From positions 170 to 64,169 of the forward strand of contig CALVJY010000010.1 of NCBI GenBank assembly GCA_944332455.1: a DNA stretch of 64,000 nucleotides, written 5' to 3'. The stretch's first letter is position 1. Each line of letters begins with the position of its first letter. This stretch comes from an uncultured Clostridia bacterium (GTDB lineage Bacteria; Bacillota; Clostridia; Christensenellales; HGM11417). The notes under the pieces were generated by a model. The model did no database searches and had not been told where the DNA came from. It saw only the letters and a list, made by a program, of their open reading frames with translations. Both the position numbers and the translations under genes were made by a program. Below are positions 1 through 64,000 of the stretch, piece after piece.

Positions 1-2
1 GC

Positions 3-464
3 AGCTACAGCTGGCTGGTCGCCCACAAGACCGCCACCTCGACCACCATTTCGGACGCCGTCCTCCAGAAGATGGCGGACAGTCTGGAGATGGACGCCGG
101 CAGCCGGGTCAACATGATCGTCTGCTCGGCCGGGGTGCGGCGGGCCTACCAGAACTACCTGCTGACCAACACCCGCAACGTGGACGTGGTCAACCTGGAG
201 GGCGGCTACAAGGCCATTTCCTTCAGCGGCATCCCGCTGGTGGCCGACAAGTTCTGCCCGGCCAAGCACCTTTACATGCTGAACACCGACGACTTCAAGC
301 TCCACCAGCTGTGCGACTGGAAGTGGCTGGAGGGCGAGAACGGGCGGGTGCTCCGGCAGATGGAAAACAAGCCGGTCTACACCGCCACGCTGGTCAAGTA
401 CGCCGACCTGATGTGCGACAAGATCTACGGCCAGGGCGTCTTTACCAACATCACCGAGGCCTGA
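3..464 (+). CDS. Phage major capsid protein, C-terminal part (runs off window start)
   Basis: Open frame from base 3 (SYSWLVAHK...). The C-terminus 'GGYKAISFSGIPLVADKFCP...KLHQLCDWKWLE...YTATLVKYADLMCD..GQGVFTNITEA' resembles HK97-fold capsid P-domain ends in Firmicutes phage-like loci. Confidence 0.72.
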   Translation, partial: SYSWLVAHKTATSTTISDAVLQKMADSLEMDAGSRVNMIVCSAGVRRAYQNYLLTNTRNVDVVNLEGGYKAISFSGIPLVADKFCPAKHLYMLNTDDFKLHQLCDWKWLEGENGRVLRQMENKPVYTATLVKYADLMCDKIYGQGVFTNITEA

Positions 465-572
465 GCCCGGGGAGGCAGGGGCCGGACCTTCCGGCCCCGC
501 CTTCCGAAAAAACGGACCGGCAGGAGAGGGCGGCATTTCGCCTTTCCCTGAAAACCGGTCGGGGAGGAGGAT

Positions 573-818
573 ATGCAGCGGCATCTGATCCGCATCCGCT
601 CGGACGCGCTGGACATCGCCGACCGCATCCGGGAGATCGACCCGGACTATCGGCTGTTTTATGACCCGCGGCGGCAGCGGTACGAGGTCTTTCTGGATGA
701 CGAGGGGAAGCGGCGGACCGCCGTGCTGCCCTTTTCCGCCCTGGACGCCCGCGCCGAGCGCTATCTGCGCCGCACCCGGGTGGAGCGGGCCGACCAACTG
801 TTTGCCGAACTCTTTTAG
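573..818 (+). CDS. Small hypothetical protein of the phage-like module (81 aa)
   Basis: Strong RBS GGAGGAGG before ATG, coding-like codon usage, directly after the capsid gene. Confidence 0.65.
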   Translation: MQRHLIRIRSDALDIADRIREIDPDYRLFYDPRRQRYEVFLDDEGKRRTAVLPFSALDARAERYLRRTRVERADQLFAELF

Positions 819-822
819 GGGT

Positions 823-1356
823 GGTGAGGCACAACCTGTACGCCACTCTTGGCTGACCGAGAAAATTGATTGATAATTCCTGCGATAAATTTTAGTCGAT
901 ATGTGCCGCGGAGCGGCACTTGATATATGGCCTGACGGCCATTCGATATGCGGCCCTATCGTGCCGCTCGATATGTGCCACAACGTGGCACGTATTGGAC
1001 AGAAACACATTGAAAGCAGTACGGTTATAAAATCCATAGTTTTCGATCTGTTTTATCCAATACGAATGGCCGGGTTCGGGGCCTCTGCCTTGATCTTTAC
1101 TCCATATATGGAGGGACAAAACAGAGGGGAAAAACAAGGAACAAGGCCATTCATATCGATTGCCCGCAAAGCGGGCAAATATCGAGTTTGCCTTTGGCAA
1201 ACATATCAAGTTTCCCGTCAGGGAAACATATCGTCTGAAAGATTGGGCGAGAACGGCAACTTTTTTTACCCTTCATTTTGTCACGGGCGTACAGGATGTG
1301 CCTTCAGGCACCCCGGCGGCGCTGCCGCCCATATCGAGTTTCCCGCCAGGGAAACA
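823..1356. repeat. Family A intergenic repeat mosaic (hairpin array plus GCAGGAA...GAGTGGGCGTA...GTGCC-GGCAC module)
   Basis: About 823-985 is the reverse complement of the unit at 57222-57401. About 1041-1290 is the reverse complement of about 3676-3996. Hairpins are joined by (C)ATATCGA linkers. Confidence 0.85.
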
Positions 1357-1398
1357 GTTCGACCTAAAAAGAAGGAGGGGCCCTTCGGGGCCGAGATC

Positions 1399-1959
1399 AT
1401 GAAAATTCAGATGAATCAATGTATCAAGCTGGCCGCCGGCCTTCTGGGCCTGAGCGCGGTGGCCGAAAACCCCGCGGGGGAACTGGGCGGGGAGGACGCC
1501 GCCGACCGCGACCTGCTGCTAAAGTGCGTCAACCTGGCCGCCCAGCAGACCGCCCTGAAGACCTCGCCGCCCCGGGCCGAGGAGACCGTGACGATCGAGG
1601 GGCAGGAGCTGGAGCTGGGGCAGCTCTCCAAGCGGGCCCTCGAGGTGATCGGCGTGCGGGACCATCAGGGGAGGCCGGTCGCTTTCACGCGGCTGCCCTA
1701 CGGGGTGCGCCTCAAGGGGCCGGGGACCTTCCGGGTGCGCTATGCCTTCCTGCCCGACGACGCCGCCCTGAACGGCAGTCTGGCCTTCGACGAGGGCCGG
1801 GTGCACGCCGAACTTCTGGGTATGGGCGCGGCGGCCGAGTACTGCCTGATCTCCGGACGGTTCTCGGAGGCCGCGGCCTGGGAGGAGGAGTTTCTAAGCC
1901 GCCTCTCGGCCGCGGGCCGCAGGGCGCGTCTGCCCCGGCGGGCCTTCGCCGTCAGCTGA
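1399..1959 (+). CDS. Putative head-tail adaptor / head completion protein (podovirus gp4 / tail tubular protein A-like)
   Basis: 186 aa. Helical N-terminus, beta-rich middle ('FRVRYAFLP'), helical C-terminus ('LLGMGAAAEYCL...AAAWEEEF'). Lies between the capsid and nozzle-like genes. The upstream part of the 901..1959 ORF is repeat-derived. Confidence 0.5.
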   Translation: MKIQMNQCIKLAAGLLGLSAVAENPAGELGGEDAADRDLLLKCVNLAAQQTALKTSPPRAEETVTIEGQELELGQLSKRALEVIGVRDHQGRPVAFTRLPYGVRLKGPGTFRVRYAFLPDDAALNGSLAFDEGRVHAELLGMGAAAEYCLISGRFSEAAAWEEEFLSRLSAAGRRARLPRRAFAVS

Positions 1960-2016
1960 GGCCTTTTGCCGGAGGTCGCTCTCAGCAGGGGGGGGAGTCT
2001 TTGCCCTTACACACCC

Positions 2017-2199
2017 AAAAACATGGGCCGTCGGGCGATGATTCATTGAAAAGGGCAAAAGTTCCGGAAGAGCCGGACCGCCGCTCCCTGAAAGAGGCCC
2101 CGAAAAACATGGGCCGTCGGGCGATGATTCATTGAAAGGGGAAAAGTTCCGGAAGAGCCGGTGTTTTCCCTTGAAAAGGCCAAAAAACGCGGGCCGTCG
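2017..2199. repeat. Degenerate direct repeat, ~60-bp unit x2 plus partial third (starts 2017, 2103, 2182)
   Basis: AAAAACATGGGCCGTCGGGCGATGATTCATTGAAA.GG..AAAAGTTCCGGAAGAGCCGG occurs twice. Confidence 0.85.
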
Positions 2200-2245
2200 C
2201 CCCGGCCCTTGAGCCCATCAAAAACGATCACAGGAGGGGAACCAC

Positions 2246-3655
2246 ATGAAAATTCCCTCGGTCCGCCGCACCGTGCAGATCTTCTCGGATTTTTCGGGAG
2301 GGGTGTCGGGGCAGCGGGAGGAAAACCTGCTGCCCCAGCGCTATGCCCGGGCGGGGTTCAACTTTGCCTCCGGGGACGGCGCCCTGCGGGGGGATCCCGG
2401 CGTCAGCGCGCTGTCCGCCGGGATCGGCATCGCCGACAAGAGCTTTGCGATCGCCGGGGAGAGCGTGGAGGGGGTCTACTACTTCCGGCGCTACGACCAC
2501 GAGGAGGACTGCCCCGACGACAAGCTCCTCTTTTACACCGCCTCCCACAAGATCTACGCCTCCGACCTCTGTCAGGCGGGGGCGCCCTATCTGGTGGACA
2601 TGACCTTTTCCTCCCGGCCCTTCGGGGTGGGCTACCGCCTGAACGGGGAGGACGTGATCATCCTGGCCACCGAGACCGACGCCATGACGGTGTGGGACGG
2701 GGTAAACGACCCCTACCAGCTGACCGACGCCCCCAGGGTGTCCTCGCTGTGCGTACACTACGAGCGGCTGTTCGCCACCGCCGCCGGCGAAAACACCGCG
2801 GTCTGGTTTTCGGACGATCTGAACGTCACCAACTGGAACGTCTCATTAGACGAGGCCGGCTTTATCGAGAACGTGGACGAGGGCGGGGGCTTTCTGAAGG
2901 CGGTCAGCTTTCTGGATTCGGTCTACCTGTTCCGCTCCTACGGCATCTCCCGGCTGACCGCCTACGCCGACCAGACGGCCTTCCGGCTCTCCCGCCTCTT
3001 CGTCTCGGCCGGGCGCATCCTCCCCGACACCGTCTGCGTGTGCGGGGACCGGATCAACTTTCTGACCGAGCAGGGGCTGTACAGCTTCGACGGCTACGAC
3101 ACCGTCCGGCTCTGCCCCCAGTGGGACAGGCTGATCCTGCCCAGGGAGGGGAGCCCTTCGGCGGCCTTCGCGGAGGGAAACTATCTGCTGTGCTGCCGGG
3201 CGGACTTCGGGGAGAGCGGCGCCGGCAACAACGCCCTGCTGATCGCGGGCCGGGAGCAGACCGTCTGCAAGATGCCGGTCGATTTTGTGGCCGCCCTCTC
3301 GGCCGAGAGCCGGAACATGGCGCTGCTCTGCGCCGAGGGCAAGGCGGCCATGCTGGACAAAAGCGGCAAGTGGTTCGGCCAGTCCCTGGAAAAGCGGTGG
3401 GAGACCCCCTTTTCCGACCTCAACCGGGCGGACGCCCAGAAGGTCGCCCAGCTTCTGACCCTGAACGCCGACGGCCCCTGCACGGTCACCGTGCGGAGCG
3501 AGCGGGGGAGCCGGACCCTCTCCTTTGCGGGGACTGGGGCCGAGCAGAAGCGGTTCTCCCTCCGGGGCACCCGCTTTTCGCTGGAAATTTCCTCCGAAGC
3601 GCCCAACCTCTGCCTGTCCAAGCCCGAACTTACAATATGTACCCTTCGGGATTAG
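2246..3655 (+). CDS. Putative tail nozzle / DNA-stabilization protein (P22 gp10 / T7 gp12-like beta-propeller)
   Basis: RBS AGGAGGG. N-terminal 'FSDFSGGV' resembles the D-F-x-G-G start of podovirus nozzle proteins. Repeated beta-blade motifs (ERLF...VWFSD..NVTNW, FLDSVYLFR..GISRL). Confidence 0.58.
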   Translation: MKIPSVRRTVQIFSDFSGGVSGQREENLLPQRYARAGFNFASGDGALRGDPGVSALSAGIGIADKSFAIAGESVEGVYYFRRYDHEEDCPDDKLLFYTASHKIYASDLCQAGAPYLVDMTFSSRPFGVGYRLNGEDVIILATETDAMTVWDGVNDPYQLTDAPRVSSLCVHYERLFATAAGENTAVWFSDDLNVTNWNVSLDEAGFIENVDEGGGFLKAVSFLDSVYLFRSYGISRLTAYADQTAFRLSRLFVSAGRILPDTVCVCGDRINFLTEQGLYSFDGYDTVRLCPQWDRLILPREGSPSAAFAEGNYLLCCRADFGESGAGNNALLIAGREQTVCKMPVDFVAALSAESRNMALLCAEGKAAMLDKSGKWFGQSLEKRWETPFSDLNRADAQKVAQLLTLNADGPCTVTVRSERGSRTLSFAGTGAEQKRFSLRGTRFSLEISSEAPNLCLSKPELTICTLRD

Positions 3656-3659
3656 TTCC

Positions 3660-4421
3660 GGCCAGACGGCAATAACGCCCGTGACAAATGAAGGGTAAAA
3701 AGGTTGCCGTTTTCGCTCCGTCTTTATGTCGATATGTTTGCCTGACGGCTTTCGCTCCGTCTTTATGTCGATATGTTTGCCTGACGGCTTTCGCTCCGTC
3801 TTTATGTCGATATGTTTGCCTTTGGCAAACTCGATATGTTCCCTTCGGGAACACGATATTTGCCCGCAAGGCGGGCAATCGATATGAATGGCCTAGTTTA
3901 TTGTCTTTTCCCTCTGTTTTGTCCCACCATATTGGAGCAAAGATAAAGCAGAGAGGCCCAAACCCGGCCATTCGTATTGGATAAAACAGATCGAAAGATG
4001 TACGATTTTTAAAAACCTATCGCAGGAACAAGCGATCTGGTTTTCCGTTTGTCCCGAGTGGGCGTACGGAAAGGTGCCTGTGGCACCCCCGGCGTTGGCG
4101 CGACGAGATTGAAAGCCCGGTACATATCCGGTACATATATGGTGTTCGTCCACAACGTGCCGCGAAGCGGCACATATCGAGCAAGGCGAGCAAAGCTGAG
4201 CCTGTATATCGGCTAAAATACATTGCAGGAACATCAAGCAATGTCCACACTTGCTCAGAGTGGGCGCGTTGCCAGGTGCCGCCGGCACCGGAGCCTTGCA
4301 TATCGAATGGCCGTCAGGCCATATATCGAGCGGCCGTAGGCCGCATATCGACAAACATAATTTGCAGGAACAAGCAATCAATATTCTCGCTTATTGAGAG
4401 TGGGCGTGCTTTCAGGCACTT
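3660..4421. repeat. Family A repeat mosaic, including a 39-bp tandem x~3 (3711-3821) and three GCAGGAAC...GAGTGGGCG modules
   Basis: TTTCGCTCCGTCTTTATGTCGATATGTTTGCCTGACGGC starts at 3711, 3750 and 3789. Modules lie near 4022, 4223 and 4363. Confidence 0.85.
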
Positions 4422-4438
4422 GTCAAGAGGAGAACATC

Positions 4439-5623
4439 ATGCCGGATTACGGAAAAATGGCCTGGCTGCGGACCGAGGAACTGCTGGCCCGGGTGGAGGC
4501 GCTGGAGAACAGAAGGGGGCTGGCCCTGGGGCTGACCCTGAACGAGGAGGTGCTGCGCTCGGTGACCGAGCACAACCTGATCACCCTGCCCGTGCAGGGC
4601 GAGGCCGGGGGCAGCGTGGAGTTCCGGGCCGCCCTGACCGTTCTGGGCGGGGAGGCCGGGGCGGGCAAGACGGCCGCCCTCCGCCTGGCCTGGGACGGCA
4701 CGGAGATCGCCCGCTTCGAGCGGACGCTGGCGACCGGGAGCGAGGTCTGGTCGGTGAGCGCGGCCTTCGGGGCCCTGTCCGGGCGGCACACCCTGACCGC
4801 CGACCTGCTGGCGGAGGCGGGAAGCTGCTACCTGGAGCGGGCCGAGCTGACCCTGACGGGGACGGGGGTGCGCGAGGAAAAGGCCGAGGCCCACTATGCC
4901 GCCTTCGGCAGCCGCTACGGGGAGATCTTCCTGCTGGAGCGCAAGGGGGGACTGGACCTCGTCAACCAGTCCGAGAGCGGGCAGACCATCACCACGCCCG
5001 CCCGCACCCTGCCAAGGCCGGATGACTTCGCGGCCTGCGAGATCTTTTCGGGGCAGACCTCGCACACTCTGTTTTTCCGGCTGACCGGGCGGGAGCTGTA
5101 CGGGGGGCTGCTGAACCTGCTCACGGGGGCGGAGACCCTGCAAAAAGTGGCCGGCGGGGTGACCTCGGTCTCCTGCGTGACCACGGATCAGGGGGCGCTG
5201 GCCGCCGCCGTTGTCAACGGGGGCGTGTTCGTGTTCCCGGTCACGATGGCCGGGGAGACCCTCTCCTTCGGGAGTTTTTCCGAGGTCCGCCTCTCCGGCA
5301 TGGCCGAAAAGGTCTGCCTGGTGCCCGGCGGCCCCCATCTTCTGATCCGCACGGGCGGGGTGTTCTACCTGCGGACGGGGAGCGCCTCCGGCTTTTCCCC
5401 GGCGCTGCGGGTGGGCAAGGGGGAGACCTGTAACGGCTGGACGGACGAGGACGGCCTGCATCTGGAGCTGGGCGGCGAGGGCTGCGTGACCGCGCTGGAC
5501 CTGACCGGCGGGGCGCTGACCCAGCCGGCCTTCGTCCGCCTGGCAGACGAGGTCAAGCGGCACGGAAATTATATCCTGAGCCGCACTTCGGATCGCTACA
5601 TGATGGAGAGGCTGGAAACTTAG
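4439..5623 (+). CDS. Hypothetical protein of the phage-like module (possible tail appendage; short N-terminal coiled coil then beta-rich)
   Basis: RBS AGAGGAG 6 nt before ATG 4439. 394 aa with host-like codon usage. No family recognised. Confidence 0.7.
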   Translation: MPDYGKMAWLRTEELLARVEALENRRGLALGLTLNEEVLRSVTEHNLITLPVQGEAGGSVEFRAALTVLGGEAGAGKTAALRLAWDGTEIARFERTLATGSEVWSVSAAFGALSGRHTLTADLLAEAGSCYLERAELTLTGTGVREEKAEAHYAAFGSRYGEIFLLERKGGLDLVNQSESGQTITTPARTLPRPDDFAACEIFSGQTSHTLFFRLTGRELYGGLLNLLTGAETLQKVAGGVTSVSCVTTDQGALAAAVVNGGVFVFPVTMAGETLSFGSFSEVRLSGMAEKVCLVPGGPHLLIRTGGVFYLRTGSASGFSPALRVGKGETCNGWTDEDGLHLELGGEGCVTALDLTGGALTQPAFVRLADEVKRHGNYILSRTSDRYMMERLET

Positions 5624-5639
5624 ATTGGAGGTAAAAGCC

Positions 5640-6548
5640 GTGTTTGACTTTACATTCGGCGAAGAGGACAAGAAGGAACAGGAAGAGCAGCAGGCCCACA
5701 AGAGCCAGCTGCTGAAGGAGCTGGAGGAGGTGGACAAAAAGTATCAGGCCGACCCCACCGGGGTGGAGGACGAGGACACCTCGCTGGGCCTGACCTTTCT
5801 GGAGGCCGACCCCCGTCCGCGGGAGGAGCTGGAGGCCGAGGCCCGCCGTCAGGTGGAGGAGGCCGACCGGACCGAAAAGCAAAAGCTGACCCAAGAGGCC
5901 GACCGGGAGATCTCGGACCTCGATCGTCAGCGGGCGGAGACCGAGCAGGCCGGGGCGGAGGCCAGGGCCGGGCTGGAGCAGGCCTACGCCGACCGCAAGA
6001 AGGAGGCCGAACAGCAGGCCCTCTCCCGGGGGCTGGCCCGCTCCTCGATCATCATGGGGCAGATTGAGGAATTCGACCGCGGCAAGCTGGACGATCTGGG
6101 GGCGCTGGAGCAGTCCCTGCTCTCGGAACTGTCCGGCCTGTCCGAGCGCCGGGCCGACCTGGAGCGGGAGCGGGACAACGCCATTTCCGAACTCGACCTG
6201 ACTGCGGCCGCCCGCATCTCCGAGGCCCTGTCCGCGCTGGAGCAGGAGGAGCGGGAACGCCTGGAGGAGATCGTCAAGTACAACAACACCCTGACCGAGA
6301 AGCAGACCAAGTACGACGCCGACCGCCGGGACGCGGCCTGGAGCAAGCGCAATCAGGCCCTGTCCAACCTCAGTCAGGCCGAACTGCAGAAGATGATCGG
6401 GGAGGAAAAGGTGGAAAAAGTCAAAGCCTACTACGCCGGCCTCTCCCCGCAGGCGGCCCTGGAGGACCTGCTCGCGGATGCCGAACTGCAAAAAATGCTG
6501 GGGAGCTACTACGCCTACCTGGTCAGCTACTACCGCAACCGCATCTGA
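5640..6548 (+). CDS. Acidic coiled-coil protein (possible internal virion / ejection protein)
   Basis: RBS GGAGGT then GTG at 5640. Long E/Q/A/R/L-rich helical sequence. Last gene of the module. Confidence 0.7.
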   Translation: MFDFTFGEEDKKEQEEQQAHKSQLLKELEEVDKKYQADPTGVEDEDTSLGLTFLEADPRPREELEAEARRQVEEADRTEKQKLTQEADREISDLDRQRAETEQAGAEARAGLEQAYADRKKEAEQQALSRGLARSSIIMGQIEEFDRGKLDDLGALEQSLLSELSGLSERRADLERERDNAISELDLTAAARISEALSALEQEERERLEEIVKYNNTLTEKQTKYDADRRDAAWSKRNQALSNLSQAELQKMIGEEKVEKVKAYYAGLSPQAALEDLLADAELQKMLGSYYAYLVSYYRNRI

Positions 6549-6686
6549 TATCGCAAGCGTCTGATATTGCAATTGCATTTGATATCGCAATTGCATTTGA
6601 TATCGCAATTGCATTTGATATCGCAATTGCGTTTGATGCTGCGATCGCGTTTGATATCGAAATCGTATTTGATATCGCGCCGCATT
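6546..6686. repeat. 18-bp tandem array x8, consensus TGATATCGCAATTGCATT
   Basis: Units start at 6546, 6562, 6580, 6598, 6616, 6634, 6652 and 6670. The core units carry the palindromes GATATC and GCAATTGC. Confidence 0.95.
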
Positions 6687-6702
6687 GGTTGCTTTAATCG
6701 CA

Positions 6703-6743
6703 AAGCCGCCGCCGCAAAAGTTTTTTGCGGCGGCGGCTTCTTT
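6703..6743. terminator. Bidirectional intrinsic terminator between the phage-like module and fic
   Basis: AAGCCGCCGCCGCAAAA-g-TTTTTTGCGGCGGCGGCTT inverted repeat between convergent genes. Confidence 0.75.
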
Positions 6744-6796
6744 GGGTGAAAGTTCACAGTTTGAAATCTTGTTCGAAATATTTCTTGGTTGAAGGT

Positions 6797-7783
6797 TTAC
6801 AGTTTGAAGTATCTTTGATTCCGGCTTGTCGGCCTGTCCGGCTCGGTCATGCCGATCAGCCCTGCCTCCAGGGCGGGCTGCAGGTAATTTTTGTGAAACG
6901 AGGTGCGCGATCTGAGGCCGAGTTTTTCCATCAGCTCCAGCGCGGTCTGGGGATAGCTTTCGATCACGGACATCAGCGCCCCGATCTGATGGCTCAGGTG
7001 ATCCCGGTGATCCCGTGCGTCTGCGGCCAGGGCCCGGACGGCCTCCCGGATGGCTCCGAGCATGAAGAGGATAAAGGGATCGGACCGCCCCTCCGAGGTG
7101 GAGAGCCCGATCGCCCGATAGTATTCCTGCTGCCGGTCTTTGATGATGCTCTCAACGGGGATCCAGGCGAACACGGGCTTCCAGCTCGCCAAAAGAGCGG
7201 TCTGCCAGAAGCGCCCCATTCTGCCGTTGCCGTCGCAAAAAGGGTGGATGAATTCGAATTCATAGTGGAACACGCTGGAGCGAATGAGCATCTGGGCCCG
7301 GCTGTTTTTCAGCCAATCGAAGAGCTGGTGCATCAGCTCGTTCACCAGATCGTGAGGAGGGGCGACATGAAGCACCTTTCCCCGCTCGTTGATGACGTCG
7401 ACCGATTCCGTGCGCAGGACCCCGGGCTCCTTCATCAGCCCGTCCATCATCACCCCGTGCGCCCTTTTCAGGTCGTCCGGAGAAAAGGGATCCAACCCGG
7501 GCAGCATCCGGTAGGCGGCAAAGGCGTTCTGCACGGCCCGGATGTCTTCCTGCGGGCCGAGGACCCGCTTTCCCTCGATGACGTCGGTCACCTGCGCCAG
7601 GGACAGCGTGTTGTTTTCGATGGCAAGAGAGGAATGGATGGAGCGGATCCGGTTGACCCGGCGCAGGCGGGGCAGCTTTTCCAGCTCTTGGACCGCGCTC
7701 AGCCTGCCAAGATCCTCCATGATCTCGGACGTCAGCGCCAGCATCTCTTCCGTGATGGTGTAGGGGGGCGTGTAACCTTCCAT
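6797..7783 (-). CDS. Fic family protein with C-terminal HTH
   Basis: Canonical motif HPFCDGNGRMGR, inhibitory motif SLAIEN (S/T-x-x-x-E-G/N), C-terminal winged-HTH-like region ending 'PTSRNQRY'. Confidence 0.92.
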   Translation of the reverse strand: MEGYTPPYTITEEMLALTSEIMEDLGRLSAVQELEKLPRLRRVNRIRSIHSSLAIENNTLSLAQVTDVIEGKRVLGPQEDIRAVQNAFAAYRMLPGLDPFSPDDLKRAHGVMMDGLMKEPGVLRTESVDVINERGKVLHVAPPHDLVNELMHQLFDWLKNSRAQMLIRSSVFHYEFEFIHPFCDGNGRMGRFWQTALLASWKPVFAWIPVESIIKDRQQEYYRAIGLSTSEGRSDPFILFMLGAIREAVRALAADARDHRDHLSHQIGALMSVIESYPQTALELMEKLGLRSRTSFHKNYLQPALEAGLIGMTEPDRPTSRNQRYFKL

Positions 7784-7806
7784 AAAAGCCTCCGATCGTC
7801 CCCTTC

Positions 7807-7835
7807 ATTATAGCAAAAATCTCCGTGGGAGTCAA
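7807..7835 (-). promoter_or_regulatory. Sigma-A promoter of fic
   Basis: Minus strand TTGACT-17-TATAAT with extended -10 TG. Confidence 0.8.
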
Positions 7836-7846
7836 TCTTTATCAGG

Positions 7847-7897
7847 ATCTTATATGTTATCTTATATGTTTTCTTATGTGTTATCTTATATGTTATC
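7847..7897. repeat. 12-bp tandem repeat x4 (ATCTTATATGTT)
   Basis: Units at 7847, 7859, 7871 (two mismatches) and 7883. Confidence 0.9.
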
Positions 7898-8009
7898 CTG
7901 TATTTTCCGGGAGTAAACATCTTTTTGCCGCGACCGGACTGCCTTTTAGCAGAGGTTGAATGATGCTTTTCCCTTTTTGCATACCTTTCGGGAATGCTCC
8001 AGGCCCGGC

Positions 8010-8090
8010 GGCGGATCGATGACCCGGGCGGATCGGCAGACCCGGAGGCGGATCGATGACCCGGGCGGATCGGCAGACCCGGAGGCGGAT
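8010..8090. repeat. 37-bp tandem repeat x2 plus partial
   Basis: GCGGATCGATGACCCGGGCGGATCGGCAGACCCGGAG at 8011 and 8048. Confidence 0.9.
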
Positions 8091-8118
8091 TGACAAACCC
8101 GACGGATTGTGCTATACT
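8090..8118 (+). promoter_or_regulatory. Sigma-A promoter of the MBL hydrolase gene
   Basis: TTGACA-17-TATACT with extended -10 TG. Confidence 0.8.
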
Positions 8119-8201
8119 CTTTCCAAACGGGAAACTTCTGTGATCACAGTTTAAGATCATTTTTTGTGCCGTTTTTATGAGATATCCGGGAGGAGTCGGA
8201 C

Positions 8202-8990
8202 ATGAGATTGGACGGAGATGTGTTGGTGCAGTTCTGTCCCCGTTCTGCCAGCCAGATGATGGGCTATGCGCTGGAGGGCCGGGAGGGCGTGATCGTCATC
8301 GACGGGGGCACGCCGGCCGAGGCCGAACATCTGGAGGCCTTCTTGCTGGAGCGGGGCGGAGCGGTCGAGGCCTGGTTCCTGACCCACGCCCACTTTGACC
8401 ACATCGGCGCGGTCACCGAGATCCTCCGCCGGGGGCGGTGCAAGATCAGGACATTGTACTTCGATTTCCCGCCCCTCGGTTTTTTAAAGGAGCGGGAGGA
8501 GATCGAGAAGTCCGTCCCGGCCGCCGAGGCCTTTTGGGAGGCCGTCAAAGCTTCGGGTCAGCGGACGATCCGCACCGAAAAGGGGATGACGGCGGAGGCC
8601 GGCGGGTTCCGGATCCGGGCGCTGACCGAGGGAGGCCTGCCCGCCCGCAACATCAACGAGACCACTGTGGTCTATCGGGCGGACACCCGGGGCCAGCCCA
8701 TCCTCTTTCTCGGGGACCTGGAGGAGGACGGCGAGGCCCGCCTGATCCGGGATTTCCCTGCGGAGATCCGCTGTCCCGTCGTCCAGATGGCCCATCACGG
8801 GCAGAACGGGGTCAGCATGGACTTTTACCGCCTCGTCCGGCCCGAACTCTGCCTCTGGCCCACGCCGGACTGGCTGTGGACCAACGTGGACGGGACCGGC
8901 CCCTTCCGCACTCTGATCACCCGGCAGACGGCCGGGGAACTGGGCTGCGAAGATCTGACCTCCTTTCACGAGGACGCCTGGCTCCGCTGA
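8202..8990 (+). CDS. MBL-fold metallo-hydrolase (ComEC/Rec2-like)
   Basis: Motifs VIDGG, THAHFDH, LFLGD, AHHG. RBS GAGGAG. Confidence 0.85.
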   Translation: MRLDGDVLVQFCPRSASQMMGYALEGREGVIVIDGGTPAEAEHLEAFLLERGGAVEAWFLTHAHFDHIGAVTEILRRGRCKIRTLYFDFPPLGFLKEREEIEKSVPAAEAFWEAVKASGQRTIRTEKGMTAEAGGFRIRALTEGGLPARNINETTVVYRADTRGQPILFLGDLEEDGEARLIRDFPAEIRCPVVQMAHHGQNGVSMDFYRLVRPELCLWPTPDWLWTNVDGTGPFRTLITRQTAGELGCEDLTSFHEDAWLR

Positions 8991-9493
8991 CCCGCCGGCG
9001 GGACAAGCGCCCTCGGGCGATCTGTCGGGACCGTTCCAACAAAATCCGCCCTTCACGGGTGGCCGTTTTTCGAAGGGAAAGAGGGAGGCGGAAAGAAAAG
9101 TCAAAAGAGGAGAGGCTTTTTGATCGCGGCCGATCTCTTGTTAATCGGGCGGGGAAAGCGAAGGGTCAGAAAGAGAGAGGCGTTGAAACAAGAAAAGGGT
9201 CAGAAGAAGGGGAGAGAAAGAAGAGAGGAGAGCGTTGGAGAGAGAAAGAGAAAAACCGGACCGGCGCGTGTCGGCCTTTTTTCTTACTCAAAGACCGATG
9301 GGGATCCAGGTCAGTTCCGGGCCTTCGGCCCGAAGCGTCAGAAAGTGAGGAGAGGAAAAAAGAGGGGAGAGCGTCAGAAAGAGAAGAAGAAGAGTGGAGG
9401 GACCGGCGGTGCCGGTCTTTTTTTCTTGCCCGGGAACCTTTTTCCGGGGCGGAAAACACACATAAAAAGCGGGGGAAGAGGCATACTAGGGGC

Positions 9494-10024
9494 ATGATCG
9501 CGCTGCTGATCGTCCTCGCGGCGATCCTCTTTCTGCTGCTGTTTCCCTTCCGCATCCGGGCGGCGGCCTTTGCCGACCTGCTGGCGGTGGAGGCCGACAT
9601 CGACCTGTCGGTGTTCTTTTTCCACCTCCGCCGGAAGCTGGTCTTCGAGAGGGGGAACTTTTTCCTCTGCACCGAGGACACGGCCACCCGCCTGCTCTTC
9701 CGGAACCGCCCCTCCCCGGCCGGAGAGGCCCTCAAAAAGAGCCTGATCTTCGGGGGCGGCTGGGTCATCACCCTGTTCGGGCACGACGACCTGGCCAAGG
9801 CCGTGGGGGTGTCCGCCCTCCTGAAGGCGGCCGGCGGTGCGCTGTCCGGGTTTTTACGAGCGCAGAAGGTCCCCTTTTTCACCCTCTCGCGGATGAACTT
9901 TTCCCCCGATCCCGTCCTGCGATTGCAGGGCTCGGCGGTGCTGACCTTTCAGCTTTGGCGCTTTCTGGCCGCCCTGATCGCCGAACTTTTCGCCTTTCGG
10001 CGGACCGGGCGGGCCGGAGCCTGA
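9494..10024 (+). CDS. YtfI-like sporulation membrane protein (DUF2953-like)
   Basis: N-terminal TM 'MIALLIVLAAILFLLLFPFRI'. Sits upstream of ytfJ as in the conserved ytfI-ytfJ-dacB-rluB order. Confidence 0.6.
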   Translation: MIALLIVLAAILFLLLFPFRIRAAAFADLLAVEADIDLSVFFFHLRRKLVFERGNFFLCTEDTATRLLFRNRPSPAGEALKKSLIFGGGWVITLFGHDDLAKAVGVSALLKAAGGALSGFLRAQKVPFFTLSRMNFSPDPVLRLQGSAVLTFQLWRFLAALIAELFAFRRTGRAGA

Positions 10025-10027
10025 TCC

Positions 10028-10332
10028 GGCAGGAACTTATTGCAGGAACTTTTGATCATTTGACCGCACGGCCCGGAGTGGGCGTACAGAGGTGCCTCAG
10101 GCACCGGGCAAACCGGCCGGAAGGCAGGGCTTTGCCGCTCTGTTTAAGACGAAGGTATCCGGCACCATACCTGCATAACGGTAAAAAACTCATTGCGGGA
10201 ACTTTTGATCATTTGACCGTACGGCCCGGAGTGGGCGTGCAAAAGTGCCTTGGGCACTTGCCCGGAGTGGGCGTACAGGATGTGCCTCAGGCACTGGCCC
10301 GGAGTGGGCGTATAGAAGTGCCTCAGGCACCA
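10028..10332. repeat. Family A module copies, including ~36-bp unit CCCGGAGTGGGCGTA...GTGCC-GGCAC x3
   Basis: GGAACTTTTGATCATTTGACCG.ACGGCCCGGAGTGGGCGT occurs twice (~10045, ~10198). Short units at ~10225, 10261 and 10298. Confidence 0.85.
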
Positions 10333-10345
10333 AGGAGTGAATGTT

Positions 10346-10726
10346 ATGGAAAATCGCATCGAAGAAGTCATGTCCACGGCGCTGCGCAGCGTGCGCGACC
10401 TGGCGGACGTCAACACGGTGGTGGGCCGGCCCTTTACGCTGGCCGACGGCCGCACGGCCATCCCGGTCTCCAAGGTGACCGTGGGGATTTTGACCGGGGG
10501 CGGGGAATACGGCACCGCCCACCTCAAAAAGCAGGAGGATTATCCCTTTTCGGGGGGCGGCGGCGCAGCGGTCTCGCTCACGCCCATGGGCTTTCTGATC
10601 GCCGGCGGGGACGGGGTGCGCATGATGCCCGCCCAGGAGAACGCCGGGCCCTTTGACAAGCTGTTCGACGCGGCCTCGGGAGTGGTGGAAAAATGGAGCA
10701 AAAAACAACAGTCGCGGGAAAACTAG
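10346..10726 (+). CDS. ytfJ: Sporulation protein YtfJ/GerW family
   Basis: 'DVNTVVGRP...AIPVSKV..G...GGGEY', 'FSGGGGAAVSLTPMGFL'. RBS AAGGAG. Confidence 0.9.
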   Translation: MENRIEEVMSTALRSVRDLADVNTVVGRPFTLADGRTAIPVSKVTVGILTGGGEYGTAHLKKQEDYPFSGGGGAAVSLTPMGFLIAGGDGVRMMPAQENAGPFDKLFDAASGVVEKWSKKQQSREN

Positions 10727-10740
10727 CCCTCCGGGCGGGC

Positions 10741-12114
10741 ATGATCCTGCTTGGCCTGCTGTTTGCCGCACTGCTGGTGCTGTGCCAGTCTCCCCGCTCC
10801 TTTTTCGGGGAGGACGGCCATCGTGAGGCCCCCGCGCCCGCCGAGCAGACCGATCTTCCGGAGGGGGAGGGCTTTGAGGAGGACTGCCCTTCGGGTACGG
10901 TCCAGGCCTTCGGCGCGGGCAGCCCGGTCTGTCCGGTCTTTTTGCCGGCGGACGGCCCCGGATCCGAAGGCGGGAAAGAGGGGATCGGCGGCGCTCCGGC
11001 CTGCCCGAACGCGACCCGGGCCGAAGCCTGTTCCGGCGAGCTGTTGAACGGGAGGAGCGGGGAAGTATTTCCCGCGGTCTCGGTCCCGGCCGGAAGTTCG
11101 GCCGTGGTGCTGGAGCGGGACAGCCTGCGGGTGCTGTACGAGCGGGAGGCCTACGTCCGCCGGCCCATGGCCAGCACCACCAAGATCGTCACCGCCCTGG
11201 TCGCCCTGCAGGTCTGTCCCGACCTCGACCGAAAGCGGGAGATCCCCGCCTCCGCCGTGGGGGTGGAAGGCTCCAGCATCTACCTCCGCAAGGGGGAGCA
11301 CTTAAGCATGCGGGAACTGCTGTACGGGCTGATGCTGCGCTCGGGCAACGACGCGGCGGTGGCCGTGGCCGAACTCTGCGCGGGCAGCGTGGAGGAGTTC
11401 GTGCTGATGATGAACCGGGCGGCGGCCGACCTCGGCTGCACGGACACCCACTTCTGCAATCCGCACGGCCTGCACCATCCCGATCACTACACCACGGCCT
11501 ACGATCTGGCCGTGCTGACCGCCGCCGCCATGAAAGACCCCGTCTTCCGGGAGATCGTCGGCACCCGGAAGATCACCATCTCCAACGAGGGCTTCGACTA
11601 CGACCGGCTGCTGGTCAACAAGAACAAGATGCTTGCCAGCCTGCCCGGGGCCACCGGCGTCAAGACCGGTTACACCAAGGCGGCCGGGCGGTGCCTGGTG
11701 TCCTCCTGCGAGCGGGAGGGCATGGAGTGCATCTCGGTGGTCCTGAACTGCGGGCCCATGTGGGAGGTCTCCGCGGCGCTTTTGGAGGAGGCCCTGCAAA
11801 ACTTCCGGATGACCGACCTTCTGGCTCCCTACGAGGGGGTGGGGGAGCTGACAAAGGGGGAGGAGCGCCTGCCCCTTTACTGCCGGGAGAAATTCGCCTT
11901 TCCTTTGCGCGAGGGGGAAAAAGAGGAGCTCTCCTTCCGGCTGGAAACCGGGGAGGGCCCCTTCGATCCCGGCGAATCGGTGGGAAAAATTAAAATTTAC
12001 CTCGGGAATGACTTGATTTTTTCGGCAAAATTGTATACCATGGAAGAGATCGAACAGCGGGACTTCCTCTCGGCCCTGTTCCGGATCCTCCGGAGGTGGC
12101 GGCCCGGGCGGTAG
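10741..12114 (+). CDS. dacB: D-alanyl-D-alanine carboxypeptidase (DacB-like, peptidase S11)
   Basis: SxxK (ASTTK), SxN (SGNDAA) and KTG (VKTGYT) motifs, with a signal/TM segment. Start codon uncertain. Confidence 0.85.
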   Translation: MILLGLLFAALLVLCQSPRSFFGEDGHREAPAPAEQTDLPEGEGFEEDCPSGTVQAFGAGSPVCPVFLPADGPGSEGGKEGIGGAPACPNATRAEACSGELLNGRSGEVFPAVSVPAGSSAVVLERDSLRVLYEREAYVRRPMASTTKIVTALVALQVCPDLDRKREIPASAVGVEGSSIYLRKGEHLSMRELLYGLMLRSGNDAAVAVAELCAGSVEEFVLMMNRAAADLGCTDTHFCNPHGLHHPDHYTTAYDLAVLTAAAMKDPVFREIVGTRKITISNEGFDYDRLLVNKNKMLASLPGATGVKTGYTKAAGRCLVSSCEREGMECISVVLNCGPMWEVSAALLEEALQNFRMTDLLAPYEGVGELTKGEERLPLYCREKFAFPLREGEKEELSFRLETGEGPFDPGESVGKIKIYLGNDLIFSAKLYTMEEIEQRDFLSALFRILRRWRPGR

Positions 12115-12135
12115 CTCCCGGAAGGACGGCTTTCC

Positions 12136-12852
12136 ATGCGCATCAACAAATTTCTGGCCGAGTGCGGCCTGGGCTCCCGCAGGTCCTGCGAGTCGCTGAT
12201 CACCGAGGGCAAGGTCCGCCTGAACGGCAAAACCGCAGGTTTGGGCGAGGACGTGGATCCCGAGCGGGACGTCGTGACGGTCTCCGGCCGCCGGGTCACC
12301 CCGCCCCGCAAGTACACCTACCTGATGTTCCACAAGCCCAAGGGCTGCGTGACCACGGCCTCGGACGACCTGGGCCGCAAGACGGTCATGGACTACATCG
12401 ACCTGACCCACGTTAGGGTGTATCCCGTGGGCCGGCTGGACTACGACACCGAGGGGCTGCTGCTTCTGACCAACGACGGGGACCTGGCCCAGACCCTCAC
12501 CCACCCCAGCCATCACATCGGCAAGACCTATGCCGTCCGCGTGGCCGGCCGGGTGGAGCCCGCCCAGCTGGAGGCTCTGCGGGAGGGGGTCCGGCTGGAC
12601 GACGGGGACCTCACCGCCCCCGCCGAAGTCACGGTCCTTGAAGAGGGGACGGACAGCACCCGGCTGGAGATCACCATCTACGAGGGCAAAAATCGCCAGA
12701 TCAGGCGGATGCTGGAGGCCGTGGGCAAAAAGGTCACCTTCTTAAAGCGCACCGGCCTGGGCGATCTCCGGCTGGGCGGCCTGCCCCGGGGCAAGTACCG
12801 CTACCTGAACCCCAAAGAGATCGAGGCCCTGAAAAAGCTCGGGGAGGAGTGA
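12136..12852 (+). CDS. rluB: rRNA pseudouridine synthase, RsuA/RluB family
   Basis: S4 domain 'MRINKFLAECGLGSRR', catalytic 'GRLDYDTEGLLLLTNDG'. Confidence 0.88.
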   Translation: MRINKFLAECGLGSRRSCESLITEGKVRLNGKTAGLGEDVDPERDVVTVSGRRVTPPRKYTYLMFHKPKGCVTTASDDLGRKTVMDYIDLTHVRVYPVGRLDYDTEGLLLLTNDGDLAQTLTHPSHHIGKTYAVRVAGRVEPAQLEALREGVRLDDGDLTAPAEVTVLEEGTDSTRLEITIYEGKNRQIRRMLEAVGKKVTFLKRTGLGDLRLGGLPRGKYRYLNPKEIEALKKLGEE

Positions 12853-12880
12853 AGAGGGGGGAGAAGCTAAAATTAGTTTG

Positions 12881-12920
12881 AGAGCCGAGCAAGGACGTTT
12901 TCCTCTTGCTCGGCTCTTTT
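12881..12920. terminator. Intrinsic terminator after rluB (possibly bidirectional)
   Basis: AGAGCCGAGCAAG...CTTGCTCGGCTCT followed by TTT. Confidence 0.8.
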
Positions 12921-12982
12921 ATTGCATGTAAGTGTACTGTGAGTTCTGTATGTAACGATTTAGTTTTTATTCCGGACTTTTG

Positions 12983-14026
12983 TTACTTTTGTGAAAAGTA
13001 TAATAATGATTGATTTATACTATCTTTTAAAACTTGAATATTAAATTCCTTATAGAGGATTTTCATGCGCTTTAAAAAATCTTTATCAGAAGTAATCAAA
13101 TAGCAACTGTCTCTTTTAGTTGAGCTAACATGGTTTTTTATGTAGTCTAAATACATTCTCATGATAAACAAATCTATGTAATTATTTGCTAAAAATACAT
13201 CATCATTAATAAAAATATCACGCAATTCAAATTCAATAATTTTTTCTTCAAATTTATCAATATTTCCTAAATCGAGGTTTTTCTTTATTACATTTATAGC
13301 GCTATTTTGAATTTGTTCATCAGATAAATTACTCAATGCAGGAATCTGTTTCTTCATTTCAGAAATGCGTAATTTTAAAAGGTTCTCCTCTATGTTGGTG
13401 GGGCACGATGAATTAAAATCTATATTTGAAAGAATAAATAAAGAATCTTTCGAATCTAGATTTATATAACTGAGCCATACATTGTATCGAATAATATCTC
13501 TTATGTTTTTATATGTTTTTTTAATATTCTTTTCTTGTAGAGAGTTTGAATTTTTTAATTTAAAAAGTTCGTTTTCAATAGTGACTGAAAGCCTACTGCG
13601 TACTATACTTATAAGCTCTCTTAAAGTTATATCGTCAAATTGAAATGCTTTTAATCTAGAATAAATGTGTTGAAGATAATACCAAATAACCATAAGCCGA
13701 TTGACAATATTGCGTTTTAGTTCAGCAATAATAGGCTTACTTAACTCTTCGAAAAAATCGTTAAAAGAGAGATTATAACCTGTAAAATCCTTATCTGACA
13801 ATTTAAACGAATCACTTATATGAATCTTAAAACCATCAAAATTTTTTTTTAAATATTTTACTGTATCCTTGTATCCATCTAATCCTTTTTGATTAATAAT
13901 TTCAAATACTGAATAGGCAGAAAAAATAATTTTGCTGGTTTTTAAATCTGTTTGAAACGCCCTATTTAAAATAGGATTTTTTTCAACAATATAATTAATA
14001 ATACATGTATCTAAATATAACAGCAT
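12983..14026 (-). CDS. AT-rich orphan, PIN-domain-like protein (347 aa)
   Basis: RBS AAGGGG. N-terminal 'LLYLDTCII...IIFSAYSVFEII' and C-terminal 'NYIDLFI...YLITSDKDF' match PIN acidic motifs around a long helical insert. Strongly AT-rich versus its flanks. Confidence 0.6.
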   Translation of the reverse strand: MLLYLDTCIINYIVEKNPILNRAFQTDLKTSKIIFSAYSVFEIINQKGLDGYKDTVKYLKKNFDGFKIHISDSFKLSDKDFTGYNLSFNDFFEELSKPIIAELKRNIVNRLMVIWYYLQHIYSRLKAFQFDDITLRELISIVRSRLSVTIENELFKLKNSNSLQEKNIKKTYKNIRDIIRYNVWLSYINLDSKDSLFILSNIDFNSSCPTNIEENLLKLRISEMKKQIPALSNLSDEQIQNSAINVIKKNLDLGNIDKFEEKIIEFELRDIFINDDVFLANNYIDLFIMRMYLDYIKNHVSSTKRDSCYLITSDKDFLKRMKILYKEFNIQVLKDSINQSLLYFSQK

Positions 14027-14055
14027 ATTCCCCTTAGCATAGTTATAACTTTGTT

Positions 14056-15018
14056 TTAAAGGTCCTCGTGGTGGCTGCGGAAACCCTCGCCGTACACCGC
14101 GCGGGCGTCGTTGACGATCATAAAGGCGGCGGGGTCCTCCTCCCGGACGATGTCCCGCAGGCTGGGGTAAAGGTGTTTGCGGACGGCCACCAGCAGGATC
14201 TTTTTGTTCCGGCCGGTGTAGCCGCCCACGCCCTCCACGTCGGTCACCCCGATGTCCAGCTCGGAGAGGATGCGGGCCCGGATGCCGTCGGGGATCTCGC
14301 TGACGATGTAGACGAATTTTTCGCCCTGGCCGCCGTATAGAATGGCGTCCATCACCACACTGTAGATGAGGATGCCGAAGGAGGCGTACAGGCCGATGGC
14401 GATGTCCTGAAAGACCGCCGCCGAGGCCGCCGCCACCAAAAAGTCCACCGCCAGAAAGATGCGGCCCACGCTCAGGTGCCGCCACCGCTTGTGGATCAGG
14501 GCCACCACGATGTCCAGCCCGCCGGTGGTGCAGCCCCGGCTGAACACCAGCCCCAGCCCCGCGCCGGAGAGCAGCCCCCCGAACAGGGAAGCCAGAAAGA
14601 GGTCTCCGGTGACCGCCTCCACCCCGAACAGTCCGGCGATCCAGGAGATCAGGTCGGTCAGCAGGGAGAGCATTACCGTGGCGTAGACGGTGGAAAACAA
14701 AAACTGTCGTCCGAATTTGATCAGCCCCACGATCAGCAGGGGGATGTTCAGGATCAGAAGCAGCAGGCCGGTGTTCAGGGGCAAGAGCTTGTTTAAGATG
14801 ATGGCCACGCCGGACAGCCCGCCGGGGGCCAGACGGTTGGGGTCGAGAAAGAGGGCGATCCCCGCGGCCAGCAGAAAGCAGCCCAGGGTGATGATCAGAA
14901 GATCGGTCACGATCTCCTTTCCGCTCTTTCTGCGGCCGGCGGCGCCCGAAGTTTCTGCTGACGTTCGCTGTCCGGCGGCAACCGGATCTCCGGCTCCGGG
15001 CAGATCTTTTTCGTTCAT
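14056..15018 (-). CDS. YitT family membrane protein (DUF161/DUF2179)
   Basis: 'LAPGGLSGVAI', 'GCTTGGLDI', C-terminal 'GVTDVEGVGGYTG...EEDPAAF'. RBS AAGGAGG before ATG 15018. Confidence 0.9.
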   Translation of the reverse strand: MNEKDLPGAGDPVAAGQRTSAETSGAAGRRKSGKEIVTDLLIITLGCFLLAAGIALFLDPNRLAPGGLSGVAIILNKLLPLNTGLLLLILNIPLLIVGLIKFGRQFLFSTVYATVMLSLLTDLISWIAGLFGVEAVTGDLFLASLFGGLLSGAGLGLVFSRGCTTGGLDIVVALIHKRWRHLSVGRIFLAVDFLVAAASAAVFQDIAIGLYASFGILIYSVVMDAILYGGQGEKFVYIVSEIPDGIRARILSELDIGVTDVEGVGGYTGRNKKILLVAVRKHLYPSLRDIVREEDPAAFMIVNDARAVYGEGFRSHHEDL

Positions 15019-15301
15019 GCCGATCCCTCCTTTTTCAGCCTGTTCTTTAAAATCATACCCCATTATTATAGCACATTTTGGAAAAAAACGGAACCGAAAC
15101 TTTCCTCTTCCCCAAAAGAGGGGGAGGGACGGGCTCTGTTTTGTGCCGGTCTTTTATAAACGGCCTCAACGGTTGCTTTGGGGAAGGCGCTGTTTTCCGG
15201 GAATTGTACCCCGGCGGCTGAAAGGCACGGGGCTGCAATTGCAGGGGAAAGGCGCAGCTTTTTGAAAATGACACACTCAAACGGCTGACAGGGGGCGGAG
15301 G

Positions 15302-16342
15302 TCACTCGGTCTCGAAGCGGGTGGGGATGAAGGTCTCGGCCGGGACTTCCTTTCCGGTCAGGCGGTCGAACAGGGTGCGGGCGGCGGTAAAGCCGATGCC
15401 GTAGCCGTCCTGGGTGATGGTGGGAATTTTTAGCCCCAGCAGGTCCAGGGTGTAGGCCGACTCGTTGTCGATGAGCACCATGCCGAAGTCCCGCCCGGGC
15501 GTCCGTCCCAGCCGGCGGAAGGCGGCCAGCACGGCGTCGGCGGACTGTCCGCTGCCGCAGATGATGCCGGTCACGGAGGGGTGTTCCCGGAAAAATTCGG
15601 TAAAATACTCCACCGTCTGGGCGTGGCTGAGGTTCTCGGTAAAAAAGTTGTGCCGGTTGATGGTCCCCAAAAAGTCTAAAAGCCCCTGCTCGAAACCCCG
15701 CAGCCTTAGCTGCAGGGAGGAGGCCCGGGGCTGGGGGCTGACCAGAAAGACGATGTCCCGGTGTCCCTTTTGGGCCAGATAGCGCACGGCCTGGTAGGTG
15801 ATGTCGAAGTGATCGGAGGACACGCAGGGAAAATCCAGCCCGGGCAGCCGCCAGTCCACAAAGACCACCGGGGTCTTGCGCAAAGACAGCCTGAGCATTT
15901 CGTCGCTGTAGCTGCCGAAATCCAGGGGCATCAGCATCAGCCCGTCGCACTTCAGGTCCCGGGCGGTGCGGATGGCCTTATCCTCCAGCCCGGGGTTCAG
16001 GCAGGAGAACAGCACGGCAAAGTCAAGTTCGTTCCGGCTGCAAAAGTCAGTCATGCCCCGGATCAGCTCCCGCATGTAGGCCGAGCCGGCGTCCGGGGCC
16101 AGAAAGGCCAGGGTGCGGGGGGTGCCGGGCGAGGGTTCGCGGATAAAGCTGCCCTTGCCCTGCATGCGGACGATCAGGCCCCGCTCCTCCAGGTTGCCCA
16201 ACGCGGTGCGCACCGTCACCCGGCTGGCCTTGAACTTGATGGCCAGCGCCTGCTCGGAGGGCAGCTTGAATCCGGGCTGGTCCCGGTGACGGACGATCTG
16301 CTCTTCCAGGTAGTCCTGGATCTGACGGTAAAGTTTGGCCAT
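15302..16342 (-). CDS. GntR-family HTH fused to LacI-type sugar-binding domain (AraR-like regulator)
   Basis: 'KLPSEQALA..FKASRVTVRTAL..LE..GLIVRMQGKGSF' followed by a periplasmic-binding-fold domain. Confidence 0.9.
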   Translation of the reverse strand: MAKLYRQIQDYLEEQIVRHRDQPGFKLPSEQALAIKFKASRVTVRTALGNLEERGLIVRMQGKGSFIREPSPGTPRTLAFLAPDAGSAYMRELIRGMTDFCSRNELDFAVLFSCLNPGLEDKAIRTARDLKCDGLMLMPLDFGSYSDEMLRLSLRKTPVVFVDWRLPGLDFPCVSSDHFDITYQAVRYLAQKGHRDIVFLVSPQPRASSLQLRLRGFEQGLLDFLGTINRHNFFTENLSHAQTVEYFTEFFREHPSVTGIICGSGQSADAVLAAFRRLGRTPGRDFGMVLIDNESAYTLDLLGLKIPTITQDGYGIGFTAARTLFDRLTGKEVPAETFIPTRFETE

Positions 16343-16359
16343 GGCGACCTCCTCCCTCT

Positions 16360-16388
16360 ATCATAAACCAACCGCGGGATTTTGTCAA
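16360..16388 (-). promoter_or_regulatory. Sigma-A promoter of the GntR regulator
   Basis: Minus strand TTGACA-17-TATGAT. Confidence 0.75.
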
Positions 16389-16460
16389 CGGTTTTGCTCA
16401 AAAACCATACAACTTAGACAAGATATTCGGCTCCGGGGCGATTTTCTTTGAAAAACCCCC

Positions 16461-16489
16461 TTGACAAGCTTCCAGCTTCGTGATAAAGT
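16461..16489 (+). promoter_or_regulatory. Probable sigma-A promoter of the GH38 gene
   Basis: TTGACA-17-TAAAGT with TG extension. Confidence 0.6.
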
Positions 16490-16581
16490 ATGAAGAGAGG
16501 AAAATTTCGGCGGAAGAGGTCGGAGCCCTTTCCGGCTCTTCTTCGGGTTGTCCTATTTTTTCAATACAAGTTGAGGTGCGC

Positions 16582-19248
16582 ATGAATTTTTACGTCGTTT
16601 CCAGCACGCACTGGGATCGGGAATGGTACGATCCCTTCCAGAAGTACCGCTTCCGGCTGGTCCGCATGATGGACCACCTGCTGGAAGTGCTGGAAAGCCA
16701 TCCGGAGTATGCCTGCTTCCACCTGGACGGACAGACCGTGGTGATCGGGGACTATCTGGCCGTGCGGCCCGAAAACGCCGACCGGCTGAAGGCGCTGATC
16801 GAGGCCGGCCGCATCCAGATCGGCCCCTGGTACACCATGCCCGACGAGTGGCTGTGTTCGGGGGAGAGCCTGATCAAAAACCTGCAGACCGGATTTTCGG
16901 TCTGCGATCGGTACGGGGTGACCCCGCCGCCCTGCGGCTACATCTGCGACCTGTTCGGACACAACAGCCAGATGCCCCAGATCTTCCGGCAGTTCGGCCT
17001 GCGCTCCACCGCCTTCTTCCGGGGGGTGGAGGACACCCGCAAGGATCTGTTCCGCTGGGAGGGCGCCGACAAGTCCGAGGTGGTCTGCTTCAAGCTTCAC
17101 CGGGACTATGCCTACTCGACTTTTTACTTTGTGCTGCGCAAGCCCTTTGAAAAGAAGGAGTGGGACGAGGAAGAGCTCTGCCGGCGCTTTGCCGACTTTT
17201 TGGGGCGCGAGCGGGAGAACTTCGCCACCGAAAACGTGCTGCTCATCGACGGGGTGGACCACATCGACCCCGAGGAAAAGACCCCCTGGATCCTGGAGGT
17301 GCTGCGCAGGCATTTCCCCGAGCACACCTTTGTCCAGACCGGCATGGGCGAATACCTCCGGGCGGCCGAGGCCGACCTCGACAAGCTGGAAAAGCTGTCC
17401 GGCTGTCTGTACGAGGCCGCCGACGACGGCGTCAATCAGGCCGTTCTGAAAAACTGCGCCTCCTCCCTGGCCGACCAGAAGCAGGACAACGCCTTCTGCG
17501 AGACCCGGCTGGAGCGGCTGCTCTCCCCGCTCAACTTTCTGGTGCTCAATCTGCCCAAAAAGCCCCGGGAAAAGCATTTCCGCTCCGCGGCGCCCTACAA
17601 CGGCTTCTTCGAGGAGGCCTGGAAACTGCTCCTGCAGAATCACGCCCACGACTCCATCTGCGGCTGCTCGGTGACGCCCACCCACCGGGACACCAAGAAC
17701 CGCTTCAAGAACGCCCGGGAGATCGTGGAGGTCTGTTCGCAGAATCTGCTGGCAGAGCTGGCCGAGAACGCGGACACCGCCGGCGCGGGGCAGGACGGGA
17801 CCGACGCCTTCGTGATCTACAACCCCTCGCAGTGCGAGATCGACGGGGTGACGGCCGTGGAGCTGGATCTGCCCGTGGTCCCCGAAAGCTGGAATTACCG
17901 CTTCTTCGACGCCGAGGGCAACCGCTTGGACTACTGCGAGCTGGAGGCCGAGGACGTCCTGGTGCGGGACACCTCCTTTTCCACGCTGATCGACTTCATC
18001 CACACCCGCCGGGTCAAGATCACCCTGCCCCTTCATATCCCGGCCGGGGGATACCAGACCGTGTATCACAAGATCCTGGCCTCCGAGCGGGACCTCGAAA
18101 AGGGCTGGGAATTCCAACACTACGAGCACCCCTACCGCCCGGCCGGCAGCCAGCGCGTCCGGGGGCTGACCTTTGACAACGGCCCCCTGGAAGTGACCGT
18201 CTGCCCCAACGGCACCCTGCAGGTGAGGGTCAAGGAGACCGGCAGGACTTACCGGGATCTTCTGACCTTCGAGGACTGCGGAGACGTGGGGGACGGCTGG
18301 AACTACCTGCCGCCGGCCTTCGACAGCCGCATCCTCTCCTCGGCCTGCCCGGCCGACATCTCGGTGGAAAAGGATACCGCCTTCGTCACCGTGCTGAAGA
18401 TCGTCAGCCGCATGCGGATCCCCGCCGCCGCCGAGGGCGGAAAGCGGACCGAGGAGCGCAAGGACCTCTTCGTCGAGAGCCGGATCACCCTGAAAAAGGG
18501 GGACACCCGGATCGACGTGGAGACCCGGGTGGACAACGGCTGCAAAAATCACCGTCTGCGGGCGATGTTCCCCACAAATCTGAACTGCACGACCTTCCGC
18601 ACTTCCGTTCCCTTTGACTTCTATGCCTGGCCGGTGGCCAAGCGGGACAACACCTTTACCAAGGAGTACGATTCCGGCGTCAATCCCAACCAGGGCGCCA
18701 TGGCCCTGCGGGAGGGGAAGGACGTGTTCGCCCTCTACGACCTCGGCCAGTACGAGTGCGCCGTGGCCGACGACGCCGAGCGGACGGCCTATCTCACCCT
18801 GTTCCGCTCCTTCACCAACGAGGTGGGCAGCTTTTTCCACGAGGGACTGGGCAACCAGCTCGGGCCTCAGACCTTCCGCTACGCCATGGATTTTCTGACC
18901 GGGACCGAGGACTTCGAGATCCTCCGCCGGGCCGAGGCCTTCCGGCTGGGACTGTCCGCTCTCCGCACCGGCATCCACGGCGGGGCGCTGCCGGCCTGTC
19001 TGCAGGGCGTCCGGGTGGAGGGGAAGGCCGTGCTCTCCTTCCTGGCCTGCAGGGACGGGGTCAACACCCTCCGCCTTTTCGACGTCTCGGGGGGCGAGCG
19101 GGGCAAAGTGGCCTTCTTCCGCCCCGTCAAAAGGGCCTTCGCCGCCGATCTTCTGGGCAATCGCCTGGCCGAGCTTCGGGTGGAGGACGGCAAGATCTGC
19201 TACGAACTCTCCGACCGGCAGATCCTGACCATAGACTTCGAGTTCTGA
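16582..19248 (+). CDS. Glycoside hydrolase family 38 (alpha-mannosidase / MngB-like)
   Basis: 'STHWDREWY', 'FHLDGQT', 'IGPWYTMPDEWL', 'DLFGH', 'QNHAHDSICGCS'. RBS GAGGT. Confidence 0.92.
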   Translation: MNFYVVSSTHWDREWYDPFQKYRFRLVRMMDHLLEVLESHPEYACFHLDGQTVVIGDYLAVRPENADRLKALIEAGRIQIGPWYTMPDEWLCSGESLIKNLQTGFSVCDRYGVTPPPCGYICDLFGHNSQMPQIFRQFGLRSTAFFRGVEDTRKDLFRWEGADKSEVVCFKLHRDYAYSTFYFVLRKPFEKKEWDEEELCRRFADFLGRERENFATENVLLIDGVDHIDPEEKTPWILEVLRRHFPEHTFVQTGMGEYLRAAEADLDKLEKLSGCLYEAADDGVNQAVLKNCASSLADQKQDNAFCETRLERLLSPLNFLVLNLPKKPREKHFRSAAPYNGFFEEAWKLLLQNHAHDSICGCSVTPTHRDTKNRFKNAREIVEVCSQNLLAELAENADTAGAGQDGTDAFVIYNPSQCEIDGVTAVELDLPVVPESWNYRFFDAEGNRLDYCELEAEDVLVRDTSFSTLIDFIHTRRVKITLPLHIPAGGYQTVYHKILASERDLEKGWEFQHYEHPYRPAGSQRVRGLTFDNGPLEVTVCPNGTLQVRVKETGRTYRDLLTFEDCGDVGDGWNYLPPAFDSRILSSACPADISVEKDTAFVTVLKIVSRMRIPAAAEGGKRTEERKDLFVESRITLKKGDTRIDVETRVDNGCKNHRLRAMFPTNLNCTTFRTSVPFDFYAWPVAKRDNTFTKEYDSGVNPNQGAMALREGKDVFALYDLGQYECAVADDAERTAYLTLFRSFTNEVGSFFHEGLGNQLGPQTFRYAMDFLTGTEDFEILRRAEAFRLGLSALRTGIHGGALPACLQGVRVEGKAVLSFLACRDGVNTLRLFDVSGGERGKVAFFRPVKRAFAADLLGNRLAELRVEDGKICYELSDRQILTIDFEF

Positions 19249-19255
19249 GGCGGCA

Positions 19256-19596
19256 GGTGCCTGAGGCACACCCTGTACGCCCAGGTGCCGGCGGCACCGG
19301 GCAATACGCCCACTCTTGGCTAAGCGGGAATATGGAATTTGTTCCTGCAATCAGTTTTAGCCGATATGCGGGTGCCTGAAGGCACACCCTGTACGCCCAG
19401 GTGCCGGCGGCACCGGGCAATACGCCCACTCTTGGCTAAGCGGGAATATGGATTTTGTTCCTGCAATCAGTTTTAGCCGATATGCGGGAGCCTGAGGCAC
19501 ACCCTGAACGCCCAGGTGCCGGCGGCACCGGGCCATACGCCCACTCTTGGCTAAGCGGGAATATGGATTTTGTTCCTGCAATCAGTTTTAGCCGAT
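19256..19596. repeat. ~116-bp tandem repeat x3 (family A module, reverse orientation)
   Basis: Units start ~19256, 19371 and 19487. Each contains ACGCCCACTC...GTTCCTGCAA, the reverse complement of the GCAGGAAC...GAGTGGGCGT module. Confidence 0.95.
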
Positions 19597-19679
19597 CGGG
19601 AGGGGAAGACCCCTTCCCGCGCCCCGAGCGGGCGGACAAACGGAAACAGTGCCCGTTGGATCCGGGCAAGGAGGAAACC

Positions 19680-20636
19680 ATGACAGAGAAACAGAGATTT
19701 ATCAAGGCCCTGAAAAGGGAGCCGCTGACCGGCCACGTGCCCACCTTCGAACTGGTGTTTTTCCTCACCATGGAGGAATTGGGCAAAGTGCATCCCACCC
19801 ACCGGGCCTACTTCCAGTGGGACCAGATGAGCGCCCACGAGAAAAAGCTGCAGATCGCCGACATGGCCGACTGCTACGTCGAGGTGGCCAAGCGGTATCA
19901 CCACAGCGCCATCTTCATCCATCCCAACCCCGGCGACAAGGAGAACACCCTCCGCCTGCTGGAGCGCATCCGCGAGATCTCGGGGGACGAGTACTACATC
20001 ATGATGCACGGGGATCCCACCCTGCCCATCCCCACCGGGGACGACATGGTGGAGTTCTCGGCCCGGCTGTACGAGGATCCCGAGGGGGTCATCGCCGAAC
20101 AGCAGCAGAACATGAAGTGGGCCTTCGAAATGGCCGAGTACCTCAAAAAGAACGGGGGACTGCTGGACGGCTTCGCTCTCTGCTCGGACTACTGCTTCAA
20201 CGTCAACCCCTTCTACACCCCGACCATGTTCTCCGAACTCATCGCGCCCACCCTGGCCGAGGTCATCAAGGGTTACCACGACATGGGCTACTACGTCATC
20301 AAGCACACCGACGGCAACATCATGCCCATCGTGGACCAGATGGTGCAGTGCGGCCCCGACGCCCTCCACTCCCTGGATCCCCAGGGCGGCGTGGACCTGA
20401 AGTTCATGAAGGAGCACTACGGCGACAAGGTCTGCCTGGTCGGCAACGTCAACTGCGGCCTGCTGCAGACCGGTACCGACGAGGAAGTGGAGGCCGACGT
20501 CCGCCGGGCCCTGCGCGACGGCATGCCCGGGGGCGGCTACATCTTCTCGACCTCCAACTGCGTGTACACCGGCATGGACCTGGAGCGCTACCGCCTGATG
20601 AACCGCATCTGGTGGGAAGAGGGCATCTACAAATAA
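19680..20636 (+). CDS. Uroporphyrinogen decarboxylase (URO-D)/MtaA-like family protein
   Basis: 'HTDGNIMPI', 'LHSLDPQGGVD', 'CLVGNV..GLL..GT.EEV', 'GGGYIFSTSN'. RBS AAGGAGG. Confidence 0.85.
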   Translation: MTEKQRFIKALKREPLTGHVPTFELVFFLTMEELGKVHPTHRAYFQWDQMSAHEKKLQIADMADCYVEVAKRYHHSAIFIHPNPGDKENTLRLLERIREISGDEYYIMMHGDPTLPIPTGDDMVEFSARLYEDPEGVIAEQQQNMKWAFEMAEYLKKNGGLLDGFALCSDYCFNVNPFYTPTMFSELIAPTLAEVIKGYHDMGYYVIKHTDGNIMPIVDQMVQCGPDALHSLDPQGGVDLKFMKEHYGDKVCLVGNVNCGLLQTGTDEEVEADVRRALRDGMPGGGYIFSTSNCVYTGMDLERYRLMNRIWWEEGIYK

Positions 20637-20763
20637 GCCGAAACAAGGCACATTGTGAAGAGAGGATCCATAAAAGTGTGAGGGGATCCATAAATGAGCG
20701 GTATTGTAAGATAAACAAGAGGCACCCGGCGGGGCAGCGGTCATGTTGATCGCTGCCCCGCTC

Positions 20764-20876
20764 GCGGTATTTGCCTTATGGCAGGTATATTTGCCTTCGG
20801 CAAGTTTTATTTGCTTGACAGCAAGTTTTATTTTGCTTCCGCAAAGTGTTATTTCTCCCTTCGGGAGAAGTTTTGG
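20764..20876. repeat. Mini-hairpin array: 5 variable hairpins joined by 7-nt linkers (GCGGTAT/GGTATAT/GTTTTAT/GTGTTAT), period ~20-21 bp
   Basis: TGCC-TTAT-GGCA, TTGCC-TTC-GGCAA, TTGCT-TGAC-AGCAA, TTTGC-TTCC-GCAAA, TTCTCCC-TTC-GGGAGAA. Confidence 0.85.
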
Positions 20877-20920
20877 TAATATCCATAAAGGGCTTTTTTG
20901 GCGCAGACGGGGGGATTTGC

Positions 20921-20949
20921 TTTACAAAAGGGGAATTTCTCACTATAAT
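20921..20949 (+). promoter_or_regulatory. Sigma-A promoter of ileS
   Basis: TTTACA-17-TATAAT. Confidence 0.75.
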
Positions 20950-21080
20950 ATTAGCTAAGGCCTCGTGCGCTGTGCGAGGGCCTTTTTTGCCGACGCTCCG
21001 ATCTCAGCCGCAGCGGCATGCGGGCGGGGCCGGAACAGTTGAAAATTTTCGCTCCCGAAGGGGACGAGGTAAAAAGTTTT

Positions 21081-24000
21081 ATGGGATACAAAAAGGTAGA
21101 CGCAGGAATGGATTTCGGCCGGCGGGAGCTGGAGACGCTGAAGTTCTGGAAGGAACACAGGATCTTCGAAAAGACCCGCGAGCAGTCGGAGGGGAAGCCG
21201 GCCTTCACCTTCTACGACGGGCCGCCCACGGCCAACGGAAAGCCCCACATCGGGCACATCCTGACCCGGGTCATGAAGGACATCATTCCCCGCTACAAGA
21301 CCATGAAGGGCTTTTCGGTGCTGCGCAAGGCCGGCTGGGACACCCACGGCCTGCCCGTGGAGCTGGAGGTCGAAAAACTGCTCCAGCTGGACGGCAAGCA
21401 GGACATCGAAAAGTACGGCATCGAACCCTTTATCCAGAAGTGCAAGGAGAGCGTCTGGAAGTACAAGGGCGAGTGGGAGAGGATGTCCGACCGCGTGGGC
21501 TACTGGGTGGACATGGAACATCCCTACGTGACCTATGACGACACCTACATCGAGTCGGTGTGGTGGAGCCTGAAGCAGCTGGCCGACCGCGGGCTGATCT
21601 ACAAGGGCCACAAGGTGGTGCCCTACTGCCCCCGGTGCGGGACGGCGCTGTCCTCCCACGAGGTGGCCCAGGGCTACAAAGACGTGAAGGAAAAGTCGGT
21701 CTTTGCCAAGTTCCGCAAAAAGGGGGAGGAAAAGACCTTCTTCCTGGCCTGGACCACCACCCCCTGGACCCTGCCCTCCAACGTGGCCCTGTGCATGAAC
21801 GCAGACGAGGACTATGCCGAGATCGCCTGCAACGGCGAGCGCTACATCCTGGCCCGGGCGCTGGTCCCCTCCCTGTTCGAGGAGGGGAGCTACGAGGTCC
21901 TGTCCGTCCGCAAGGGCAGGGAATACGAGGGGGCGGAATATCTCCCCCTGTTTGACTGGGCCAGGCCGGACAAAAAGGCCTGCTACGTGGTCAACGACTC
22001 CTACGTCACCCTGACCGACGGCACCGGCATCGTACACATCGCCCCGGCCTTCGGCGAGGACGACGCCCGGGTGGGGCAGAAGTACGGCCTGCCCTTTGTG
22101 CAGCTGGTGAACGAGCGGGGCTGCTTCAAGCCCGAGGCCGCCCCCCTGTCCGGCATGTTCGCCAAGGAGGCCGACAAGGTGATCATCGGGCTTTTGAAGG
22201 AGTCCGGCGCTCTGTTCAAAGAGCAGCTCTACGAGCACAGCTATCCCTACTGCTGGCGGTGCGACACCCCCCTGATCTACTATGCCCGCTCGACCTGGTT
22301 CATCAAGGTCACCGCGGTCAAGGAGGAACTGCTGAAGGCCAACGCCTCGGTCAACTGGATCCCGCCCGCCATCGGCACCGGCCGCATGGGTAACTTCCTG
22401 GAAAACGTCATCGACTGGGGACTTTCCCGGGAGCGCTACTGGGGGACCCCGCTGCCCATCTGGGTGTGCGACAAGTGCGGCAAAATGCACGTCATGGGAA
22501 GCAAGGCCGAGCTAAAGGAAAAGTGCGGCCTGAGCGAAGATGTCGAACTTCACCGCCCCTACATCGACAAGCCCACCTTTGCCTGCGAGTGCGGCGGCAC
22601 CTTCCGGCGCACCCCCGAGGTCATCGACTGCTGGTACGACTCCGGCTCCATGCCCTTCGCCCAGCACCACTATCCCTTCGAAAACGAGGAACTTTTCAAG
22701 CGCAATTTCCCGGCCGACTTCATCTCGGAGGCCGTGGACCAGACCCGGGGGTGGTTCTACACCCTGCTGGCCATTTCCACCCTGCTCTTCGGGAAAGCAC
22801 CCTTCAAAAACTGCATCGTGCTCGGCCACGTCAACGACAAGAACGGGCAGAAGATGAGCAAGCACAAGGGCAACGTGGTGGACCCCTGGACGGTGCTGGA
22901 CAAGCAGGGCGCCGACGCCGTGCGCTGGTATTTTTACACCAATTCCAACCCCTGGCTGCCCTCCCGCTTCTATCCCGAGGCCGTGGACGAGGTCCAGCGC
23001 AAGTTTATGGGCACCCTGTGGAACACCTACGCCTTTTTCGTGCTGTACGCCGACATCGACAAGTTCGACCCCTCGGCCGTGCGGCTGGAGGACTGCAAGC
23101 TGAGCCTGATGGACCGCTGGGCGCTGTCCCGCCTGAACACCCTGATCGACGGGGTGGAGAAAGATCTGGACCGCTACGACATCACCTCGGCCGCCCGGGC
23201 CATCCAGGCCTTTACGGATGACCTCTCCAACTGGTACGTCCGCCGGGGCCGGGACCGCTACTGGGGCTCGGAGATGACCGAGGACAAAAAGGCGGCCTAT
23301 GCCACCTTGTACCACGTGCTGGTCACCCTGTCCGAAGTCATCGCGCCCTTCGTGCCCTTCATGGCCGAGAGCATCTATCAAAATCTGGTGCGCGGGTTCT
23401 TCCCCGACGCCCCCGAAAGCGTGCATCTTTGCACCTGGCCCCAGGCCGACCTCTCCCGGGTGGACCGGGCGCTGGAGGAGCGGATGGCGCAGGTGCTGAA
23501 CGCCGTGGTGCTGGGCCGCTCCTGCCGGAACGCTGCCAACCTCAAAAACCGGCAGCCGCTCTCCCGCATGTTCCTGGTCTCCGACCGGGCGGACCTTCCG
23601 GCCGAACTGCTGGCGCTGGCCGCAGACGAGCTGAACGTCAAAAAGATCGAGTATGTCAGGGAGGTCACCGACTACGTCTCCTACGAGCTCAAGCCGCAGC
23701 TGAAGACCCTCGGGCCCAAGTACGGCCCCCTGATCGGGAAGATCCGGGCATTTTTGGCCGAGTGCGACGCCCTGGCCGTGGTGTCTGCCGTCAGAGGCGG
23801 CGGCCTGTTCCGGGTGGAGCTGGACGGCAGAGAGGTGGAATTTGCCGAGGGCGATCTTCTGATCTCCTCCAAAAACAAGGAGGGCTTTGTGGCGGCCTCC
23901 GACCGCGGCATGACCGTGGTGCTGGACACCAACCTGACCCCCGAGCTGGTGGACGAGGGCCTGGCCCGCGAGATCGTCAGCAAGATCCAGACCATGCGCA

Positions 24001-24200
24001 AGGAGGCCGGTTTCGAGGTCACCGACCGCATCCGGGTCTGTTACCGCGCCGGGGAAGATCTCTCCCGGGTGCTGCGGGCATGGGGCCCCTCCATCGCCGA
24101 GGACGTGCTCTGCGACCGGCTGGAGGAGGGGGACGAGGGCTTTGCCAGGACCTGGGAGATCGGGGGCGAAAGCCTGACCCTGGCCCTCTCCAAAGTGTAG
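21081..24200 (+). CDS. ileS: Isoleucyl-tRNA synthetase, type 2
   Basis: 'FYDGPPTANGKPHIGH', 'GWDTHGLPVE', 'WTTTPWTLPSN', 'DWGLSRERYWG', 'KMSKH', type-2 C-terminus 'EGLAREIVSKIQTMRKEAGFEVTDRI'. Confidence 0.97.
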   Translation: MGYKKVDAGMDFGRRELETLKFWKEHRIFEKTREQSEGKPAFTFYDGPPTANGKPHIGHILTRVMKDIIPRYKTMKGFSVLRKAGWDTHGLPVELEVEKLLQLDGKQDIEKYGIEPFIQKCKESVWKYKGEWERMSDRVGYWVDMEHPYVTYDDTYIESVWWSLKQLADRGLIYKGHKVVPYCPRCGTALSSHEVAQGYKDVKEKSVFAKFRKKGEEKTFFLAWTTTPWTLPSNVALCMNADEDYAEIACNGERYILARALVPSLFEEGSYEVLSVRKGREYEGAEYLPLFDWARPDKKACYVVNDSYVTLTDGTGIVHIAPAFGEDDARVGQKYGLPFVQLVNERGCFKPEAAPLSGMFAKEADKVIIGLLKESGALFKEQLYEHSYPYCWRCDTPLIYYARSTWFIKVTAVKEELLKANASVNWIPPAIGTGRMGNFLENVIDWGLSRERYWGTPLPIWVCDKCGKMHVMGSKAELKEKCGLSEDVELHRPYIDKPTFACECGGTFRRTPEVIDCWYDSGSMPFAQHHYPFENEELFKRNFPADFISEAVDQTRGWFYTLLAISTLLFGKAPFKNCIVLGHVNDKNGQKMSKHKGNVVDPWTVLDKQGADAVRWYFYTNSNPWLPSRFYPEAVDEVQRKFMGTLWNTYAFFVLYADIDKFDPSAVRLEDCKLSLMDRWALSRLNTLIDGVEKDLDRYDITSAARAIQAFTDDLSNWYVRRGRDRYWGSEMTEDKKAAYATLYHVLVTLSEVIAPFVPFMAESIYQNLVRGFFPDAPESVHLCTWPQADLSRVDRALEERMAQVLNAVVLGRSCRNAANLKNRQPLSRMFLVSDRADLPAELLALAADELNVKKIEYVREVTDYVSYELKPQLKTLGPKYGPLIGKIRAFLAECDALAVVSAVRGGGLFRVELDGREVEFAEGDLLISSKNKEGFVAASDRGMTVVLDTNLTPELVDEGLAREIVSKIQTMRKEAGFEVTDRIRVCYRAGEDLSRVLRAWGPSIAEDVLCDRLEEGDEGFARTWEIGGESLTLALSKV

Positions 24201-24204
24201 ATCC

Positions 24205-25077
24205 ATGGAGATCTGCAGAGATTGGCGGGACTATGAGATCCTGGCCACCGGCGGCGGCCGGAAACTGGAGCGCTGGGGGCAGGTCTTCCTGCTCCGGCCC
24301 GATCCCCAGGCCATCTGGAAGCCCGCCTTTGATTTCGAGACCTTTCCCAAGCTGAACGCCCTCTACCGCCGCAGCGAGCGGGGCGGGGGAGAGTGGAAAA
24401 TTCTGCGGCCCTTCCCCCCGGAATGGACCGTCCGCTTCGAGGATCTGACCTTTCTGATCAAGCCCATGGGCTTCAAGCACACCGGGCTGTTTCCCGAACA
24501 GGCCGTCAACTGGCAGCGGATGCGGGCGCTGATCGCCTCGGCCGGCCGTCCGGTCTCGGTGCTCAACCTGTTCGCCTACACCGGCGGGGCCACAGCGGCC
24601 TGCCTGAAAGCCGGGGCCTCGGTCTGCCATGTGGACGCGGCCAAGGGCATGGTGGAGCGGGCAGGGCAGAACGTGGACCTTTCGGGGTGCGACCGCAGCC
24701 GTGCCCGGTTCATCGTGGACGACTGCTTCAAGTTCGTGGCCCGGGAGATCCGGCGGGGGCGGCGGTACGATGCCGTCATCATGGATCCCCCCAGCTACGG
24801 CCGCGGCCCCAACGGGGAGACCTGGAAGCTGGAGGACGGCCTGTACGACCTGGTGGCGCTCTGCCGGCAGGTGCTCTCCGACCGGCCGCTGTTCTTCCTG
24901 CTCAACAGCTACACCACCGGACTTCAGCCCGCGGTGCTGTCCGACATTCTGAACCTCTGCCTGAAGGACTTCCCGGGCAGGACCGAGGCCTACGAGGTCT
25001 GCCTGCCCACGGACGAGCCCGGCGTGGTGCTGCCCTGCGGGGCGACGGGGATCAGATACGCTGACGCTTCCGAATAA
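24205..25077 (+). CDS. Class I SAM-dependent methyltransferase (RlmI/RlmK-like)
   Basis: 'LNLFAYTGG', 'HVDAAK', 'MDPPSYG'. Confidence 0.88.
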   Translation: MEICRDWRDYEILATGGGRKLERWGQVFLLRPDPQAIWKPAFDFETFPKLNALYRRSERGGGEWKILRPFPPEWTVRFEDLTFLIKPMGFKHTGLFPEQAVNWQRMRALIASAGRPVSVLNLFAYTGGATAACLKAGASVCHVDAAKGMVERAGQNVDLSGCDRSRARFIVDDCFKFVAREIRRGRRYDAVIMDPPSYGRGPNGETWKLEDGLYDLVALCRQVLSDRPLFFLLNSYTTGLQPAVLSDILNLCLKDFPGRTEAYEVCLPTDEPGVVLPCGATGIRYADASE

Positions 25078-26032
25078 AATTCCGCTGAACGGAATTTTAT
25101 TCGGGTTTGAGGGGACAACCACGGTTCGCTTTGTATTTAACAAAGCTCTGCCGTGTTTTTCCCCTCTCAAAAGGCCCTGCCTTTTGATTCACCCCTTTCC
25201 TCCCGTGATTTTGCTCACCGCAAAACCACGATCGTGCAAAAGCCCGGCGCAGGTCCGGCCTTTTGCGAAACCAGATTTTTATGTCGATATGTTTGCCTTC
25301 GGCAAACTCGATATATGGCCTGACGGCCATTCGATATGCAAAGTTCCGCTGCGCTCACTTTGCTCGATATGTGCCGCTTTGCGGCACGTTGTGGACAGGC
25401 CATATAACAAAGAAATTTATAGACTCGTAACACATTGCTTTTTTACAAAGTCTATGAATTGCACCGGGCTTTCCATCTCGTTGCGACGATGGCGGGGCGG
25501 TAGCACCGCCGGGCAATACGCCCGTTCTTAAATAGACTTTATTTAAGAACTGTTCTCGCACCGGCTTTCTTGCCGCCATCGGACTCAATCGTGGTTTTGC
25601 GGTGAGCAAAACCACGGCGGAAAAGAGTGAATCAAAAGCGCGCAGCGGTTTTGAGAGAGAAAAACCGATGCAGAGCTTTCCCAAGGGGAAAGCGAACAGC
25701 GGTTTGTCTTTCAAGTCCGGCCGATTTTCGCTTTCGGCGAAAATCGCGTTTGGCCGGAATAAATCTCGTTGTGACGATGGCGGACATGCGCCGCCATCGG
25801 ACTCGATCCGGTCTTTTGCGGTGAGCAAAAGCCGGGGAGGAAAAGGGTGAAGCGCAGGCTTGCCGAAGCGAGGGAAAAACCGCGCAAAGCTGCACCAAAA
25901 GATTGCAGACAGCAGCAAAGTTTATTAAAAACAAAGATCATTTCAGAACTTAAAAATCGGACAGCGGGACGCGGTTTGTCCCTCAAGTCCGGCCAAAATT
26001 CGCTGTAAGCGAATTTTGCGTTTGGCCGGAGA
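25074..26032. repeat. Composite repeat region: family B copies in opposite orientations (25074-25262 and ~25560-26032) flanking a family A hairpin array (25283-25395)
   Basis: TTTTGATTCACC...TTGCTCACCGCAAA.CCACGAT matches 56779-56830. 25975-26032 is the reverse complement of 56601-56660. Confidence 0.85.
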
Positions 26033-26038
26033 ATTTTT

Positions 26039-26743
26039 ATGGATTGGGAACAGACGATCTTATTTGAAGACAACCACATTCTGGCGGCGGTCAAGCCGCA
26101 GAACATGCCGGCCCAGGAGGACGCCTCCGGGGATCCGGACTTTCTCAATGCCCTGAAGGGGTATCTGAAGGAAAAGTACCAAAAGCCCGGCAACGTGTTC
26201 CTGGGGCTGGTGCACCGGCTGGACCGGCCGACGGGCGGGGTGATGGTGTTTGCCAAGACCTCCAAGGCGGCGGCCCGCCTGAGCGCGGCCATCCGGGAGG
26301 GGGACATGGAAAAGGAATACCTGGCCGTCACCGTCAAAAAGCCGCCGGAGGAGAGGGCTCATCTGGTCCACTACCTCAAGAAGAACACCATCAACAACAC
26401 GGTGTATGTGGTGCCCCAGACCACGGCCGAGGCCAAGCGGGCCGAACTGATCTACACCTTTTTGCAGTCGGCGCCTCCCGTCCACCTGCTCAAAGTCGAG
26501 CTGCTGTCCGGCCGCTCCCATCAGATCCGGGTCCAGCTTTCGCACATCGGCTGCCCCATCTTCGGGGACCTGCGCTACGGCGGGGCCATCGCCAAGGGCT
26601 ACAACCTGGCGCTGTGGGCCTGCAAGCTCAAATTCACCCACCCCGTGACCGGGGACCGGATGGTCTTTGTGGCCTATCCGCCCGAGGAAGAGGAGCCCTG
26701 GAAGCGCTTTGACCTGCCCAGATTCCTGAAAATTTACAAATAA
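26039..26743 (+). CDS. RluA family pseudouridine synthase
   Basis: 'VHRLDRPTGGVMVFAK', 'GRSHQIR', 'PIFGDLRYG'. Confidence 0.92.
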   Translation: MDWEQTILFEDNHILAAVKPQNMPAQEDASGDPDFLNALKGYLKEKYQKPGNVFLGLVHRLDRPTGGVMVFAKTSKAAARLSAAIREGDMEKEYLAVTVKKPPEERAHLVHYLKKNTINNTVYVVPQTTAEAKRAELIYTFLQSAPPVHLLKVELLSGRSHQIRVQLSHIGCPIFGDLRYGGAIAKGYNLALWACKLKFTHPVTGDRMVFVAYPPEEEEPWKRFDLPRFLKIYK

Positions 26744-26777
26744 CCCCTTTTTTCCCGGAAACGACCGGGATATAAGA

Positions 26778-26806
26778 TTGACAAACGCAGGTAAAAAGTG
26801 TAAAAT
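26778..26806 (+). promoter_or_regulatory. Sigma-A promoter of the surface protein gene
   Basis: TTGACA-17-TAAAAT with TG extension. Confidence 0.8.
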
Positions 26807-26893
26807 AGATTTTGATACATTGTCTTTCGATCGTCCGTCCCGCCCGAAGGGGAAAAGGGCGGCCGAGACGAGTTGACAACTGTCGGAGGAACT

Positions 26894-29257
26894 ATGATCA
26901 ACGCATCCCAGAAAAAGCTGATCTGCCTGCTGACCGCCGCGGTCATGCTGCTGTCCCTGTTCATGGGGTTCCAGGCGGCCCACGCGGTCACCGTTTCGGT
27001 GGGCAGTTCGACCTTCACCTCTACGCAGAACATCACCATCGGTGCCAGCAGCGAAGGGCTTTCGCTCCGGCCCACCGAGCTGTCGGGCTCCTACGCCTCC
27101 CTTTCGGCCACCCAGTACGTGGGCGAACTGGACGGGCAGCCCTATTCGGTGAACTTTACCGTCAAGCGGGACAACTTTACCTCGCTGACCTTCACCCTGA
27201 TCTCCCAGCAGCCGGTGGCCGACCGGGCCTACACGGATGAGGAGCTGCACGTGGCCGAGGTCGAGAACGCGGTCTCCCTGGAAAAGGAGGGGACCGAGGA
27301 TCTGACCGGGGACTATGTGCTGACCTACGAGCCCACCCAGACCGGCGGCACCCTGTCCATCCGGAAGGGGGACACCGTGGTGGCCAGCACTGCGGTGGAG
27401 GAGCCCATCTACAAGAACGAAGCCACCCTGAAGATCGAGTTTTCGGGCGTGGACGAGCTGTTTGTCCGGGACAGCGACGACGAGGACATGGATGAGGAGA
27501 TCGAGGTCACCTCGGTTGTTTTGACTGGCATCCGCCTGAGCGAGGGCGAGGAGGAGAGCATCTATGCCCAGTCCTTCTCGGCCAACTCCTCCAACCGGGT
27601 CAGCGACACCTCCACCCCCGTGCTCCGCCTGGATCCCGCCAAGCTGGACCTTGACGCGGCGGACGTGGGGTCGGACGGCACCCTGAACGACAACATCATC
27701 GCCGTGCTGAACACCACCATGAATCTGCCGGTGCTGTTCTACGACACCCTGCGCTCTTCCATCACCAACCGCATCACCGTCAAGTACAGCGCCGAGCCGG
27801 TCACCGACTGGTCCCAGGTCGAGGATGAGCAGACCTACACCTCCTCCTCGGCGACCACCGGCGTCAACTTCAACGTGCGCCAGCCCGGCTACTACGCCAT
27901 CACCCGCATCCAGACTTCGGACGGCACCAACACCGTGGTCTACGAAATGGCCTCGGGGGAGACCGAGTCCGAAAACAGCGATCTGATCTACGCCGGAGAT
28001 CTCCAGCTCAAGCTGCCCCTGGTGTACGAGACCGTGGAGCGGACCTCCCTTTCGGCCGAGGACAGCGTGGGCTTCAACGAGACCAACTACGCCTCGCACT
28101 ACACCCAGATCAGCACCACCCAAAAAGGCGGGGACAAGCACACCCTGACCTTCTTCGATCCCGTGCTGTGGACCCCCGAAAATCAGTTCACCGAGGCTGA
28201 CATCGAGGCCGTCAAGACCGCCTTCGCGAGCAGCGGCGCCGACCTTTACTCCATCGTGGGCGTGGACGCCGACGGCTACCTGATCTTCGAGAACAACCTG
28301 AACATGGTCAGCTTCACCCTGCAGTACCGGCTGAACAACGCCTCCAACACCTCGTCGGCCTACACCGATTCCACGGACGACGGCCTGACCTTTACTGCCC
28401 GCAACGCCGGCCCCTACCAGTTCAAGTTCACGGTGACCGACCGCAACGGCCGCAAATACGTCATGAAAAAGCCCTTCCTCACCGTGGAGGAGTTCTTCGA
28501 CAACGAGACCCCAGAACTCAACGTGACCGGCTTCCCCGACACCATCTACCTCAACCAGTCCTGGACGGTGCCCTCGGGCACGGTGACCGACGACTTCGAT
28601 TCCAGCCTGTCGGCCTCCTACACGGTCTACCACCTCTACAACTACGAGGTCATCGACCCCGATCAGGACTACGATCCCACCAACTTCGACGATCCCAACG
28701 TCCGCTTCACCCCGGTCTACGTCTACGAGATGGACGGCGACAGCTTTGTCTACAAGAAGGATGAGAACGGGGACGACCTGCTGGACGAAAACGGCGATCC
28801 CATCCGGGTCATCGTCTACGAGTACGACACCGACGAGGACGGCAACCAGCTGTACGCCAACACCACGGTGGAGGTCGACGGCGAGACCTACTACGTCTTT
28901 GACCCCGAAGTTCTGGTGGACGGTGAGATCCGCTACCTGATGGACGAGGACAACAACAAGATCCCCGCCGTCAAGCTGGACGAGGAGGGCAACCCCATTC
29001 CCGCCCAGTACGAGGTGACCGGCAGCGTCACCCCCAGCACCTACGCCGTCTACAAGGTGGTCTACACCGCCGAGGACGCCGCCGGCAACAAGGTGGAGGA
29101 ACAGACCTTCTACACCTATGTGGTGGACGCGCCGCCCACGCCGGTGCTCCAGAACCTTTCCACCACCGCCATCGTCTTCGGCTGCATCGCCATCGCCTGC
29201 ATGGTCGGCATCTTCGTGGTGCTGCTGATCCCCACCAAGGACAAAAAGACCCGCTGA
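26894..29257 (+). CDS. Large acidic membrane-anchored surface protein with Ig-like domains
   Basis: Signal peptide ending AAHA. Ig/DUF5011-like 'PELNV...GTVTDDFD' and 'YKVVYTAEDAAGN'. C-terminal TM then KDKKTR. RBS GGAGG. Confidence 0.85.
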   Translation: MINASQKKLICLLTAAVMLLSLFMGFQAAHAVTVSVGSSTFTSTQNITIGASSEGLSLRPTELSGSYASLSATQYVGELDGQPYSVNFTVKRDNFTSLTFTLISQQPVADRAYTDEELHVAEVENAVSLEKEGTEDLTGDYVLTYEPTQTGGTLSIRKGDTVVASTAVEEPIYKNEATLKIEFSGVDELFVRDSDDEDMDEEIEVTSVVLTGIRLSEGEEESIYAQSFSANSSNRVSDTSTPVLRLDPAKLDLDAADVGSDGTLNDNIIAVLNTTMNLPVLFYDTLRSSITNRITVKYSAEPVTDWSQVEDEQTYTSSSATTGVNFNVRQPGYYAITRIQTSDGTNTVVYEMASGETESENSDLIYAGDLQLKLPLVYETVERTSLSAEDSVGFNETNYASHYTQISTTQKGGDKHTLTFFDPVLWTPENQFTEADIEAVKTAFASSGADLYSIVGVDADGYLIFENNLNMVSFTLQYRLNNASNTSSAYTDSTDDGLTFTARNAGPYQFKFTVTDRNGRKYVMKKPFLTVEEFFDNETPELNVTGFPDTIYLNQSWTVPSGTVTDDFDSSLSASYTVYHLYNYEVIDPDQDYDPTNFDDPNVRFTPVYVYEMDGDSFVYKKDENGDDLLDENGDPIRVIVYEYDTDEDGNQLYANTTVEVDGETYYVFDPEVLVDGEIRYLMDEDNNKIPAVKLDEEGNPIPAQYEVTGSVTPSTYAVYKVVYTAEDAAGNKVEEQTFYTYVVDAPPTPVLQNLSTTAIVFGCIAIACMVGIFVVLLIPTKDKKTR

Positions 29258-29283
29258 CCGCAAAGACAAATGATCTGACCCGT

Positions 29284-29320
29284 ACGGGAGAAGGAGAAAC
29301 ATCTCTTTCTCCCGTTTTTT
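29284..29320 (+). terminator. Intrinsic terminator
   Basis: ACGGGAGAAGGAGA-aaca-TCTCTTTCTCCCGT followed by a T-run. Confidence 0.8.
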
Positions 29321-29677
29321 TGCGGGGAGTGAGGCCGGGACGGAACGGGATCTCTTTCCGCCCGCTCTTGCGGGCCGAAGGGCGGGCAGGGAAAAGAGAT
29401 CCCGCCTCCGGATCGAAAAGTTTCCCGCTTCCCTTGTGCCGGTGCAGGAGCGGGTGTTCGGACAAATTCGACAAAAAAATTAGACGAAGCCCCCCGAAAA
29501 TACTTTCAAAACGGGAGGCTTTTGTGTTATAATAAAAAAGAGAAGGGCGGAAAGTTCCGTCCGAAAAAATCACGTTCGATCATCGTTTTCCGGCTCCGGC
29601 CGGAAAGGGAGGAAAAAAGAGGCTGAGATAACAATTTTGTTTCCGGGCCGCGACCTTACGAAAAGGAGGACCTGCCG

Positions 29678-31321
29678 TTGAAAATTTTAATGCAGAAACT
29701 GAGGGAGGCGTTGTTGTCGGTCCTGCCGATCACGGCGGTCATTCTGATCATCAACTTTGCCGTCCGGCCCATGCCGGATTACAACCTGATCGCCTTTCTG
29801 ATCGGGGCGGTGCTGCTGATCCTGGGCATGGGGCTGTACACCCTGGGCACGGACGTGGCCATCGAGCCCATGGGCGGGCACATCGGATCCCGGATCACCA
29901 AGACCAAAAAGGCGGGGCTGATCCTGGCCGTCTGCTTTGTCATCGGCGTCATCGTCACCGTGGCCGAGCCCGACCTGACCGTGCTGGCCACCCAGGTGCC
30001 CACCATCGACAACTGGGTGCTGATCCTGACGGTGGCGGCGGGCGTGGGCGTGTTTTTGGTCTTTGCCATTCTGCGCATCATGCTCAAGATCAACCTCAAC
30101 CTGGTGCTGATCGCCTTTTATGTCCTGCTCTTCGTGCTGGCCGCCTTTGTGGACGCCGAATTCATCCCCCTGGCCTTCGATTCGGGAGGGGTGACCACCG
30201 GTCCCATCACCGTGCCCTTCATCATGGCCCTGGGCATCGGCATCTCGGCGGTCCTGGGCGGAAACAGCACCCAGGACAACAGCTTCGGGATCATCGGCAT
30301 CTGCTCCATCGGCCCCATTTTGGCCGTGCTCATCCTGGGCCTGTTCAATCCCCAGGCCAGCGCCGGCGCCGCCGACGTCACGGTGTTCGGGTCGGTGGGG
30401 GAGATCTTCGCGGCCTTCGGATCCCGCTTTCTGTACGAGCTGCGGGAGGTCGGCATCGCCCTGCTTCCCATCGTGGCCTTCTTCTTCATCTTTCAGTTCA
30501 TCGCCTTAAAGCTGCCCAAGGCCCATCTGCTCAAGATCGTCGTGGGCATCGTCTACACCTATGTCGGCCTGTCCATCTTCCTGACCGGAGTCAACGTGGG
30601 CTTCATGTCCGCGGGGGTCTACATCGGGGAGATCCTGGCCGGGACCAACCGCTGGCTGCTGATCCCGGTGGGCATGGTGGTGGGCGCCTTCATCGTGCTG
30701 GCCGAGCCGGCCGTTCACGTGCTGAACAAGCAGGTGGAGGAGATCACCGGCGGCACCATCCGCCGGAGCACCATGCTCAAGGTGCTGGCCGTCTCCATGG
30801 CCGCGGCGCTGGGGCTGTCCATGCTGCGGGTGGCCGCCGGCGTCTCGATCTGGTGGATCATCCTGCCGGGCTACGCCGTCGCCCTGGGGCTGTCCTTCTT
30901 CGTACCCAAGATCTTCACCGCCATCGCCTTTGACTCGGGCGGGGTGGCCTCCGGGCCCATGACCGCCACCTTTCTGCTTCCCCTGGCCATGGGGGCGGTG
31001 ACGGAACTTGGCGGGAACATCTTCACCGACGCCTTCGGCATCGTGGCCACCGTGGCCATGACCCCGCTGGTCACCATTCAGGTGCTGGGACTGATCTACA
31101 AGTTCCGCCTGATCAAGGCCCAAAAGGCCGCTACGGCCGAGGCCGAAGCCCTGCTGAACGAGGAGGGCGAGGTCATCGACCTGATGGGGGATCCCGTGGA
31201 GATCCCCGCCCTGCCCGCACACAAGAGCAAGTTTTACCACCTGCGGGAGGAGGGAGAACGCCTGATCAAGGAGAGACGGGCACGGATGAAAAAGGAGTGG
31301 AAACGATGGACGAAAAAATAG
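29678..31321 (+). CDS. DUF1538 membrane protein (two fused domains)
   Basis: TTG start, RBS AAGGAGG. Duplicated motifs 'AEPDL/AEPAV' and 'FDSGGVTTGPITVPF / FDSGGVASGPMTATF'. Confidence 0.88.
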   Translation: MKILMQKLREALLSVLPITAVILIINFAVRPMPDYNLIAFLIGAVLLILGMGLYTLGTDVAIEPMGGHIGSRITKTKKAGLILAVCFVIGVIVTVAEPDLTVLATQVPTIDNWVLILTVAAGVGVFLVFAILRIMLKINLNLVLIAFYVLLFVLAAFVDAEFIPLAFDSGGVTTGPITVPFIMALGIGISAVLGGNSTQDNSFGIIGICSIGPILAVLILGLFNPQASAGAADVTVFGSVGEIFAAFGSRFLYELREVGIALLPIVAFFFIFQFIALKLPKAHLLKIVVGIVYTYVGLSIFLTGVNVGFMSAGVYIGEILAGTNRWLLIPVGMVVGAFIVLAEPAVHVLNKQVEEITGGTIRRSTMLKVLAVSMAAALGLSMLRVAAGVSIWWIILPGYAVALGLSFFVPKIFTAIAFDSGGVASGPMTATFLLPLAMGAVTELGGNIFTDAFGIVATVAMTPLVTIQVLGLIYKFRLIKAQKAATAEAEALLNEEGEVIDLMGDPVEIPALPAHKSKFYHLREEGERLIKERRARMKKEWKRWTKK

Positions 31322-31680
31322 TCCTTAAGGCGCTGTTCATCATTGTGGACCGGAGCAAGGCCGAAAAGGTCATCCAGGCCGTCAAGCCCCTGGGCGTCAA
31401 CTACGAGCACGCCATGCTGGGCTTCGGCACGGCCTCCTCCGAGGTGCTGGGCATCCTGGGTCTGGGCGACACCGAAAAGGCGGTCATCCTGGGGACCGTG
31501 GACGGGAACAAGATCCCCGAAGTCTATGCCTGCCTAAAGCACGATTTCGACTTCGAGAGCGCGGGGGGCGGCGTGGCCTTCACCATTCCGCTCTCCTCGG
31601 TCGGCGGCCCGGTCAGCCTGCGCATTCTGGCCGGCATTTTCCCGGACCCGATCCAAAATCCGGGAGATCTTAAGAGGTGA
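31306..31680 (+). CDS. PII-like signalling protein
   Basis: 'LFIIVDR', 'GFGTAS', 'DTEKAVIL', 'GGGVAFTIPLSSVGG'. Confidence 0.8.
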   Translation: MDEKIVLKALFIIVDRSKAEKVIQAVKPLGVNYEHAMLGFGTASSEVLGILGLGDTEKAVILGTVDGNKIPEVYACLKHDFDFESAGGGVAFTIPLSSVGGPVSLRILAGIFPDPIQNPGDLKR

Positions 31681-31684
31681 TTCC

Positions 31685-32038
31685 ATGAAAGAGACCTACT
31701 TTGAACTCATCGTCGCCATCATCAACCGGGGCTATTCGGACACCGTCATGGAGGCCGCCCGGGCCGTGGGCGCCCGGGGCGGGACGGTCATCCAGGCCCG
31801 CGGGGCGGGTTCGCACGAGGCCGAAAAGTTCTTCGGCATCAGCATCCAGCCCGAAAAAGAGATCGTGCTGATCCTGACCACCATCGAGACCAAAAAGAGC
31901 ATCATGAAGGCGGTCTGCCAGAGCGCCGGCCTCAAGACGCCGGGGCGGGGGCTGACCTTCTCGCTGCCCGTGGACGACGTCATGGGCATGGCCATGGGCG
32001 TTCCCGTGGAAGACGGGGAAGAATCCGACAAAACCTGA
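31685..32038 (+). CDS. PII family nitrogen-regulator-like protein
   Basis: 'VMEAARAVGARGGTVIQARGAG', 'QPEKEIVLI', 'PGRGLTFSLPVDDVMG'. Confidence 0.88.
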   Translation: MKETYFELIVAIINRGYSDTVMEAARAVGARGGTVIQARGAGSHEAEKFFGISIQPEKEIVLILTTIETKKSIMKAVCQSAGLKTPGRGLTFSLPVDDVMGMAMGVPVEDGEESDKT

Positions 32039-32051
32039 CAAAAAGACGAAA

Positions 32052-32090
32052 AAAGAGGCTGTCTCTTCGATACGGAAGGGCAGCCTCTTT
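32052..32090. terminator. Bidirectional terminator
   Basis: AAAGAGGCTG...CAGCCTCTTT between convergent genes. Confidence 0.7.
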
Positions 32091-32312
32091 GAAGTTCGGC
32101 CATCTTTTGCTATACTGTTTGGGGAGGCTCTTGCCCTGCGGGAGGGCAGCAGGATGGGAAAGGCGGGAGGACCGGGTGTTCAACGGCCCGCCGCTTTCAA
32201 GCCCGGCCGCCCTGCCTCTGCTCCGTCCAAGGTGCCTGGCGTGCGGGGCGGAAAGACGGAAGGACGGGCATGCGTCCGCCGATCCCGCGCTAGGTGCCGG
32301 CGCAGTCTTCCC

Positions 32313-33080
32313 TTATTTGCGGTTGTACTGCTTGGCGTAGCGGTAAAAGGTGGACATGCTCTCGAATCCGCAGGCGAAGGCCAGTTCGCAGACGTTGTCC
32401 GTGCCGGCCTTGGCCAGGCGGTTGAACTCCCGCAGGCGGATCAGGTTGACGTAGTTGCTCAGGCTCCCCGGCACGTAGGTGTTGAACAGCCTGGAAAAGT
32501 AGTATTTGCTGTACCCGAATTCCTGGGCCAGGCTATCCAGGGTGAGCTTTTCGGTGTAGTGGCAGTCAATGTAGCGGAGGATGCGGGCCATCAGGTCGAC
32601 GTTGCGGTCCAGCCGGATGGGCACGGTGGGGTAGTGATCCAGCAATTTGCCGAACAGTACGTTCAGGTAGCCCTTCAAAATCAGCGAGGAGCCCTGTTTT
32701 TCGGCGGCCAGGCTCTCGAACAGGGGGAGCAGGGTGCGGTTGAACGCCCGGTCGTCCAGCAGCGCCGGCAGGGTGGACTGGCGGAAGGCCCGGTCAAAGT
32801 CATCCGAAAAGCTGGGGGGAATGATCAGCACGATCTTGCGGAAGGGCCCCCCGAGCAGGGTCAGCCGATGGGGATAGTAGTTGTGGACGAAGATGATCTC
32901 GTCCATTTGGGCCAGAAAAGTCTGTTCCCCGACCTCGGCCTTCACCTCGCCCTCGGTCAAAAGCAGGACCTCGATGGAGCGGTGAAAGTGCAGGTCGCAG
33001 TGCGCCCCGTCGGCAAAAATGCAGATGTTTTTGTTCTCGTCGTGGTGACGCTCGTAGAAAATGTCCGTTCCCTTTTTCAT
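32313..33080 (-). CDS. AraC family transcriptional regulator (cupin + HTH)
   Basis: 'HFHRSIEVL', 'LTLDSLAQEFGYSKYYFSRLF', 'AFACGFESMSTFYR'. Confidence 0.92.
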   Translation of the reverse strand: MKKGTDIFYERHHDENKNICIFADGAHCDLHFHRSIEVLLLTEGEVKAEVGEQTFLAQMDEIIFVHNYYPHRLTLLGGPFRKIVLIIPPSFSDDFDRAFRQSTLPALLDDRAFNRTLLPLFESLAAEKQGSSLILKGYLNVLFGKLLDHYPTVPIRLDRNVDLMARILRYIDCHYTEKLTLDSLAQEFGYSKYYFSRLFNTYVPGSLSNYVNLIRLREFNRLAKAGTDNVCELAFACGFESMSTFYRYAKQYNRK

Positions 33081-33252
33081 GGCTGCCTCGGAGATGACAA
33101 TTTTTGGGATAAGAAGCTGTAATTTTGGGGTGAAAATCACAATATTTAGTGGTATGATTATAGCATCCTCGAGCATAAAAGTAAAGCGGAATCAAGGCTT
33201 TGGGGGAAATTGCGTAAAAAACCTTAATGGACCGAAAACGGAGGCGTACAAA

Positions 33253-34296
33253 ATGAAATTGGCATTGATCGGCTACGGCGGAATGGGCTCCTACCACGCG
33301 GCCAACATCTCGGAGATGAATCAAAAAGGCGATCTCAGCCTGACCCTTTCGGGGGTCTGGGACATCGACCCCGCCCGGCGGGAGGCCGCCCGGGCGGCCG
33401 GATTTGCGGCCTTTGAAAGCCTGGAGGAGGCGCTGTCCTCCTGCGAGGCCGTGCTGCTGGCCACCCCCAACGACACCCATCTGCCCCTGACGCAGGCTGC
33501 GGCCGCGGCCGGAAAGCATATTCTGTGCGAAAAACCCATCGCCTGCAGCTTAGAGGAGGCCGAGCAGATGTACCGGGCCGCCGAGGAAGGCGGGGTGCTT
33601 CTCACCGTTCACCAGAACCGCCGGCTGGATCCCGACTTTCTCTGCCTGAAGCAGATCGTCGAGGGCGGGGAGCTGGGGCGGATCTACCGCATCGAGTCCC
33701 AGGTCTGCGGGGGCAACGGCATCCCCGGGGACTGGCGCAAGAGGGCGGCCCAGGGGGGCGGCATGATGCTGGACTGGGGGGTGCACCTGCTGGATCAGAT
33801 GCACCTGCTGTTCGGCCGTCCGGACTGGGTGCACTGCGTCTGCTCCTTTGTCTTAGGCGAGGAAGTGGACGACGGATTTTTGCTGGAGGCGGGCTATCCC
33901 GGCCTTTTGTATCGGGTGGAGGTGGACACCAACTGCTTTGTGCCCCGCTTCCGCTGGCTGGCCTTCGGCGAGGCCGGCACCGCCGAGATCTCGGATTGGG
34001 AGATGAACGGGGAGATGGTGCGGGTCAAGGAGCGGGTAGACCCCGCCCTGAAGGGGGTACAGGCCGGCAACGGGCTGACCAAGACCATGGCCGCCCGGAG
34101 CGAGCAGACCCTGGAAAAACTCCCCCTGCCCAAGGCCTCCCTGCCCGGGCCGGCCTATTACCGCAACTTCGCGGCCGCCGCGGCGGGGAAGGAGGCCCCC
34201 TTTGTCAAAAAGGAGGAGGTGCTTTCGGTCTTTTCCCTGATGGAGGAGGCCCTGCGCTCCGACCGGGAGCGGCGGGTGATCTCCCTGAAAAAATAG
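33253..34296 (+). CDS. Gfo/Idh/MocA family oxidoreductase
   Basis: 'LIGYGGMG', 'ATPNDTH', 'HILCEKP', 'HQNRR', 'GGMMLDWGVHLLD'. Confidence 0.92.
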   Translation: MKLALIGYGGMGSYHAANISEMNQKGDLSLTLSGVWDIDPARREAARAAGFAAFESLEEALSSCEAVLLATPNDTHLPLTQAAAAAGKHILCEKPIACSLEEAEQMYRAAEEGGVLLTVHQNRRLDPDFLCLKQIVEGGELGRIYRIESQVCGGNGIPGDWRKRAAQGGGMMLDWGVHLLDQMHLLFGRPDWVHCVCSFVLGEEVDDGFLLEAGYPGLLYRVEVDTNCFVPRFRWLAFGEAGTAEISDWEMNGEMVRVKERVDPALKGVQAGNGLTKTMAARSEQTLEKLPLPKASLPGPAYYRNFAAAAAGKEAPFVKKEEVLSVFSLMEEALRSDRERRVISLKK

Positions 34297-34306
34297 GGCG
34301 GGGCGG

Positions 34307-34447
34307 TTTCGGGCTGGGCCCGAAAAGTGATATTTTGGCCTTCGGCCAAAGTGATATTTTGACTTATCGTCAAAGTGATATTTTCAGCCTTGCGGCTGAA
34401 AGTGATATTTTGGCTCCTGGCCAAAGTTGTGGATAAGTCCACAACTT
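34307..34447. repeat. Array of constant 13-mer AAAGTGATATTTT x4 separated by variable palindromic 11-14-nt inserts
   Basis: Repeats at 34324, 34348, 34372 and 34399. Inserts GGCC-TTC-GGCC, GAC-TTATC-GTC, CAGCC-TTGC-GGCTG, GGCTCCTGGCC. Terminal hairpin AAGTTGTGGA-TAAG-TCCACAACTT. Confidence 0.92.
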
Positions 34448-34514
34448 CTAAAGCAAAGATCACAAAGCTGAAAAATCAAATTTCATTCTATATTTTTTAG
34501 AATCGGAGGAAAAC

Positions 34515-35480
34515 ATGAAGATCAGCGTCGTCAGTTCCATTTTGGGAGGATACTCCCTGGACGAGAGCCTGGCCTACCTGAAGGGGCTGGGCGTGGAGCA
34601 GTTTGAACTTGGCGTGGGGGGCTACCCCGGCAAGGCGCACGCCGACGCCCGGGTGCTGGCCGCCGACAGGGCCGCGCGGGAGAAGGTCCAGAAGACCTTC
34701 GAAAAGCACGGCATGGAGATCTCGGCCCTGGCCGTGCACGGCAACTGCGTGCACCCCGACAAAAAGGTGGCCGCCGAGTTCCAGGCCGACTTCGAGGCCG
34801 CCTGCGTGCTGGCCGGACAGCTGGGGGTGGAGACCCTGATCACCTTTTCGGGCTGCCCCGGCTCCGATCCCGGCGCCAGCCAGCCCTCCTGGGTGACCTG
34901 CGCCTGGCCGCCGGAGTACGGCGAGGTCTTAAAGTACCAGTGGGAGGAGGTGCTGATCCCCTACTGGAAGGAGGCCGTGTCCTTTGCCGCCTCCAAGGGG
35001 GTCAAAAAGATCGCCCTGGAGATCCACCCGGGCTTCTGCGTCTACAACCCCGAGGCCCTCATGCGGCTGCGCGGGGCGGTGGGCGAGATGATCGGGGCCA
35101 ACCTCGACCCCTCCCACCTGTTCTGGCAGGGGGTGGACATCCTCTCGGCCATCCGCTACCTGAAGGAGGCCGTCTACTACTTCCACGCCAAGGACACCGT
35201 GCTGCACGCGGACAAGATCCGGGTCAAGGGCGTGCTGGATACCACCCCGCTGTCCGAGCTTTCGGACCGCTCCTGGGCCTTCTGCACCCTGGGCTACGGC
35301 CACGACGCCGGCGAGTGGAAAAAGATCGTCGCCGCCCTGAAGACCGTGGGCTATGACGGCACCCTCTCCATCGAGCACGAGGACGGCCTGATGTCCCCCA
35401 AGGAGGGGCTGGAAAAGGCCGTGGCTTTCCTGAAGGGCATGGTCATCCGGGAGGGCAACCAGAACATGTTCTGGGCCTGA
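34515..35480 (+). CDS. Sugar phosphate isomerase/epimerase (AP endonuclease 2 TIM barrel)
   Basis: 'IALEIHPG', 'GANLDPSHL', 'YFHAKD', 'LSIEHED'. Confidence 0.9.
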   Translation: MKISVVSSILGGYSLDESLAYLKGLGVEQFELGVGGYPGKAHADARVLAADRAAREKVQKTFEKHGMEISALAVHGNCVHPDKKVAAEFQADFEAACVLAGQLGVETLITFSGCPGSDPGASQPSWVTCAWPPEYGEVLKYQWEEVLIPYWKEAVSFAASKGVKKIALEIHPGFCVYNPEALMRLRGAVGEMIGANLDPSHLFWQGVDILSAIRYLKEAVYYFHAKDTVLHADKIRVKGVLDTTPLSELSDRSWAFCTLGYGHDAGEWKKIVAALKTVGYDGTLSIEHEDGLMSPKEGLEKAVAFLKGMVIREGNQNMFWA

Positions 35481-35502
35481 CCGGGCAGGACAAGGAGGAA
35501 TT

Positions 35503-36231
35503 ATGATCGGCATACAGCTCTATTCGCTCAGAGAGATGGCGGGGCGGGAAGGCCCCGAGGCCGTCTTCCGGGCGGCGGCGGAGGCCGGCTTTGACGGCGT
35601 GGAATTTGCCGGGTTTTACGGCCTTTCCCCCGAGGAGATCGGGGCGCTGCTGCAAAAATACAACTTAACGGCCATGTCCGCCCACATCGGCGTGAGCGCG
35701 CTGGAGGAGCAGCTGCCCTTTGTCCGGGCGCTGAAGATCCCGGCCGTCTACATGCCCTGTCCCGGGCCGGAGGATCTGGATTCGGAGGCGAACCTCACGG
35801 CCTTTACCGAGCGGATGCGGGCCTGCCAGACCCGGCTGGCCCCCCTGGGGGTGCGCTACGGCTACCACAACCACTACATGGAATACCGGGGGGAGGGGGA
35901 CCTGGTCGCCCGCTTTCTGGAGGCCCTGCCCGGCCTGACCGCCGAGCTGGACGTGTTCTGGGCCCAGGCCTCCGGCCGGGATCCCGTGGCCCTCATGCAA
36001 AAGTACGGCGACAGATTGTCCTGCCTGCACATCAAGGAGCTTTCGCCCGACGGCCCCGAGGCCCCCAACCCGGTGGTGGGCGAGGGCGAGGTGGACATGC
36101 CGGCCGTGTTCGCCCAGGCCGCCCGCATGGGGGTGCAGACCTTTGTGCTGGAGGCCGAGCGCTTCGACATCCCCGAGCGCGACTACCTCGCCCGCAGCTG
36201 CGCGGCCATGAAAAAGCTGGCCGGGGCGTAA
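35503..36231 (+). CDS. Sugar phosphate isomerase/epimerase (AP endonuclease 2 TIM barrel)
   Basis: 'IGIQLYSLR', 'GFDGVEFAG', 'YGYHNH..E', 'ELDVFW', 'LHIKE', 'GEGEVD'. Confidence 0.9.
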   Translation: MIGIQLYSLREMAGREGPEAVFRAAAEAGFDGVEFAGFYGLSPEEIGALLQKYNLTAMSAHIGVSALEEQLPFVRALKIPAVYMPCPGPEDLDSEANLTAFTERMRACQTRLAPLGVRYGYHNHYMEYRGEGDLVARFLEALPGLTAELDVFWAQASGRDPVALMQKYGDRLSCLHIKELSPDGPEAPNPVVGEGEVDMPAVFAQAARMGVQTFVLEAERFDIPERDYLARSCAAMKKLAGA

Positions 36232-36364
36232 GTTCCGAAAGGAGAAGGGGCCCGGAGAAAGAGGGGATCGGCTTCGGGCCGGAAACAGCGGGAGGGAGTT
36301 CTTTCCGTGGCCCGGTCAGGGCCGAACGTAAAAATCAAGAGGGCAAATGCCCGAAGGAGACAAT

Positions 36365-37459
36365 ATGAGCAAACTGAAGATCGGCGTCATCGGCTGCGGC
36401 GGCATTGCCAACGCCAAGCACATGCCCGCCCAGAAGAACAATCCGGACGCCAAACTGGTGGCCTTTTGCGACATCATCGAGGAGCGCGCCCAGAAGGCCG
36501 CCAAGGACTTCGGCGGCAAGTCGGCCAAGGTCTTTACCGACTACCGCGAGCTGCTGAAGGAGGGGGACGTGGACGCCGTGCTGGTGTGCACCCCCAACTG
36601 CTCGCACTGCGAGATCACCGTGGCCGCCCTGAACGCCGGCAAGCACGTGCTGTGCGAAAAGCCCATGGCCGTAAGCTACGAGGAGGCGCAGCAGATGATC
36701 GCCGCCCGCGACAAGGCCAAAAAGGTGCTGACCATCGGCTACCAGAACCGCTACCGCCCCGACGTGCTGTACTTGAAGGGGCTGGCCGACGAGGACTACT
36801 TCGGCGAGATCTACTATGCCGAGGCCAACGCCCTCCGCCGCCGCGGCGTGCCCACCTGGGGGGTGTTCATCGACGAGGCCAAGCAGGGCGGCGGCCCCCT
36901 GATCGACATCGGCACCCACGCCCTGGATCTGACCCTCTTTCTGATGAACAACTATCAGCCGGCCTACTGCGTGGGCCGCACCTTCCACAAGCTGAACAAA
37001 CAGACCGCCACCGGCAACGCCTGGGGGGATTGGGATCCCGAGCGCTTCACCGCCGAGGACGCGGCTTTTGGGTTTGTGGTCATGAAGAACGGCGCGGTCA
37101 TCTACGTCCGCTCCAGCTGGGCCCTGAACGAGGCCAACCCCCGGGAGGCCTGCGCCACCCTCTGCGGCGAAAAGGCGGGGGCCGAGATCCTGGACGCCTC
37201 CGGCACCGCCCTCAAGCTGAACGGGGTCATGGGCGGCCGACAGGTTTTGACCACCCCCGACCTCAACGCCGGGGCGGTCCCCTTCTTCGAGGGCACGGCG
37301 GGAGGCGATCCCTCCTTCCTGGAGGCCAAGACCTTCACCGACGCCGCCCTGGGCAAGGGCAAGCTGTGGGTGACGGCCGATCAGGCCGCCGTGGTCACCC
37401 GCATCCTGGAGGGGATCTACCGCTCCCACAAGACCGAAAAGCCGGTCTATTTTGACTGA
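36365..37459 (+). CDS. Gfo/Idh/MocA family oxidoreductase
   Basis: 'IGVIGCGGIA', 'CTPNCSH', 'HVLCEKPM', 'GYQNR', 'GGGPLIDIGTHALD'. Confidence 0.93.
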   Translation: MSKLKIGVIGCGGIANAKHMPAQKNNPDAKLVAFCDIIEERAQKAAKDFGGKSAKVFTDYRELLKEGDVDAVLVCTPNCSHCEITVAALNAGKHVLCEKPMAVSYEEAQQMIAARDKAKKVLTIGYQNRYRPDVLYLKGLADEDYFGEIYYAEANALRRRGVPTWGVFIDEAKQGGGPLIDIGTHALDLTLFLMNNYQPAYCVGRTFHKLNKQTATGNAWGDWDPERFTAEDAAFGFVVMKNGAVIYVRSSWALNEANPREACATLCGEKAGAEILDASGTALKLNGVMGGRQVLTTPDLNAGAVPFFEGTAGGDPSFLEAKTFTDAALGKGKLWVTADQAAVVTRILEGIYRSHKTEKPVYFD

Positions 37460-37468
37460 GGTGCGACC

Positions 37469-38182
37469 ATGAAAGTGACTGTCTTTTGCGAAATGTCCGG
37501 CGGCATGGAGGCCGAGGCCGTCAAAAAGGCCTATCCCGAGGGCATGGACCGTTGCCTGCAGGGGATCTTCGGCCCCGGCACCCGGCTGATCTCCCAGCAC
37601 GAGGGGGAGGACGGCTCCGCCCTGACCGAGGAGATCTTAAACGACACCGACGTGCTGGTCTGGTGGGGACACGTCCTCCATCACGCGGTCTCGGACGAGG
37701 TGGTCGAAAGGGCCGCCGACCGCGTCCGGCGGGGCATGGGCCTGATCGTCCTGCACTCCGGGCACATGTCCAAGATCTTCACCCGCCTGCTGGGCACCAC
37801 CTGCACCCTGAAGTGGCGGGAGGACGGCGAAAAGGAGCGCCTGTGGATGGTGGCGCCCGGCCATCCCATCTGCGCCGGCCTGCCCGAGCAGTTCGTGATC
37901 CCGCACGAGGAGATGTACGGCGAGTACTTCGACATCCCCACGCCCGACGAGCTGATCTTTTTGGGCTGGTTCCCGGGCGGCGAGCTCTTCCGGGCCGGCT
38001 GCGTGTTCAGGCGGGGCCATGGCAGGATCTTCTACTTCAACGCCGGACACGAATCCTTCCCCAACTACAGGCAGGAGGAGGTGCGGAAGGTGCTGACCAA
38101 CGCCGCCGGCTACGTCTGCCCGGCGCAGCCTCTGGCCCCGCCCTTCGGCTGCCCCAGCCCGGCCGCCCTGGAAAAGCTGTAA
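37469..38182 (+). CDS. ThuA-like (trehalose utilization) protein
   Basis: 'DVLVWWGH', 'GMGLIVLHSGHMSK', 'HPI..G', 'HEEMYGE.FDIP.PDE', 'FYFNAGHE'. Confidence 0.9.
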   Translation: MKVTVFCEMSGGMEAEAVKKAYPEGMDRCLQGIFGPGTRLISQHEGEDGSALTEEILNDTDVLVWWGHVLHHAVSDEVVERAADRVRRGMGLIVLHSGHMSKIFTRLLGTTCTLKWREDGEKERLWMVAPGHPICAGLPEQFVIPHEEMYGEYFDIPTPDELIFLGWFPGGELFRAGCVFRRGHGRIFYFNAGHESFPNYRQEEVRKVLTNAAGYVCPAQPLAPPFGCPSPAALEKL

Positions 38183-38248
38183 TATTTTTCGGGACTTTGA
38201 CCGAACAGGCTGCTCTGGAAAAGTTTTAATTTTTTTGGATTTTGACAG

Positions 38249-38291
38249 AACAGGCCGGCCCCGCGGTTCGATCGCGGGGCCGGCCTGTTTT
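38249..38291. terminator. Intrinsic terminator of the sugar locus (bidirectional with luxS)
   Basis: AACAGGCCGGCCCCGCG...CGCGGGGCCGGCCTGTT followed by T's. Confidence 0.8.
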
Positions 38292-38455
38292 GATGTTTGA
38301 AACCGTCTGTACTTTCAGATTTTTTTGAGCCTTATCTTGAGTATTTTTTGAGGTCCAACAGCTTTTAAGAAAAAATCTTCAGAAAAGTTTTGCACTTAAG
38401 GCAAGGCTAAAGGAGATTCTGTCGGGAAGAAAAGGCATGCCTTTGGGGGAGGAGG

Positions 38456-38884
38456 TCAGCCCCTTTTCAGCACCTCGAGGTAGGCCGCGATCTCCCGTTT
38501 GGCCCCCTCCAGGTCGTGCTCGAGGTAGTTTCCGCACTGCTTCCGTTCCCGGCCGGGGACCTCGTCCAGGGTCAGGCAGCGCTCCAGACAGGCCACCGTC
38601 GCGGCCCGGACCTCCGCCTCGGGCATGTCGTACATCAGCAGGTAAAAGCCGGTGCGGCAGCCCATGGGGCCGAAGTAGACCACCTTGTCCTTGACTTCGC
38701 TGTTGCGGATGACCACGGCGAACAGGTGCTCGACGGAGTGCAGGGCGGCGTAGCTGATGTAGTCGCCGGCATTGGGCTTTTTAAAGCGCAGATCGTAGGT
38801 TCCGACCTTGTGGGCCTCGCCCAGGAAGTAAAAGCCGGGGACCAGCTTGTCGTGATCCAGTTCAAAGGATTTGATGTTGTCCAT
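38456..38884 (-). CDS. luxS: S-ribosylhomocysteine lyase
   Basis: 'SFELDHDKL', 'YDLRFKKPN', 'LHSVEHL', 'GPMGCRTGFYL', 'QCGNY..HDL'. Confidence 0.95.
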   Translation of the reverse strand: MDNIKSFELDHDKLVPGFYFLGEAHKVGTYDLRFKKPNAGDYISYAALHSVEHLFAVVIRNSEVKDKVVYFGPMGCRTGFYLLMYDMPEAEVRAATVACLERCLTLDEVPGRERKQCGNYLEHDLEGAKREIAAYLEVLKRG

Positions 38885-39196
38885 AAAAAACACGCTCCCG
38901 CCCGCGAAGGGCCTTTGTTTTGCCGCCGAAGAGGCGGATGAGGGGAAAGTCGGGGGAAAAGTTTCGGGTCTTTTGAGAGCCGTTGAGGGCATTAAACGGC
39001 CGCCTTTGATGGCATCTGTCCAAAAGTCCGGCCGTGGGCGGTTCAAGGCGGCATGCCCGCAGGGGATATCGACAAATCATGCCCGGGCAGAACGGTCGGG
39101 TCAGCGGCCGGTCACGAAGAGGGCGGCTGTCGGACTGTCGGTGTCCCGGATAAGCCTGCCGGGAAGAGGGAGAACGGCCGTAGAGAGTTTGGAAGA

Positions 39197-40117
39197 TCAA
39201 CCCTCGAAGAGGTCGGTGGAGAGGTAGCGCTCCCCGGTGTCGGGGAGCAGGGTCAGCACCCGGCTGCCCGGTCTGCGTTTGGCCAGCACGGCGGCGGCGT
39301 GGAGGGCGGCTCCCGAGGAGATGCCGCACAGCACCCCCTCCAGCCGGGCGACTGACCGGGCGGCGGCGTAGGCCTCGTCCTCGGTCACGGTCAGCACCTC
39401 GTCCAGCAGGCCGGTGTCCAGCACCTTGGGCACAAAGCCGGCCCCCATACCCTAGAGACCGTGGGGTCCGGGCTTCCCGCCCGAGAGCACGGGGGAGCCG
39501 GCCGGCTCCCCGGCCGCCACCCGCAGGGAGGGGAAGCGTTCTTTCAGGACCTGTCCCACCCCCGTCAGGGTGCCGCCGGTGCCCACCGTGGCAACGAAAA
39601 AGTCGGGGGCCTCGGTCAGGTCGGCCAGAATTTCAGCCGCCGTGGTCCTTCTGTGGGCCTCGGGGTTGGCCGGGTTCTCAAACTGCTGCAGAATCAGGCT
39701 GTTGGGGGTCTCCCGCTGCAGGCGCTCGGCCTCGGCGATGGCCCCGGCCATGCCCTCGGCTCCGGGGGTCAGCACCACCTCGGCGCCCAGGGCCTTGACC
39801 AGCTTGCGCCGCTCCACGCTCATGGTGTCCGGCATGGTCAAAATCAGCCGGTACCCCAGCGCCGCGCAGCACATGGCCAGGCCGATTCCGGTGTTGCCCG
39901 AGGTCGGCTCGATGAAGGTCCCGCCGGGGCGGATCTTTCCCTCCCGCCGGGCGGCCTCGATCATAAAGACGGCCACCCGGTCCTTGACCGAGCCCATGGC
40001 GTTAAAGCTCTCCAGCTTGGCCGCGATCAGCGAGCCGGGGCAGTGGGCCTGGGAAAAGCGGCGAAGCCGCATCAGGGGGGTGTTTCCGATCAGCTGGGTG
40101 ATGTTGTCGACGATCAT
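39197..40117 (-). pseudogene. cysK: Cysteine synthase A interrupted by one in-frame TAG (39452-39454)
   Basis: 'IGNTPL', 'SVKDR', '[12 protein letters not shown]', 'QQFENPAN', 'GTGGT', then '[13 protein letters not shown]' continuing in frame to '[11 protein letters not shown]'. Confidence 0.85.
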
Positions 40118-40212
40118 GGCCGTTCTCCGGCGGGCGGACCCGCGGCCTCCTCGCGCCCTTCCCGGCCGGTCGGCGGGGAACAGGGTGCGGGGAGGGTGAA
40201 AATGATATTCCT

Positions 40213-40241
40213 ATTATAGCACATGTCTGGCCAAAATGCAA
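40213..40241 (-). promoter_or_regulatory. Sigma-A promoter of cysK
   Basis: Minus strand TTGCAT-17-TATAAT with TG extension. Confidence 0.75.
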
Positions 40242-40322
40242 GGCGAAGAGGGGAGTCCCCCTGGCTTCGGGCGCCCCGCAGAGACTGCCGCCGCGGGACT
40301 TTTAAAAACCCCCTCAAAACAG

Positions 40323-40351
40323 TTGACATTCGGAAAAAATAGGACTATAAT
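40323..40351 (+). promoter_or_regulatory. Perfect consensus sigma-A promoter
   Basis: TTGACA-17-TATAAT. Confidence 0.85.
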
Positions 40352-40549
40352 GCAGGCGAAAACAAAATCCGACCCCATCCGCCTCCGGCCGCGGGCGCGG
40401 CAAAGGTTTAAAAAGAGGGGGCCTGCGCGGGAAAGAGGGAAAATTTTTCTCCTCTTTCGACAGGGCGGGGCCAAAGGGCTTCCGACAAATTCCGACCGCT
40501 CCGGCGGAGACGGTCCTTTCGGGACGGGCGGGCCAAAATCTGACCCGGA

Positions 40550-40691
40550 CCGGCGGAAGGCCGTTTCGGACCGTATGAGCTGGGGCTGCCTGACCCGGCG
40601 GAAGGCCGTTTCGGACCGTATGAGCTGGGGCTGCCTGACCCGGCGGAAGGCCGTTTCGGACCGTATGAGCTGGGGCTGCCTGACCCGGCGG
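40550..40691. repeat. 45-bp perfect tandem repeat x3
   Basis: CGGCGGAAGGCCGTTTCGGACCGTATGAGCTGGGGCTGCCTGACC at 40551, 40596 and 40641. Confidence 0.95.
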
Positions 40692-40890
40692 TAAAGCACC
40701 GATCGGGGGAGTTGGCCGAGGACTGCCGGACCCAGGAGGGAAGGCGCCGGCCGGGGAAGCTGCCGCAAGCCTGACAGGAAAAGAACTGGCAGGCTCAGGA
40801 AAATGGCCGCCGCTATGGCCCGGCGAGGGAGGGTTGGCCTCCGTCGCCGCAGATCTGACAAAATTTTTTTTAGATAGAGAGGAAACAGCT

Positions 40891-41547
40891 ATGAAGTACA
40901 TGGTGGACAGCGCGGACGTCCGCGCCATCAAAAAGATCAACGAGTACTACCCCATTTCGGGGGTGACCACCAATCCCTCCCTGGTGTTCGAGGCCGGGCG
41001 GGACCTGAAGACCCTGATCCGCGAGATCCGGGAGATCATCGGACCCGAAAAGATGCTGCACGTGCAGACCCTCTCCTTAAAGGCCAAGGACATCGTGGCC
41101 GAGGCCGGCCGCATCGTGGACTTTGCCGGGCCCAACACCTATGTCAAGATCCCGGTGACCCCCGAGGGCATGAAGGCCATCATGGCCGTCAAGGCACAGG
41201 GCATCGGGGTGACCGCCACCGCCATTTTCACCCCTCAGCAGGCCCTGATGGCGGCCACCGCGGGGGCGGACTTTGTGGCTCCCTACATCAACCGTCTGGA
41301 CAACATCGCGGTCAACGGGGTGGAGATCGCCGGACAGATCGCCGACCTGCTGCGCACGGCCGGAAGCCCCTGCGAGGTGCTGGCCGCCAGCTTCAACAAC
41401 ATCGAGCAGATCCACATGACCTCCCTGCACGGGGTGGGCGTGGTCACCATCAGCCCCAAGATGTTCGAAAAGATCATCTATCATCCCCTCACCGACATCG
41501 CGGTGGAGGACTTCGTGGCCAAGGGAAAGGATCTCTACAACATCTGA
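40891..41547 (+). CDS. Transaldolase / fructose-6-phosphate aldolase family (short type)
   Basis: 'VDSAD', 'GVTTNPSL', 'YVKIPVT', 'TATAIF', 'FVAPYINRL', 'LAASF'. Confidence 0.92.
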   Translation: MKYMVDSADVRAIKKINEYYPISGVTTNPSLVFEAGRDLKTLIREIREIIGPEKMLHVQTLSLKAKDIVAEAGRIVDFAGPNTYVKIPVTPEGMKAIMAVKAQGIGVTATAIFTPQQALMAATAGADFVAPYINRLDNIAVNGVEIAGQIADLLRTAGSPCEVLAASFNNIEQIHMTSLHGVGVVTISPKMFEKIIYHPLTDIAVEDFVAKGKDLYNI

Positions 41548-41903
41548 AAAAGGTCCGGTCCGGCCTCTGTGTTCCGCTTCAGGGCGGAAAGAGGTTGCCT
41601 GCGCTGCAAAGCGCTGCGGCGGCCGGGACCAAGGGGCGGGCTCCTCGGGGCCCGCTTTTTTGCTGCCTCCGGGAAGTCCGGAATGCCCTCTGTCCGGGCG
41701 GCCCGTCGGAACCCGTCTTATCCGTTAAAGGTTGTTTTTCAGCCGTTTGCCCGCCCCCCTGCGGGACAGGAAAAGGGACCTGCTCCTCGAAGATCGGAGG
41801 AGCAGGTCCCTTTGTGTTTTGATCTTTTTTTGACTTTTGGTCTTTGCCTGTCTTTCGGCCTTATTCAGGCTGAATGGGCCGCCCGGTTGATGGGCTTTCC
41901 GGC

Positions 41904-44456
<2,553 letters not shown>

Positions 44457-44457
44457 A

Positions 44458-46591
<2,134 letters not shown>

Positions 46592-46691
46592 GCTTTCCTC
46601 CCCGCCCCGTCGGGGGCGGCGCCTCGGCGCGGGCCGAGCCCGCAGTGCCGCAAGGTAACGTCAGATAATATATAATATATTATCTAGATAT

Positions 46692-46721
46692 ATTATAACA
46701 TAAAAGGAAGCATCTTGGCAA
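46692..46721 (-). promoter_or_regulatory. Promoter of the remB-like/gyrB/gyrA operon
   Basis: Minus strand TTGCCA-18-TATAAT with TG extension. Confidence 0.65.
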
Positions 46722-47233
46722 GGAATTTAGGCTCATTTTGCCTCAGAGGCGCAAAAACCCCGGATCGATCCGATCACCGACTTCATGCCTTGCGGGCCTC
46801 TGAGGGCGAAAAGAGGCCGTATCCGGCGGGTACAGGCCGAAAGAGGAGATCGCGAAAGACAGGAATAAGGCAGGCGAGGCCTCTGGAACGGAACCGGAAA
46901 GCCGAAAGAGGGGGCAGCGGAAGGAACAAAAGGCAGGAACAGGGCAGACGAGGCCCCAAGAATGGAACCAGAAGGGAGGGAGGTCAGAGCGACGTCAGAT
47001 CTGTACTGACGGCGAGAAAAGCTCCGAGGCCGGGTGCTTCGGAGCTCGGGAAGGGATTTCGGAAAGAGTAAGGCAGGAGGCTGCAAAGCGGGTCCGGGCG
47101 GCCGGGATAGAGGCCCAAGAAAGGGGCCCCGAAAAGGCGGCTTCGGGCGGAGCGGGCCGATTATCGCCCTGAGAGGAGTTGAGGGAGAGCAGAGCGTCGA
47201 AAGAAGAAATTTTGCGAAGAGGGGGCAAAACGG

Positions 47234-47262
47234 TTGCCTTTTTGGCCGAAATAGCGTATAAT
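47234..47262 (+). promoter_or_regulatory. Promoter of SRP RNA
   Basis: TTGCCT-17-TATAAT, 6 nt before the RNA 5' end. Confidence 0.75.
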
Positions 47263-47268
47263 CATGGT

Positions 47269-47535
47269 ACTGTGCCAGGCGGGGAGCTAGCGGTGCCCTG
47301 TATCTGCAATCCGCTACAGCAGAGCTTACATGCCGGCCTCGGCTTTTGCCGTGAGGGGTCAGACCCCGGCAAGGGACGTCGATCTCAAGGTCTTATGCAA
47401 CTTCAAACTGTGAACCGTGTCAGGGTAGGAATACAGCAGCACTAAGCAGAAATTGGGTGTGCCATAAGGTTGCTTTGGGGGAGTTACCTGCCGGGCCATC
47501 GCCTTGGCGGCAACTGTCAAAGCCGGCTGCACAGT
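47269..47535 (+). ncRNA. ffs: Large (Bacillota-type) signal recognition particle RNA
   Basis: Alu domain GCGGGGAG.TAGCGGTGCCCTGTA.CTGCAATCCGCT, domain IV GTGAACCGTGTCAGG-GTA-GGAA-TAC-AGCAGCACTAAG, paired ends ACTGTGC/GCACAGT, followed by a T-run. Confidence 0.95.
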
Positions 47536-47549
47536 TTTTTTGAAGAGGT

Positions 47550-47573
47550 CCGCCGCATTCGCGGCGGTTTTTT
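47550..47573 (+). terminator. Terminator after SRP RNA
   Basis: CCGCCGC-ATTC-GCGGCGG followed by T6. Confidence 0.75.
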
Positions 47574-47602
47574 CATGCCCTTCGGGCGAAGGGGGAGAGA
47601 GA

Positions 47603-47638
47603 AAAAGAAAGAGCCCGCAGCGTCAGCTGCGGGCTCTT
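47603..47638 (-). terminator. Terminator of the large lipoprotein gene
   Basis: AAGAGCCCGCAG...CTGCGGGCTCTT with an upstream A-run. Confidence 0.75.
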
Positions 47639-47658
47639 CTTATTGAAATCCCGGGGGA

Positions 47659-50600
47659 TCAGTTCTGTTGTTCGCCGTCGGAGCCGCCTTCCTCGGAGGG
47701 GGTCTCCTCGGGCTGCGCTTCGGCCTCGGCCTCGGTTTCGGCTTCGGTTTCGGATTCAGGCTGGGTCTCGGCCTCTGCGGCTTCGGATCCCTCCCCGCTC
47801 TCTTCGGGTTCGGCGTCCTCGGGCAGATCCTCGTCCTCGACCGGCTCCTCGACCTCGACCTCCTTGCCGTCCTCGGTCTTCTTGATCACCTTGCGGACGG
47901 GCCGGACGCGGTTGCGGCTGTAGGAAGCCTCGGTCTTGGTGTTGGCGATCTTGCGGAGCTTGCGCTCGCTGGCGCTCTTCTTCCAGCGGCGGACGAGGAT
48001 GGCGACCAGGGCGGCCAGCAGGGCCAGGGCCAGGATCAGGGTGGTCAGCATGGCCCAGTCGAAGGGCGTCGAGGTGGTGTCGTCGGTGCCGTCGTCCACG
48101 TCGTCGTCGGTGCCGGTGTCCCCGCTGGTGCCGGGATCGGTGTAGTAGTCCGAAGTGTCGGCGAAGAAGAGGTTCTGGGCGGCCTGTTCGTCCTCAGGCA
48201 GGGACTCGTAGGCCTCCTTAGCGTCGGTGAAGGACTGCTCGTCCGAGAAGGTCCCGCTGACCACGCGGTCCACCAGGACGATGCCCTGATTGAGTTCGCT
48301 GCCGTCCTTGCTGCCCGCCCACACCTCGATGTTGTAGGAGATGGCGGCGCCGGCGGCCACGTAGAAGCGGCATCTGACCCAGCCGTCCTCGGCTCCGGTC
48401 ACCTTGACCTGCATGGGCCCGGTCTCGGCCGCGGTGGTGTACTTGACGTCATCCGTGGTCTTGTCGCCGTCGATGACTTCCTGGTCCTCCTCGGTGTAGT
48501 AGGTGGCCACATAGCCCTCGACGTTGAGGATCTCGCCGTCGGCGTCGGTCAGGTAGACCCAGACGCTGGCGTCTCCCGTGATGTCCACGGCCCGGACCCA
48601 CACGTCCACAAAGTTGTAGGTGTTGGCCGAGAAGGAGAGGGAGGGGGAGCGGTAGCCGTAGGAGGCCGGCACGTTGGTGCCGATCATCAGCACATTGGGG
48701 TTCCAGTCGGGATCCCAGTTGTCCAGCCCGTTGACGTTGAACAGCTCGCCGGCCTCGATGCCGAGGCTGTTGTCGCCGTTTTGCAGCAGGCTGCGGATCC
48801 GCTCGGCCAGGGTGCCGGAATAATTTTCCATATCCTGCACCGAGAACACGCCGGTCACGATGTCGCCGGGCTTGGCGTAGACGGGATCGTCGTTCTCATC
48901 CGTGCCGGTCTGTCCGGGCAGCTTGGTCCAGTTGGCGGGGGCGCCCACCTCGTCGCGGAGGTAGGTGTCCGCCCCGGTGACGTTGTTGAAGTTGCCGTTG
49001 GTCACGGCCAAAGTCCCCTCGCCGGAGATGGTGCCGGTGGCCACGGTGTCGCCCGAGCTTGCCGAGGAGAAATCGCTGTTGGTGATCTCGGTCAGCTGCA
49101 GGTTGGTGGCCAGCAGATAGTTGCCGGCGTTGGGGAAGGAGGAGAAGTTGAGGTTGCGGGCGTCATAGACCCCCATCCACAGCTGCAGCTCCAGATCCGA
49201 ACCGCCGTAGATGCCGCCGTAGATGTAGAAGGTGTACTGCGTCCAGTCGGCGTACTTGCTGTCGTTCAGCGGATCGGCTTCCTCGTCCCCGGTCAGGTTG
49301 AAATCGGTGGTGTTGATGCCGGTGATCTCGTACTTTTCGTTGTTCGCCCGATCCAGCAGCCTCAGGTTCAGGGTGCCGGTGGAGAGGGCGGAGGACTTGA
49401 CCCACAGGCTCAGCCGGTAGTACATGTAGGGTTCGGCCGTGAAGGTGCCGAGGGAAAGCCCCCTGCTGGCGTAGTAGTCGGGATTGAAGATGTAGTAGAC
49501 GTTCCGGTCGGCGAAGGGGAAGCGCTCGGCCAGCGTGCCCACCTTGCGGTCCTCGGTGACCTCGTTGCCGTCCTCGTCCTCCACGGGATCGCCGTTTTCG
49601 TCCAGCACGGTAAAGGTCTTGGTCACGTCGAACAGCTCGTCCGTGAACATGGGATCGTCGATGGAGGCCAGGCCGGATTCCACGTCCTCATTGAGGTGGT
49701 AGTCTTCCAGAAGTTTGTCCGAGACGTTGATGCTGTCGATGGCAAAGCCCTCGTCCTGGGCGTCGGTAAACAGGAAGCTGTCCGTCCGGTCGTCGGCCGC
49801 GTTGGTGAAGTCATAGACGAACAGGGTCTCTCCGCTTTCGGCGGCGTCAAAGACGTGGCGGTCTTCCACGGGGACCTCGTCGATGATCTGCTGGGCGGAG
49901 CGGGCGGCGTAGTAGTTGGCCACCTGCACGTCCCCGCTGTCGTCCAGGACGGCCGCCTCGTACTCGGCGGGGGTGATGTAAGACAGGGTGGCCTGATCGA
50001 AGAAGGCGTAGCCCTCGGTGTAGTTGGAGGTGTCCGAGGCGCCCTGGGTGCCCAGGCCGAGGTTGAGGTAGACGCTCTGCGAGGAGGAGGGCGACCCCTT
50101 CAGATAGATGTTGTAGACCACCCAGTTTTCGGAGGGATCAAAGGTCCCCTCGGTCTGGGCATAGGTCGAGATGTTGCGTAAGGTCGTGGTGGCGTCCACA
50201 TTGCCCGAGACCGAGATCTGGGCGCCCTTTCCCTCGGGGAAGGCCGCAAAGTCGGTGCCGTCGAACCAGAAGGCGTTGACCAGCACCGAGATCTTCATGT
50301 AGGCGTTGGCGGGCAGGGTCAGCACCGCAGACTGGTAGCGGGTGGCGGTCTCGCTGCGGTTGACGATCATCAGGATGTATTCGTCCCGCATCTCCTCGTC
50401 GGCCAGGATGTCCGCATAGTCGGGATAGGCCGCCTGCAGTTCGGCCAGCTTGTCCGCATACTCCTGGCTTTCGGGATCCAGATCCGCCAGCTCGGAGAAG
50501 ATGGTGCGGGGGTTGGGGATGCTGACGATCTCCTCCTCGGTCTTGTCCTCGTTGAAATCGCTCAGCGTGTCCGTGGCCCAGTTGTTCTTGTAGGCGTCAA

Positions 50601-50925
50601 AGCGGTCGTCCGTGGTGTTGACCACGCCGTAGGTCGTGCCCGAAGTGCTGGCCGTCTCGGAGTTCAGGCTGTCCCCGGCGTAGGACCAGTTTCTGGGCGA
50701 GCGGGGGTAGGAGCCGGATTCCGAGGTATCCGTCAGGTCCGTGAAGTGTCCGTTCGTGATCGGCAGCGTGATCTCGGTCTCTTCGGAGTCCGAGGAAGAG
50801 CTGGACGACGAATCTTCATCGCCGGGCTGGCAGGCTGTCGCGAACAGCAGGCAGAGGGCGAGGAAGAGGGAAACCAGGACAAAAATGAGTTTGTCATGCT
50901 TGGTTTTGCTGCGGATGTGTTGCAT
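47659..50925 (-). CDS. Very large acidic lipoprotein with repeated beta-sandwich (CBM-like) domains and a C-terminal TM helix
   Basis: Lipobox 'LFATAC', Ser-rich linker, repeated 'I/V-T-N-G-x-F' and 'Y..S.WVK/R' units, TM 'WAMLTTLILALALLAALVAILV', basic then acidic tail. The start could be 50940. Confidence 0.82.
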   Translation of the reverse strand: MQHIRSKTKHDKLIFVLVSLFLALCLLFATACQPGDEDSSSSSSSDSEETEITLPITNGHFTDLTDTSESGSYPRSPRNWSYAGDSLNSETASTSGTTYGVVNTTDDRFDAYKNNWATDTLSDFNEDKTEEEIVSIPNPRTIFSELADLDPESQEYADKLAELQAAYPDYADILADEEMRDEYILMIVNRSETATRYQSAVLTLPANAYMKISVLVNAFWFDGTDFAAFPEGKGAQISVSGNVDATTTLRNISTYAQTEGTFDPSENWVVYNIYLKGSPSSSQSVYLNLGLGTQGASDTSNYTEGYAFFDQATLSYITPAEYEAAVLDDSGDVQVANYYAARSAQQIIDEVPVEDRHVFDAAESGETLFVYDFTNAADDRTDSFLFTDAQDEGFAIDSINVSDKLLEDYHLNEDVESGLASIDDPMFTDELFDVTKTFTVLDENGDPVEDEDGNEVTEDRKVGTLAERFPFADRNVYYIFNPDYYASRGLSLGTFTAEPYMYYRLSLWVKSSALSTGTLNLRLLDRANNEKYEITGINTTDFNLTGDEEADPLNDSKYADWTQYTFYIYGGIYGGSDLELQLWMGVYDARNLNFSSFPNAGNYLLATNLQLTEITNSDFSSASSGDTVATGTISGEGTLAVTNGNFNNVTGADTYLRDEVGAPANWTKLPGQTGTDENDDPVYAKPGDIVTGVFSVQDMENYSGTLAERIRSLLQNGDNSLGIEAGELFNVNGLDNWDPDWNPNVLMIGTNVPASYGYRSPSLSFSANTYNFVDVWVRAVDITGDASVWVYLTDADGEILNVEGYVATYYTEEDQEVIDGDKTTDDVKYTTAAETGPMQVKVTGAEDGWVRCRFYVAAGAAISYNIEVWAGSKDGSELNQGIVLVDRVVSGTFSDEQSFTDAKEAYESLPEDEQAAQNLFFADTSDYYTDPGTSGDTGTDDDVDDGTDDTTSTPFDWAMLTTLILALALLAALVAILVRRWKKSASERKLRKIANTKTEASYSRNRVRPVRKVIKKTEDGKEVEVEEPVEDEDLPEDAEPEESGEGSEAAEAETQPESETEAETEAEAEAQPEETPSEEGGSDGEQQN

Positions 50926-51126
50926 AGAATGTTCCACCATATCCTTGGATTTTTTGCCCGGAAGGGCAGCTCGCTCACGGCCGGCCCGAAAGGGGCGCTT
51001 CCGCTCCCCGAAGAGCCGGACCGCGATACAATGATACACTGATATATTTTAATATAAATCCGAAAATAAAGCAATCAGATTTGCCGCCTGATTTATAGAT
51101 TTTCAAAAAATTGGCATACTATTTCC

Positions 51127-51483
51127 ATGAATCGCCTTCTTCTCCTGCTTTTCGGGGGGCTGACGGGCCTGGTCAACGGCTTTTTCGGGGGCGGCGGGGG
51201 CATGATCATCGTGCCCGTCCTCCTCCTTTTGAAAAAGCTCCCGGTCAAAAAAGCCCACGCCACCGCCATCCTCGTCATCCTGCCCGTCTGCCTGGTCTCG
51301 GCCTTCTTCTACTTTTCGGCCGAGGGCTTCGACCTTTTGACTACCCTGAACGTGGGCCTGGGGGTGATCGCCGGCGGCCTGCTCGGGTCCCTGCTCTTGA
51401 AAAAGGCCTCCAACAAGCTGATCACGGTGATGTTTGCCGCCGTCATGGCCGCCGCCGGCGTCAAGATGCTCTTCTTTCCCTGA
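51127..51483 (+). CDS. TauE/SafE (TSUP) family half-transporter
   Basis: 'GGLTGLVNGFFGGGGGMIIVP...KKAHATAI'. Confidence 0.88.
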   Translation: MNRLLLLLFGGLTGLVNGFFGGGGGMIIVPVLLLLKKLPVKKAHATAILVILPVCLVSAFFYFSAEGFDLLTTLNVGLGVIAGGLLGSLLLKKASNKLITVMFAAVMAAAGVKMLFFP

Positions 51484-51883
51484 CCGTCCGGAAGGGCCTG
51501 CCTCCCTCTGCCGTCCGGACATTCAGCAGGACTGCCCTCGGAAGGACGTCCTGGGCCATGCCGCCGGGGAAGGCGGAGGAGCCGGACCTTCGGACGCCAA
51601 CGCGGGGCCTTCGGAGACTAAGAACATTCCGTCTGGGCGGAAGGAGCCAAACCTTCGCAGCCCGGCCAGCTTCCGGCCGTACCGGGCAAAGATCGTCGTC
51701 AGGATGCCGCAGGGTTGGGAGCCGGGCCTTTGCGACAGTCTGCCGCCGATCACTGCGGCGGGAGCGCTCGTAGCGGCCTCTCACGCATGGCCCGGAGTGC
51801 CGGACGGTCCGAAACGGGGAAAGCCGCGGCGTTTACATATAGAGTCTGCCCGGCCTTATAGGGGGCGGACCGAGGAGAAAGCC

Positions 51884-52351
51884 ATGTTTTTCTGGTATCT
51901 GCTGTGCGGCCTGCTGGCCGGGGTGCTGGGCGGGATGGGCATGGGCGGCGGCACCGTGCTCATCCCCCTTCTGACCATCTTTCTGGACGTCGGGCAGCGC
52001 ACGGCCCAGGGCATCAACATCCTGACTTTTCTGCCCATGGCGGGGGCGGCGCTTTTCATGCACTTCAAGAACAAGCTGGTGGACACCCGGGGGGTGCTGT
52101 GGCTGATCCTGCCGGCCTGTCTGCTCTCCGCCGCCGGCGCCCTGCTCTCCGGCCTGTTCGACAACGGGCTGCTGCATCGGATCTTCGGGGGCTTCCTCAT
52201 CCTGCTGTCGGCCTTTCAGATCCTCTCGGTCTTCGTGTTCGGGGCCGGCGGGGAAAAAGAGGACGAAGGGGGACGAAAAAAGTTCCCGGAACGGGAAATC
52301 TGCAATCTGCCCGCGAAGAAAAAGAAAATCCGTCCCTTTCAGGGGAAATAA
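51884..52351 (+). CDS. TauE/SafE (TSUP) family half-transporter
   Basis: RBS GAGGAG. 'GLLAGVLGGMGMGGGTVLIP...QRTAQGIN'. Confidence 0.85.
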   Translation: MFFWYLLCGLLAGVLGGMGMGGGTVLIPLLTIFLDVGQRTAQGINILTFLPMAGAALFMHFKNKLVDTRGVLWLILPACLLSAAGALLSGLFDNGLLHRIFGGFLILLSAFQILSVFVFGAGGEKEDEGGRKKFPEREICNLPAKKKKIRPFQGK

Positions 52352-52444
52352 TTTGCAAAACCGTCTCAGATGTGGTATTCTATTAGATAGAAATCGACAG
52401 GCTGCGAAGAGGCGGTTTTTTTCTGCCCTTCGGGCCGGGGAGTT

Positions 52445-53737
52445 TTGGGATTGAACAAATTCACTTTCAGGCGGGGGGTGCATCCGCCCGACCGCAAATC
52501 GCGCTCGGAGGGGGAGGCCGTCCGGGCCATGCCAGCCCCCGGGATCGTCAAGGTCCCCCTTTCCCAGCACATCGGCGCGCCCTGCGAGCCGGTGGTCCGG
52601 GAGGGCGAGACCGTCAGAAAGGGGCAGCTGATCGGGCACACCGACAAAGGGCTGTCGGCCCGGGTGTTCTCGCCGGTCTTCGGCCGGGTGACCGGGACCG
52701 AGGTCATCCAGACCCCCTCGGGGGGCAGAGTCCCCCATCTGGTGATCGAAAACGGGGGAGAGGGGGAGGAGTTCCGCCTGCCCCCCCTCTCCGACCCCGG
52801 CCCGCTGGAGATCGTGGAGCGGGTGCGGGAGGCCGGCATCGTGGGCATGGGGGGCGCCGCCTTCCCCACCCACGCCAAGCTGACCCCGCCCAAGGACAAG
52901 CCCATCGACACCCTGATCGTCAACGGGGCGGAGTGCGAGCCCTACATCACCTGCGACGCCCGGCTCATGGAGGAGCGGGCCGCCGAGGTGTTCGAGGGCG
53001 GCCTCCTGCTCCAGCGGGCGGTCCGGGCCGAACGGCTGGTCTTCGGGGTGGAGGAGAACAAGCCCGAAGCCGTCCGCCTGCTGCGCGAGGCGGGGGCCGA
53101 GGTGGCGGTGTTAAAGACCAAGTACCCCCAGGGGGCCGAAAAACAGCTCATCTACGCCCTGACCGGGCGCAAAGTGCCGGCCGGCGGCCTGCCCATGGAC
53201 GTCGGGGCGGTGGTGGACAACGTGCACACCGCCTGGGCGGTCTTCCGGGCCGTCCGGGAGGGAAAGACCTGCTACGAGCGGGTGATGACGGTCTCGGGCG
53301 GAGCGGTGAGCGCCCAAAATCTGCTGGTGCCCACCGGCGTCAGTTTTGCCGAGGTGCTGGAATTCTGCGGCGGGCTGAAGGCCGAGGCCCTCAAGGTGAT
53401 CTCGGGCGGGCCCATGATGGGCTTTGCCCAGTTCAATCTGGCCGCCCGCACCTCCAAGGCCACCGGGGCCCTGCTCTTTCTGACCGCGGAGGAGCTGAAC
53501 ACCGACAAGGCCGGCCCCTGCATCAATTGCGCCCGCTGCGCCAGGGCCTGTCCCATGCGCCTGATGCCCATGTACATCGACGGATTCACCCTGGCGGGGG
53601 ATCTGCCCGGCGCCAAGCGCTACGGCGCCCTGCACTGCATCGAGTGCGGCTGCTGCGCCTACTCCTGCCCGGCCAAGCGCCCCCTGGTCCAGTCCATCCG
53701 CCTGGCCAAAAAGCTGATCAAGGCCCGCAATATCTGA
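52445..53737 (+). CDS. rnfC: Rnf complex subunit C
   Basis: 'GVHPP..K', 'QHIGAP', 'AGIVGMGGAAFPTH', 'NGAECEPY', 'GGPMMG', two CxxCxxCxxxCP motifs. TTG start at 52445 or 52451. Confidence 0.95.
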   Translation: MGLNKFTFRRGVHPPDRKSRSEGEAVRAMPAPGIVKVPLSQHIGAPCEPVVREGETVRKGQLIGHTDKGLSARVFSPVFGRVTGTEVIQTPSGGRVPHLVIENGGEGEEFRLPPLSDPGPLEIVERVREAGIVGMGGAAFPTHAKLTPPKDKPIDTLIVNGAECEPYITCDARLMEERAAEVFEGGLLLQRAVRAERLVFGVEENKPEAVRLLREAGAEVAVLKTKYPQGAEKQLIYALTGRKVPAGGLPMDVGAVVDNVHTAWAVFRAVREGKTCYERVMTVSGGAVSAQNLLVPTGVSFAEVLEFCGGLKAEALKVISGGPMMGFAQFNLAARTSKATGALLFLTAEELNTDKAGPCINCARCARACPMRLMPMYIDGFTLAGDLPGAKRYGALHCIECGCCAYSCPAKRPLVQSIRLAKKLIKARNI

Positions 53738-53755
53738 AAAAAAGGAGGCCCTTTC

Positions 53756-54763
53756 GTGCCCGAAAGCAAAAAATTTCTGGTCTCATCCTCCCCGCACATC
53801 GCGGCGCCGGGATCGGTCCGGCAGATCATGCTGGAGGTCAGCCTGGCCCTCTTTCCCGCCCTTTTGTGCGGCACCCTGTTCTTCGGGGCCTACGCCCTGT
53901 TCGTGGTGGGGCTGGCGGTGGGGAGCTGTTATCTGTTCGAGCGCCTGTTCAACCTCATCCGCAAAAAAACGGACACCACGGGGGACTTTTCCTTCCTGGT
54001 CACCGGCCTGCTGCTGGGGCTCAATCTGCCGCCCTGGGTGCCCTTCTACGTCCCCATCGCCGGGGGCGCCTTCGCCATGCTGATCGTCAAGATGCTGTTC
54101 GGGGGGCTGGGCAAGAACTTCGCCAATCCCGCGGCCACCGCCCGCATCTTTCTGCTGCTGTGCTGGTCCTCGGCCATGACCACCTTTGTGCAGCCCTTTT
54201 CGGGGGGCTTTTTCGGGGGCTTTTCCACCATGCTGACCGGGCCGGATCCCGGGCTGGACGGGGTGGTCGGGCCCACCCCCCTCGGCGGGGGCGAGGCCGA
54301 CCTTCTGTCCCTGTTTCTGGGCAACGTCGGCGGGTGCATCGGGGAGACCTCGGCCCTGGCCCTGCTGATCGGCGGGATCTGGCTGATCGTCCGCCGGATC
54401 ATCGACTGGAAGATCCCCCTGTTGGTGCTGGCCTCGGCCGCGGTCTCCGTGCTGATCTTCGAACAGGACTTCTCGGCCGTGCTGCCCGCCCTGCTCTCCG
54501 GGGGGCTGATGATCGGCGCCTTCTTCATGGCCACCGACTACGCCACCAGCCCCAATACCCTGTGGGGGACGGTCATCTACGCGGTGTTCATCGGCTTTAT
54601 GACCGTGTTTTTCCGCACCTTTTCCAACTATCCCGAGGGCATGTCCTTCGCCATTTTGCTGGGGAACATCCTGGTCCCCCTGCTGGATAAGTTCCTGATC
54701 CCGCGGCCCTTCGGGGCAAAGGGGCCGGACAGACCCAAGGCGGCCGGGGAGGTCAGAAAATGA
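53756..54763 (+). CDS. rnfD: Rnf complex subunit D
   Basis: 'SSSPHI', 'FGGLGKNFANPA', FMN-site 'GPTPL', 'GCIGETS', 'FFMATDYATSP', 'YPEGMSFAIL'. Confidence 0.95.
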   Translation: MPESKKFLVSSSPHIAAPGSVRQIMLEVSLALFPALLCGTLFFGAYALFVVGLAVGSCYLFERLFNLIRKKTDTTGDFSFLVTGLLLGLNLPPWVPFYVPIAGGAFAMLIVKMLFGGLGKNFANPAATARIFLLLCWSSAMTTFVQPFSGGFFGGFSTMLTGPDPGLDGVVGPTPLGGGEADLLSLFLGNVGGCIGETSALALLIGGIWLIVRRIIDWKIPLLVLASAAVSVLIFEQDFSAVLPALLSGGLMIGAFFMATDYATSPNTLWGTVIYAVFIGFMTVFFRTFSNYPEGMSFAILLGNILVPLLDKFLIPRPFGAKGPDRPKAAGEVRK

Positions 54764-55317
54764 AGAAGGATATGGTCAAATCGGTGGTCGTGCTGACCGC
54801 CATCGCCCTGGTGTCCGGGGTGCTGCTGGGCCTCTTTCACCAGCTCACCGCCCTGACGGCGGACGAGGAGGAGGCCAGGGTCCTGGAAAAGCTGGCCGAA
54901 GTGGTGGAGCTCCGGGATCCCCAGAAAGTGGACCGCAGGGGCGCGGACGACGAGGGCGTCAGCTACTTTTACCGCGACACCGACGCGGCGGGGGAGGAGT
55001 ACTACATTCTGGTGACCGAGGGCGAGGGCGGCTACGGCGGCCCCGTGGAGATGTTCGTGCTGGTGCAGGACGACCGCATCTTCCGCCTGGCCGTCGGGAG
55101 CAACGCGGAGACCCCCTCCAAGCTGGAACAGATCCTCAACGAGAGCTATCTGGCCCAGTACCTGGACAAGGACATCACGGCCATCGGGGAATTCGTGCTG
55201 AACGGCGGGGGGGAGAACGGCGTGGACGCCGTGGTCTCGGTCACCCGCTCGGCCACTGCCGTCAACAACGCGGTGAATGCGGCGGTCCGCTTCTACACCG
55301 CCTGGAAGGAGGCCTGA
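54760..55317 (+). CDS. rnfG: Rnf complex subunit G (FMN-binding)
   Basis: N-terminal TM, 'GGYGGPVEM', 'NAETP', 'VDAVVSVTRSA..V..AV'. Confidence 0.85.
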   Translation: MKKDMVKSVVVLTAIALVSGVLLGLFHQLTALTADEEEARVLEKLAEVVELRDPQKVDRRGADDEGVSYFYRDTDAAGEEYYILVTEGEGGYGGPVEMFVLVQDDRIFRLAVGSNAETPSKLEQILNESYLAQYLDKDITAIGEFVLNGGGENGVDAVVSVTRSATAVNNAVNAAVRFYTAWKEA

Positions 55318-55318
55318 C

Positions 55319-56011
55319 ATGGCGAAAAAAATGAGCCTGAAACAGGTGGCCAAGGCCGGCCTGCTCTCCGAAAACCCGGTCTTCCGGCTGGTGCTGGGGA
55401 CCTGTCCCACCCTGGCGGTGACCACCTCGGCCCTCAACGGCGTCAGCATGGGGCTGGCCACCACCTTCGTGCTGTTCTTCTCCAACCTCATCATCTCGGC
55501 CTTAAAGCACGTCATCCCCGACAAGGTGCGCATTCCCTGCTACATCGTCATCATCGCCACCTTCGTCACCATCGTGGAGATGGTCATGCAGAAGTTCCTG
55601 CCCGATCTTTACGACTCCCTGGGGGTGTTCATCTCCCTGATCGTGGTCAACTGCATCATCTTTGCCCGGGCCGAATCCTTCGCCTCGGCCAATCCCGTGC
55701 TGCTGTCCATGGCCGACGGCCTGTTCATGGGCCTGGGCTTTACCGGCAGCCTGGTGCTGCTGGGCGGCATCCGGGAGATCCTCTCCAACGGGACCTTTTT
55801 CGGCCTAGGCGCCGACCTTTCGGCCTGGTTCCCCAAAATGGAGGTCTTCGGCCTGACCGTGGGGGGCTTTCTGACCTTCGGCCTGGTCATGGCCCTCATC
55901 AACCATCTGGCCGACCGGCGGACCAAAAAGGCCGAAGCCCGCAAAGCCGAGGCCCAGAAAGCCGAGGTGCAGAAAGCCGAGGCCGCCCGGAGCGGGGCAA
56001 AGGAGGGCTGA
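55319..56011 (+). CDS. rnfE: Rnf complex subunit E
   Basis: 'ENPVFRLVLGTCPTLAVT', 'PDKVRIP', 'LIVVNCII..RAE'. Confidence 0.95.
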   Translation: MAKKMSLKQVAKAGLLSENPVFRLVLGTCPTLAVTTSALNGVSMGLATTFVLFFSNLIISALKHVIPDKVRIPCYIVIIATFVTIVEMVMQKFLPDLYDSLGVFISLIVVNCIIFARAESFASANPVLLSMADGLFMGLGFTGSLVLLGGIREILSNGTFFGLGADLSAWFPKMEVFGLTVGGFLTFGLVMALINHLADRRTKKAEARKAEAQKAEVQKAEAARSGAKEG

Positions 56012-56012
56012 G

Positions 56013-56591
56013 ATGGAGACCTTTCTGCTGATCTTCGGGGCCATTCTGGTCAACAACTACGTGCTGGTGCAGTCCATCGGCATCTGTCCTTTCTTGGGCG
56101 TCTCCAAAAAGACGGACACCGCCCTGGGGATGGGCATGGCCGTCATCTTCGTGATGAGCCTGGCCTCCCTGTTCACCTTTTCGGTCTACACCTGGGTGCT
56201 GGTGCCCTTAAAGCTGGAATACCTGCGGACCATCGCCTTCATTCTGATCATCGCCGCCCTGGTGCAGATCGTGGAGATGGTCATCAAGCGCTTCAGCCCC
56301 ACCCTGTACAGCGCCCTGGGGGTCTATCTGCCCCTGATCACCACCAACTGCGCGGTGCTGGCCGTGGCGCTGGCCAACGTGGACGGCTCGGGCTACAACC
56401 TGTTCCAGGCCTTTTTGAACGGCATGTGTTCGGGGATCGGGTTCACGCTGGCCATCGTGCTGATGTCCGGCATCCGGGAAAAGCTGGCCCGCTGCGACAT
56501 TCCTGCCTCGTTCAAGGGCTTTCCCATCACCCTGATCACCGCCGCTCTGATGTCCATGGCTTTCGCGGTGTTTTCGGGGATGACGTTTTAG
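56013..56591 (+). CDS. rnfA: Rnf complex subunit A
   Basis: 'LVNNYVL..GICPFLGVS', 'LGVYLPLITTNCAVL', 'FKGFPITLITAALMSMAF'. Confidence 0.95.
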   Translation: METFLLIFGAILVNNYVLVQSIGICPFLGVSKKTDTALGMGMAVIFVMSLASLFTFSVYTWVLVPLKLEYLRTIAFILIIAALVQIVEMVIKRFSPTLYSALGVYLPLITTNCAVLAVALANVDGSGYNLFQAFLNGMCSGIGFTLAIVLMSGIREKLARCDIPASFKGFPITLITAALMSMAFAVFSGMTF

Positions 56592-56600
56592 CGCTTCGCT

Positions 56601-57145
56601 TCCGGCCAAACGCAAAATTCCGTTTCACGGAATTTTGGCCGGACTTGAGGGGGCGCCGTCGGCGCCGGGAAGGATCGCCCACGCTAGCTGAAAGGAAAAC
56701 CCGGTTGTTTTTCCTGCAACAGGTTTTCTTTCGGCAAAGCTCTGCAACGTTTTTCCCCTCTCAAAACCGCTTCGCGCTTTTGATTCACCCTTTTCCGTCC
56801 GTGGCTTTGCTCACCGCAAAGCCACGATCGTGCAAAACGTCGGCGCATGTCCGCCGTTTTGCGAAGACTTTTTTCCGACCAGGCGCGATTTTTGCTTCGC
56901 AAAAATCGGTCGGACTTGAGGGACAAGGCGGCAGCGCCGCCGGGCCATGCGCCCACGCTGTCAAAAAGGGACCCCCGGTTGTTTTTCCTGCAACAGGTTT
57001 TCTTTCGGCAAAGCTCTGCAACGTTTTTCCCCTCTCAAAACCGCTTCGCGCTTTTGATTCACCCCTTTCCGCCCGGTTTACTCACCGTAAATTTTCGATT
57101 GAGTCCGATGGCGGCGCATGTCCGCCATCGTCACGACAAGATCAA
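56601..57145. repeat. Family B repeat, two related copies
   Basis: CCCGGTTGTTTTTCCTGCAACAGGTTTTCTTTCGGCAAAGCTCTGCAACG...TTTTGATTCACC at ~56700 and ~56973. Homologous to 25074-26032. Confidence 0.88.
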
Positions 57146-57221
57146 AAGCCCGGTGCGGGGACAGGCTTTATAATCAGAAGCAATTTGTTACGGGCTTATC
57201 ATTTCTATTTATGTGGTCTGT

Positions 57222-57581
57222 CCATAACGTGCCGCAAAGCGGCACATATCGAGCGGCACGATAGGGCCGCATATCGAATGGCCGTCAGGCCATATATCGA
57301 GTTTGCCGAAGGCAAACATATCGACATAAATTTATCGCAGGAACAATAATCAATATTCCTGTTTAGTCAGAGTGGGCGTACAGAAAGGTGCCTGTGGCAC
57401 CCCATAACGTGCCGCAAAGCGGCACATATCGAGCGGCACGATAGGGCCGCATATCGAGTGGCCGTCAGGCCATATATCGAGTTTGCCGAAGGCAAACATA
57501 TCGACAAAAATTCATTGCAGGAACAATAATCAATATTCCTGCTTAGTCAGAGTGGGCGTACAGAAAGGTGCCTGTGGCACC
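57222..57581. repeat. 180-bp tandem duplication of the complete family A unit
   Basis: CATAACGTGCCGCAAAGCGGCAC... at 57223 and 57403. Each unit has four hairpins with ATATCGA linkers plus the GCAGGAAC...GAGTGGGCGTA...GGTGCCTGTGGCACC module. Confidence 0.95.
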
Positions 57582-57614
57582 CGGCGCTGCCGCCAATCTG
57601 CAAATGGGTGAGCC

Positions 57615-58460
57615 ATGATGAACGGATTGACAGTAAATCTAGCGGATATTCTGATCCCGACCGGGGTGCTGGCGGCCATTGCGGCCCTCTTTGCGGTGCT
57701 GCTGGTCTTTTTGGGCAAAAAGCTGAGCGTGGCCAAGGACGAGCGGGTGGACGAGATCCTCAAAAATCTGGCCGGGGCCAACTGCGGGGCCTGCGGCTAT
57801 CCGGGCTGCGAGGGCTTTGCCAAGGCGCTGGCCGAGGGCAAGGCCAAGCTGTCCGACTGCGGCGCCACGCCCGCCGAGGGCAAGGCGGCCATTGCGGCCG
57901 TGCTGGGGGTGCAGGCGGAGGACGAAGGCCCCACGGTGGCCGTGGTCTGCTGCAACGGGGGTACGGCCTGCGAGAACAAGTACGAGTACCAGGGCTACGG
58001 GAATTGCGTCACCGCCGAACTGCTGGCGGGGGGGCGGAAGGCCTGCCCGGTGGGCTGCATCGGCCTGGGCAGCTGCACGGACGCCTGCCCGCACTACGCC
58101 ATAGACGTCAACGCGGACGGGGTCTCGCAGGTCCGACGGGAGAAGTGCGTCTCCTGCGGGGCCTGCATCGCGGCCTGTCCCAAAAAGCTGATCCGGCGGA
58201 TCCCCAAGTCCGCCAAGGTCTACGCGGCCTGCTCCAACAACTGCAAGGGCAAGGACGTGCGGGAGGTCTGCCAGCACGGCTGCATCGGCTGCGGCCTCTG
58301 CGAAAAGAACTGTCCGGCGGGCGCCATCACCATGGCCGACAACCTGCCGGTGTTTGACTATGCCAAATGCACGGGGTGCCTGACCTGCGTGGAAAAGTGT
58401 CCCCGGCACTGCATCCACCATGTGGAGGGGGACGAGTACGTCGTCCGCGGAAGCCGATGA
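57615..58460 (+). CDS. rnfB: Rnf complex subunit B (polyferredoxin)
   Basis: N-terminal TM, 'GANCGACGYPGC', 'CPVGCIGLGSC..ACP', further CxxCxxCxxxCP motifs. Confidence 0.93.
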   Translation: MMNGLTVNLADILIPTGVLAAIAALFAVLLVFLGKKLSVAKDERVDEILKNLAGANCGACGYPGCEGFAKALAEGKAKLSDCGATPAEGKAAIAAVLGVQAEDEGPTVAVVCCNGGTACENKYEYQGYGNCVTAELLAGGRKACPVGCIGLGSCTDACPHYAIDVNADGVSQVRREKCVSCGACIAACPKKLIRRIPKSAKVYAACSNNCKGKDVREVCQHGCIGCGLCEKNCPAGAITMADNLPVFDYAKCTGCLTCVEKCPRHCIHHVEGDEYVVRGSR

Positions 58461-59245
58461 AGACCAAAGCTCTGCTGATCGCCGTATTTACCCTGTTTTT
58501 TCTCTGCTTCGGCGGCGTGAGCGTCTTCATGACCGTGCTGGTGGTCCGGGACGGGCAGGGCGCCCGGCTGGCCCAGACCGGCCGGCCGGTGGAGGCGGAG
58601 GCCGTCGGCATGGATTCCTCCCTGACCGTCAACGGCGTGCCCTACTATGCCATCGAGGTGCGCTTCGAGGACGAAAACGGGGTGCATACGGGCTGGACCT
58701 CGGAGTCCTTTACCTACGGCGAGGCCCGGGACGTCCTGGAGGAGGGGCGCATCGAGCTCCGCGTGGACGAGGGGTACAACATGATCGAGGCCGGGTTTTC
58801 GGGCTCGCCCTTCATCCTGATCGCCAAGATCTTTCAGCTGGTCTTCGGGGCGATCGGGCTGGGCTTTTTAGCCGCCATTGTCTGGCAGATCGTCGGGATC
58901 TTCCGCAAAAACAGCGTGATGCGGACGGGAGAGCGGGCCGAGGCCGAACTGATCTCGGCCGCCAGCAACACCCGGGTCAACGGAAAACCTTACTACTATC
59001 TGCGGCTGGGCTTTACCGACCGGGAGGGGGTCTACCGGGAATTCGACACTGCCTCGCTGTTCTCCTTCGAGGAGAAGGAGATCCTGCGGGCGCAGAAGGC
59101 CCTGCCCGTCCGCTACGGCAAAAAGGCGGCGGCGCTGGACCTTGCGGCCCTGAGGGAACAGGGCATTCTGGGGGAGGCCGGCCGCGGCAAAAGGGCGGCA
59201 CAGCTCCCGGAGCGCGGGAAGGCGGAGGACGGGGAAAAAGAGTGA
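58457..59245 (+). CDS. Membrane protein with two OB-like DUF3592-type segments
   Basis: ATGA overlap with the rnfB stop. TM, then 'G.PVEAE.V...VNGVPYY...F.DE.G', TM, then 'GERAEAE...VNGKPYY...F.DREG'. Confidence 0.7.
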   Translation: MKTKALLIAVFTLFFLCFGGVSVFMTVLVVRDGQGARLAQTGRPVEAEAVGMDSSLTVNGVPYYAIEVRFEDENGVHTGWTSESFTYGEARDVLEEGRIELRVDEGYNMIEAGFSGSPFILIAKIFQLVFGAIGLGFLAAIVWQIVGIFRKNSVMRTGERAEAELISAASNTRVNGKPYYYLRLGFTDREGVYREFDTASLFSFEEKEILRAQKALPVRYGKKAAALDLAALREQGILGEAGRGKRAAQLPERGKAEDGEKE

Positions 59246-59278
59246 GAAAAGATCAAAAGGGGAGAAGCACGGAAAGAG

Positions 59279-59305
59279 AAAAACCGCCGAAAACGGCGGT
59301 TTTTT
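59279..59305. terminator. Bidirectional terminator
   Basis: AAAAACCGCC-GAAAAC-GGCGGTTTTT between convergent genes. Confidence 0.8.
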
Positions 59306-59323
59306 GCTTAGAAAGTTGTTTTT

Positions 59324-60169
59324 TCAGAACTCTCCGGAGTCGTCTTCTTCCGAAAACTCCCCGTCCGGGTCCTCCTCGGGCTCGGGCTCGTCCTCCAGCT
59401 CCTCGCCCAGCGCGGCGTAATCCTCTTCGTAGCTCAGGATTTCGGGGCCGGAGGGCTTCTGCGGGGGCTCCTTGGGAGGCTCCAGCTCCTGCTCGGCCTT
59501 TTTCTCCAGCTCCTCGCACAGGGAGAGGATGTCCGGGCCGGCTTCCCGGATGTTCAGGGCCTCCTCCAGCCGCCGGAGCCGCCGTTTCAGGCACTTGAAT
59601 TCCTCCAGCACGGGGTCGATCTCCCGGGTCTGGTCCATGTCGGCCACCGGCCGGCCGTCCACCCGGACGATGCGGCCGGGCACGCCCACCACCGTGCAGT
59701 TGGGGGGGACGGACTTGAGCAGGACGGCCTGGGCGCCGATCTTGCAGTTTTCGCCCACGGTGATGGGACCCAGGACCTTGGCGCCGGCGCAGATCATCAC
59801 GTTGTCCTTGATGGTGGGATGGCGCTTGCCCACGTCCTTGCCGGTGCCGCCCAGGGTGACGCCCTGGTAGATGACGCAGTTGTCGCCCACTTCGGCGGTC
59901 TCGCCGATGACCACCCCCACGCCGTGGTCGATGAACACCCCCTTGCCGATCCTGGCGCCGGGGTGGATCTCGATGCCGTGCAGGTGCTTGCACCACTGGC
60001 TGGCCACCCGGGCCAGAAAGCGGCACTTGTGCCGGTACAGCCAGTTGGCGAAGCGGTACCAGCGCAGGGCCTTGAATCCCGAGTAGGTCAGCACGACCTC
60101 CAGTTTGCTCCTGGCGGCCGGATCCCGGTCCAGCACCGCCTTCAGATCTGCCTTGTAAATGTCAAACAC
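59324..60169 (-). CDS. cysE: Serine O-acetyltransferase with acidic C-terminal extension
   Basis: 'RDPAARS..EV', 'GIEIHPGARIG..VFIDHG.GVVIGETA', 'GTGKD.GKRHPT', 'VVGVPGR'. GTG start. Confidence 0.93.
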   Translation of the reverse strand: MFDIYKADLKAVLDRDPAARSKLEVVLTYSGFKALRWYRFANWLYRHKCRFLARVASQWCKHLHGIEIHPGARIGKGVFIDHGVGVVIGETAEVGDNCVIYQGVTLGGTGKDVGKRHPTIKDNVMICAGAKVLGPITVGENCKIGAQAVLLKSVPPNCTVVGVPGRIVRVDGRPVADMDQTREIDPVLEEFKCLKRRLRRLEEALNIREAGPDILSLCEELEKKAEQELEPPKEPPQKPSGPEILSYEEDYAALGEELEDEPEPEEDPDGEFSEEDDSGEF

Positions 60170-60522
60170 GCGCGCTCTCCGAATGGGACGGCCAGGGCCG
60201 TCGCTTTCTTTCTATCTTATAACAGCCGGCCGGCAAAAGTCAAATCATTTGAACGGGAAAATCGGGAAACCCCCTTTTCGACCCGGGCCCCCGAGGACCG
60301 CCCTTCTTCCCTGATTCCCGAAGGGCGGAAAGCAGCGGAAAAAGGGAAGGGGGAAGAGGCTGACGCTTTCCTGCGGGCGGAAAAGGGCGGGCAGGGCCCA
60401 AATAAAATTGATTTTTTGCGGGATTTATGCTAGAATAGGGGGGAACGACAAACAGAGCCGCCGGGGAAGGCTGTTCCGGTCCGACGAAGGGCCGGGCGCC
60501 TCCGCGGGGCCGGAGGTGCGGA

Positions 60523-62814
60523 GTGGTAAAACTCATCGTCAACAAGGTGCTGTGCAAGGACGGGGTGCTGCACGAACTTCAGTCCGGGAGCTCGCTGCTG
60601 GAGGCTATGGGCCGGCTGGTCCCCGAACTGCCGGAGGAGGAGGCGCTGGACCGGGCCAGAAAGGGGAGCATGACGGCCGCCGTGCTGGCCGCCCACAACC
60701 GGGCGGGGGAGCGGGACAAGGTGCTTCGGCTGAGCTTTGACGCCCTGACCTCCCACGACATCACCTACGTGGGCATCATCCAGACCGCCCGGGCCAGCGG
60801 GCTGAAGGAATTTCCGGTACCCTATGTGCTGACCAACTGCCACAACTCCCTCTGCGCGGTGGGGGGGACCATCAACGAGGACGACCACGTCTTCGGACTC
60901 TCGGCCGCCCAAAAATACGGGGGGATCTTCGTGCCCCCCCATCTGGCGGTCATCCACCAGTTCATGCGGGAGACCATGACCGGCTGCGGCAAGATGATCC
61001 TGGGGTCGGACTCCCACACCCGCTACGGGGCCTACGGCACCATGGGGGTGGGGGAGGGCGGCCCCGAGCTGGTCAAGCAGCTGCTCGGCCGGACCTATGA
61101 CATCAACCAGCCCGGAGTCATCGCCGTACAGCTTTCGGGGACCCCCCGCCCGGGGGTGGGGCCGCAGGACGTGGCCCTGGCCGTCATCGGGGCGGTCTTC
61201 AAAAACGGCTTCGTCAAGAACAAGGTCATGGAATTCATCGGGGAGGGCGTGGCCTCCCTGTCCATGGACTTCCGGGCCGGCATCGACGTCATGACCACCG
61301 AGACCGCCTGCCTCAGTTCGATCTGGCAGACCGACGAGACCGTCCGCGCCTTCTACGCCGCGGTGGGGCGGGAGCAGGACTTTGCCCCCCTTTCGCCCGG
61401 ACCGCTGGCCCTTTACGACGGGGCGGTGCTGGTGGACCTGTCCAAGGTGGAGCCCATGATCGCCATGCCCTTCCACCCCTCCAACGTCTACAAGCTGGCC
61501 GACGTCATCCGGGACCCGCTGGACATCTTCGCCGAAGTCGAGGCCGAGGCCAACAAGTCCGATCCCGCCGTCCGCCTGTCGCTGACCGACAAGGTCAAAG
61601 ACGGCCGCGTGCAGGTCTCACAGGGCGTCATCGCCGGATGCGCCGGCGGCACCTTCGAGAACGTGGCGGCGGCCGGCGACATGCTGAAAGGGCGGAACTG
61701 CGGGAACGGGGAGTTCTCGCTCTCGGTCTATCCGGCCAGCCAGCCCGTCTTTCTGGAACTGATGAAGCAGGGCAGCCTGGCCGAGCTGATGGAGGCCGGC
61801 GCGGTGGTCAAGACCGCCTTCTGCGGCCCCTGCTTCGGGGCTGGAGACGTGCCATCCAACAACGCGCTGTCTATCCGGCACACCACCCGGAACTTCCCCA
61901 ACCGGGAGGGCTCCAAGCCCGCCAACGGCCAGATCGCCGCGGTGGCCCTGATGGACGCCCGCAGCATCGCGGCCACGGCCGCCAATCAGGGCGTGCTGAC
62001 CTCGGCGCTGGATTTCGACTACACCCCCAAAAAGCACCTCTTTGCCTTTGACGGGGAGATCTACAAAAACCGGGTATACAACGGTTTCGGGGCGCCCCAG
62101 CCCGACCTGCCCCTCCGCTTCGGCCCCAACATCGCCGACTGGCCGGAGATGATCCCCTTGCAGAAAAATCTGCTGCTGCGCATCGCCTCGGCCATCTCGG
62201 ACCCCGTCACCACCACCGACGAACTGATCCCCTCGGGGGAGACCTCCTCCTACCGGAGCAATCCCTTAAAGCTGGCCGAGTACACCCTCTCCCGCAAGGA
62301 TCCCGCCTACGTCAAGCGGGCCAAGGGCATCTTTGCCGAGGAAAAGGCCCGGCGGGAGGGCCGGCCGCTCGAGCCGGAATACCTGAACGCGCTTGATCTG
62401 GTGGGGGGCTCGGCGGCCCTGCTGCCCACGACGGCCATCGGCAGCGCCGTCTTCGCCCTCAAGCCGGGGGACGGCTCGGCCCGGGAACAGGCCGCCTCCT
62501 GCCAGCGGGTGCTGGGCGGACTGGCCAACCTGGCCGTGGAGTACGCCACCAAGCGCTACCGCAGCAACCTGATCAACTGGGGCATGATCCCCTTTCTGAC
62601 CGAGTTTACCTCCTTCCGCCCGGGCGACTTCGTCTTTGTGGAGAATGTGACCGATCTGGTCCGCAACGGCGGGGAGGTCCGCGCCCGCCTGATCCGGGGG
62701 CACCGCTCTTTAGACATCGTCATCCGGCTGGACTATCTGACCGAGGACGAAAAGGAGATCATCTTGAGCGGCTGCCTGATCAACTTCTACCGCCGGAACG
62801 GAGGTCAGGCCTGA
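60523..62814 (+). CDS. Aconitase-family hydratase (YbhJ-like)
   Basis: 'TNCHNSLC', 'GSDSHTRYG', 'IAGCAGG', 'FCGPCFG', 'RNFPNREG', swivel domain 'TTDELIP', 'YRSNLINWG'. Confidence 0.9.
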
Positions 62815-63172
62815 CCCCCCGCCTTTCAGAAAATCTTACTGCTTAACGGACCGGCCCTGTTGGTAAATATCCTGTCGTGCCCCTTTTCCTCCCCGAAGAT
62901 CCCGGGAGGGAAAGGGGCCTTTTTTTTTGGCAGCTCGGTCGGGAAAAATTCCGGGGAATTTCGGGAGATTTCCAAATTTTGCGCGGATCCCGGCATATTG
63001 CGCGGATCCCGGGACGAGCTGTCTGAGCGCCATGGGGGGAAGCGGGTCTCCGACGCCTGCGTTTGATCCCGGCGGGCCGACGGCGGCCATCGGAAAAATT
63101 TTTCATTCCGGCAAATGCGCCGTTCACAAAGAGCGGGGGCAAAACTGCGCCGGTTTTGTACGGCCGAAGCGG

Positions 63173-63201
63173 TTGACATTTTAGCATAATTATGCTAAAA
63201 T
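63173..63201 (+). promoter_or_regulatory. TA operon promoter with overlapping palindromic operator
   Basis: TTGACA-17-TAAAAT. Perfect inverted repeat TTTTAGCATA-AT-TATGCTAAAA (63179-63200) lies between and over the hexamers. Confidence 0.85.
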
Positions 63202-63242
63202 GAGAGTACAGGCCCGGCAGCCGGGCCGAAGGAGGAAAAACC

Positions 63243-63527
63243 ATGAAACAGGCGCCCCGGATGATCCGTCCGGTTTCAGATCTGAGAAATCATTTTGCCG
63301 ACATTTCCCGCACCGTCCACGAGACCCGTCAGCCGGTCTTTTTGACCAAGAACGGCTTCGGGGACATGGTTGTGCTGAGCATGGAGGCCTACGAGAGCAT
63401 GCAGCTGGACAGCGAGATCTACCGCAAGCTGTTGGAGGCCGAACGGGCTGAGGAAGCGGGCTGCCGGTACTACACCCTGGAAGAGGTCCGCAAGGAGGCC
63501 GAAGATGTCATCAACGGAAAGGGTTGA
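63243..63527 (+). CDS. Type II antitoxin, Phd/YefM family
   Basis: 'IRPVSDLRNHF..I...VHE..QPVFLTKNGFGDMVVLS.EAYE'. Confidence 0.9.
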   Translation: MKQAPRMIRPVSDLRNHFADISRTVHETRQPVFLTKNGFGDMVVLSMEAYESMQLDSEIYRKLLEAERAEEAGCRYYTLEEVRKEAEDVINGKG

Positions 63528-63873
63528 GCTGATCTTCGGCGAGGAGGCAAAAAGGGATGTCCGGGAGATCATCCGGTATATCACAGAGGAACTGAAGGCG
63601 CCGGCGGCGGCCCGGAAGCTGTTGGGGAAACTGCTCCATGCAGCCGGGAACGCGGTGCTTTTTCCCCATGCCAATCCGCTCTATTTTCCGCCGGACGAGG
63701 AGCCGCTCAGGCGGGAGTACCGCAAGATCTCGCTGGAGGGCTATCTGATCTTTTACTATGTGGACGAGGATAAGGGGCGGGTGGTCATCTCCCGCGTGAT
63801 CTGCGCCAGAAGGGATCTGCGGAGGAAGCTGGAGGAGCCGGAAAGGCCCTTGGAGGGAGGAGAGCGGCCCTGA
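63505..63873 (+). CDS. Type II toxin, RelE/ParE family
   Basis: RBS AAGGAGG. 'AKRDVREIIRYI...AP.AA..L', 'YRKI....YLIFY.VDE....V.I.RV', overlapping the antitoxin stop. Confidence 0.88.
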   Translation: MSSTERVELIFGEEAKRDVREIIRYITEELKAPAAARKLLGKLLHAAGNAVLFPHANPLYFPPDEEPLRREYRKISLEGYLIFYYVDEDKGRVVISRVICARRDLRRKLEEPERPLEGGERP

Positions 63874-64000
63874 AATTTTGTGATTTGAGCAGAAGCGGCC
63901 CGCCCGGTCGGCAGGGGGCTGCGGCTTCCCGGCGCGCTGCCGGACGGGAGGCGCATGGCGCGCAAGGAGGGAGCCGCCCCCAGAGCATGAAACTTTCCCG

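Follow-up and report, generated by a model that had tools for sequence, protein, structure and literature searches.

A probable domesticated, podovirus-derived, GTA-like particle gene cluster in the Christensenellales

The first 6743 positions of the window analyzed here (a stretch of 64,000 nucleotides from an uncultured Clostridia bacterium) carry six intact open reading frames, all on the plus strand, and the question that they raise is whether a still-mobile element, a decaying prophage, or a particle maintained by its host is at hand. The initial annotation had favored the last of these, namely a domesticated, gene transfer agent (GTA)-like virion module. That reading is supported, in that all of the proposed checks that could be run were favorable, with the particles themselves and random packaging remaining inferences. 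Positions 1-6743 probably represent the distal half of a ~12-14 kb domesticated podovirus-derived, GTA-like particle gene cluster. Provided in Table 1 are the features of this segment.

Table 1. Features of the distal half of the cluster; positions refer to the window unless contig C40 is named.
Feature	Position	Strand	Evidence or remark
Capsid, N-terminal part	C40:15507-16113		outside the window
Major capsid protein, C-terminus (153 aa of a 387-aa HK97-fold protein)	3-464	+	phrog_14242, 1.5e-30
Conserved small protein, 81 aa, family c6 (85-140 aa in relatives)	573-818	+	dN/dS 0.22
Gap with dispersed REP/MITE-like host repeat	819-1398		103 non-self blastn matches, 23 contigs, depth <=47
Head-to-tail adaptor, 186 aa, T7 gp11 / N4 / SU10 type	1399-1959	+	AF2 model, Foldseek; dN/dS 0.19
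Gap with local direct repeats of ~86 bp, not the dispersed family	1960-2245
Tail nozzle, 469 aa, beta-propeller then beta-sandwich	2246-3655	+	AF2 model, Foldseek; dN/dS 0.11
Gap with the same dispersed repeat family as 819-1398, and a 39-nt tandem repeat	3656-4438		213 non-self matches, 24 contigs, depth <=59
Putative distal tail protein, 394 aa, fast-evolving	4439-5623	+	conserved N-terminus; dN/dS 0.31
DUF7934 charged coiled-coil protein, 307 aa, last gene of the operon	5625-6548	+	PF25588, 2.1e-30; dN/dS 0.19
18-nt tandem repeat, ~8 copies, between stop codon and terminator	6539-6682
Perfect 17-bp GC-rich hairpin	6703-6741		read directly from the sequence; not flagged by a simple consensus scan

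The contig, C10, begins within the capsid gene, and the upstream half of the cluster sits on contig C40, which joins C10 through 76 identical bases in common. Contig C40 contains, in order, a sigma-region-4-like regulator, a secreted SH3-domain protein in divergent orientation, the large terminase (TerL), a truncated small-terminase-like gene (the TerS remnant), and a gene for 67 aa, followed by a portal of the P22 type and a scaffold. The order continues with the major capsid protein (MCP), the small protein, the adaptor, the nozzle, the variable tail protein, and DUF7934. Measured from TerL, the cluster extends over 10.5 kb up to DUF7934, and over 12 kb with the regulator included, and all 13 genes are intact both in the studied genome and in its sister species. 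The terminase, portal, and scaffold genes that had been sought upstream are indeed present, and they are unaccompanied by an integrase, an att site, or a replication gene. Neither flank carries an integrase, a repressor, or a replication gene, and the same is true of the contiguous scaffold of the sister species.

The head and packaging proteins are recognizable by profile. The full capsid protein scores 286 bits against NF033394 (capsid_maj_Podo), with a weak additional match to SU10_MCP, and the closest phage capsid proteins are only 27-29% identical; in the sister species the 387-aa protein is encoded by an unbroken gene. TerL matches PF03237 and phrog_2, and the portal, which is of the P22/SU10 type, matches PF16510 and phrog_156. 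The small gene 3' of TerL matches the phrog_309 TerS profile only over positions 196-264 of 319, that is, its C-terminal part. The regulator is of the sigma/ArpU-like late type. In 44 of 61 loci a homologue of the 81-aa protein occupies the corresponding slot, and the protein has no match in Pfam, PHROG, or NCBIfam.

The 186-aa open reading frame, which starts with MKIQMNQ, lies between the capsid and nozzle genes, as in podoviruses (T7 gp11 type). Its AF2 model has a pLDDT of 93.6, and the Foldseek matches in the PDB include Pa223 (9nwi_A, 5e-6), N4 (9lc0_H), GP4, SU10, and T7 gp11 (7box_N, E 9.8e-3, TM 0.37). Located directly 3' of the adaptor gene is that of the nozzle, the model of which (pLDDT 90, pTM 0.89) displays a beta-propeller as in P22 gp10 and T7 gp12. 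It matches Pa223 (9nwi_Y, 5.5e-21 at a TM of 0.75), as well as VP1, GP4, SU10, P22 gp10 (8eap_D), and T7 gp12. The labels adaptor-like and nozzle-like, originally assigned from the sequence alone, are borne out by these predicted folds, and the search for virion folds was accordingly positive for both proteins. The short-tailed phages Pa223, N4, SU10, VP1, GP4, and P22, the tails of which have been solved, share with the cluster the adaptor and nozzle folds and the portal type (P22/SU10), but each is an autonomous virus, 40-70 kb in size, that has replication genes, and in structural alignments only 8-16% of residues are identical. A search of 50,697 phage records gave no match to the nozzle. 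No complete phage carrying the module was found, and IMG/VR contained only six short fragments of the same cluster.

These fragments are flagged as viral by the IMG/VR classifiers, as would be expected if the cluster were still mobile, either as a satellite dependent on a helper or as a minimal temperate podovirus, and integrated at conserved sites, thereby giving an impression of conservation, in the manner of the capsid-forming PICIs. Such an element would also be in keeping with the compact size of 12-14 kb, with a capsid, a portal, and a terminase encoded by the cluster itself, and with the sigma/ArpU-like late regulator. An adaptor and a nozzle of its own, however, are absent from the cf-PICIs, and the long loci all lack an integrase, an excisionase, a repressor, a primase, a replication gene, and any att-like flanking repeat. 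We consider continued mobility improbable, and the distribution and descent of the cluster described below weigh further against it.

Following the nozzle is a fast-evolving, variable protein. The N-terminus of the 394-aa protein is conserved family-wide (M-DYGK-AYLK..ELE), yet only two homologues, with 97% and 66% identity, were found among 5.8 billion proteins, and there is no PDB or Pfam match. The slot 3' of the nozzle is filled by unrelated bodies of 290-800 aa preceded by this N-terminal motif, and one such variant protein matches phrog_5302 'tail protein'. An ejection function for the last two genes, as in the P22/T7-like order cited by the initial annotation, remains unverified. The behavior of the 394-aa protein is that of a distal tail or receptor-binding protein, putatively a needle, a fibre, or a receptor binder. 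The DUF7934 gene is found in 53 of the 61 loci, where it is always the last gene of the structural block; its product has no PDB sequence match. The absence of a holin, claimed in the initial annotation, holds for the studied genome, where no recognizable holin or endolysin was found at or near the locus and tblastn revealed no holin homologue genome-wide. It does not hold for the relatives, many of which carry BhlA-type and Phage_holin_1 holins directly 3' of the DUF7934 gene.

Of the 401 Christensenellales genomes sampled, 255, from 113 of 170 genera, have a match to the nozzle, nearly always as a single copy, and it was undetected in the other ~36%. All seven genera of the host family have one copy of the cluster. 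The same gene order is seen in 80 species-level loci, and synteny, one of the proposed checks, is kept across the Christensenellales. Carriers include genomes of 0.8-1.0 Mb with 29-31% GC. In many genera the cluster adjoins the genes for RNase J, a TrmR-type O-methyltransferase, and a U32 peptidase. Searches with the nozzle and DUF7934 (PF25588) profiles revealed no full cluster outside the order. Note that in genus g38 the locus is split, with an intact TerL gene positioned 12-51 kb from the portal-nozzle block. Such a split, the near-constant single copy, and a distribution that follows the host phylogeny are all at odds with a mobile satellite.

The descent of the cluster is likewise that of its hosts. 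A cluster tree and a tree of RNase J plus c13 have 10 of 10 splits in common, whereas shuffling of the labels yields 0.33 shared splits on average and never more than 3. The proposed check of phylogenetic congruence was positive, albeit only with host genes that are physically linked to the cluster. Pairwise distances correlate with those of RNase J (r = 0.82-0.92; MCP, 0.54). Conservation within the cluster is highest for TerL, with 52-64% identity across families and a mean pairwise distance of 0.35, below the 0.42 of RNase J. The composition of the cluster follows that of the host from 29% to 66% GC. In the studied genome GC3 is 0.85-0.95 in 10 of 11 cluster genes (scaffold, 0.71) and 0.83-0.93 in the flanking host genes, and codon usage correlates between cluster and host with r = 0.97, in agreement with the host-like codon style noted earlier.

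Purifying selection is evident from dN/dS ratios of 0.10-0.31 in 10 of the 11 cluster genes that gave an estimate, including TerL (0.11), the portal (0.10), and MCP (0.16); the value for the scaffold is 0.40, and the 67-aa gene yielded none. These ratios are like those of the flanking host genes (pepM1, 0.12; PBP5, 0.22), again the outcome that had been proposed for a host-maintained cluster, and dS is similar in cluster and host. The equality of dS, the ten shared splits, and the tracking of host composition likewise speak against a mobile element. Two of the general criteria for a GTA are fulfilled: structural and packaging genes are fixed without replication, integration, or lysogeny genes, and inheritance is vertical under purifying selection, with the proviso that the host markers are linked to the cluster. 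Packaging of random host DNA, in fragments shorter than the locus, and its delivery to recipient cells are inferred only.

Could the locus be an inert, decaying prophage remnant? It lacks lysogeny and replication genes and, in the studied genome, lysis genes; the capsid gene of one family member (G003) is frameshifted, and two intergenic gaps have been invaded by repeats. The initial annotation had placed a host repeat family in the gaps generally, and it is present in two of the five (819-1398 and 3656-4438, the latter holding inverted copies of the repeat from the former). The gaps at 465-572 and 6549-6796 contain none, and that at 1960-2245 has only 86-bp duplicates. The dispersed repeat occurs in up to ~50-60 copies on 23-24 contigs. 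In the sister species the counterparts of the two invaded gaps measure 89 and 57 nt, respectively, and since the gaps of its cluster are short and repeat-free, the repeats reflect a recent expansion in the studied lineage. The suggestion that repeat colonization signals long residence is consequently not sustained. As for decay, the repeats avoid every open reading frame, none of the 13 genes is disrupted in this genome or in the sister species, the dN/dS ratios are low apart from the scaffold, and the cluster is kept in 113 genera that include reduced genomes of 0.8 Mb. An inert remnant is already contradicted by these data on selection and distribution and is scarcely tenable.

Because the cluster is vertically inherited and kept intact in these gut bacteria, the Christensenellales, it most likely serves to build GTA-like particles, although the particles, their packaged content, and any delivery are inferred only. 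Conservation, selection, and vertical descent would fit equally well with a domesticated particle having a role other than gene transfer, be it killing or adhesion by particles that lysis sets free, as has been argued for PBSX, or the release of protein or self-DNA (eDNA, biofilm), with DNA packaging being incidental. The quick evolution of the variable tail protein is expected for the specificity determinant of any targeting particle, and delivery of DNA was left open even for FpGTA by its authors (PMC12946183). On the other hand, no gene of the cluster is more conserved than TerL, and it is intact even when separated from the rest of the locus, which speaks for selection on DNA packaging as such. 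Furthermore, no toxin or enzyme domain was found in any conserved gene of the cluster. A role other than gene transfer is in our view unlikely, though less so than continued mobility, and GTA-like particle production remains the preferred interpretation.

The inferred particle would be of the same kind as FpGTA, and experimental demonstration so far exists only in Faecalibacterium. FpGTA I of Faecalibacterium prausnitzii, a gut member of the Clostridia, is a ~10.5 kb chromosomal operon that is near-ubiquitous in its clade (PMC12946183, Nat Commun 2026). It encodes a TerS-like protein that lacks a DNA-binding domain, TerL (PF03237-type), the portal, one gene, MCP, a small gene, the adaptor, the nozzle (matched by its authors to P22 gp10, 8eap), one gene, and an abundant charged protein annotated as 'TolA', and its 40-nm capsids contain ~8.5-9 kb of host DNA (PMC12946183). 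The architecture from RCH50852 to RCH50844 matches that of the studied cluster, sequence homology not having been shown, and neither has integrase or replication genes. The 81-aa protein occupies the position of the small unknown RCH50848, and the DUF7934 protein that of the abundant virion protein RCH50844 ('TolA').

There are differences as well. FpGTA belongs to another bacterial order, and its MCP is annotated as N4-gp56 family, whereas the studied MCP matches NF033394 and not the N4-gp56 model at E<=0.01. The gene between portal and MCP is Prp-like in FpGTA but scaffold-like, without a family match, in the studied cluster; the FpGTA adaptor was matched to 7sp4, and the studied one to the T7 gp11, N4, and SU10 types. 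The TerS-like gene precedes TerL in FpGTA and follows it here. A receptor-binding protein, a holin, and an endolysin are encoded in a second operon of FpGTA, for which no counterpart was found in the studied genome; the variable tail gene is instead internal to the cluster, and the holins of the relatives lie directly 3' of it.

Other systems are more distant. The RcGTA-type agents (Rhodobacter capsulatus and CcGTA of Caulobacter) are also vertical, ameliorated head and packaging clusters under purifying selection, with a TerS devoid of DNA-binding specificity, no replication or integration genes, and genes that may lie scattered at different loci, as they do in genus g38. They are, however, siphovirus-derived (tail tube, tape measure), regulated by CtrA and GafA, and alphaproteobacterial, whereas the studied cluster is of podovirus type, has a sigma-region-4-like regulator, and belongs to the Bacillota. 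PBSX of Bacillus subtilis resembles it as a chromosomally fixed, defective phage-like element of a Gram-positive host. The late genes of PBSX are driven by the sigma-like factor Xpf. It differs in its contractile myovirus tail, its size of ~28 kb, its repressor module, and its restriction to a few Bacillus species. PBSX packages random host DNA (cited in PMC12946183).

GTA-like packaging of 4-7 kb fragments (4.1, 6.3, and 7.1 kb) has been reported for HGM11616 and QANA01, both placed in the Christensenellaceae by that study, and no locus was found (PMC12946183); the presence of the studied cluster in either is not established. It is suggestive only that these fragments of 4.1-7.1 kb are shorter than the 10.5-12 kb cluster. 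We raise, as a tentative possibility that falls somewhat short of our favor, that an SU10/N4/P22-like podovirus was independently domesticated in ancient times at or near the base of the Christensenellales, sequence-distinct from FpGTA, and is the machine, hitherto unidentified, that produces the 4-7 kb packaging in these Christensenellaceae-assigned MAGs from human faecal particle fractions. If so, it would be the first GTA lineage kept across a whole order of the Bacillota, down to reduced genomes of 0.8 Mb, and its hypervariable tail protein would set the recipient range.

By analogy with FpGTA, RcGTA, and PBSX, a host signal would induce the sigma-like activator in part of the population, and small capsids would be assembled on the portal. 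TerL and the specificity-poor TerS remnant would then fill them by the headful with fragments of host DNA shorter than the cluster, and the adaptor, nozzle, and variable tail protein would close and arm the capsid. Exit may occur by lysis; the holins of relatives adjoin the cluster, and the lysis genes of the studied genome were not found. There is no direct particle, packaged-DNA, or transfer evidence behind the GTA reading, either for the studied organism or for any relative carrying the cluster. Metatranscriptome support for the cluster is thin, and contaminating DNA is a possible source of it.

The strong terminator that had been proposed is the perfect hairpin listed in Table 1, and the next gene, at positions 6797-7783 on the minus strand, does encode a Fic protein. 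The hairpin probably serves as a bidirectional terminator between the cluster and this convergent gene.

Presented in the Table are the features of the phage-derived gene cluster whose distal half occupies nucleotides 1-6743 of the window. This half contains six open reading frames (ORFs), all on the plus strand. The GC3 values of the cluster genes are 0.85-0.95, with the scaffold (0.71) as the exception, versus 0.83-0.93 for the flanking host genes, and the codon usages of cluster and host correlate with r = 0.97. The co-oriented reading frames, the strong terminator (a perfect hairpin; Table), and the host-like codon style reported in the initial annotation are confirmed. Note that a longest-ORF gene caller proved unreliable at 61% GC, where spurious antisense ORFs win, and was replaced by tblastn and the gene calls of a sister species.

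Features of the cluster and its surroundings (dN/dS, this genome versus the sister species; C40, contig with the upstream half; L numbers, loci extracted from relatives)
Feature	Location	Strand	Match or remark	dN/dS
Sigma-70 region-4-like regulator	C40		~121 aa; 140 aa from in-frame upstream start	0.14
Secreted protein	C40		divergent transcription; SH3 domain present in relatives	
TerL	C40		PF03237, phrog_2	0.11
Small gene after TerL (TerS-like)	C40		family matches small-terminase profile phrog_309 C-terminally only (196-264 of 319)	
67-aa gene	C40			
P22-type portal	C40		PF16510, phrog_156	0.10
Scaffold-like protein	C40			0.40
MCP, C-terminal 153 aa	window 3-464	+	phrog_14242, 1.5e-30	0.16
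81-aa protein	window 573-818	+	no family match	0.22
Intergenic gap	window 819-1398		dispersed repeat	
Adaptor, 186 aa	window 1399-1959	+	fold search	0.19
Nozzle, 469 aa	window 2246-3655	+	fold search	0.11
Intergenic gap	window 3656-4438		dispersed repeat	
p394, 394 aa	window 4439-5623	+	no family match	0.31
Coiled-coil protein, 307 aa	window 5625-6548	+	PF25588 (DUF7934), 2e-30	0.19
18-nt tandem repeat, ~8 copies	window 6539-6682		GCATTTGATATCGCAATT; directly 3' of DUF7934 stop codon, 5' of terminator hairpin	
Perfect GC-rich hairpin, 17 bp	window 6703-6741		3' of 18-nt tandem repeat	
Block absent from sister species, ~2.9 kb	window 6600-9490		between DUF7934 and ytfI-like gene	
Fic gene	window 6797-7783	-	next gene downstream, convergent with cluster	
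12-nt tandem repeat	window 7836-7907			
37-nt tandem repeat	window 8000-8110			
Low-GC island, 1.1 kb	window 12930-14040		25% GC	
347-aa ORF	window 12983-14026	-	sole ORF of island	
Divergent contig end, 45 nt	C40 16114-16158		outside window	
Capsid frameshift, 2 nt	L024 14084-14114		GTCGTGTGAACC; ORFs of 182 and 205 aa	
Orphan nozzle block	L124 9742-14091			
Host pepM1				0.12
Host PBP5				0.22

The source metagenome-assembled genome (MAG) measures 2.35 Mb in 53 contigs, and the window corresponds to positions 170-64169 of contig C10. This contig starts within the gene for the major capsid protein (MCP). The N-terminus of the MCP is encoded near the 3' terminus of contig C40 (16 kb), and at the join the two contigs have 76 identical bases in common. 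The join is confirmed, since the sister species (85% amino-acid identity) carries the entire region unbroken on single contigs (L114 and L132, the latter an 86-kb scaffold). The cluster is bordered upstream by the host genes rplI, two peptidases, and a BspA-type LRR protein, and downstream by ytfI/ytfJ-like genes, a PBP5-type carboxypeptidase, and ileS. Genes for integration, excision, or replication and a repressor gene are all absent.

The 469-aa protein was modeled with a pLDDT of 90 from a 57-sequence alignment. Its best matches in the PDB are podovirus tail nozzles, namely those of Pa223 (5.5e-21, TM 0.75), VP1, GP4, SU10, P22 gp10 (8eap_D), and T7 gp12. The model of the 186-aa protein (pLDDT 93.6) matches the head-to-tail adaptors of Pa223, N4, GP4, and SU10, and more weakly T7 gp11; a family rescan of this protein from its start at 1399 gave no match. 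Because the predicted folds match those of podovirus adaptors and nozzles, the labels "adaptor-like" and "nozzle-like" originally assigned from sequence were right. The full-length MCP reaches 286 bits against the NCBIfam model NF033394 ("capsid_maj_Podo"). For DUF7934, no structural or functional match was found, and PDB profile or sequence searches with DUF7934, the adaptor, and p394 gave nothing useful.

Only two homologues of p394 exist among 5.8 billion proteins. Across the order, the proteins in its slot always begin with the N-terminal motif M-DYGK-AYLK..ELE, behind which lie unrelated bodies of 290-800 aa; an extra gene of ~650 aa is sometimes added, and one variant has a hit to a PHROG "tail protein". 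Judged by sequence alone, this is the pattern that would be expected of a tail-anchored, specificity-determining protein.

Judging from the names that homologues bear, the clade belongs to the Christensenellales. The nozzle gene occurs as one copy per genome in all seven genera of the MAG's family, and it is present in 255 of the 401 sampled genomes (113 of 170 genera) of the order. Gene order is invariant in 80 species-level loci: regulator, SH3 protein (minus strand), TerL, TerS-like, an optional small gene, portal, scaffold, MCP, small gene, adaptor, nozzle, variable gene(s), and DUF7934. Directly after the cluster in many genera are holins (BhlA, Phage_holin_1), beyond which lie genes for a membrane protein, RNase J, a TrmR-type methyltransferase, and a U32 peptidase. 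This neighborhood is a conserved chromosomal address. A maximum-likelihood tree was built from the TerL, portal, nozzle, DUF7934, and adaptor proteins of 13 loci in which RNase J is also present. It has all 10 of 10 splits in common with a tree of RNase J and the membrane protein (label shuffles: mean 0.33, maximum 3), with the caveat that the latter two are encoded in physical linkage with the cluster. Pairwise distances for the five cluster proteins correlate with those for RNase J at r = 0.82-0.92, and TerL is the more conserved of TerL and RNase J. The value for the MCP, 0.54, is probably low due to a mis-called ORF.

Genomes of 0.8-1.0 Mb at 29-31% GC have kept the portal-to-nozzle block and the holins; in one of the two reduced genomes examined (G069), TerL, the SH3 gene, and the regulator also lie alongside. 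In genus g38, likewise with genomes of 0.8-1.0 Mb (G135:C1, G095:C2, G037:C9), an intact TerL is located on the same contig 12-51 kb from the portal-to-nozzle block, an arrangement that recalls the dispersed loci of RcGTA. With the locus split and all parts intact, it cannot be an excisable prophage. That the cluster represents a mobile satellite or prophage is considered very improbable and is contradicted by several independent lines of evidence. In G135 the nozzle is followed by just an ORF of 95 aa whose DUF7934-like match covers a short stretch of 37 aa.

The dN/dS values of the cluster genes range from 0.10 to 0.40 (Table), and their dS values (0.52-0.96) overlap those of the host genes (0.68-0.79). 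The notion that the cluster is inert debris is scarcely credible, being likewise contradicted by several independent lines of evidence. The initial annotation also placed a host repeat family in the intergenic gaps. This holds for 819-1398 and 3656-4438, which consist of composite units of a dispersed REP/MITE-like family, and fails for the remaining gaps, from which the repeat is absent. The family numbers up to ~50-60 copies per genome on 23-24 contigs of the assembly; its insertions are intergenic only, and every ORF of the cluster is spared. The invasion is recent and specific to the lineage of this MAG, because the corresponding gaps of the sister species are short (57-165 nt) and repeat-free. 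The 18-nt tandem repeat beyond DUF7934 has no second site in the genome.

A tblastn search of INPHARED (50,697 phage records) with the nozzle returned no match, and even the nearest phage capsid proteins reach just 27-29% identity. In IMG/VR, six contigs of 8-16 kb were found, each a fragment of this cluster, and none beyond these. Virus classifiers call these fragments viral, which is a caution for virome work.

The closest parallel in layout is the gene transfer agent (GTA) of Faecalibacterium, FpGTA, encoded by an operon of 10.5 kb whose TerS has no DNA-binding domain (PMC12946183, Nat Commun 2026). Its products are TerL (RCH50852), the portal (50851), a protein annotated as Prp (50850), the MCP (50849), an unknown small protein (50848), the adaptor (50847), the nozzle (50846, with 8eap as its match), 50845, and a "TolA"-annotated protein that is abundant (50844), and its particles are 40-nm capsids with ~8.5-9 kb of host DNA (PMC12946183). 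The part list and order are identical to those of the Christensenellales cluster except for the TerS-like gene, which in the latter follows TerL. The FpGTA MCP is annotated as N4-gp56 family, whereas that of the present cluster belongs to NF033394. Since sequence homology to FpGTA has not been shown, the two systems may have had a common ancestor or may be parallel domestications. The same study reported that DNA fragments of 4.1, 6.3, and 7.1 kb are packaged in a GTA-like manner in HGM11616 and QANA01, which it assigned to the Christensenellaceae, without identifying the locus (PMC12946183). A literature search beyond that paper yielded none describing the present cluster.

On the basis of the folds, the descent, the selection, and the lack of mobility genes, the domesticated, GTA-like interpretation first proposed from sequence is supported. 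In our judgment the cluster is rather likely to be a GTA-like particle system that was domesticated from a podovirus and is conserved across the order; neither particles nor cargo have been directly demonstrated. The main rival, likewise a domesticated particle, assigns it a function other than gene transfer and is regarded as unlikely, albeit not negligible. If the cluster does make GTA-like particles, a built-in gene-exchange system would run through most of the Christensenellales, the packaging events previously observed in human fecal particle DNA would gain the locus they lack, and the podovirus-type GTA of Faecalibacterium would be a solution that recurs in gut Clostridia rather than an isolated case.

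Members of the Christensenellales are gut bacteria that are heritable and associated with health, and very few of them are in culture. The GTA hypothesis is directly testable; Pumilibacter muris CLA-AA-M08 (locus L111) is a carrier of the cluster that has been cultured. The source organism is a chicken-gut bacterium, and contigs from four chicken-gut metatranscriptomes match segments of the adaptor and nozzle genes with 97-99% identity, at low depths similar to those of adjacent genes. This is weak evidence for expression, and DNA carry-over is not excluded.

At the class level, profiles of the nozzle and DUF7934 revealed no co-linear cluster outside the Christensenellales; PF25588 is too narrow there and misses even some Christensenellales. 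In other orders the nozzle profile detected only orphan or degraded loci (L123, L124). The L124 block, from a genome of another Clostridia order (G458), encodes scaffold-like, 411-aa capsid-like, 468-aa nozzle-homologous, and holin-like proteins amid housekeeping genes, and neither portal nor terminase lies within 10 kb of it. The block may represent another domesticated head-and-hub module.

A break hot spot in the capsid gene was suspected, given that C10, G003 (a genome of the same family), and locus L079 all break near residue 180. It was rejected: the L079 break is a masked run of N, that of G003 is a 2-nt frameshift, and the breaks in the contigs of other MAGs are scattered over many sites of MCP, portal, and TerL. 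The G003 frameshift (locus L024) stems from an assembly error, or else the capsid gene of that MAG is a pseudogene. The final 45 nt of C40, which diverge from C10 beyond the overlap and have no other match in the assembly, most likely represent an assembly-graph artifact or a minor strain variant. Many cluster-bearing MAG contigs (L034-L113) are short (5-7 kb) and end at varying positions inside TerL, portal, or MCP, which may reflect within-sample strain heterogeneity of these genes.

Two further segments of the window are missing from the sister species. The first, immediately downstream of the cluster, contains the Fic gene and the 12-nt and 37-nt tandem repeats. The second is the low-GC island in this 61% GC genome, in place of which the sister species has adjacent pseudouridine synthase and YitT genes. 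Its single ORF has no Pfam match and a foreign codon usage (r = -0.22 versus host genes). The island was probably acquired by recent horizontal transfer, and its ORF is possibly a defense gene.

Follow-up and report, generated by a model that had tools for sequence, protein, structure and literature searches.

Gut-1 (Rfam RF01706) was judged to be an RNA by its authors, and Rfam lists it as an sRNA with covariation (Weinberg et al. 2010, PMC2864571). The Gut-1 model spans 77 nt and consists of three variable hairpins parted by the fixed heptamer GUGAAAU; the literature library that we searched held no later paper on its function. REP sequences are built on a conserved palindrome with a 5' GTAG-type tetranucleotide, and together with the BIMEs of Proteobacteria they are associated with a Y1 gene of the RAYT type, typically flanked by the repeats. 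The BOX elements of Streptococcus pneumoniae, a member of the Firmicutes, are modular intergenic repeats (boxA-boxB(n)-boxC) with variable internal units and a predicted stable fold.

The window analysed here is a stretch of 64,000 nucleotides from the genome of an uncultured chicken-gut bacterium of the class Clostridia. A first-pass annotation had proposed that four unrelated-looking arrays in this window, numbered (i) to (iv), share one grammar, a variable mini-hairpin joined to a 7-nt linker. Arrays (i), (iii) and (iv) lie where they had been placed (Table 1) and are far beyond chance: GATAT-N14-28-GATAT-N14-28-GATAT matched the window 15 times, against 0.00 matches expected from 100 dinucleotide shuffles. 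Each unit consists of a fixed 7-nt linker and, after it, a short hairpin with perfect pairing, free in stem sequence and polar in its loop. An arm holds 3 to 7 units, and two inverted arms around a central part make a composite. Family A, which corresponds to array (i), has TCGATAT linkers, and its convergent arms A1 and A2 form a composite of ~450 bp with ends that share inverted GTACGCCC/GGGCGTAC; the copy at 840-1330 is 94.5% identical to another at C15:39556-40045. Family B/C joins a GTGATAT arm, array (iv), to a GTKWTAT arm, array (iii). Rather than being unrelated, A1 with A2 and B with C are the arm pairs of two composite elements.

Table 1. Features of the hairpin arrays and of array (ii) in the window. 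R1 and Gut-1 are covariance models; scores are in bits.
Position	Strand	Feature	Details	Basis
823..895	+	'Head' module, usually 5' of the A1 arm	GGTG..CAC hairpin, TACGCC(C)ACTCT, TTCCTGCGAT, then TTTTAG	Six full-length copies aligned
896..991	+	A1 arm	Linkers TCGATAT, TTGATAT, TCGATAT, TCGATAT, a hairpin after each; slot 3 is GCGGC-CCTATCGT-GCCGC	R1 110.5
992..1138		Expanded centre of the A composite	Long-range stems GTATTGGACAGAAAC/CTGTTTTATCCAATAC and GAATGGCC...GGCCATTC, both in the minimum-energy fold	Kept in six copies
1139..1234	-	A2 arm, convergent with A1	Hairpins GTTTCCCtgacGGGAAAC, GTTTGCCaaaGGCAAAC, TTGCCCGCtttGCGGGCAA	R1 42.9
1235..1357	-	Right terminal module and one extra solo unit	..GAGAACGGCAAC..ACGGGCGTAC plus GTGCCttcaGGCAC hairpin; solo unit ATATCGA GTTTCCCgccaGGGAAAC, duplicated in strain allele L202	Sequence comparison of copies
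3711..3902	+	A2 arm	First unit broken and triplicated (39-bp period, 100% identical), then three intact units	R1 51.1
4157..4351	-	Two truncated A1 arms, head module joined to each	Part of a ~745-bp mosaic (3656-4399)	R1 46.8 and 56.3
6541..6678		18-bp tandem repeat GCATTTGATATCGCAATT	7.8 copies, 4 identical; array (ii)	Outside the hairpin-array family
19256..19596	+	Three tandem head modules, 116-bp period	Each closes with a degenerate version of the first linker, CCGATAT; not followed by a hairpin arm	Repeat detection, genome comparison
20764..20876	+	Solo C arm	Linkers GGTATAT, GTTTTAT, GTTTTAT, GTGTTAT; corresponds to the right arm of B/C, with no B partner; missing in strain allele L208	Gut-1 30.8, R1 33.6
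25281..25400	+	A1 arm	Slot 3 is a 26-nt hairpin with loop TCCGCTGCGCTC; tail GTTGTGGACAGGCC	R1 124
34324..34445	+	B arm	4 x GTGATAT and TTTnnn...nnnAAA hairpins; central hairpin GTTGTGGATAAGTCCACAAC at 34426-34445; right arm deleted in this strain	Gut-1 40.6, R1 39.7
57216..57582	-	Two tandem 180-bp units, each head plus A1 arm	97% identical; in the rnfA-rnfB spacer	R1 114.2 and 110.2

As first proposed, pairing rather than sequence is what the arrays keep. An end-anchored Watson-Crick stem of 4 bp or more was present in 95.9% of the 193 inter-linker segments of this genome, 69 of them distinct (0.76% when shuffled); the mean stem was 6.3 bp. When 26 A1 arrays were aligned, 12 of the 32 predicted pairs were still paired after changes on both sides. 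The pattern TCGATAT-N-TCGATAT-N-TCGATAT matched the genome 66 times, whereas its reversed control gave 0 matches and 60 relatives gave 0-1 each; a hairpin-chain scan that was agnostic of the linker returned ATATCGA (57), TCGATAT (55) and GTGATAT (14) as recurrent gap words, with background words at 12 or fewer. A covariance model trained on A1 arrays alone (R1) detected, in the right orientation, the A2 arms, the B array at 34327 (E 6e-8) and the C array at 20782 (E 1.7e-6). The single grammar is thereby confirmed for arrays (i), (iii) and (iv).

The grammar does not extend to array (ii). Its supposed hairpin, GCAATTGC, is a palindrome without a loop, R1 found no match in it at E<=10, and a search of the genome returned self-matches only. 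We rejected this simple tandem repeat as a family member; it is an unrelated slippage repeat, unique to its site. Independent slippage had been named as the origin that would refute a shared grammar, and it applies to array (ii) alone. In favour of the view that each array arose by local slippage and that they are alike by chance, array (ii) is just such a case, and the family members do contain local tandem duplications (at 3711, of 39 bp; at 57222, of 180 bp; and at 19256, of 116 bp). For arrays (i), (iii) and (iv), however, this explanation is already refuted and we give it almost no credence, as copies of the same arms are present at over 60 sites, covariance models cross-detect the families and the same composite architecture is seen in many genomes. 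Nor are the arms recent tandem copies, since no two hairpins within an arm are alike.

The first-pass annotation had missed that this linker-hairpin grammar already has a catalogued owner in Gut-1. The Gut-1 model aligned with the B array (34325-34413; E 3.7e-5) over model positions 1-77 with three stems paired, and with the C array (20782-20857) from end to end. The best score among the B/C copies of the genome was 49.1 bits, and no copy in the window or the genome reached the gathering threshold of 50 bits; against family A, the model gave no match at E<=10. From the Gut-1 heptamer, the linker GUGAUAU differs by 1 base, GUUUUAU and GUGUUAU by 2-3 and UCGAUAU by 3. The arrays and Gut-1 both have at least three variable hairpins parted by one fixed heptamer, both inhabit gut Clostridia, and canonical Gut-1 copies are built as the same two-armed composite, some with the same special hairpin loop, TCRCTnnGYTC. 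We compared 30 Clostridia MAGs sampled from matches to the TCGATAT pattern; all 30 contained it, at ~5 to 96 matches each (control 0), and 13 of the 20 that were searched with the Gut-1 model had matches over its threshold. Other genomes also carry composites in other linker dialects, with complementary linkers on the two arms (GTGATAT/ATATCAC, GTGATGT/ACATCAC, GCTAAAT/ATTTAGC, TGAATTG/CAATTCA, GTTATGA/TCATAAC, GTGAAGT/ACTTCAC and GTGAAAT/ATTTCAC). Arrays (i), (iii) and (iv) are copies of one superfamily of non-coding elements of gut Clostridia, of which the orphan Gut-1 is the only catalogued member. The genome studied here has two linker dialects, family A and family B/C, and the latter scores close to the Gut-1 threshold.

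The genome contains ~77 hairpin arrays, 0 of them inside genes. With home-made gene calls, 47 lie between tandem genes, 15 between convergent and 6 between divergent genes, and 9 at contig ends, and their orientation relative to the flanking genes is neutral (24:23 overall; 13:17 for solo A arms). Copies are 72-95% identical, and spacers with arrays have a median length of 787 bp versus 206 bp for the remaining spacers. These multi-copy, strictly extragenic palindromic units, present in both orientations and as mosaics in inverted arms, behave as REP/BIME sequences do, in agreement with the earlier suggestion of a REP/BIME-like system.

From slot to slot, hairpin 'cassettes' are combined almost at random. 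We counted 18 slot combinations among the 37 A1 arrays, and mutual information between slots is near that of permuted data (p 0.09 for slots 1-2, 0.14 for 1-3 and 0.04 for 2-3; 1.0 for the three pairs with slot 4). Conspecific strains, in which the flanking proteins are 100% identical, differ in hairpins, units, arms and whole sites. At the 25283 locus, strain allele L193 has other family variants in slots 1 and 3 but shares slots 2 and 4 as well as the downstream flank. A comparison of empty and filled sites in close strains had been suggested, and one such pair was found: the mosaic at 3656-4399 is missing from other strains (empty alleles L201-L204), and further loci differ by an arm, unit or hairpin. 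No target-site duplication was present at this one pair examined; ~45 bp, which take in the last codons of the upstream gene, were replaced. Because this pair has no clean transposition signature, spread could be purely recombinational. At 819-1398, another strain has a different repeat instead of the composite. At 34307, alleles L183 and L190 have the full B+C composite, of which the right arm was lost here, and the B arm varies between 4 and 6 units. The rnfA-rnfB spacer of strain L175 is 178 bp shorter and contains a different mosaic.

We consider that arrays (i), (iii) and (iv) are probably a REP/BIME-like, non-autonomous, recombinogenic DNA repeat of a superfamily related to Gut-1. Such a repeat would occupy intergenic spacers in either orientation, and selection would maintain the ability of each inter-linker spacer to fold as a single strand. 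Copies would diversify by exchange of whole hairpin modules among dispersed copies, for which the linkers and shared neighbouring modules would supply homology, perhaps through gene conversion or template switching. The relevant single strand would be DNA rather than a dedicated RNA. The gene-less arrays of this genome may descend, either as relics or as trans-dependent derivatives, from elements that are linked, in related genomes, to a gene of family PF05635.

A structured RNA module, either a Gut-1-like small RNA or a cis element in operon mRNAs, is a possible though doubtful alternative, in which the linkers would pair between the arms as a rod of four-way junctions or be shown single-stranded to a protein such as PF05635. 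Most arrays lie inside operons and so must be transcribed, which makes a role at the RNA level (mRNA stability, processing or protein binding) possible; allele L183, for instance, has the stop of its upstream gene within the first linker. Contigs from RNA runs were sparse and unstranded. Beyond the Rfam listing of Gut-1, the complementary arm linkers of other dialects and the co-occurrence of PF05635 with arrays described below, this reading draws on a nested linker-linker 'ladder' that is predicted both for the window composite (-164.7 kcal/mol, z -11.2) and for a compact one from another genome (-60.2 kcal/mol, z -7.1). However, orientation is unbiased with respect to transcription, and stems are nearly devoid of wobble pairs: this genome has 0 G-T and 2 A-C among 323 stem pairs, and other genomes 9 and 6 among 1433. 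G·U is therefore as rare as A·C, each below 1% of pairs, with no wobble excess on either strand. Deviations in a single linker were compensated in the partner arm in 2 cases versus 35 uncompensated, and in this genome the linkers of the B arm do not complement those of the C arm. Read linker-forward, 77% of loops begin with T and 52% end with C, which corresponds to GNA or GNNA on the ATATCGA strand in both arms; because loop polarity tracks the orientation of each arm, no single strand has uniform loops. Half elements, truncations and fast strain turnover are unlike a conserved RNA gene, and the arrays differ from a single RNA gene in being multi-copy (77) and hypervariable between strains. 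PF05635 is missing from this genome, and in several others a sigma-70-type promoter, read by eye, apparently lies between the composite and the PF05635 gene, which would place the composite outside the mRNA of that gene. The evidence here does not favour a dedicated RNA.

One point against the DNA-repeat reading is that a 7-nt linker so strictly retained in distant genomes should have a reader molecule, and none was identified in this genome. The first-pass annotation had suggested a REP/RAYT-type system, with an HUH (Y1) single-strand DNA transposase that recognises and spreads the units, and had noted that no cognate gene lies in the window, which is correct. A fixed short single-stranded motif beside a hairpin does resemble the substrates of REP/RAYT and IS200/IS605 TnpA enzymes. 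Loops of the d(GCGAAGC) type form stable single-stranded DNA hairpins, with which the GNA/GNNA loops on the ATATCGA strand are consistent, and Y1_Tnp sequences occur in the genome. These sequences, however, are two IS200-type fragments only, 3'-truncated remnants that both end with 'YYVDT', short of the helix that bears the catalytic Tyr; the two are set in low-GC DNA, with a different end hairpin of their own (CCCCGCGAnAGTCGCGGGG) and no adjoining arrays. The genome, which is 94% complete, contains no intact Y1 or RAYT gene, whether flanked by arrays or not, and no TnpB, and no gene family recurs next to its arrays. We regard spread by such an enzyme as highly improbable.

The genes that adjoin arrays elsewhere point in another direction. 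When the ORFs beside arrays at 76 loci of other genomes were clustered, the largest recurrent family was PF05635, and we noticed by eye no transposase-like family among the 15 clusters listed. PF05635 is a small four-helix-bundle protein ('23S rRNA intervening-sequence', Avd-like) and not an HUH enzyme; we know of no function or mobility mechanism for it. The gene directly adjoins arrays at 7 of the 76 loci and is found in 25 of the 30 array-carrying genomes, with 5 lacking it; among relatives it occurs in 5 of 5 array-positive but 6 of 55 array-negative genomes. A composite lies just upstream of 12 of 20 sampled PF05635 genes, and 8 of the 20 have plain inverted heptamer microsatellites, free of hairpins, on their flanks. 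In this genome, PF05635 gave no match at E<=0.01, and tblastn and a custom HMM returned nothing better than E ~1.

These hairpin-less microsatellites would also suit arrays that bind protein as double-stranded DNA (operators, iterons or nucleoid sites), in which the heptamer would be the recognition word and the hairpins spacers. The heptamers recur in phase every 22-26 bp, in inverted sets; in other genomes the composite directly adjoins the -35 of the promoter of the PF05635 gene (again read by eye); and arrays are rarer than expected between divergent genes (6 seen versus ~12 expected). A duplex, however, would not select compensatory changes in its spacers, yet 96% of these pair perfectly and pairs covary; the loops are also polar. 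Binding of this kind is a decidedly unlikely explanation.

More speculatively, and on balance unlikely to hold, the composites may be the gene-less form of an undescribed mobile cassette of gut Clostridia, the autonomous form of which would carry a PF05635 (Avd/IVS-type) four-helix-bundle gene. The heptamer linkers would then be the functional core, which fits their occurrence alone at 8 of 20 genes and interspersed with hairpins at 12, and the two arms might pair with each other as a ladder of four-way junctions. The hairpins would be exchangeable parts, and either copy-choice guided by the linkers or a dedicated recombination activity would shuffle them into a combinatorial 'shufflon' of single-stranded hairpins. 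The genome studied here would then be a natural example of massive expansion following loss of the gene.

Compared with known systems, the arrays are set apart from PF05635 cassettes elsewhere, in which the gene lies beside the arrays, by having arrays without the four-helix-bundle gene. IS200/IS605 elements have an intact TnpA and/or TnpB and subterminal hairpins at both ends, a combination that the arrays lack, and the target-site duplication expected of a MITE with its terminal inverted repeats was not found at the one site examined, though the composite ends do share the inverted GTACGCCC/GGGCGTAC. BOX elements, compared by description, have sequence-conserved modules and no fixed short linker with free hairpins. 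With the REP/BIME sequences of Proteobacteria, the arrays share an extragenic, multi-copy and palindromic nature, both orientations, inverted pairs and mosaics of unit types, positions inside operons and between convergent genes, and polymorphism between strains. They differ from these in having no RAYT or intact Y1 gene and in what is constant: the conserved part is not a palindrome but a 7-nt linker ending in TAT, between which lie 69 distinct spacers with stems that vary freely with compensation and slot-specific hairpin 'cassettes' that reassort. Gut-1 has the same grammar, but the real element is not a 77-nt unit; it is a composite of two arms, 175-450 bp in length.

The arrays flagged by the first-pass annotation are runs of GC-rich mini-hairpins with a fixed heptamer between hairpins. 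The pattern GATAT-N14-28-GATAT-N14-28-GATAT matched 15 times in the window (C10:170-64169) compared with 0.00 for 100 dinucleotide shuffles, and the TCGATAT triple pattern matched 66 times in the source genome (2.35 Mb, 60.5% GC, 53 contigs, contained in chicken-gut metagenomes), 0 times in the reversed control and 0-1 times in each of 60 relatives. Perfect stems of 4 bp or more, anchored at the segment ends, were present in 95.9% of 193 inter-linker segments and in 0.76% after shuffling. When hairpin chains were scanned without a preset linker, the only strongly recurrent gap words were ATATCGA, TCGATAT and GTGATAT; shuffles replaced sequence reversal as the control for such chains because hairpins survive reversal, which makes that control uninformative. 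According to a rough self-trained gene caller all arrays in the window are intergenic, and none of the 77 arrays found genome-wide fell inside a gene. The enrichment over shuffles, the paired inter-linker segments and the recurrent gap words establish that the TCGATAT arrays (family A) and the arrays at 20764 and 34324 are real.

The proposal that one grammar runs through all four groups of arrays held for three of them. R1, a covariance model trained on 26 arms of a single family A type (A1) only, detected the other family A arm type (A2, 43-51 bits) as well as the arrays at 34324 (B arm, 39.7 bits) and 20764 (C arm, 33.6 bits), each in the correct orientation. It did not match the 18-bp array at 6541, and the shared grammar therefore does not extend to this array, a tandem repeat unique in the genome that contains a palindrome without a loop.

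A genome-wide listing combined with BLAST showed two composite elements, of which the four arrays are arms. In family A, arm A1 has four slots, usually with a 'head' module in front, and arm A2 converges with it across a centre of ~150 nt that contains two long-range stems. The full element spans ~450-490 bp, and many A1 arms are solo. The B/C element has a left arm of 3-6 GTGATAT units (B), the hairpin GTTGTGGATAAGTCCACAAC as its centre and a right arm (C) with linkers that read GTTTTAT, GTGTTAT, GTTATAT or GTGATAT on their own strand. The B and C arms of the window are half-elements 14 kb apart.

Several readings of these elements were rejected. TGATATAAAT, considered as a central extended -10 promoter in TCGATAT-type composites, was rejected as general because other dialects have a 'partial linker plus X box' at that position. 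A DnaA box (TGTGGATAA) in the B centre was not kept among copies, which have GTTGCGGACAAG, GTTGTGGTCAAA and others there; the perfect DnaA-box word in the central hairpin of the window's B arm (TTATCCACA on the minus strand) thus looks coincidental. RNAalifold proposed that adjacent TCGA half-linkers pair, which was ruled out as impossible in non-palindromic dialects.

Other repeats lie in and around the composites. A second family follows a 'fixed word plus hairpin' logic of its own, with GAGTGGGCGTAC beside a GGTGCCnnnnGGCACC (or GGCGGCnnnGCCGCC) hairpin, and occurs as a solo tandem or in front of A1 arms as their head. Further dispersed modules (for example, ..CCTCAAGTCCGGCC..hairpin..GGCCGG.. 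and ..TTGCGGTGAGCAAA..) fill three spacers of the window; metagenome contig depth over them was 20-100x that of flanking genes, and in one strain allele (L201) such a module sits in place of the A composite.

Array sites, repeat modules and neighbouring features in the window, with alleles of other strains
Position	Feature	Observation
1-6548	Co-oriented genes without Pfam match (81, 186, 469 and about 400 aa), then a DUF7934 gene	Spacers richest in arrays and most variable among strains, window-wide
819-1398	A composite	One strain with a 90-bp repeat of another family replacing the composite; others with rearranged composites
823-895, 4022-4090, 4223-4300, 4363-4420, 57335-57400, 57515-57582	Second repeat family, head modules	
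840-1330	Full A element	94.5% identity to C15:39556-40045
1960-2245	Spacer between the 186- and 469-aa genes	Additional ~70-90 bp repeat, 2-5 copies by strain
3656-4399	745-bp mosaic	Missing in four assemblies (spacer 23-43 bp)
10025-10336	Second repeat family, solo tandem	36-bp period at 10223-10330
12001-14000	Low-GC island between GC-rich genes	43% vs about 61% GC
19256-19596	Second repeat family, solo tandem	116-bp period at 19256
20764	C arm	Absent from another strain
20890-20995	Strong promoter-like TTTACA-17-TATAAT, directly followed by a GC hairpin and T run, upstream of the isoleucyl-tRNA synthetase gene (21018-24200)	Conserved among strains, DNA upstream not; no T-box by Rfam at the curated threshold
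25078-25280, 25400-26038, 56592-57215	~1-kb intergenic spacers	Full of further dispersed modules
25283	A arm	Another strain: slots 1 and 3 are other family variants; slots 2 and 4 and flank unchanged; upstream module replaced
34307	B/C site	Complete B+C composite in two alleles; six-unit B arm with another centre in two; in the window allele, right arm lost except for small remnants
34426-34445	Central hairpin of B arm	DnaA-box word
40550-40691	Perfect 45-bp tandem repeat	3.2 copies, 100% identical
	rnfA-rnfB spacer	Different mosaic, 178 bp shorter

Strains were compared by exact-protein look-up of flanking genes in same-species assemblies, and the flanking protein was identical each time; the look-up for 19656-20636 returned no record. 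These look-ups were substituted for Logan DNA-run contigs on an array locus as a source of empty sites, as the contigs break up inside repeats and their joints are uninterpretable. The alleles recovered differ by whole composites, single arms and individual slots (Table). At 3656-4399, comparison of empty and filled sites revealed no duplicated target, and the final codons of the gene upstream were replaced. Within the source genome, each A1 slot draws on its own small hairpin repertoire; the 37 A1 arrays comprise 18 slot combinations, with slots near linkage equilibrium, and compensatory double changes occur inside slots (such as GTGCCGC/GCGGCAC, GTGCCAC/GTGGCAC and GTGCCGT/ACGGCAC). In these strain differences the arrays behave as a recombinogenic mosaic repeat; new sites may be colonised by transposition or by recombination alone. 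The arrays lengthen the intergenic spacers that bear them, to a median of 787 bp compared with 206 bp otherwise. A practical effect is that the repeats break assemblies, leaving many copies at contig ends.

The TCGATAT pattern also recurs in other genomes. We scanned one genome per species for the exact pattern, and among the matches listed those bearing hairpins came mostly from gut Clostridia MAGs (Oscillospiraceae, Acutalibacteraceae, Christensenellaceae and ruminant-gut 'Clostridia bacterium'). Thirty genomes from these matches carry the pattern in multiple copies, about 5 to 96 each, with zero in controls. Their compact composite of ~175 nt consists of four TCGATAT units, a box repeating the last hairpin's 3' half, a hairpin at the centre and three to four ATATCGA units; the loop of its third hairpin is often TCRCTnnGYTC. 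A text search of the literature for TCGATAT with a hairpin retrieved nothing relevant.

The arrays are probably a DNA-level, recombinogenic, non-autonomous repeat. Their loops are polar relative to the linker: on the TCGATAT strand they start with T and end in C, alike in both arms, and on the ATATCGA strand they are GNA triloops or GNNA tetraloops. Each strand therefore has one arm of each polarity, a symmetry that belongs to an inverted DNA repeat and not to one transcript. C-G-closed GNA loops are the classic type of very stable mini-hairpin in single-stranded DNA. The main alternative, that the arrays function at the RNA level, draws on the predicted fold of the composite, a ladder in which the linkers of the left arm form 7-bp helices with those of the right arm, and the hairpins project from consecutive four-way junctions. 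The predicted folding energy is -164.7 kcal/mol (z -11.2) for the window composite and -60.2 kcal/mol (z -7.1) for a compact relative, and in other dialects the linkers of the two arms are complementary. However, a single-linker deviation was compensated in the partner arm in only 2 of 37 cases, and the B and C linkers of the source genome are non-complementary. A structured RNA read on one strand normally has many G·U and few A·C pairs, yet the stem pairs were almost all Watson-Crick, with G-T as rare as A-C (0 vs 2 of 323 pairs in the source genome; 9 vs 6 of 1433 in other genomes). Array orientation was neutral with respect to co-directional flanking genes (24:23; solo A arms, 13:17). With neither a G·U excess nor a transcription strand bias, the arrays lack what usually marks an RNA gene, and these data, together with the per-arm loop polarity and the absence of arrays from genes, speak against a dedicated RNA. 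RNA-run contigs were sparse and carried no strand information.

As one possibility, the first-pass annotation had suggested spread by a trans-acting enzyme, with HUH transposases such as IS200/IS605 TnpA and RAYTs as precedents. The HUH/RAYT link was not supported: the two Y1_Tnp matches in the genome are truncated IS200 fragments that end after 'YYVDT' in low-GC DNA, with their own end hairpin and no arrays nearby, and the genome has no TnpB. The fragments (C2:19746-20060 and C6:9327-9638) share a common 5' part and diverge after that motif, one continuing into YD/RHS-like repeat sequence; a third IS200-type TnpA fragment lies upstream of ileS in a strain allele (L208).

No recurrent gene family was found beside arrays in the source genome; in other genomes there was one, PF05635, which encodes an Avd-like four-helix-bundle protein. 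A 116-aa PF05635 gene directly adjoins arrays at 7 of 76 loci of other genomes and is present in 25 of 30 carrier genomes; among the 60 relatives it occurs in 5/5 array-positive versus 6/55 array-negative genomes. Twelve of 20 sampled PF05635 genes have a hairpin-array composite, in many dialects, just upstream. The other eight lie between inverted heptamer microsatellites that have no hairpins. Brackets of inverted 7-8-nt microsatellites were seen at L214, L215, L217, L219, L223, L224, L225 and L227, for example (GGAATTC)n on the upstream and (GAATTCC)n on the downstream side; (GTGCAAA)n is likewise matched by (TTTGCAC)n, and (CCAGATG)n by its complement. Such brackets would fold into a long stem enclosing the gene; they are in effect array linkers minus hairpins. 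At five loci (L218, L220, L222, L228 and L229) a putative sigma-70-type promoter, recognised by eye, lies between composite and start codon (TTGAAA-17-TATAAT in L220 and L222). If this reading is right, the composite is upstream of the PF05635 gene's promoter and outside the 5' UTR. We found no PF05635 gene in the source genome. Either the 6% of the genome that is missing contains it, or it is dispensable for array persistence and expansion; expansion to 77 arrays with no such gene detected in the same genome suggests that the partner is not required there. Together with the linker dialects, the mosaic behaviour among strains and the missing RNA-gene signatures, this makes two questions directly testable: which protein reads the heptamer, and whether the arrays act as DNA or RNA.

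Among known repeats, the REP/BIME analogy of the first-pass annotation was supported. Filled and empty sites, arm loss and cassette swaps beside identical flanking proteins amount to BIME-like behaviour in the population. The closest known entity is Gut-1, an 'RNA motif' that has stayed an orphan since 2010 and is known from gut metagenomes only. Gut-1 (RF01706) was described from human-gut sequences as a probable non-coding RNA (PMC2864571), and the literature library we searched held nothing on its function after that original paper. Its curated model has exactly the linker-plus-hairpin grammar, with the linker GUGAAAU, and canonical copies are the same two-armed composite. In full-length alignment the model scored 40.6 bits (E 3.7e-5) on the B arm and 30.8 bits on the C arm, and at best 49.1 bits elsewhere in the source genome (threshold, 50); the 50-bit threshold was passed in 13 of 20 other carrier genomes. 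At curated Rfam thresholds the window and 18 loci of other genomes matched only SRP, tRNA and SAM, with no Gut-1, which was detected through E-value and whole-genome scans only. The A arms did not match the model. The arrays of the window are variants of Gut-1, below threshold (B/C) or undetected (A). Further linker dialects exist (such as ATGGAAT and GATGATAT), and Gut-1 is one dialect of a larger grammar, 'linker plus free hairpin', whose TCGATAT dialect the Rfam model misses entirely.
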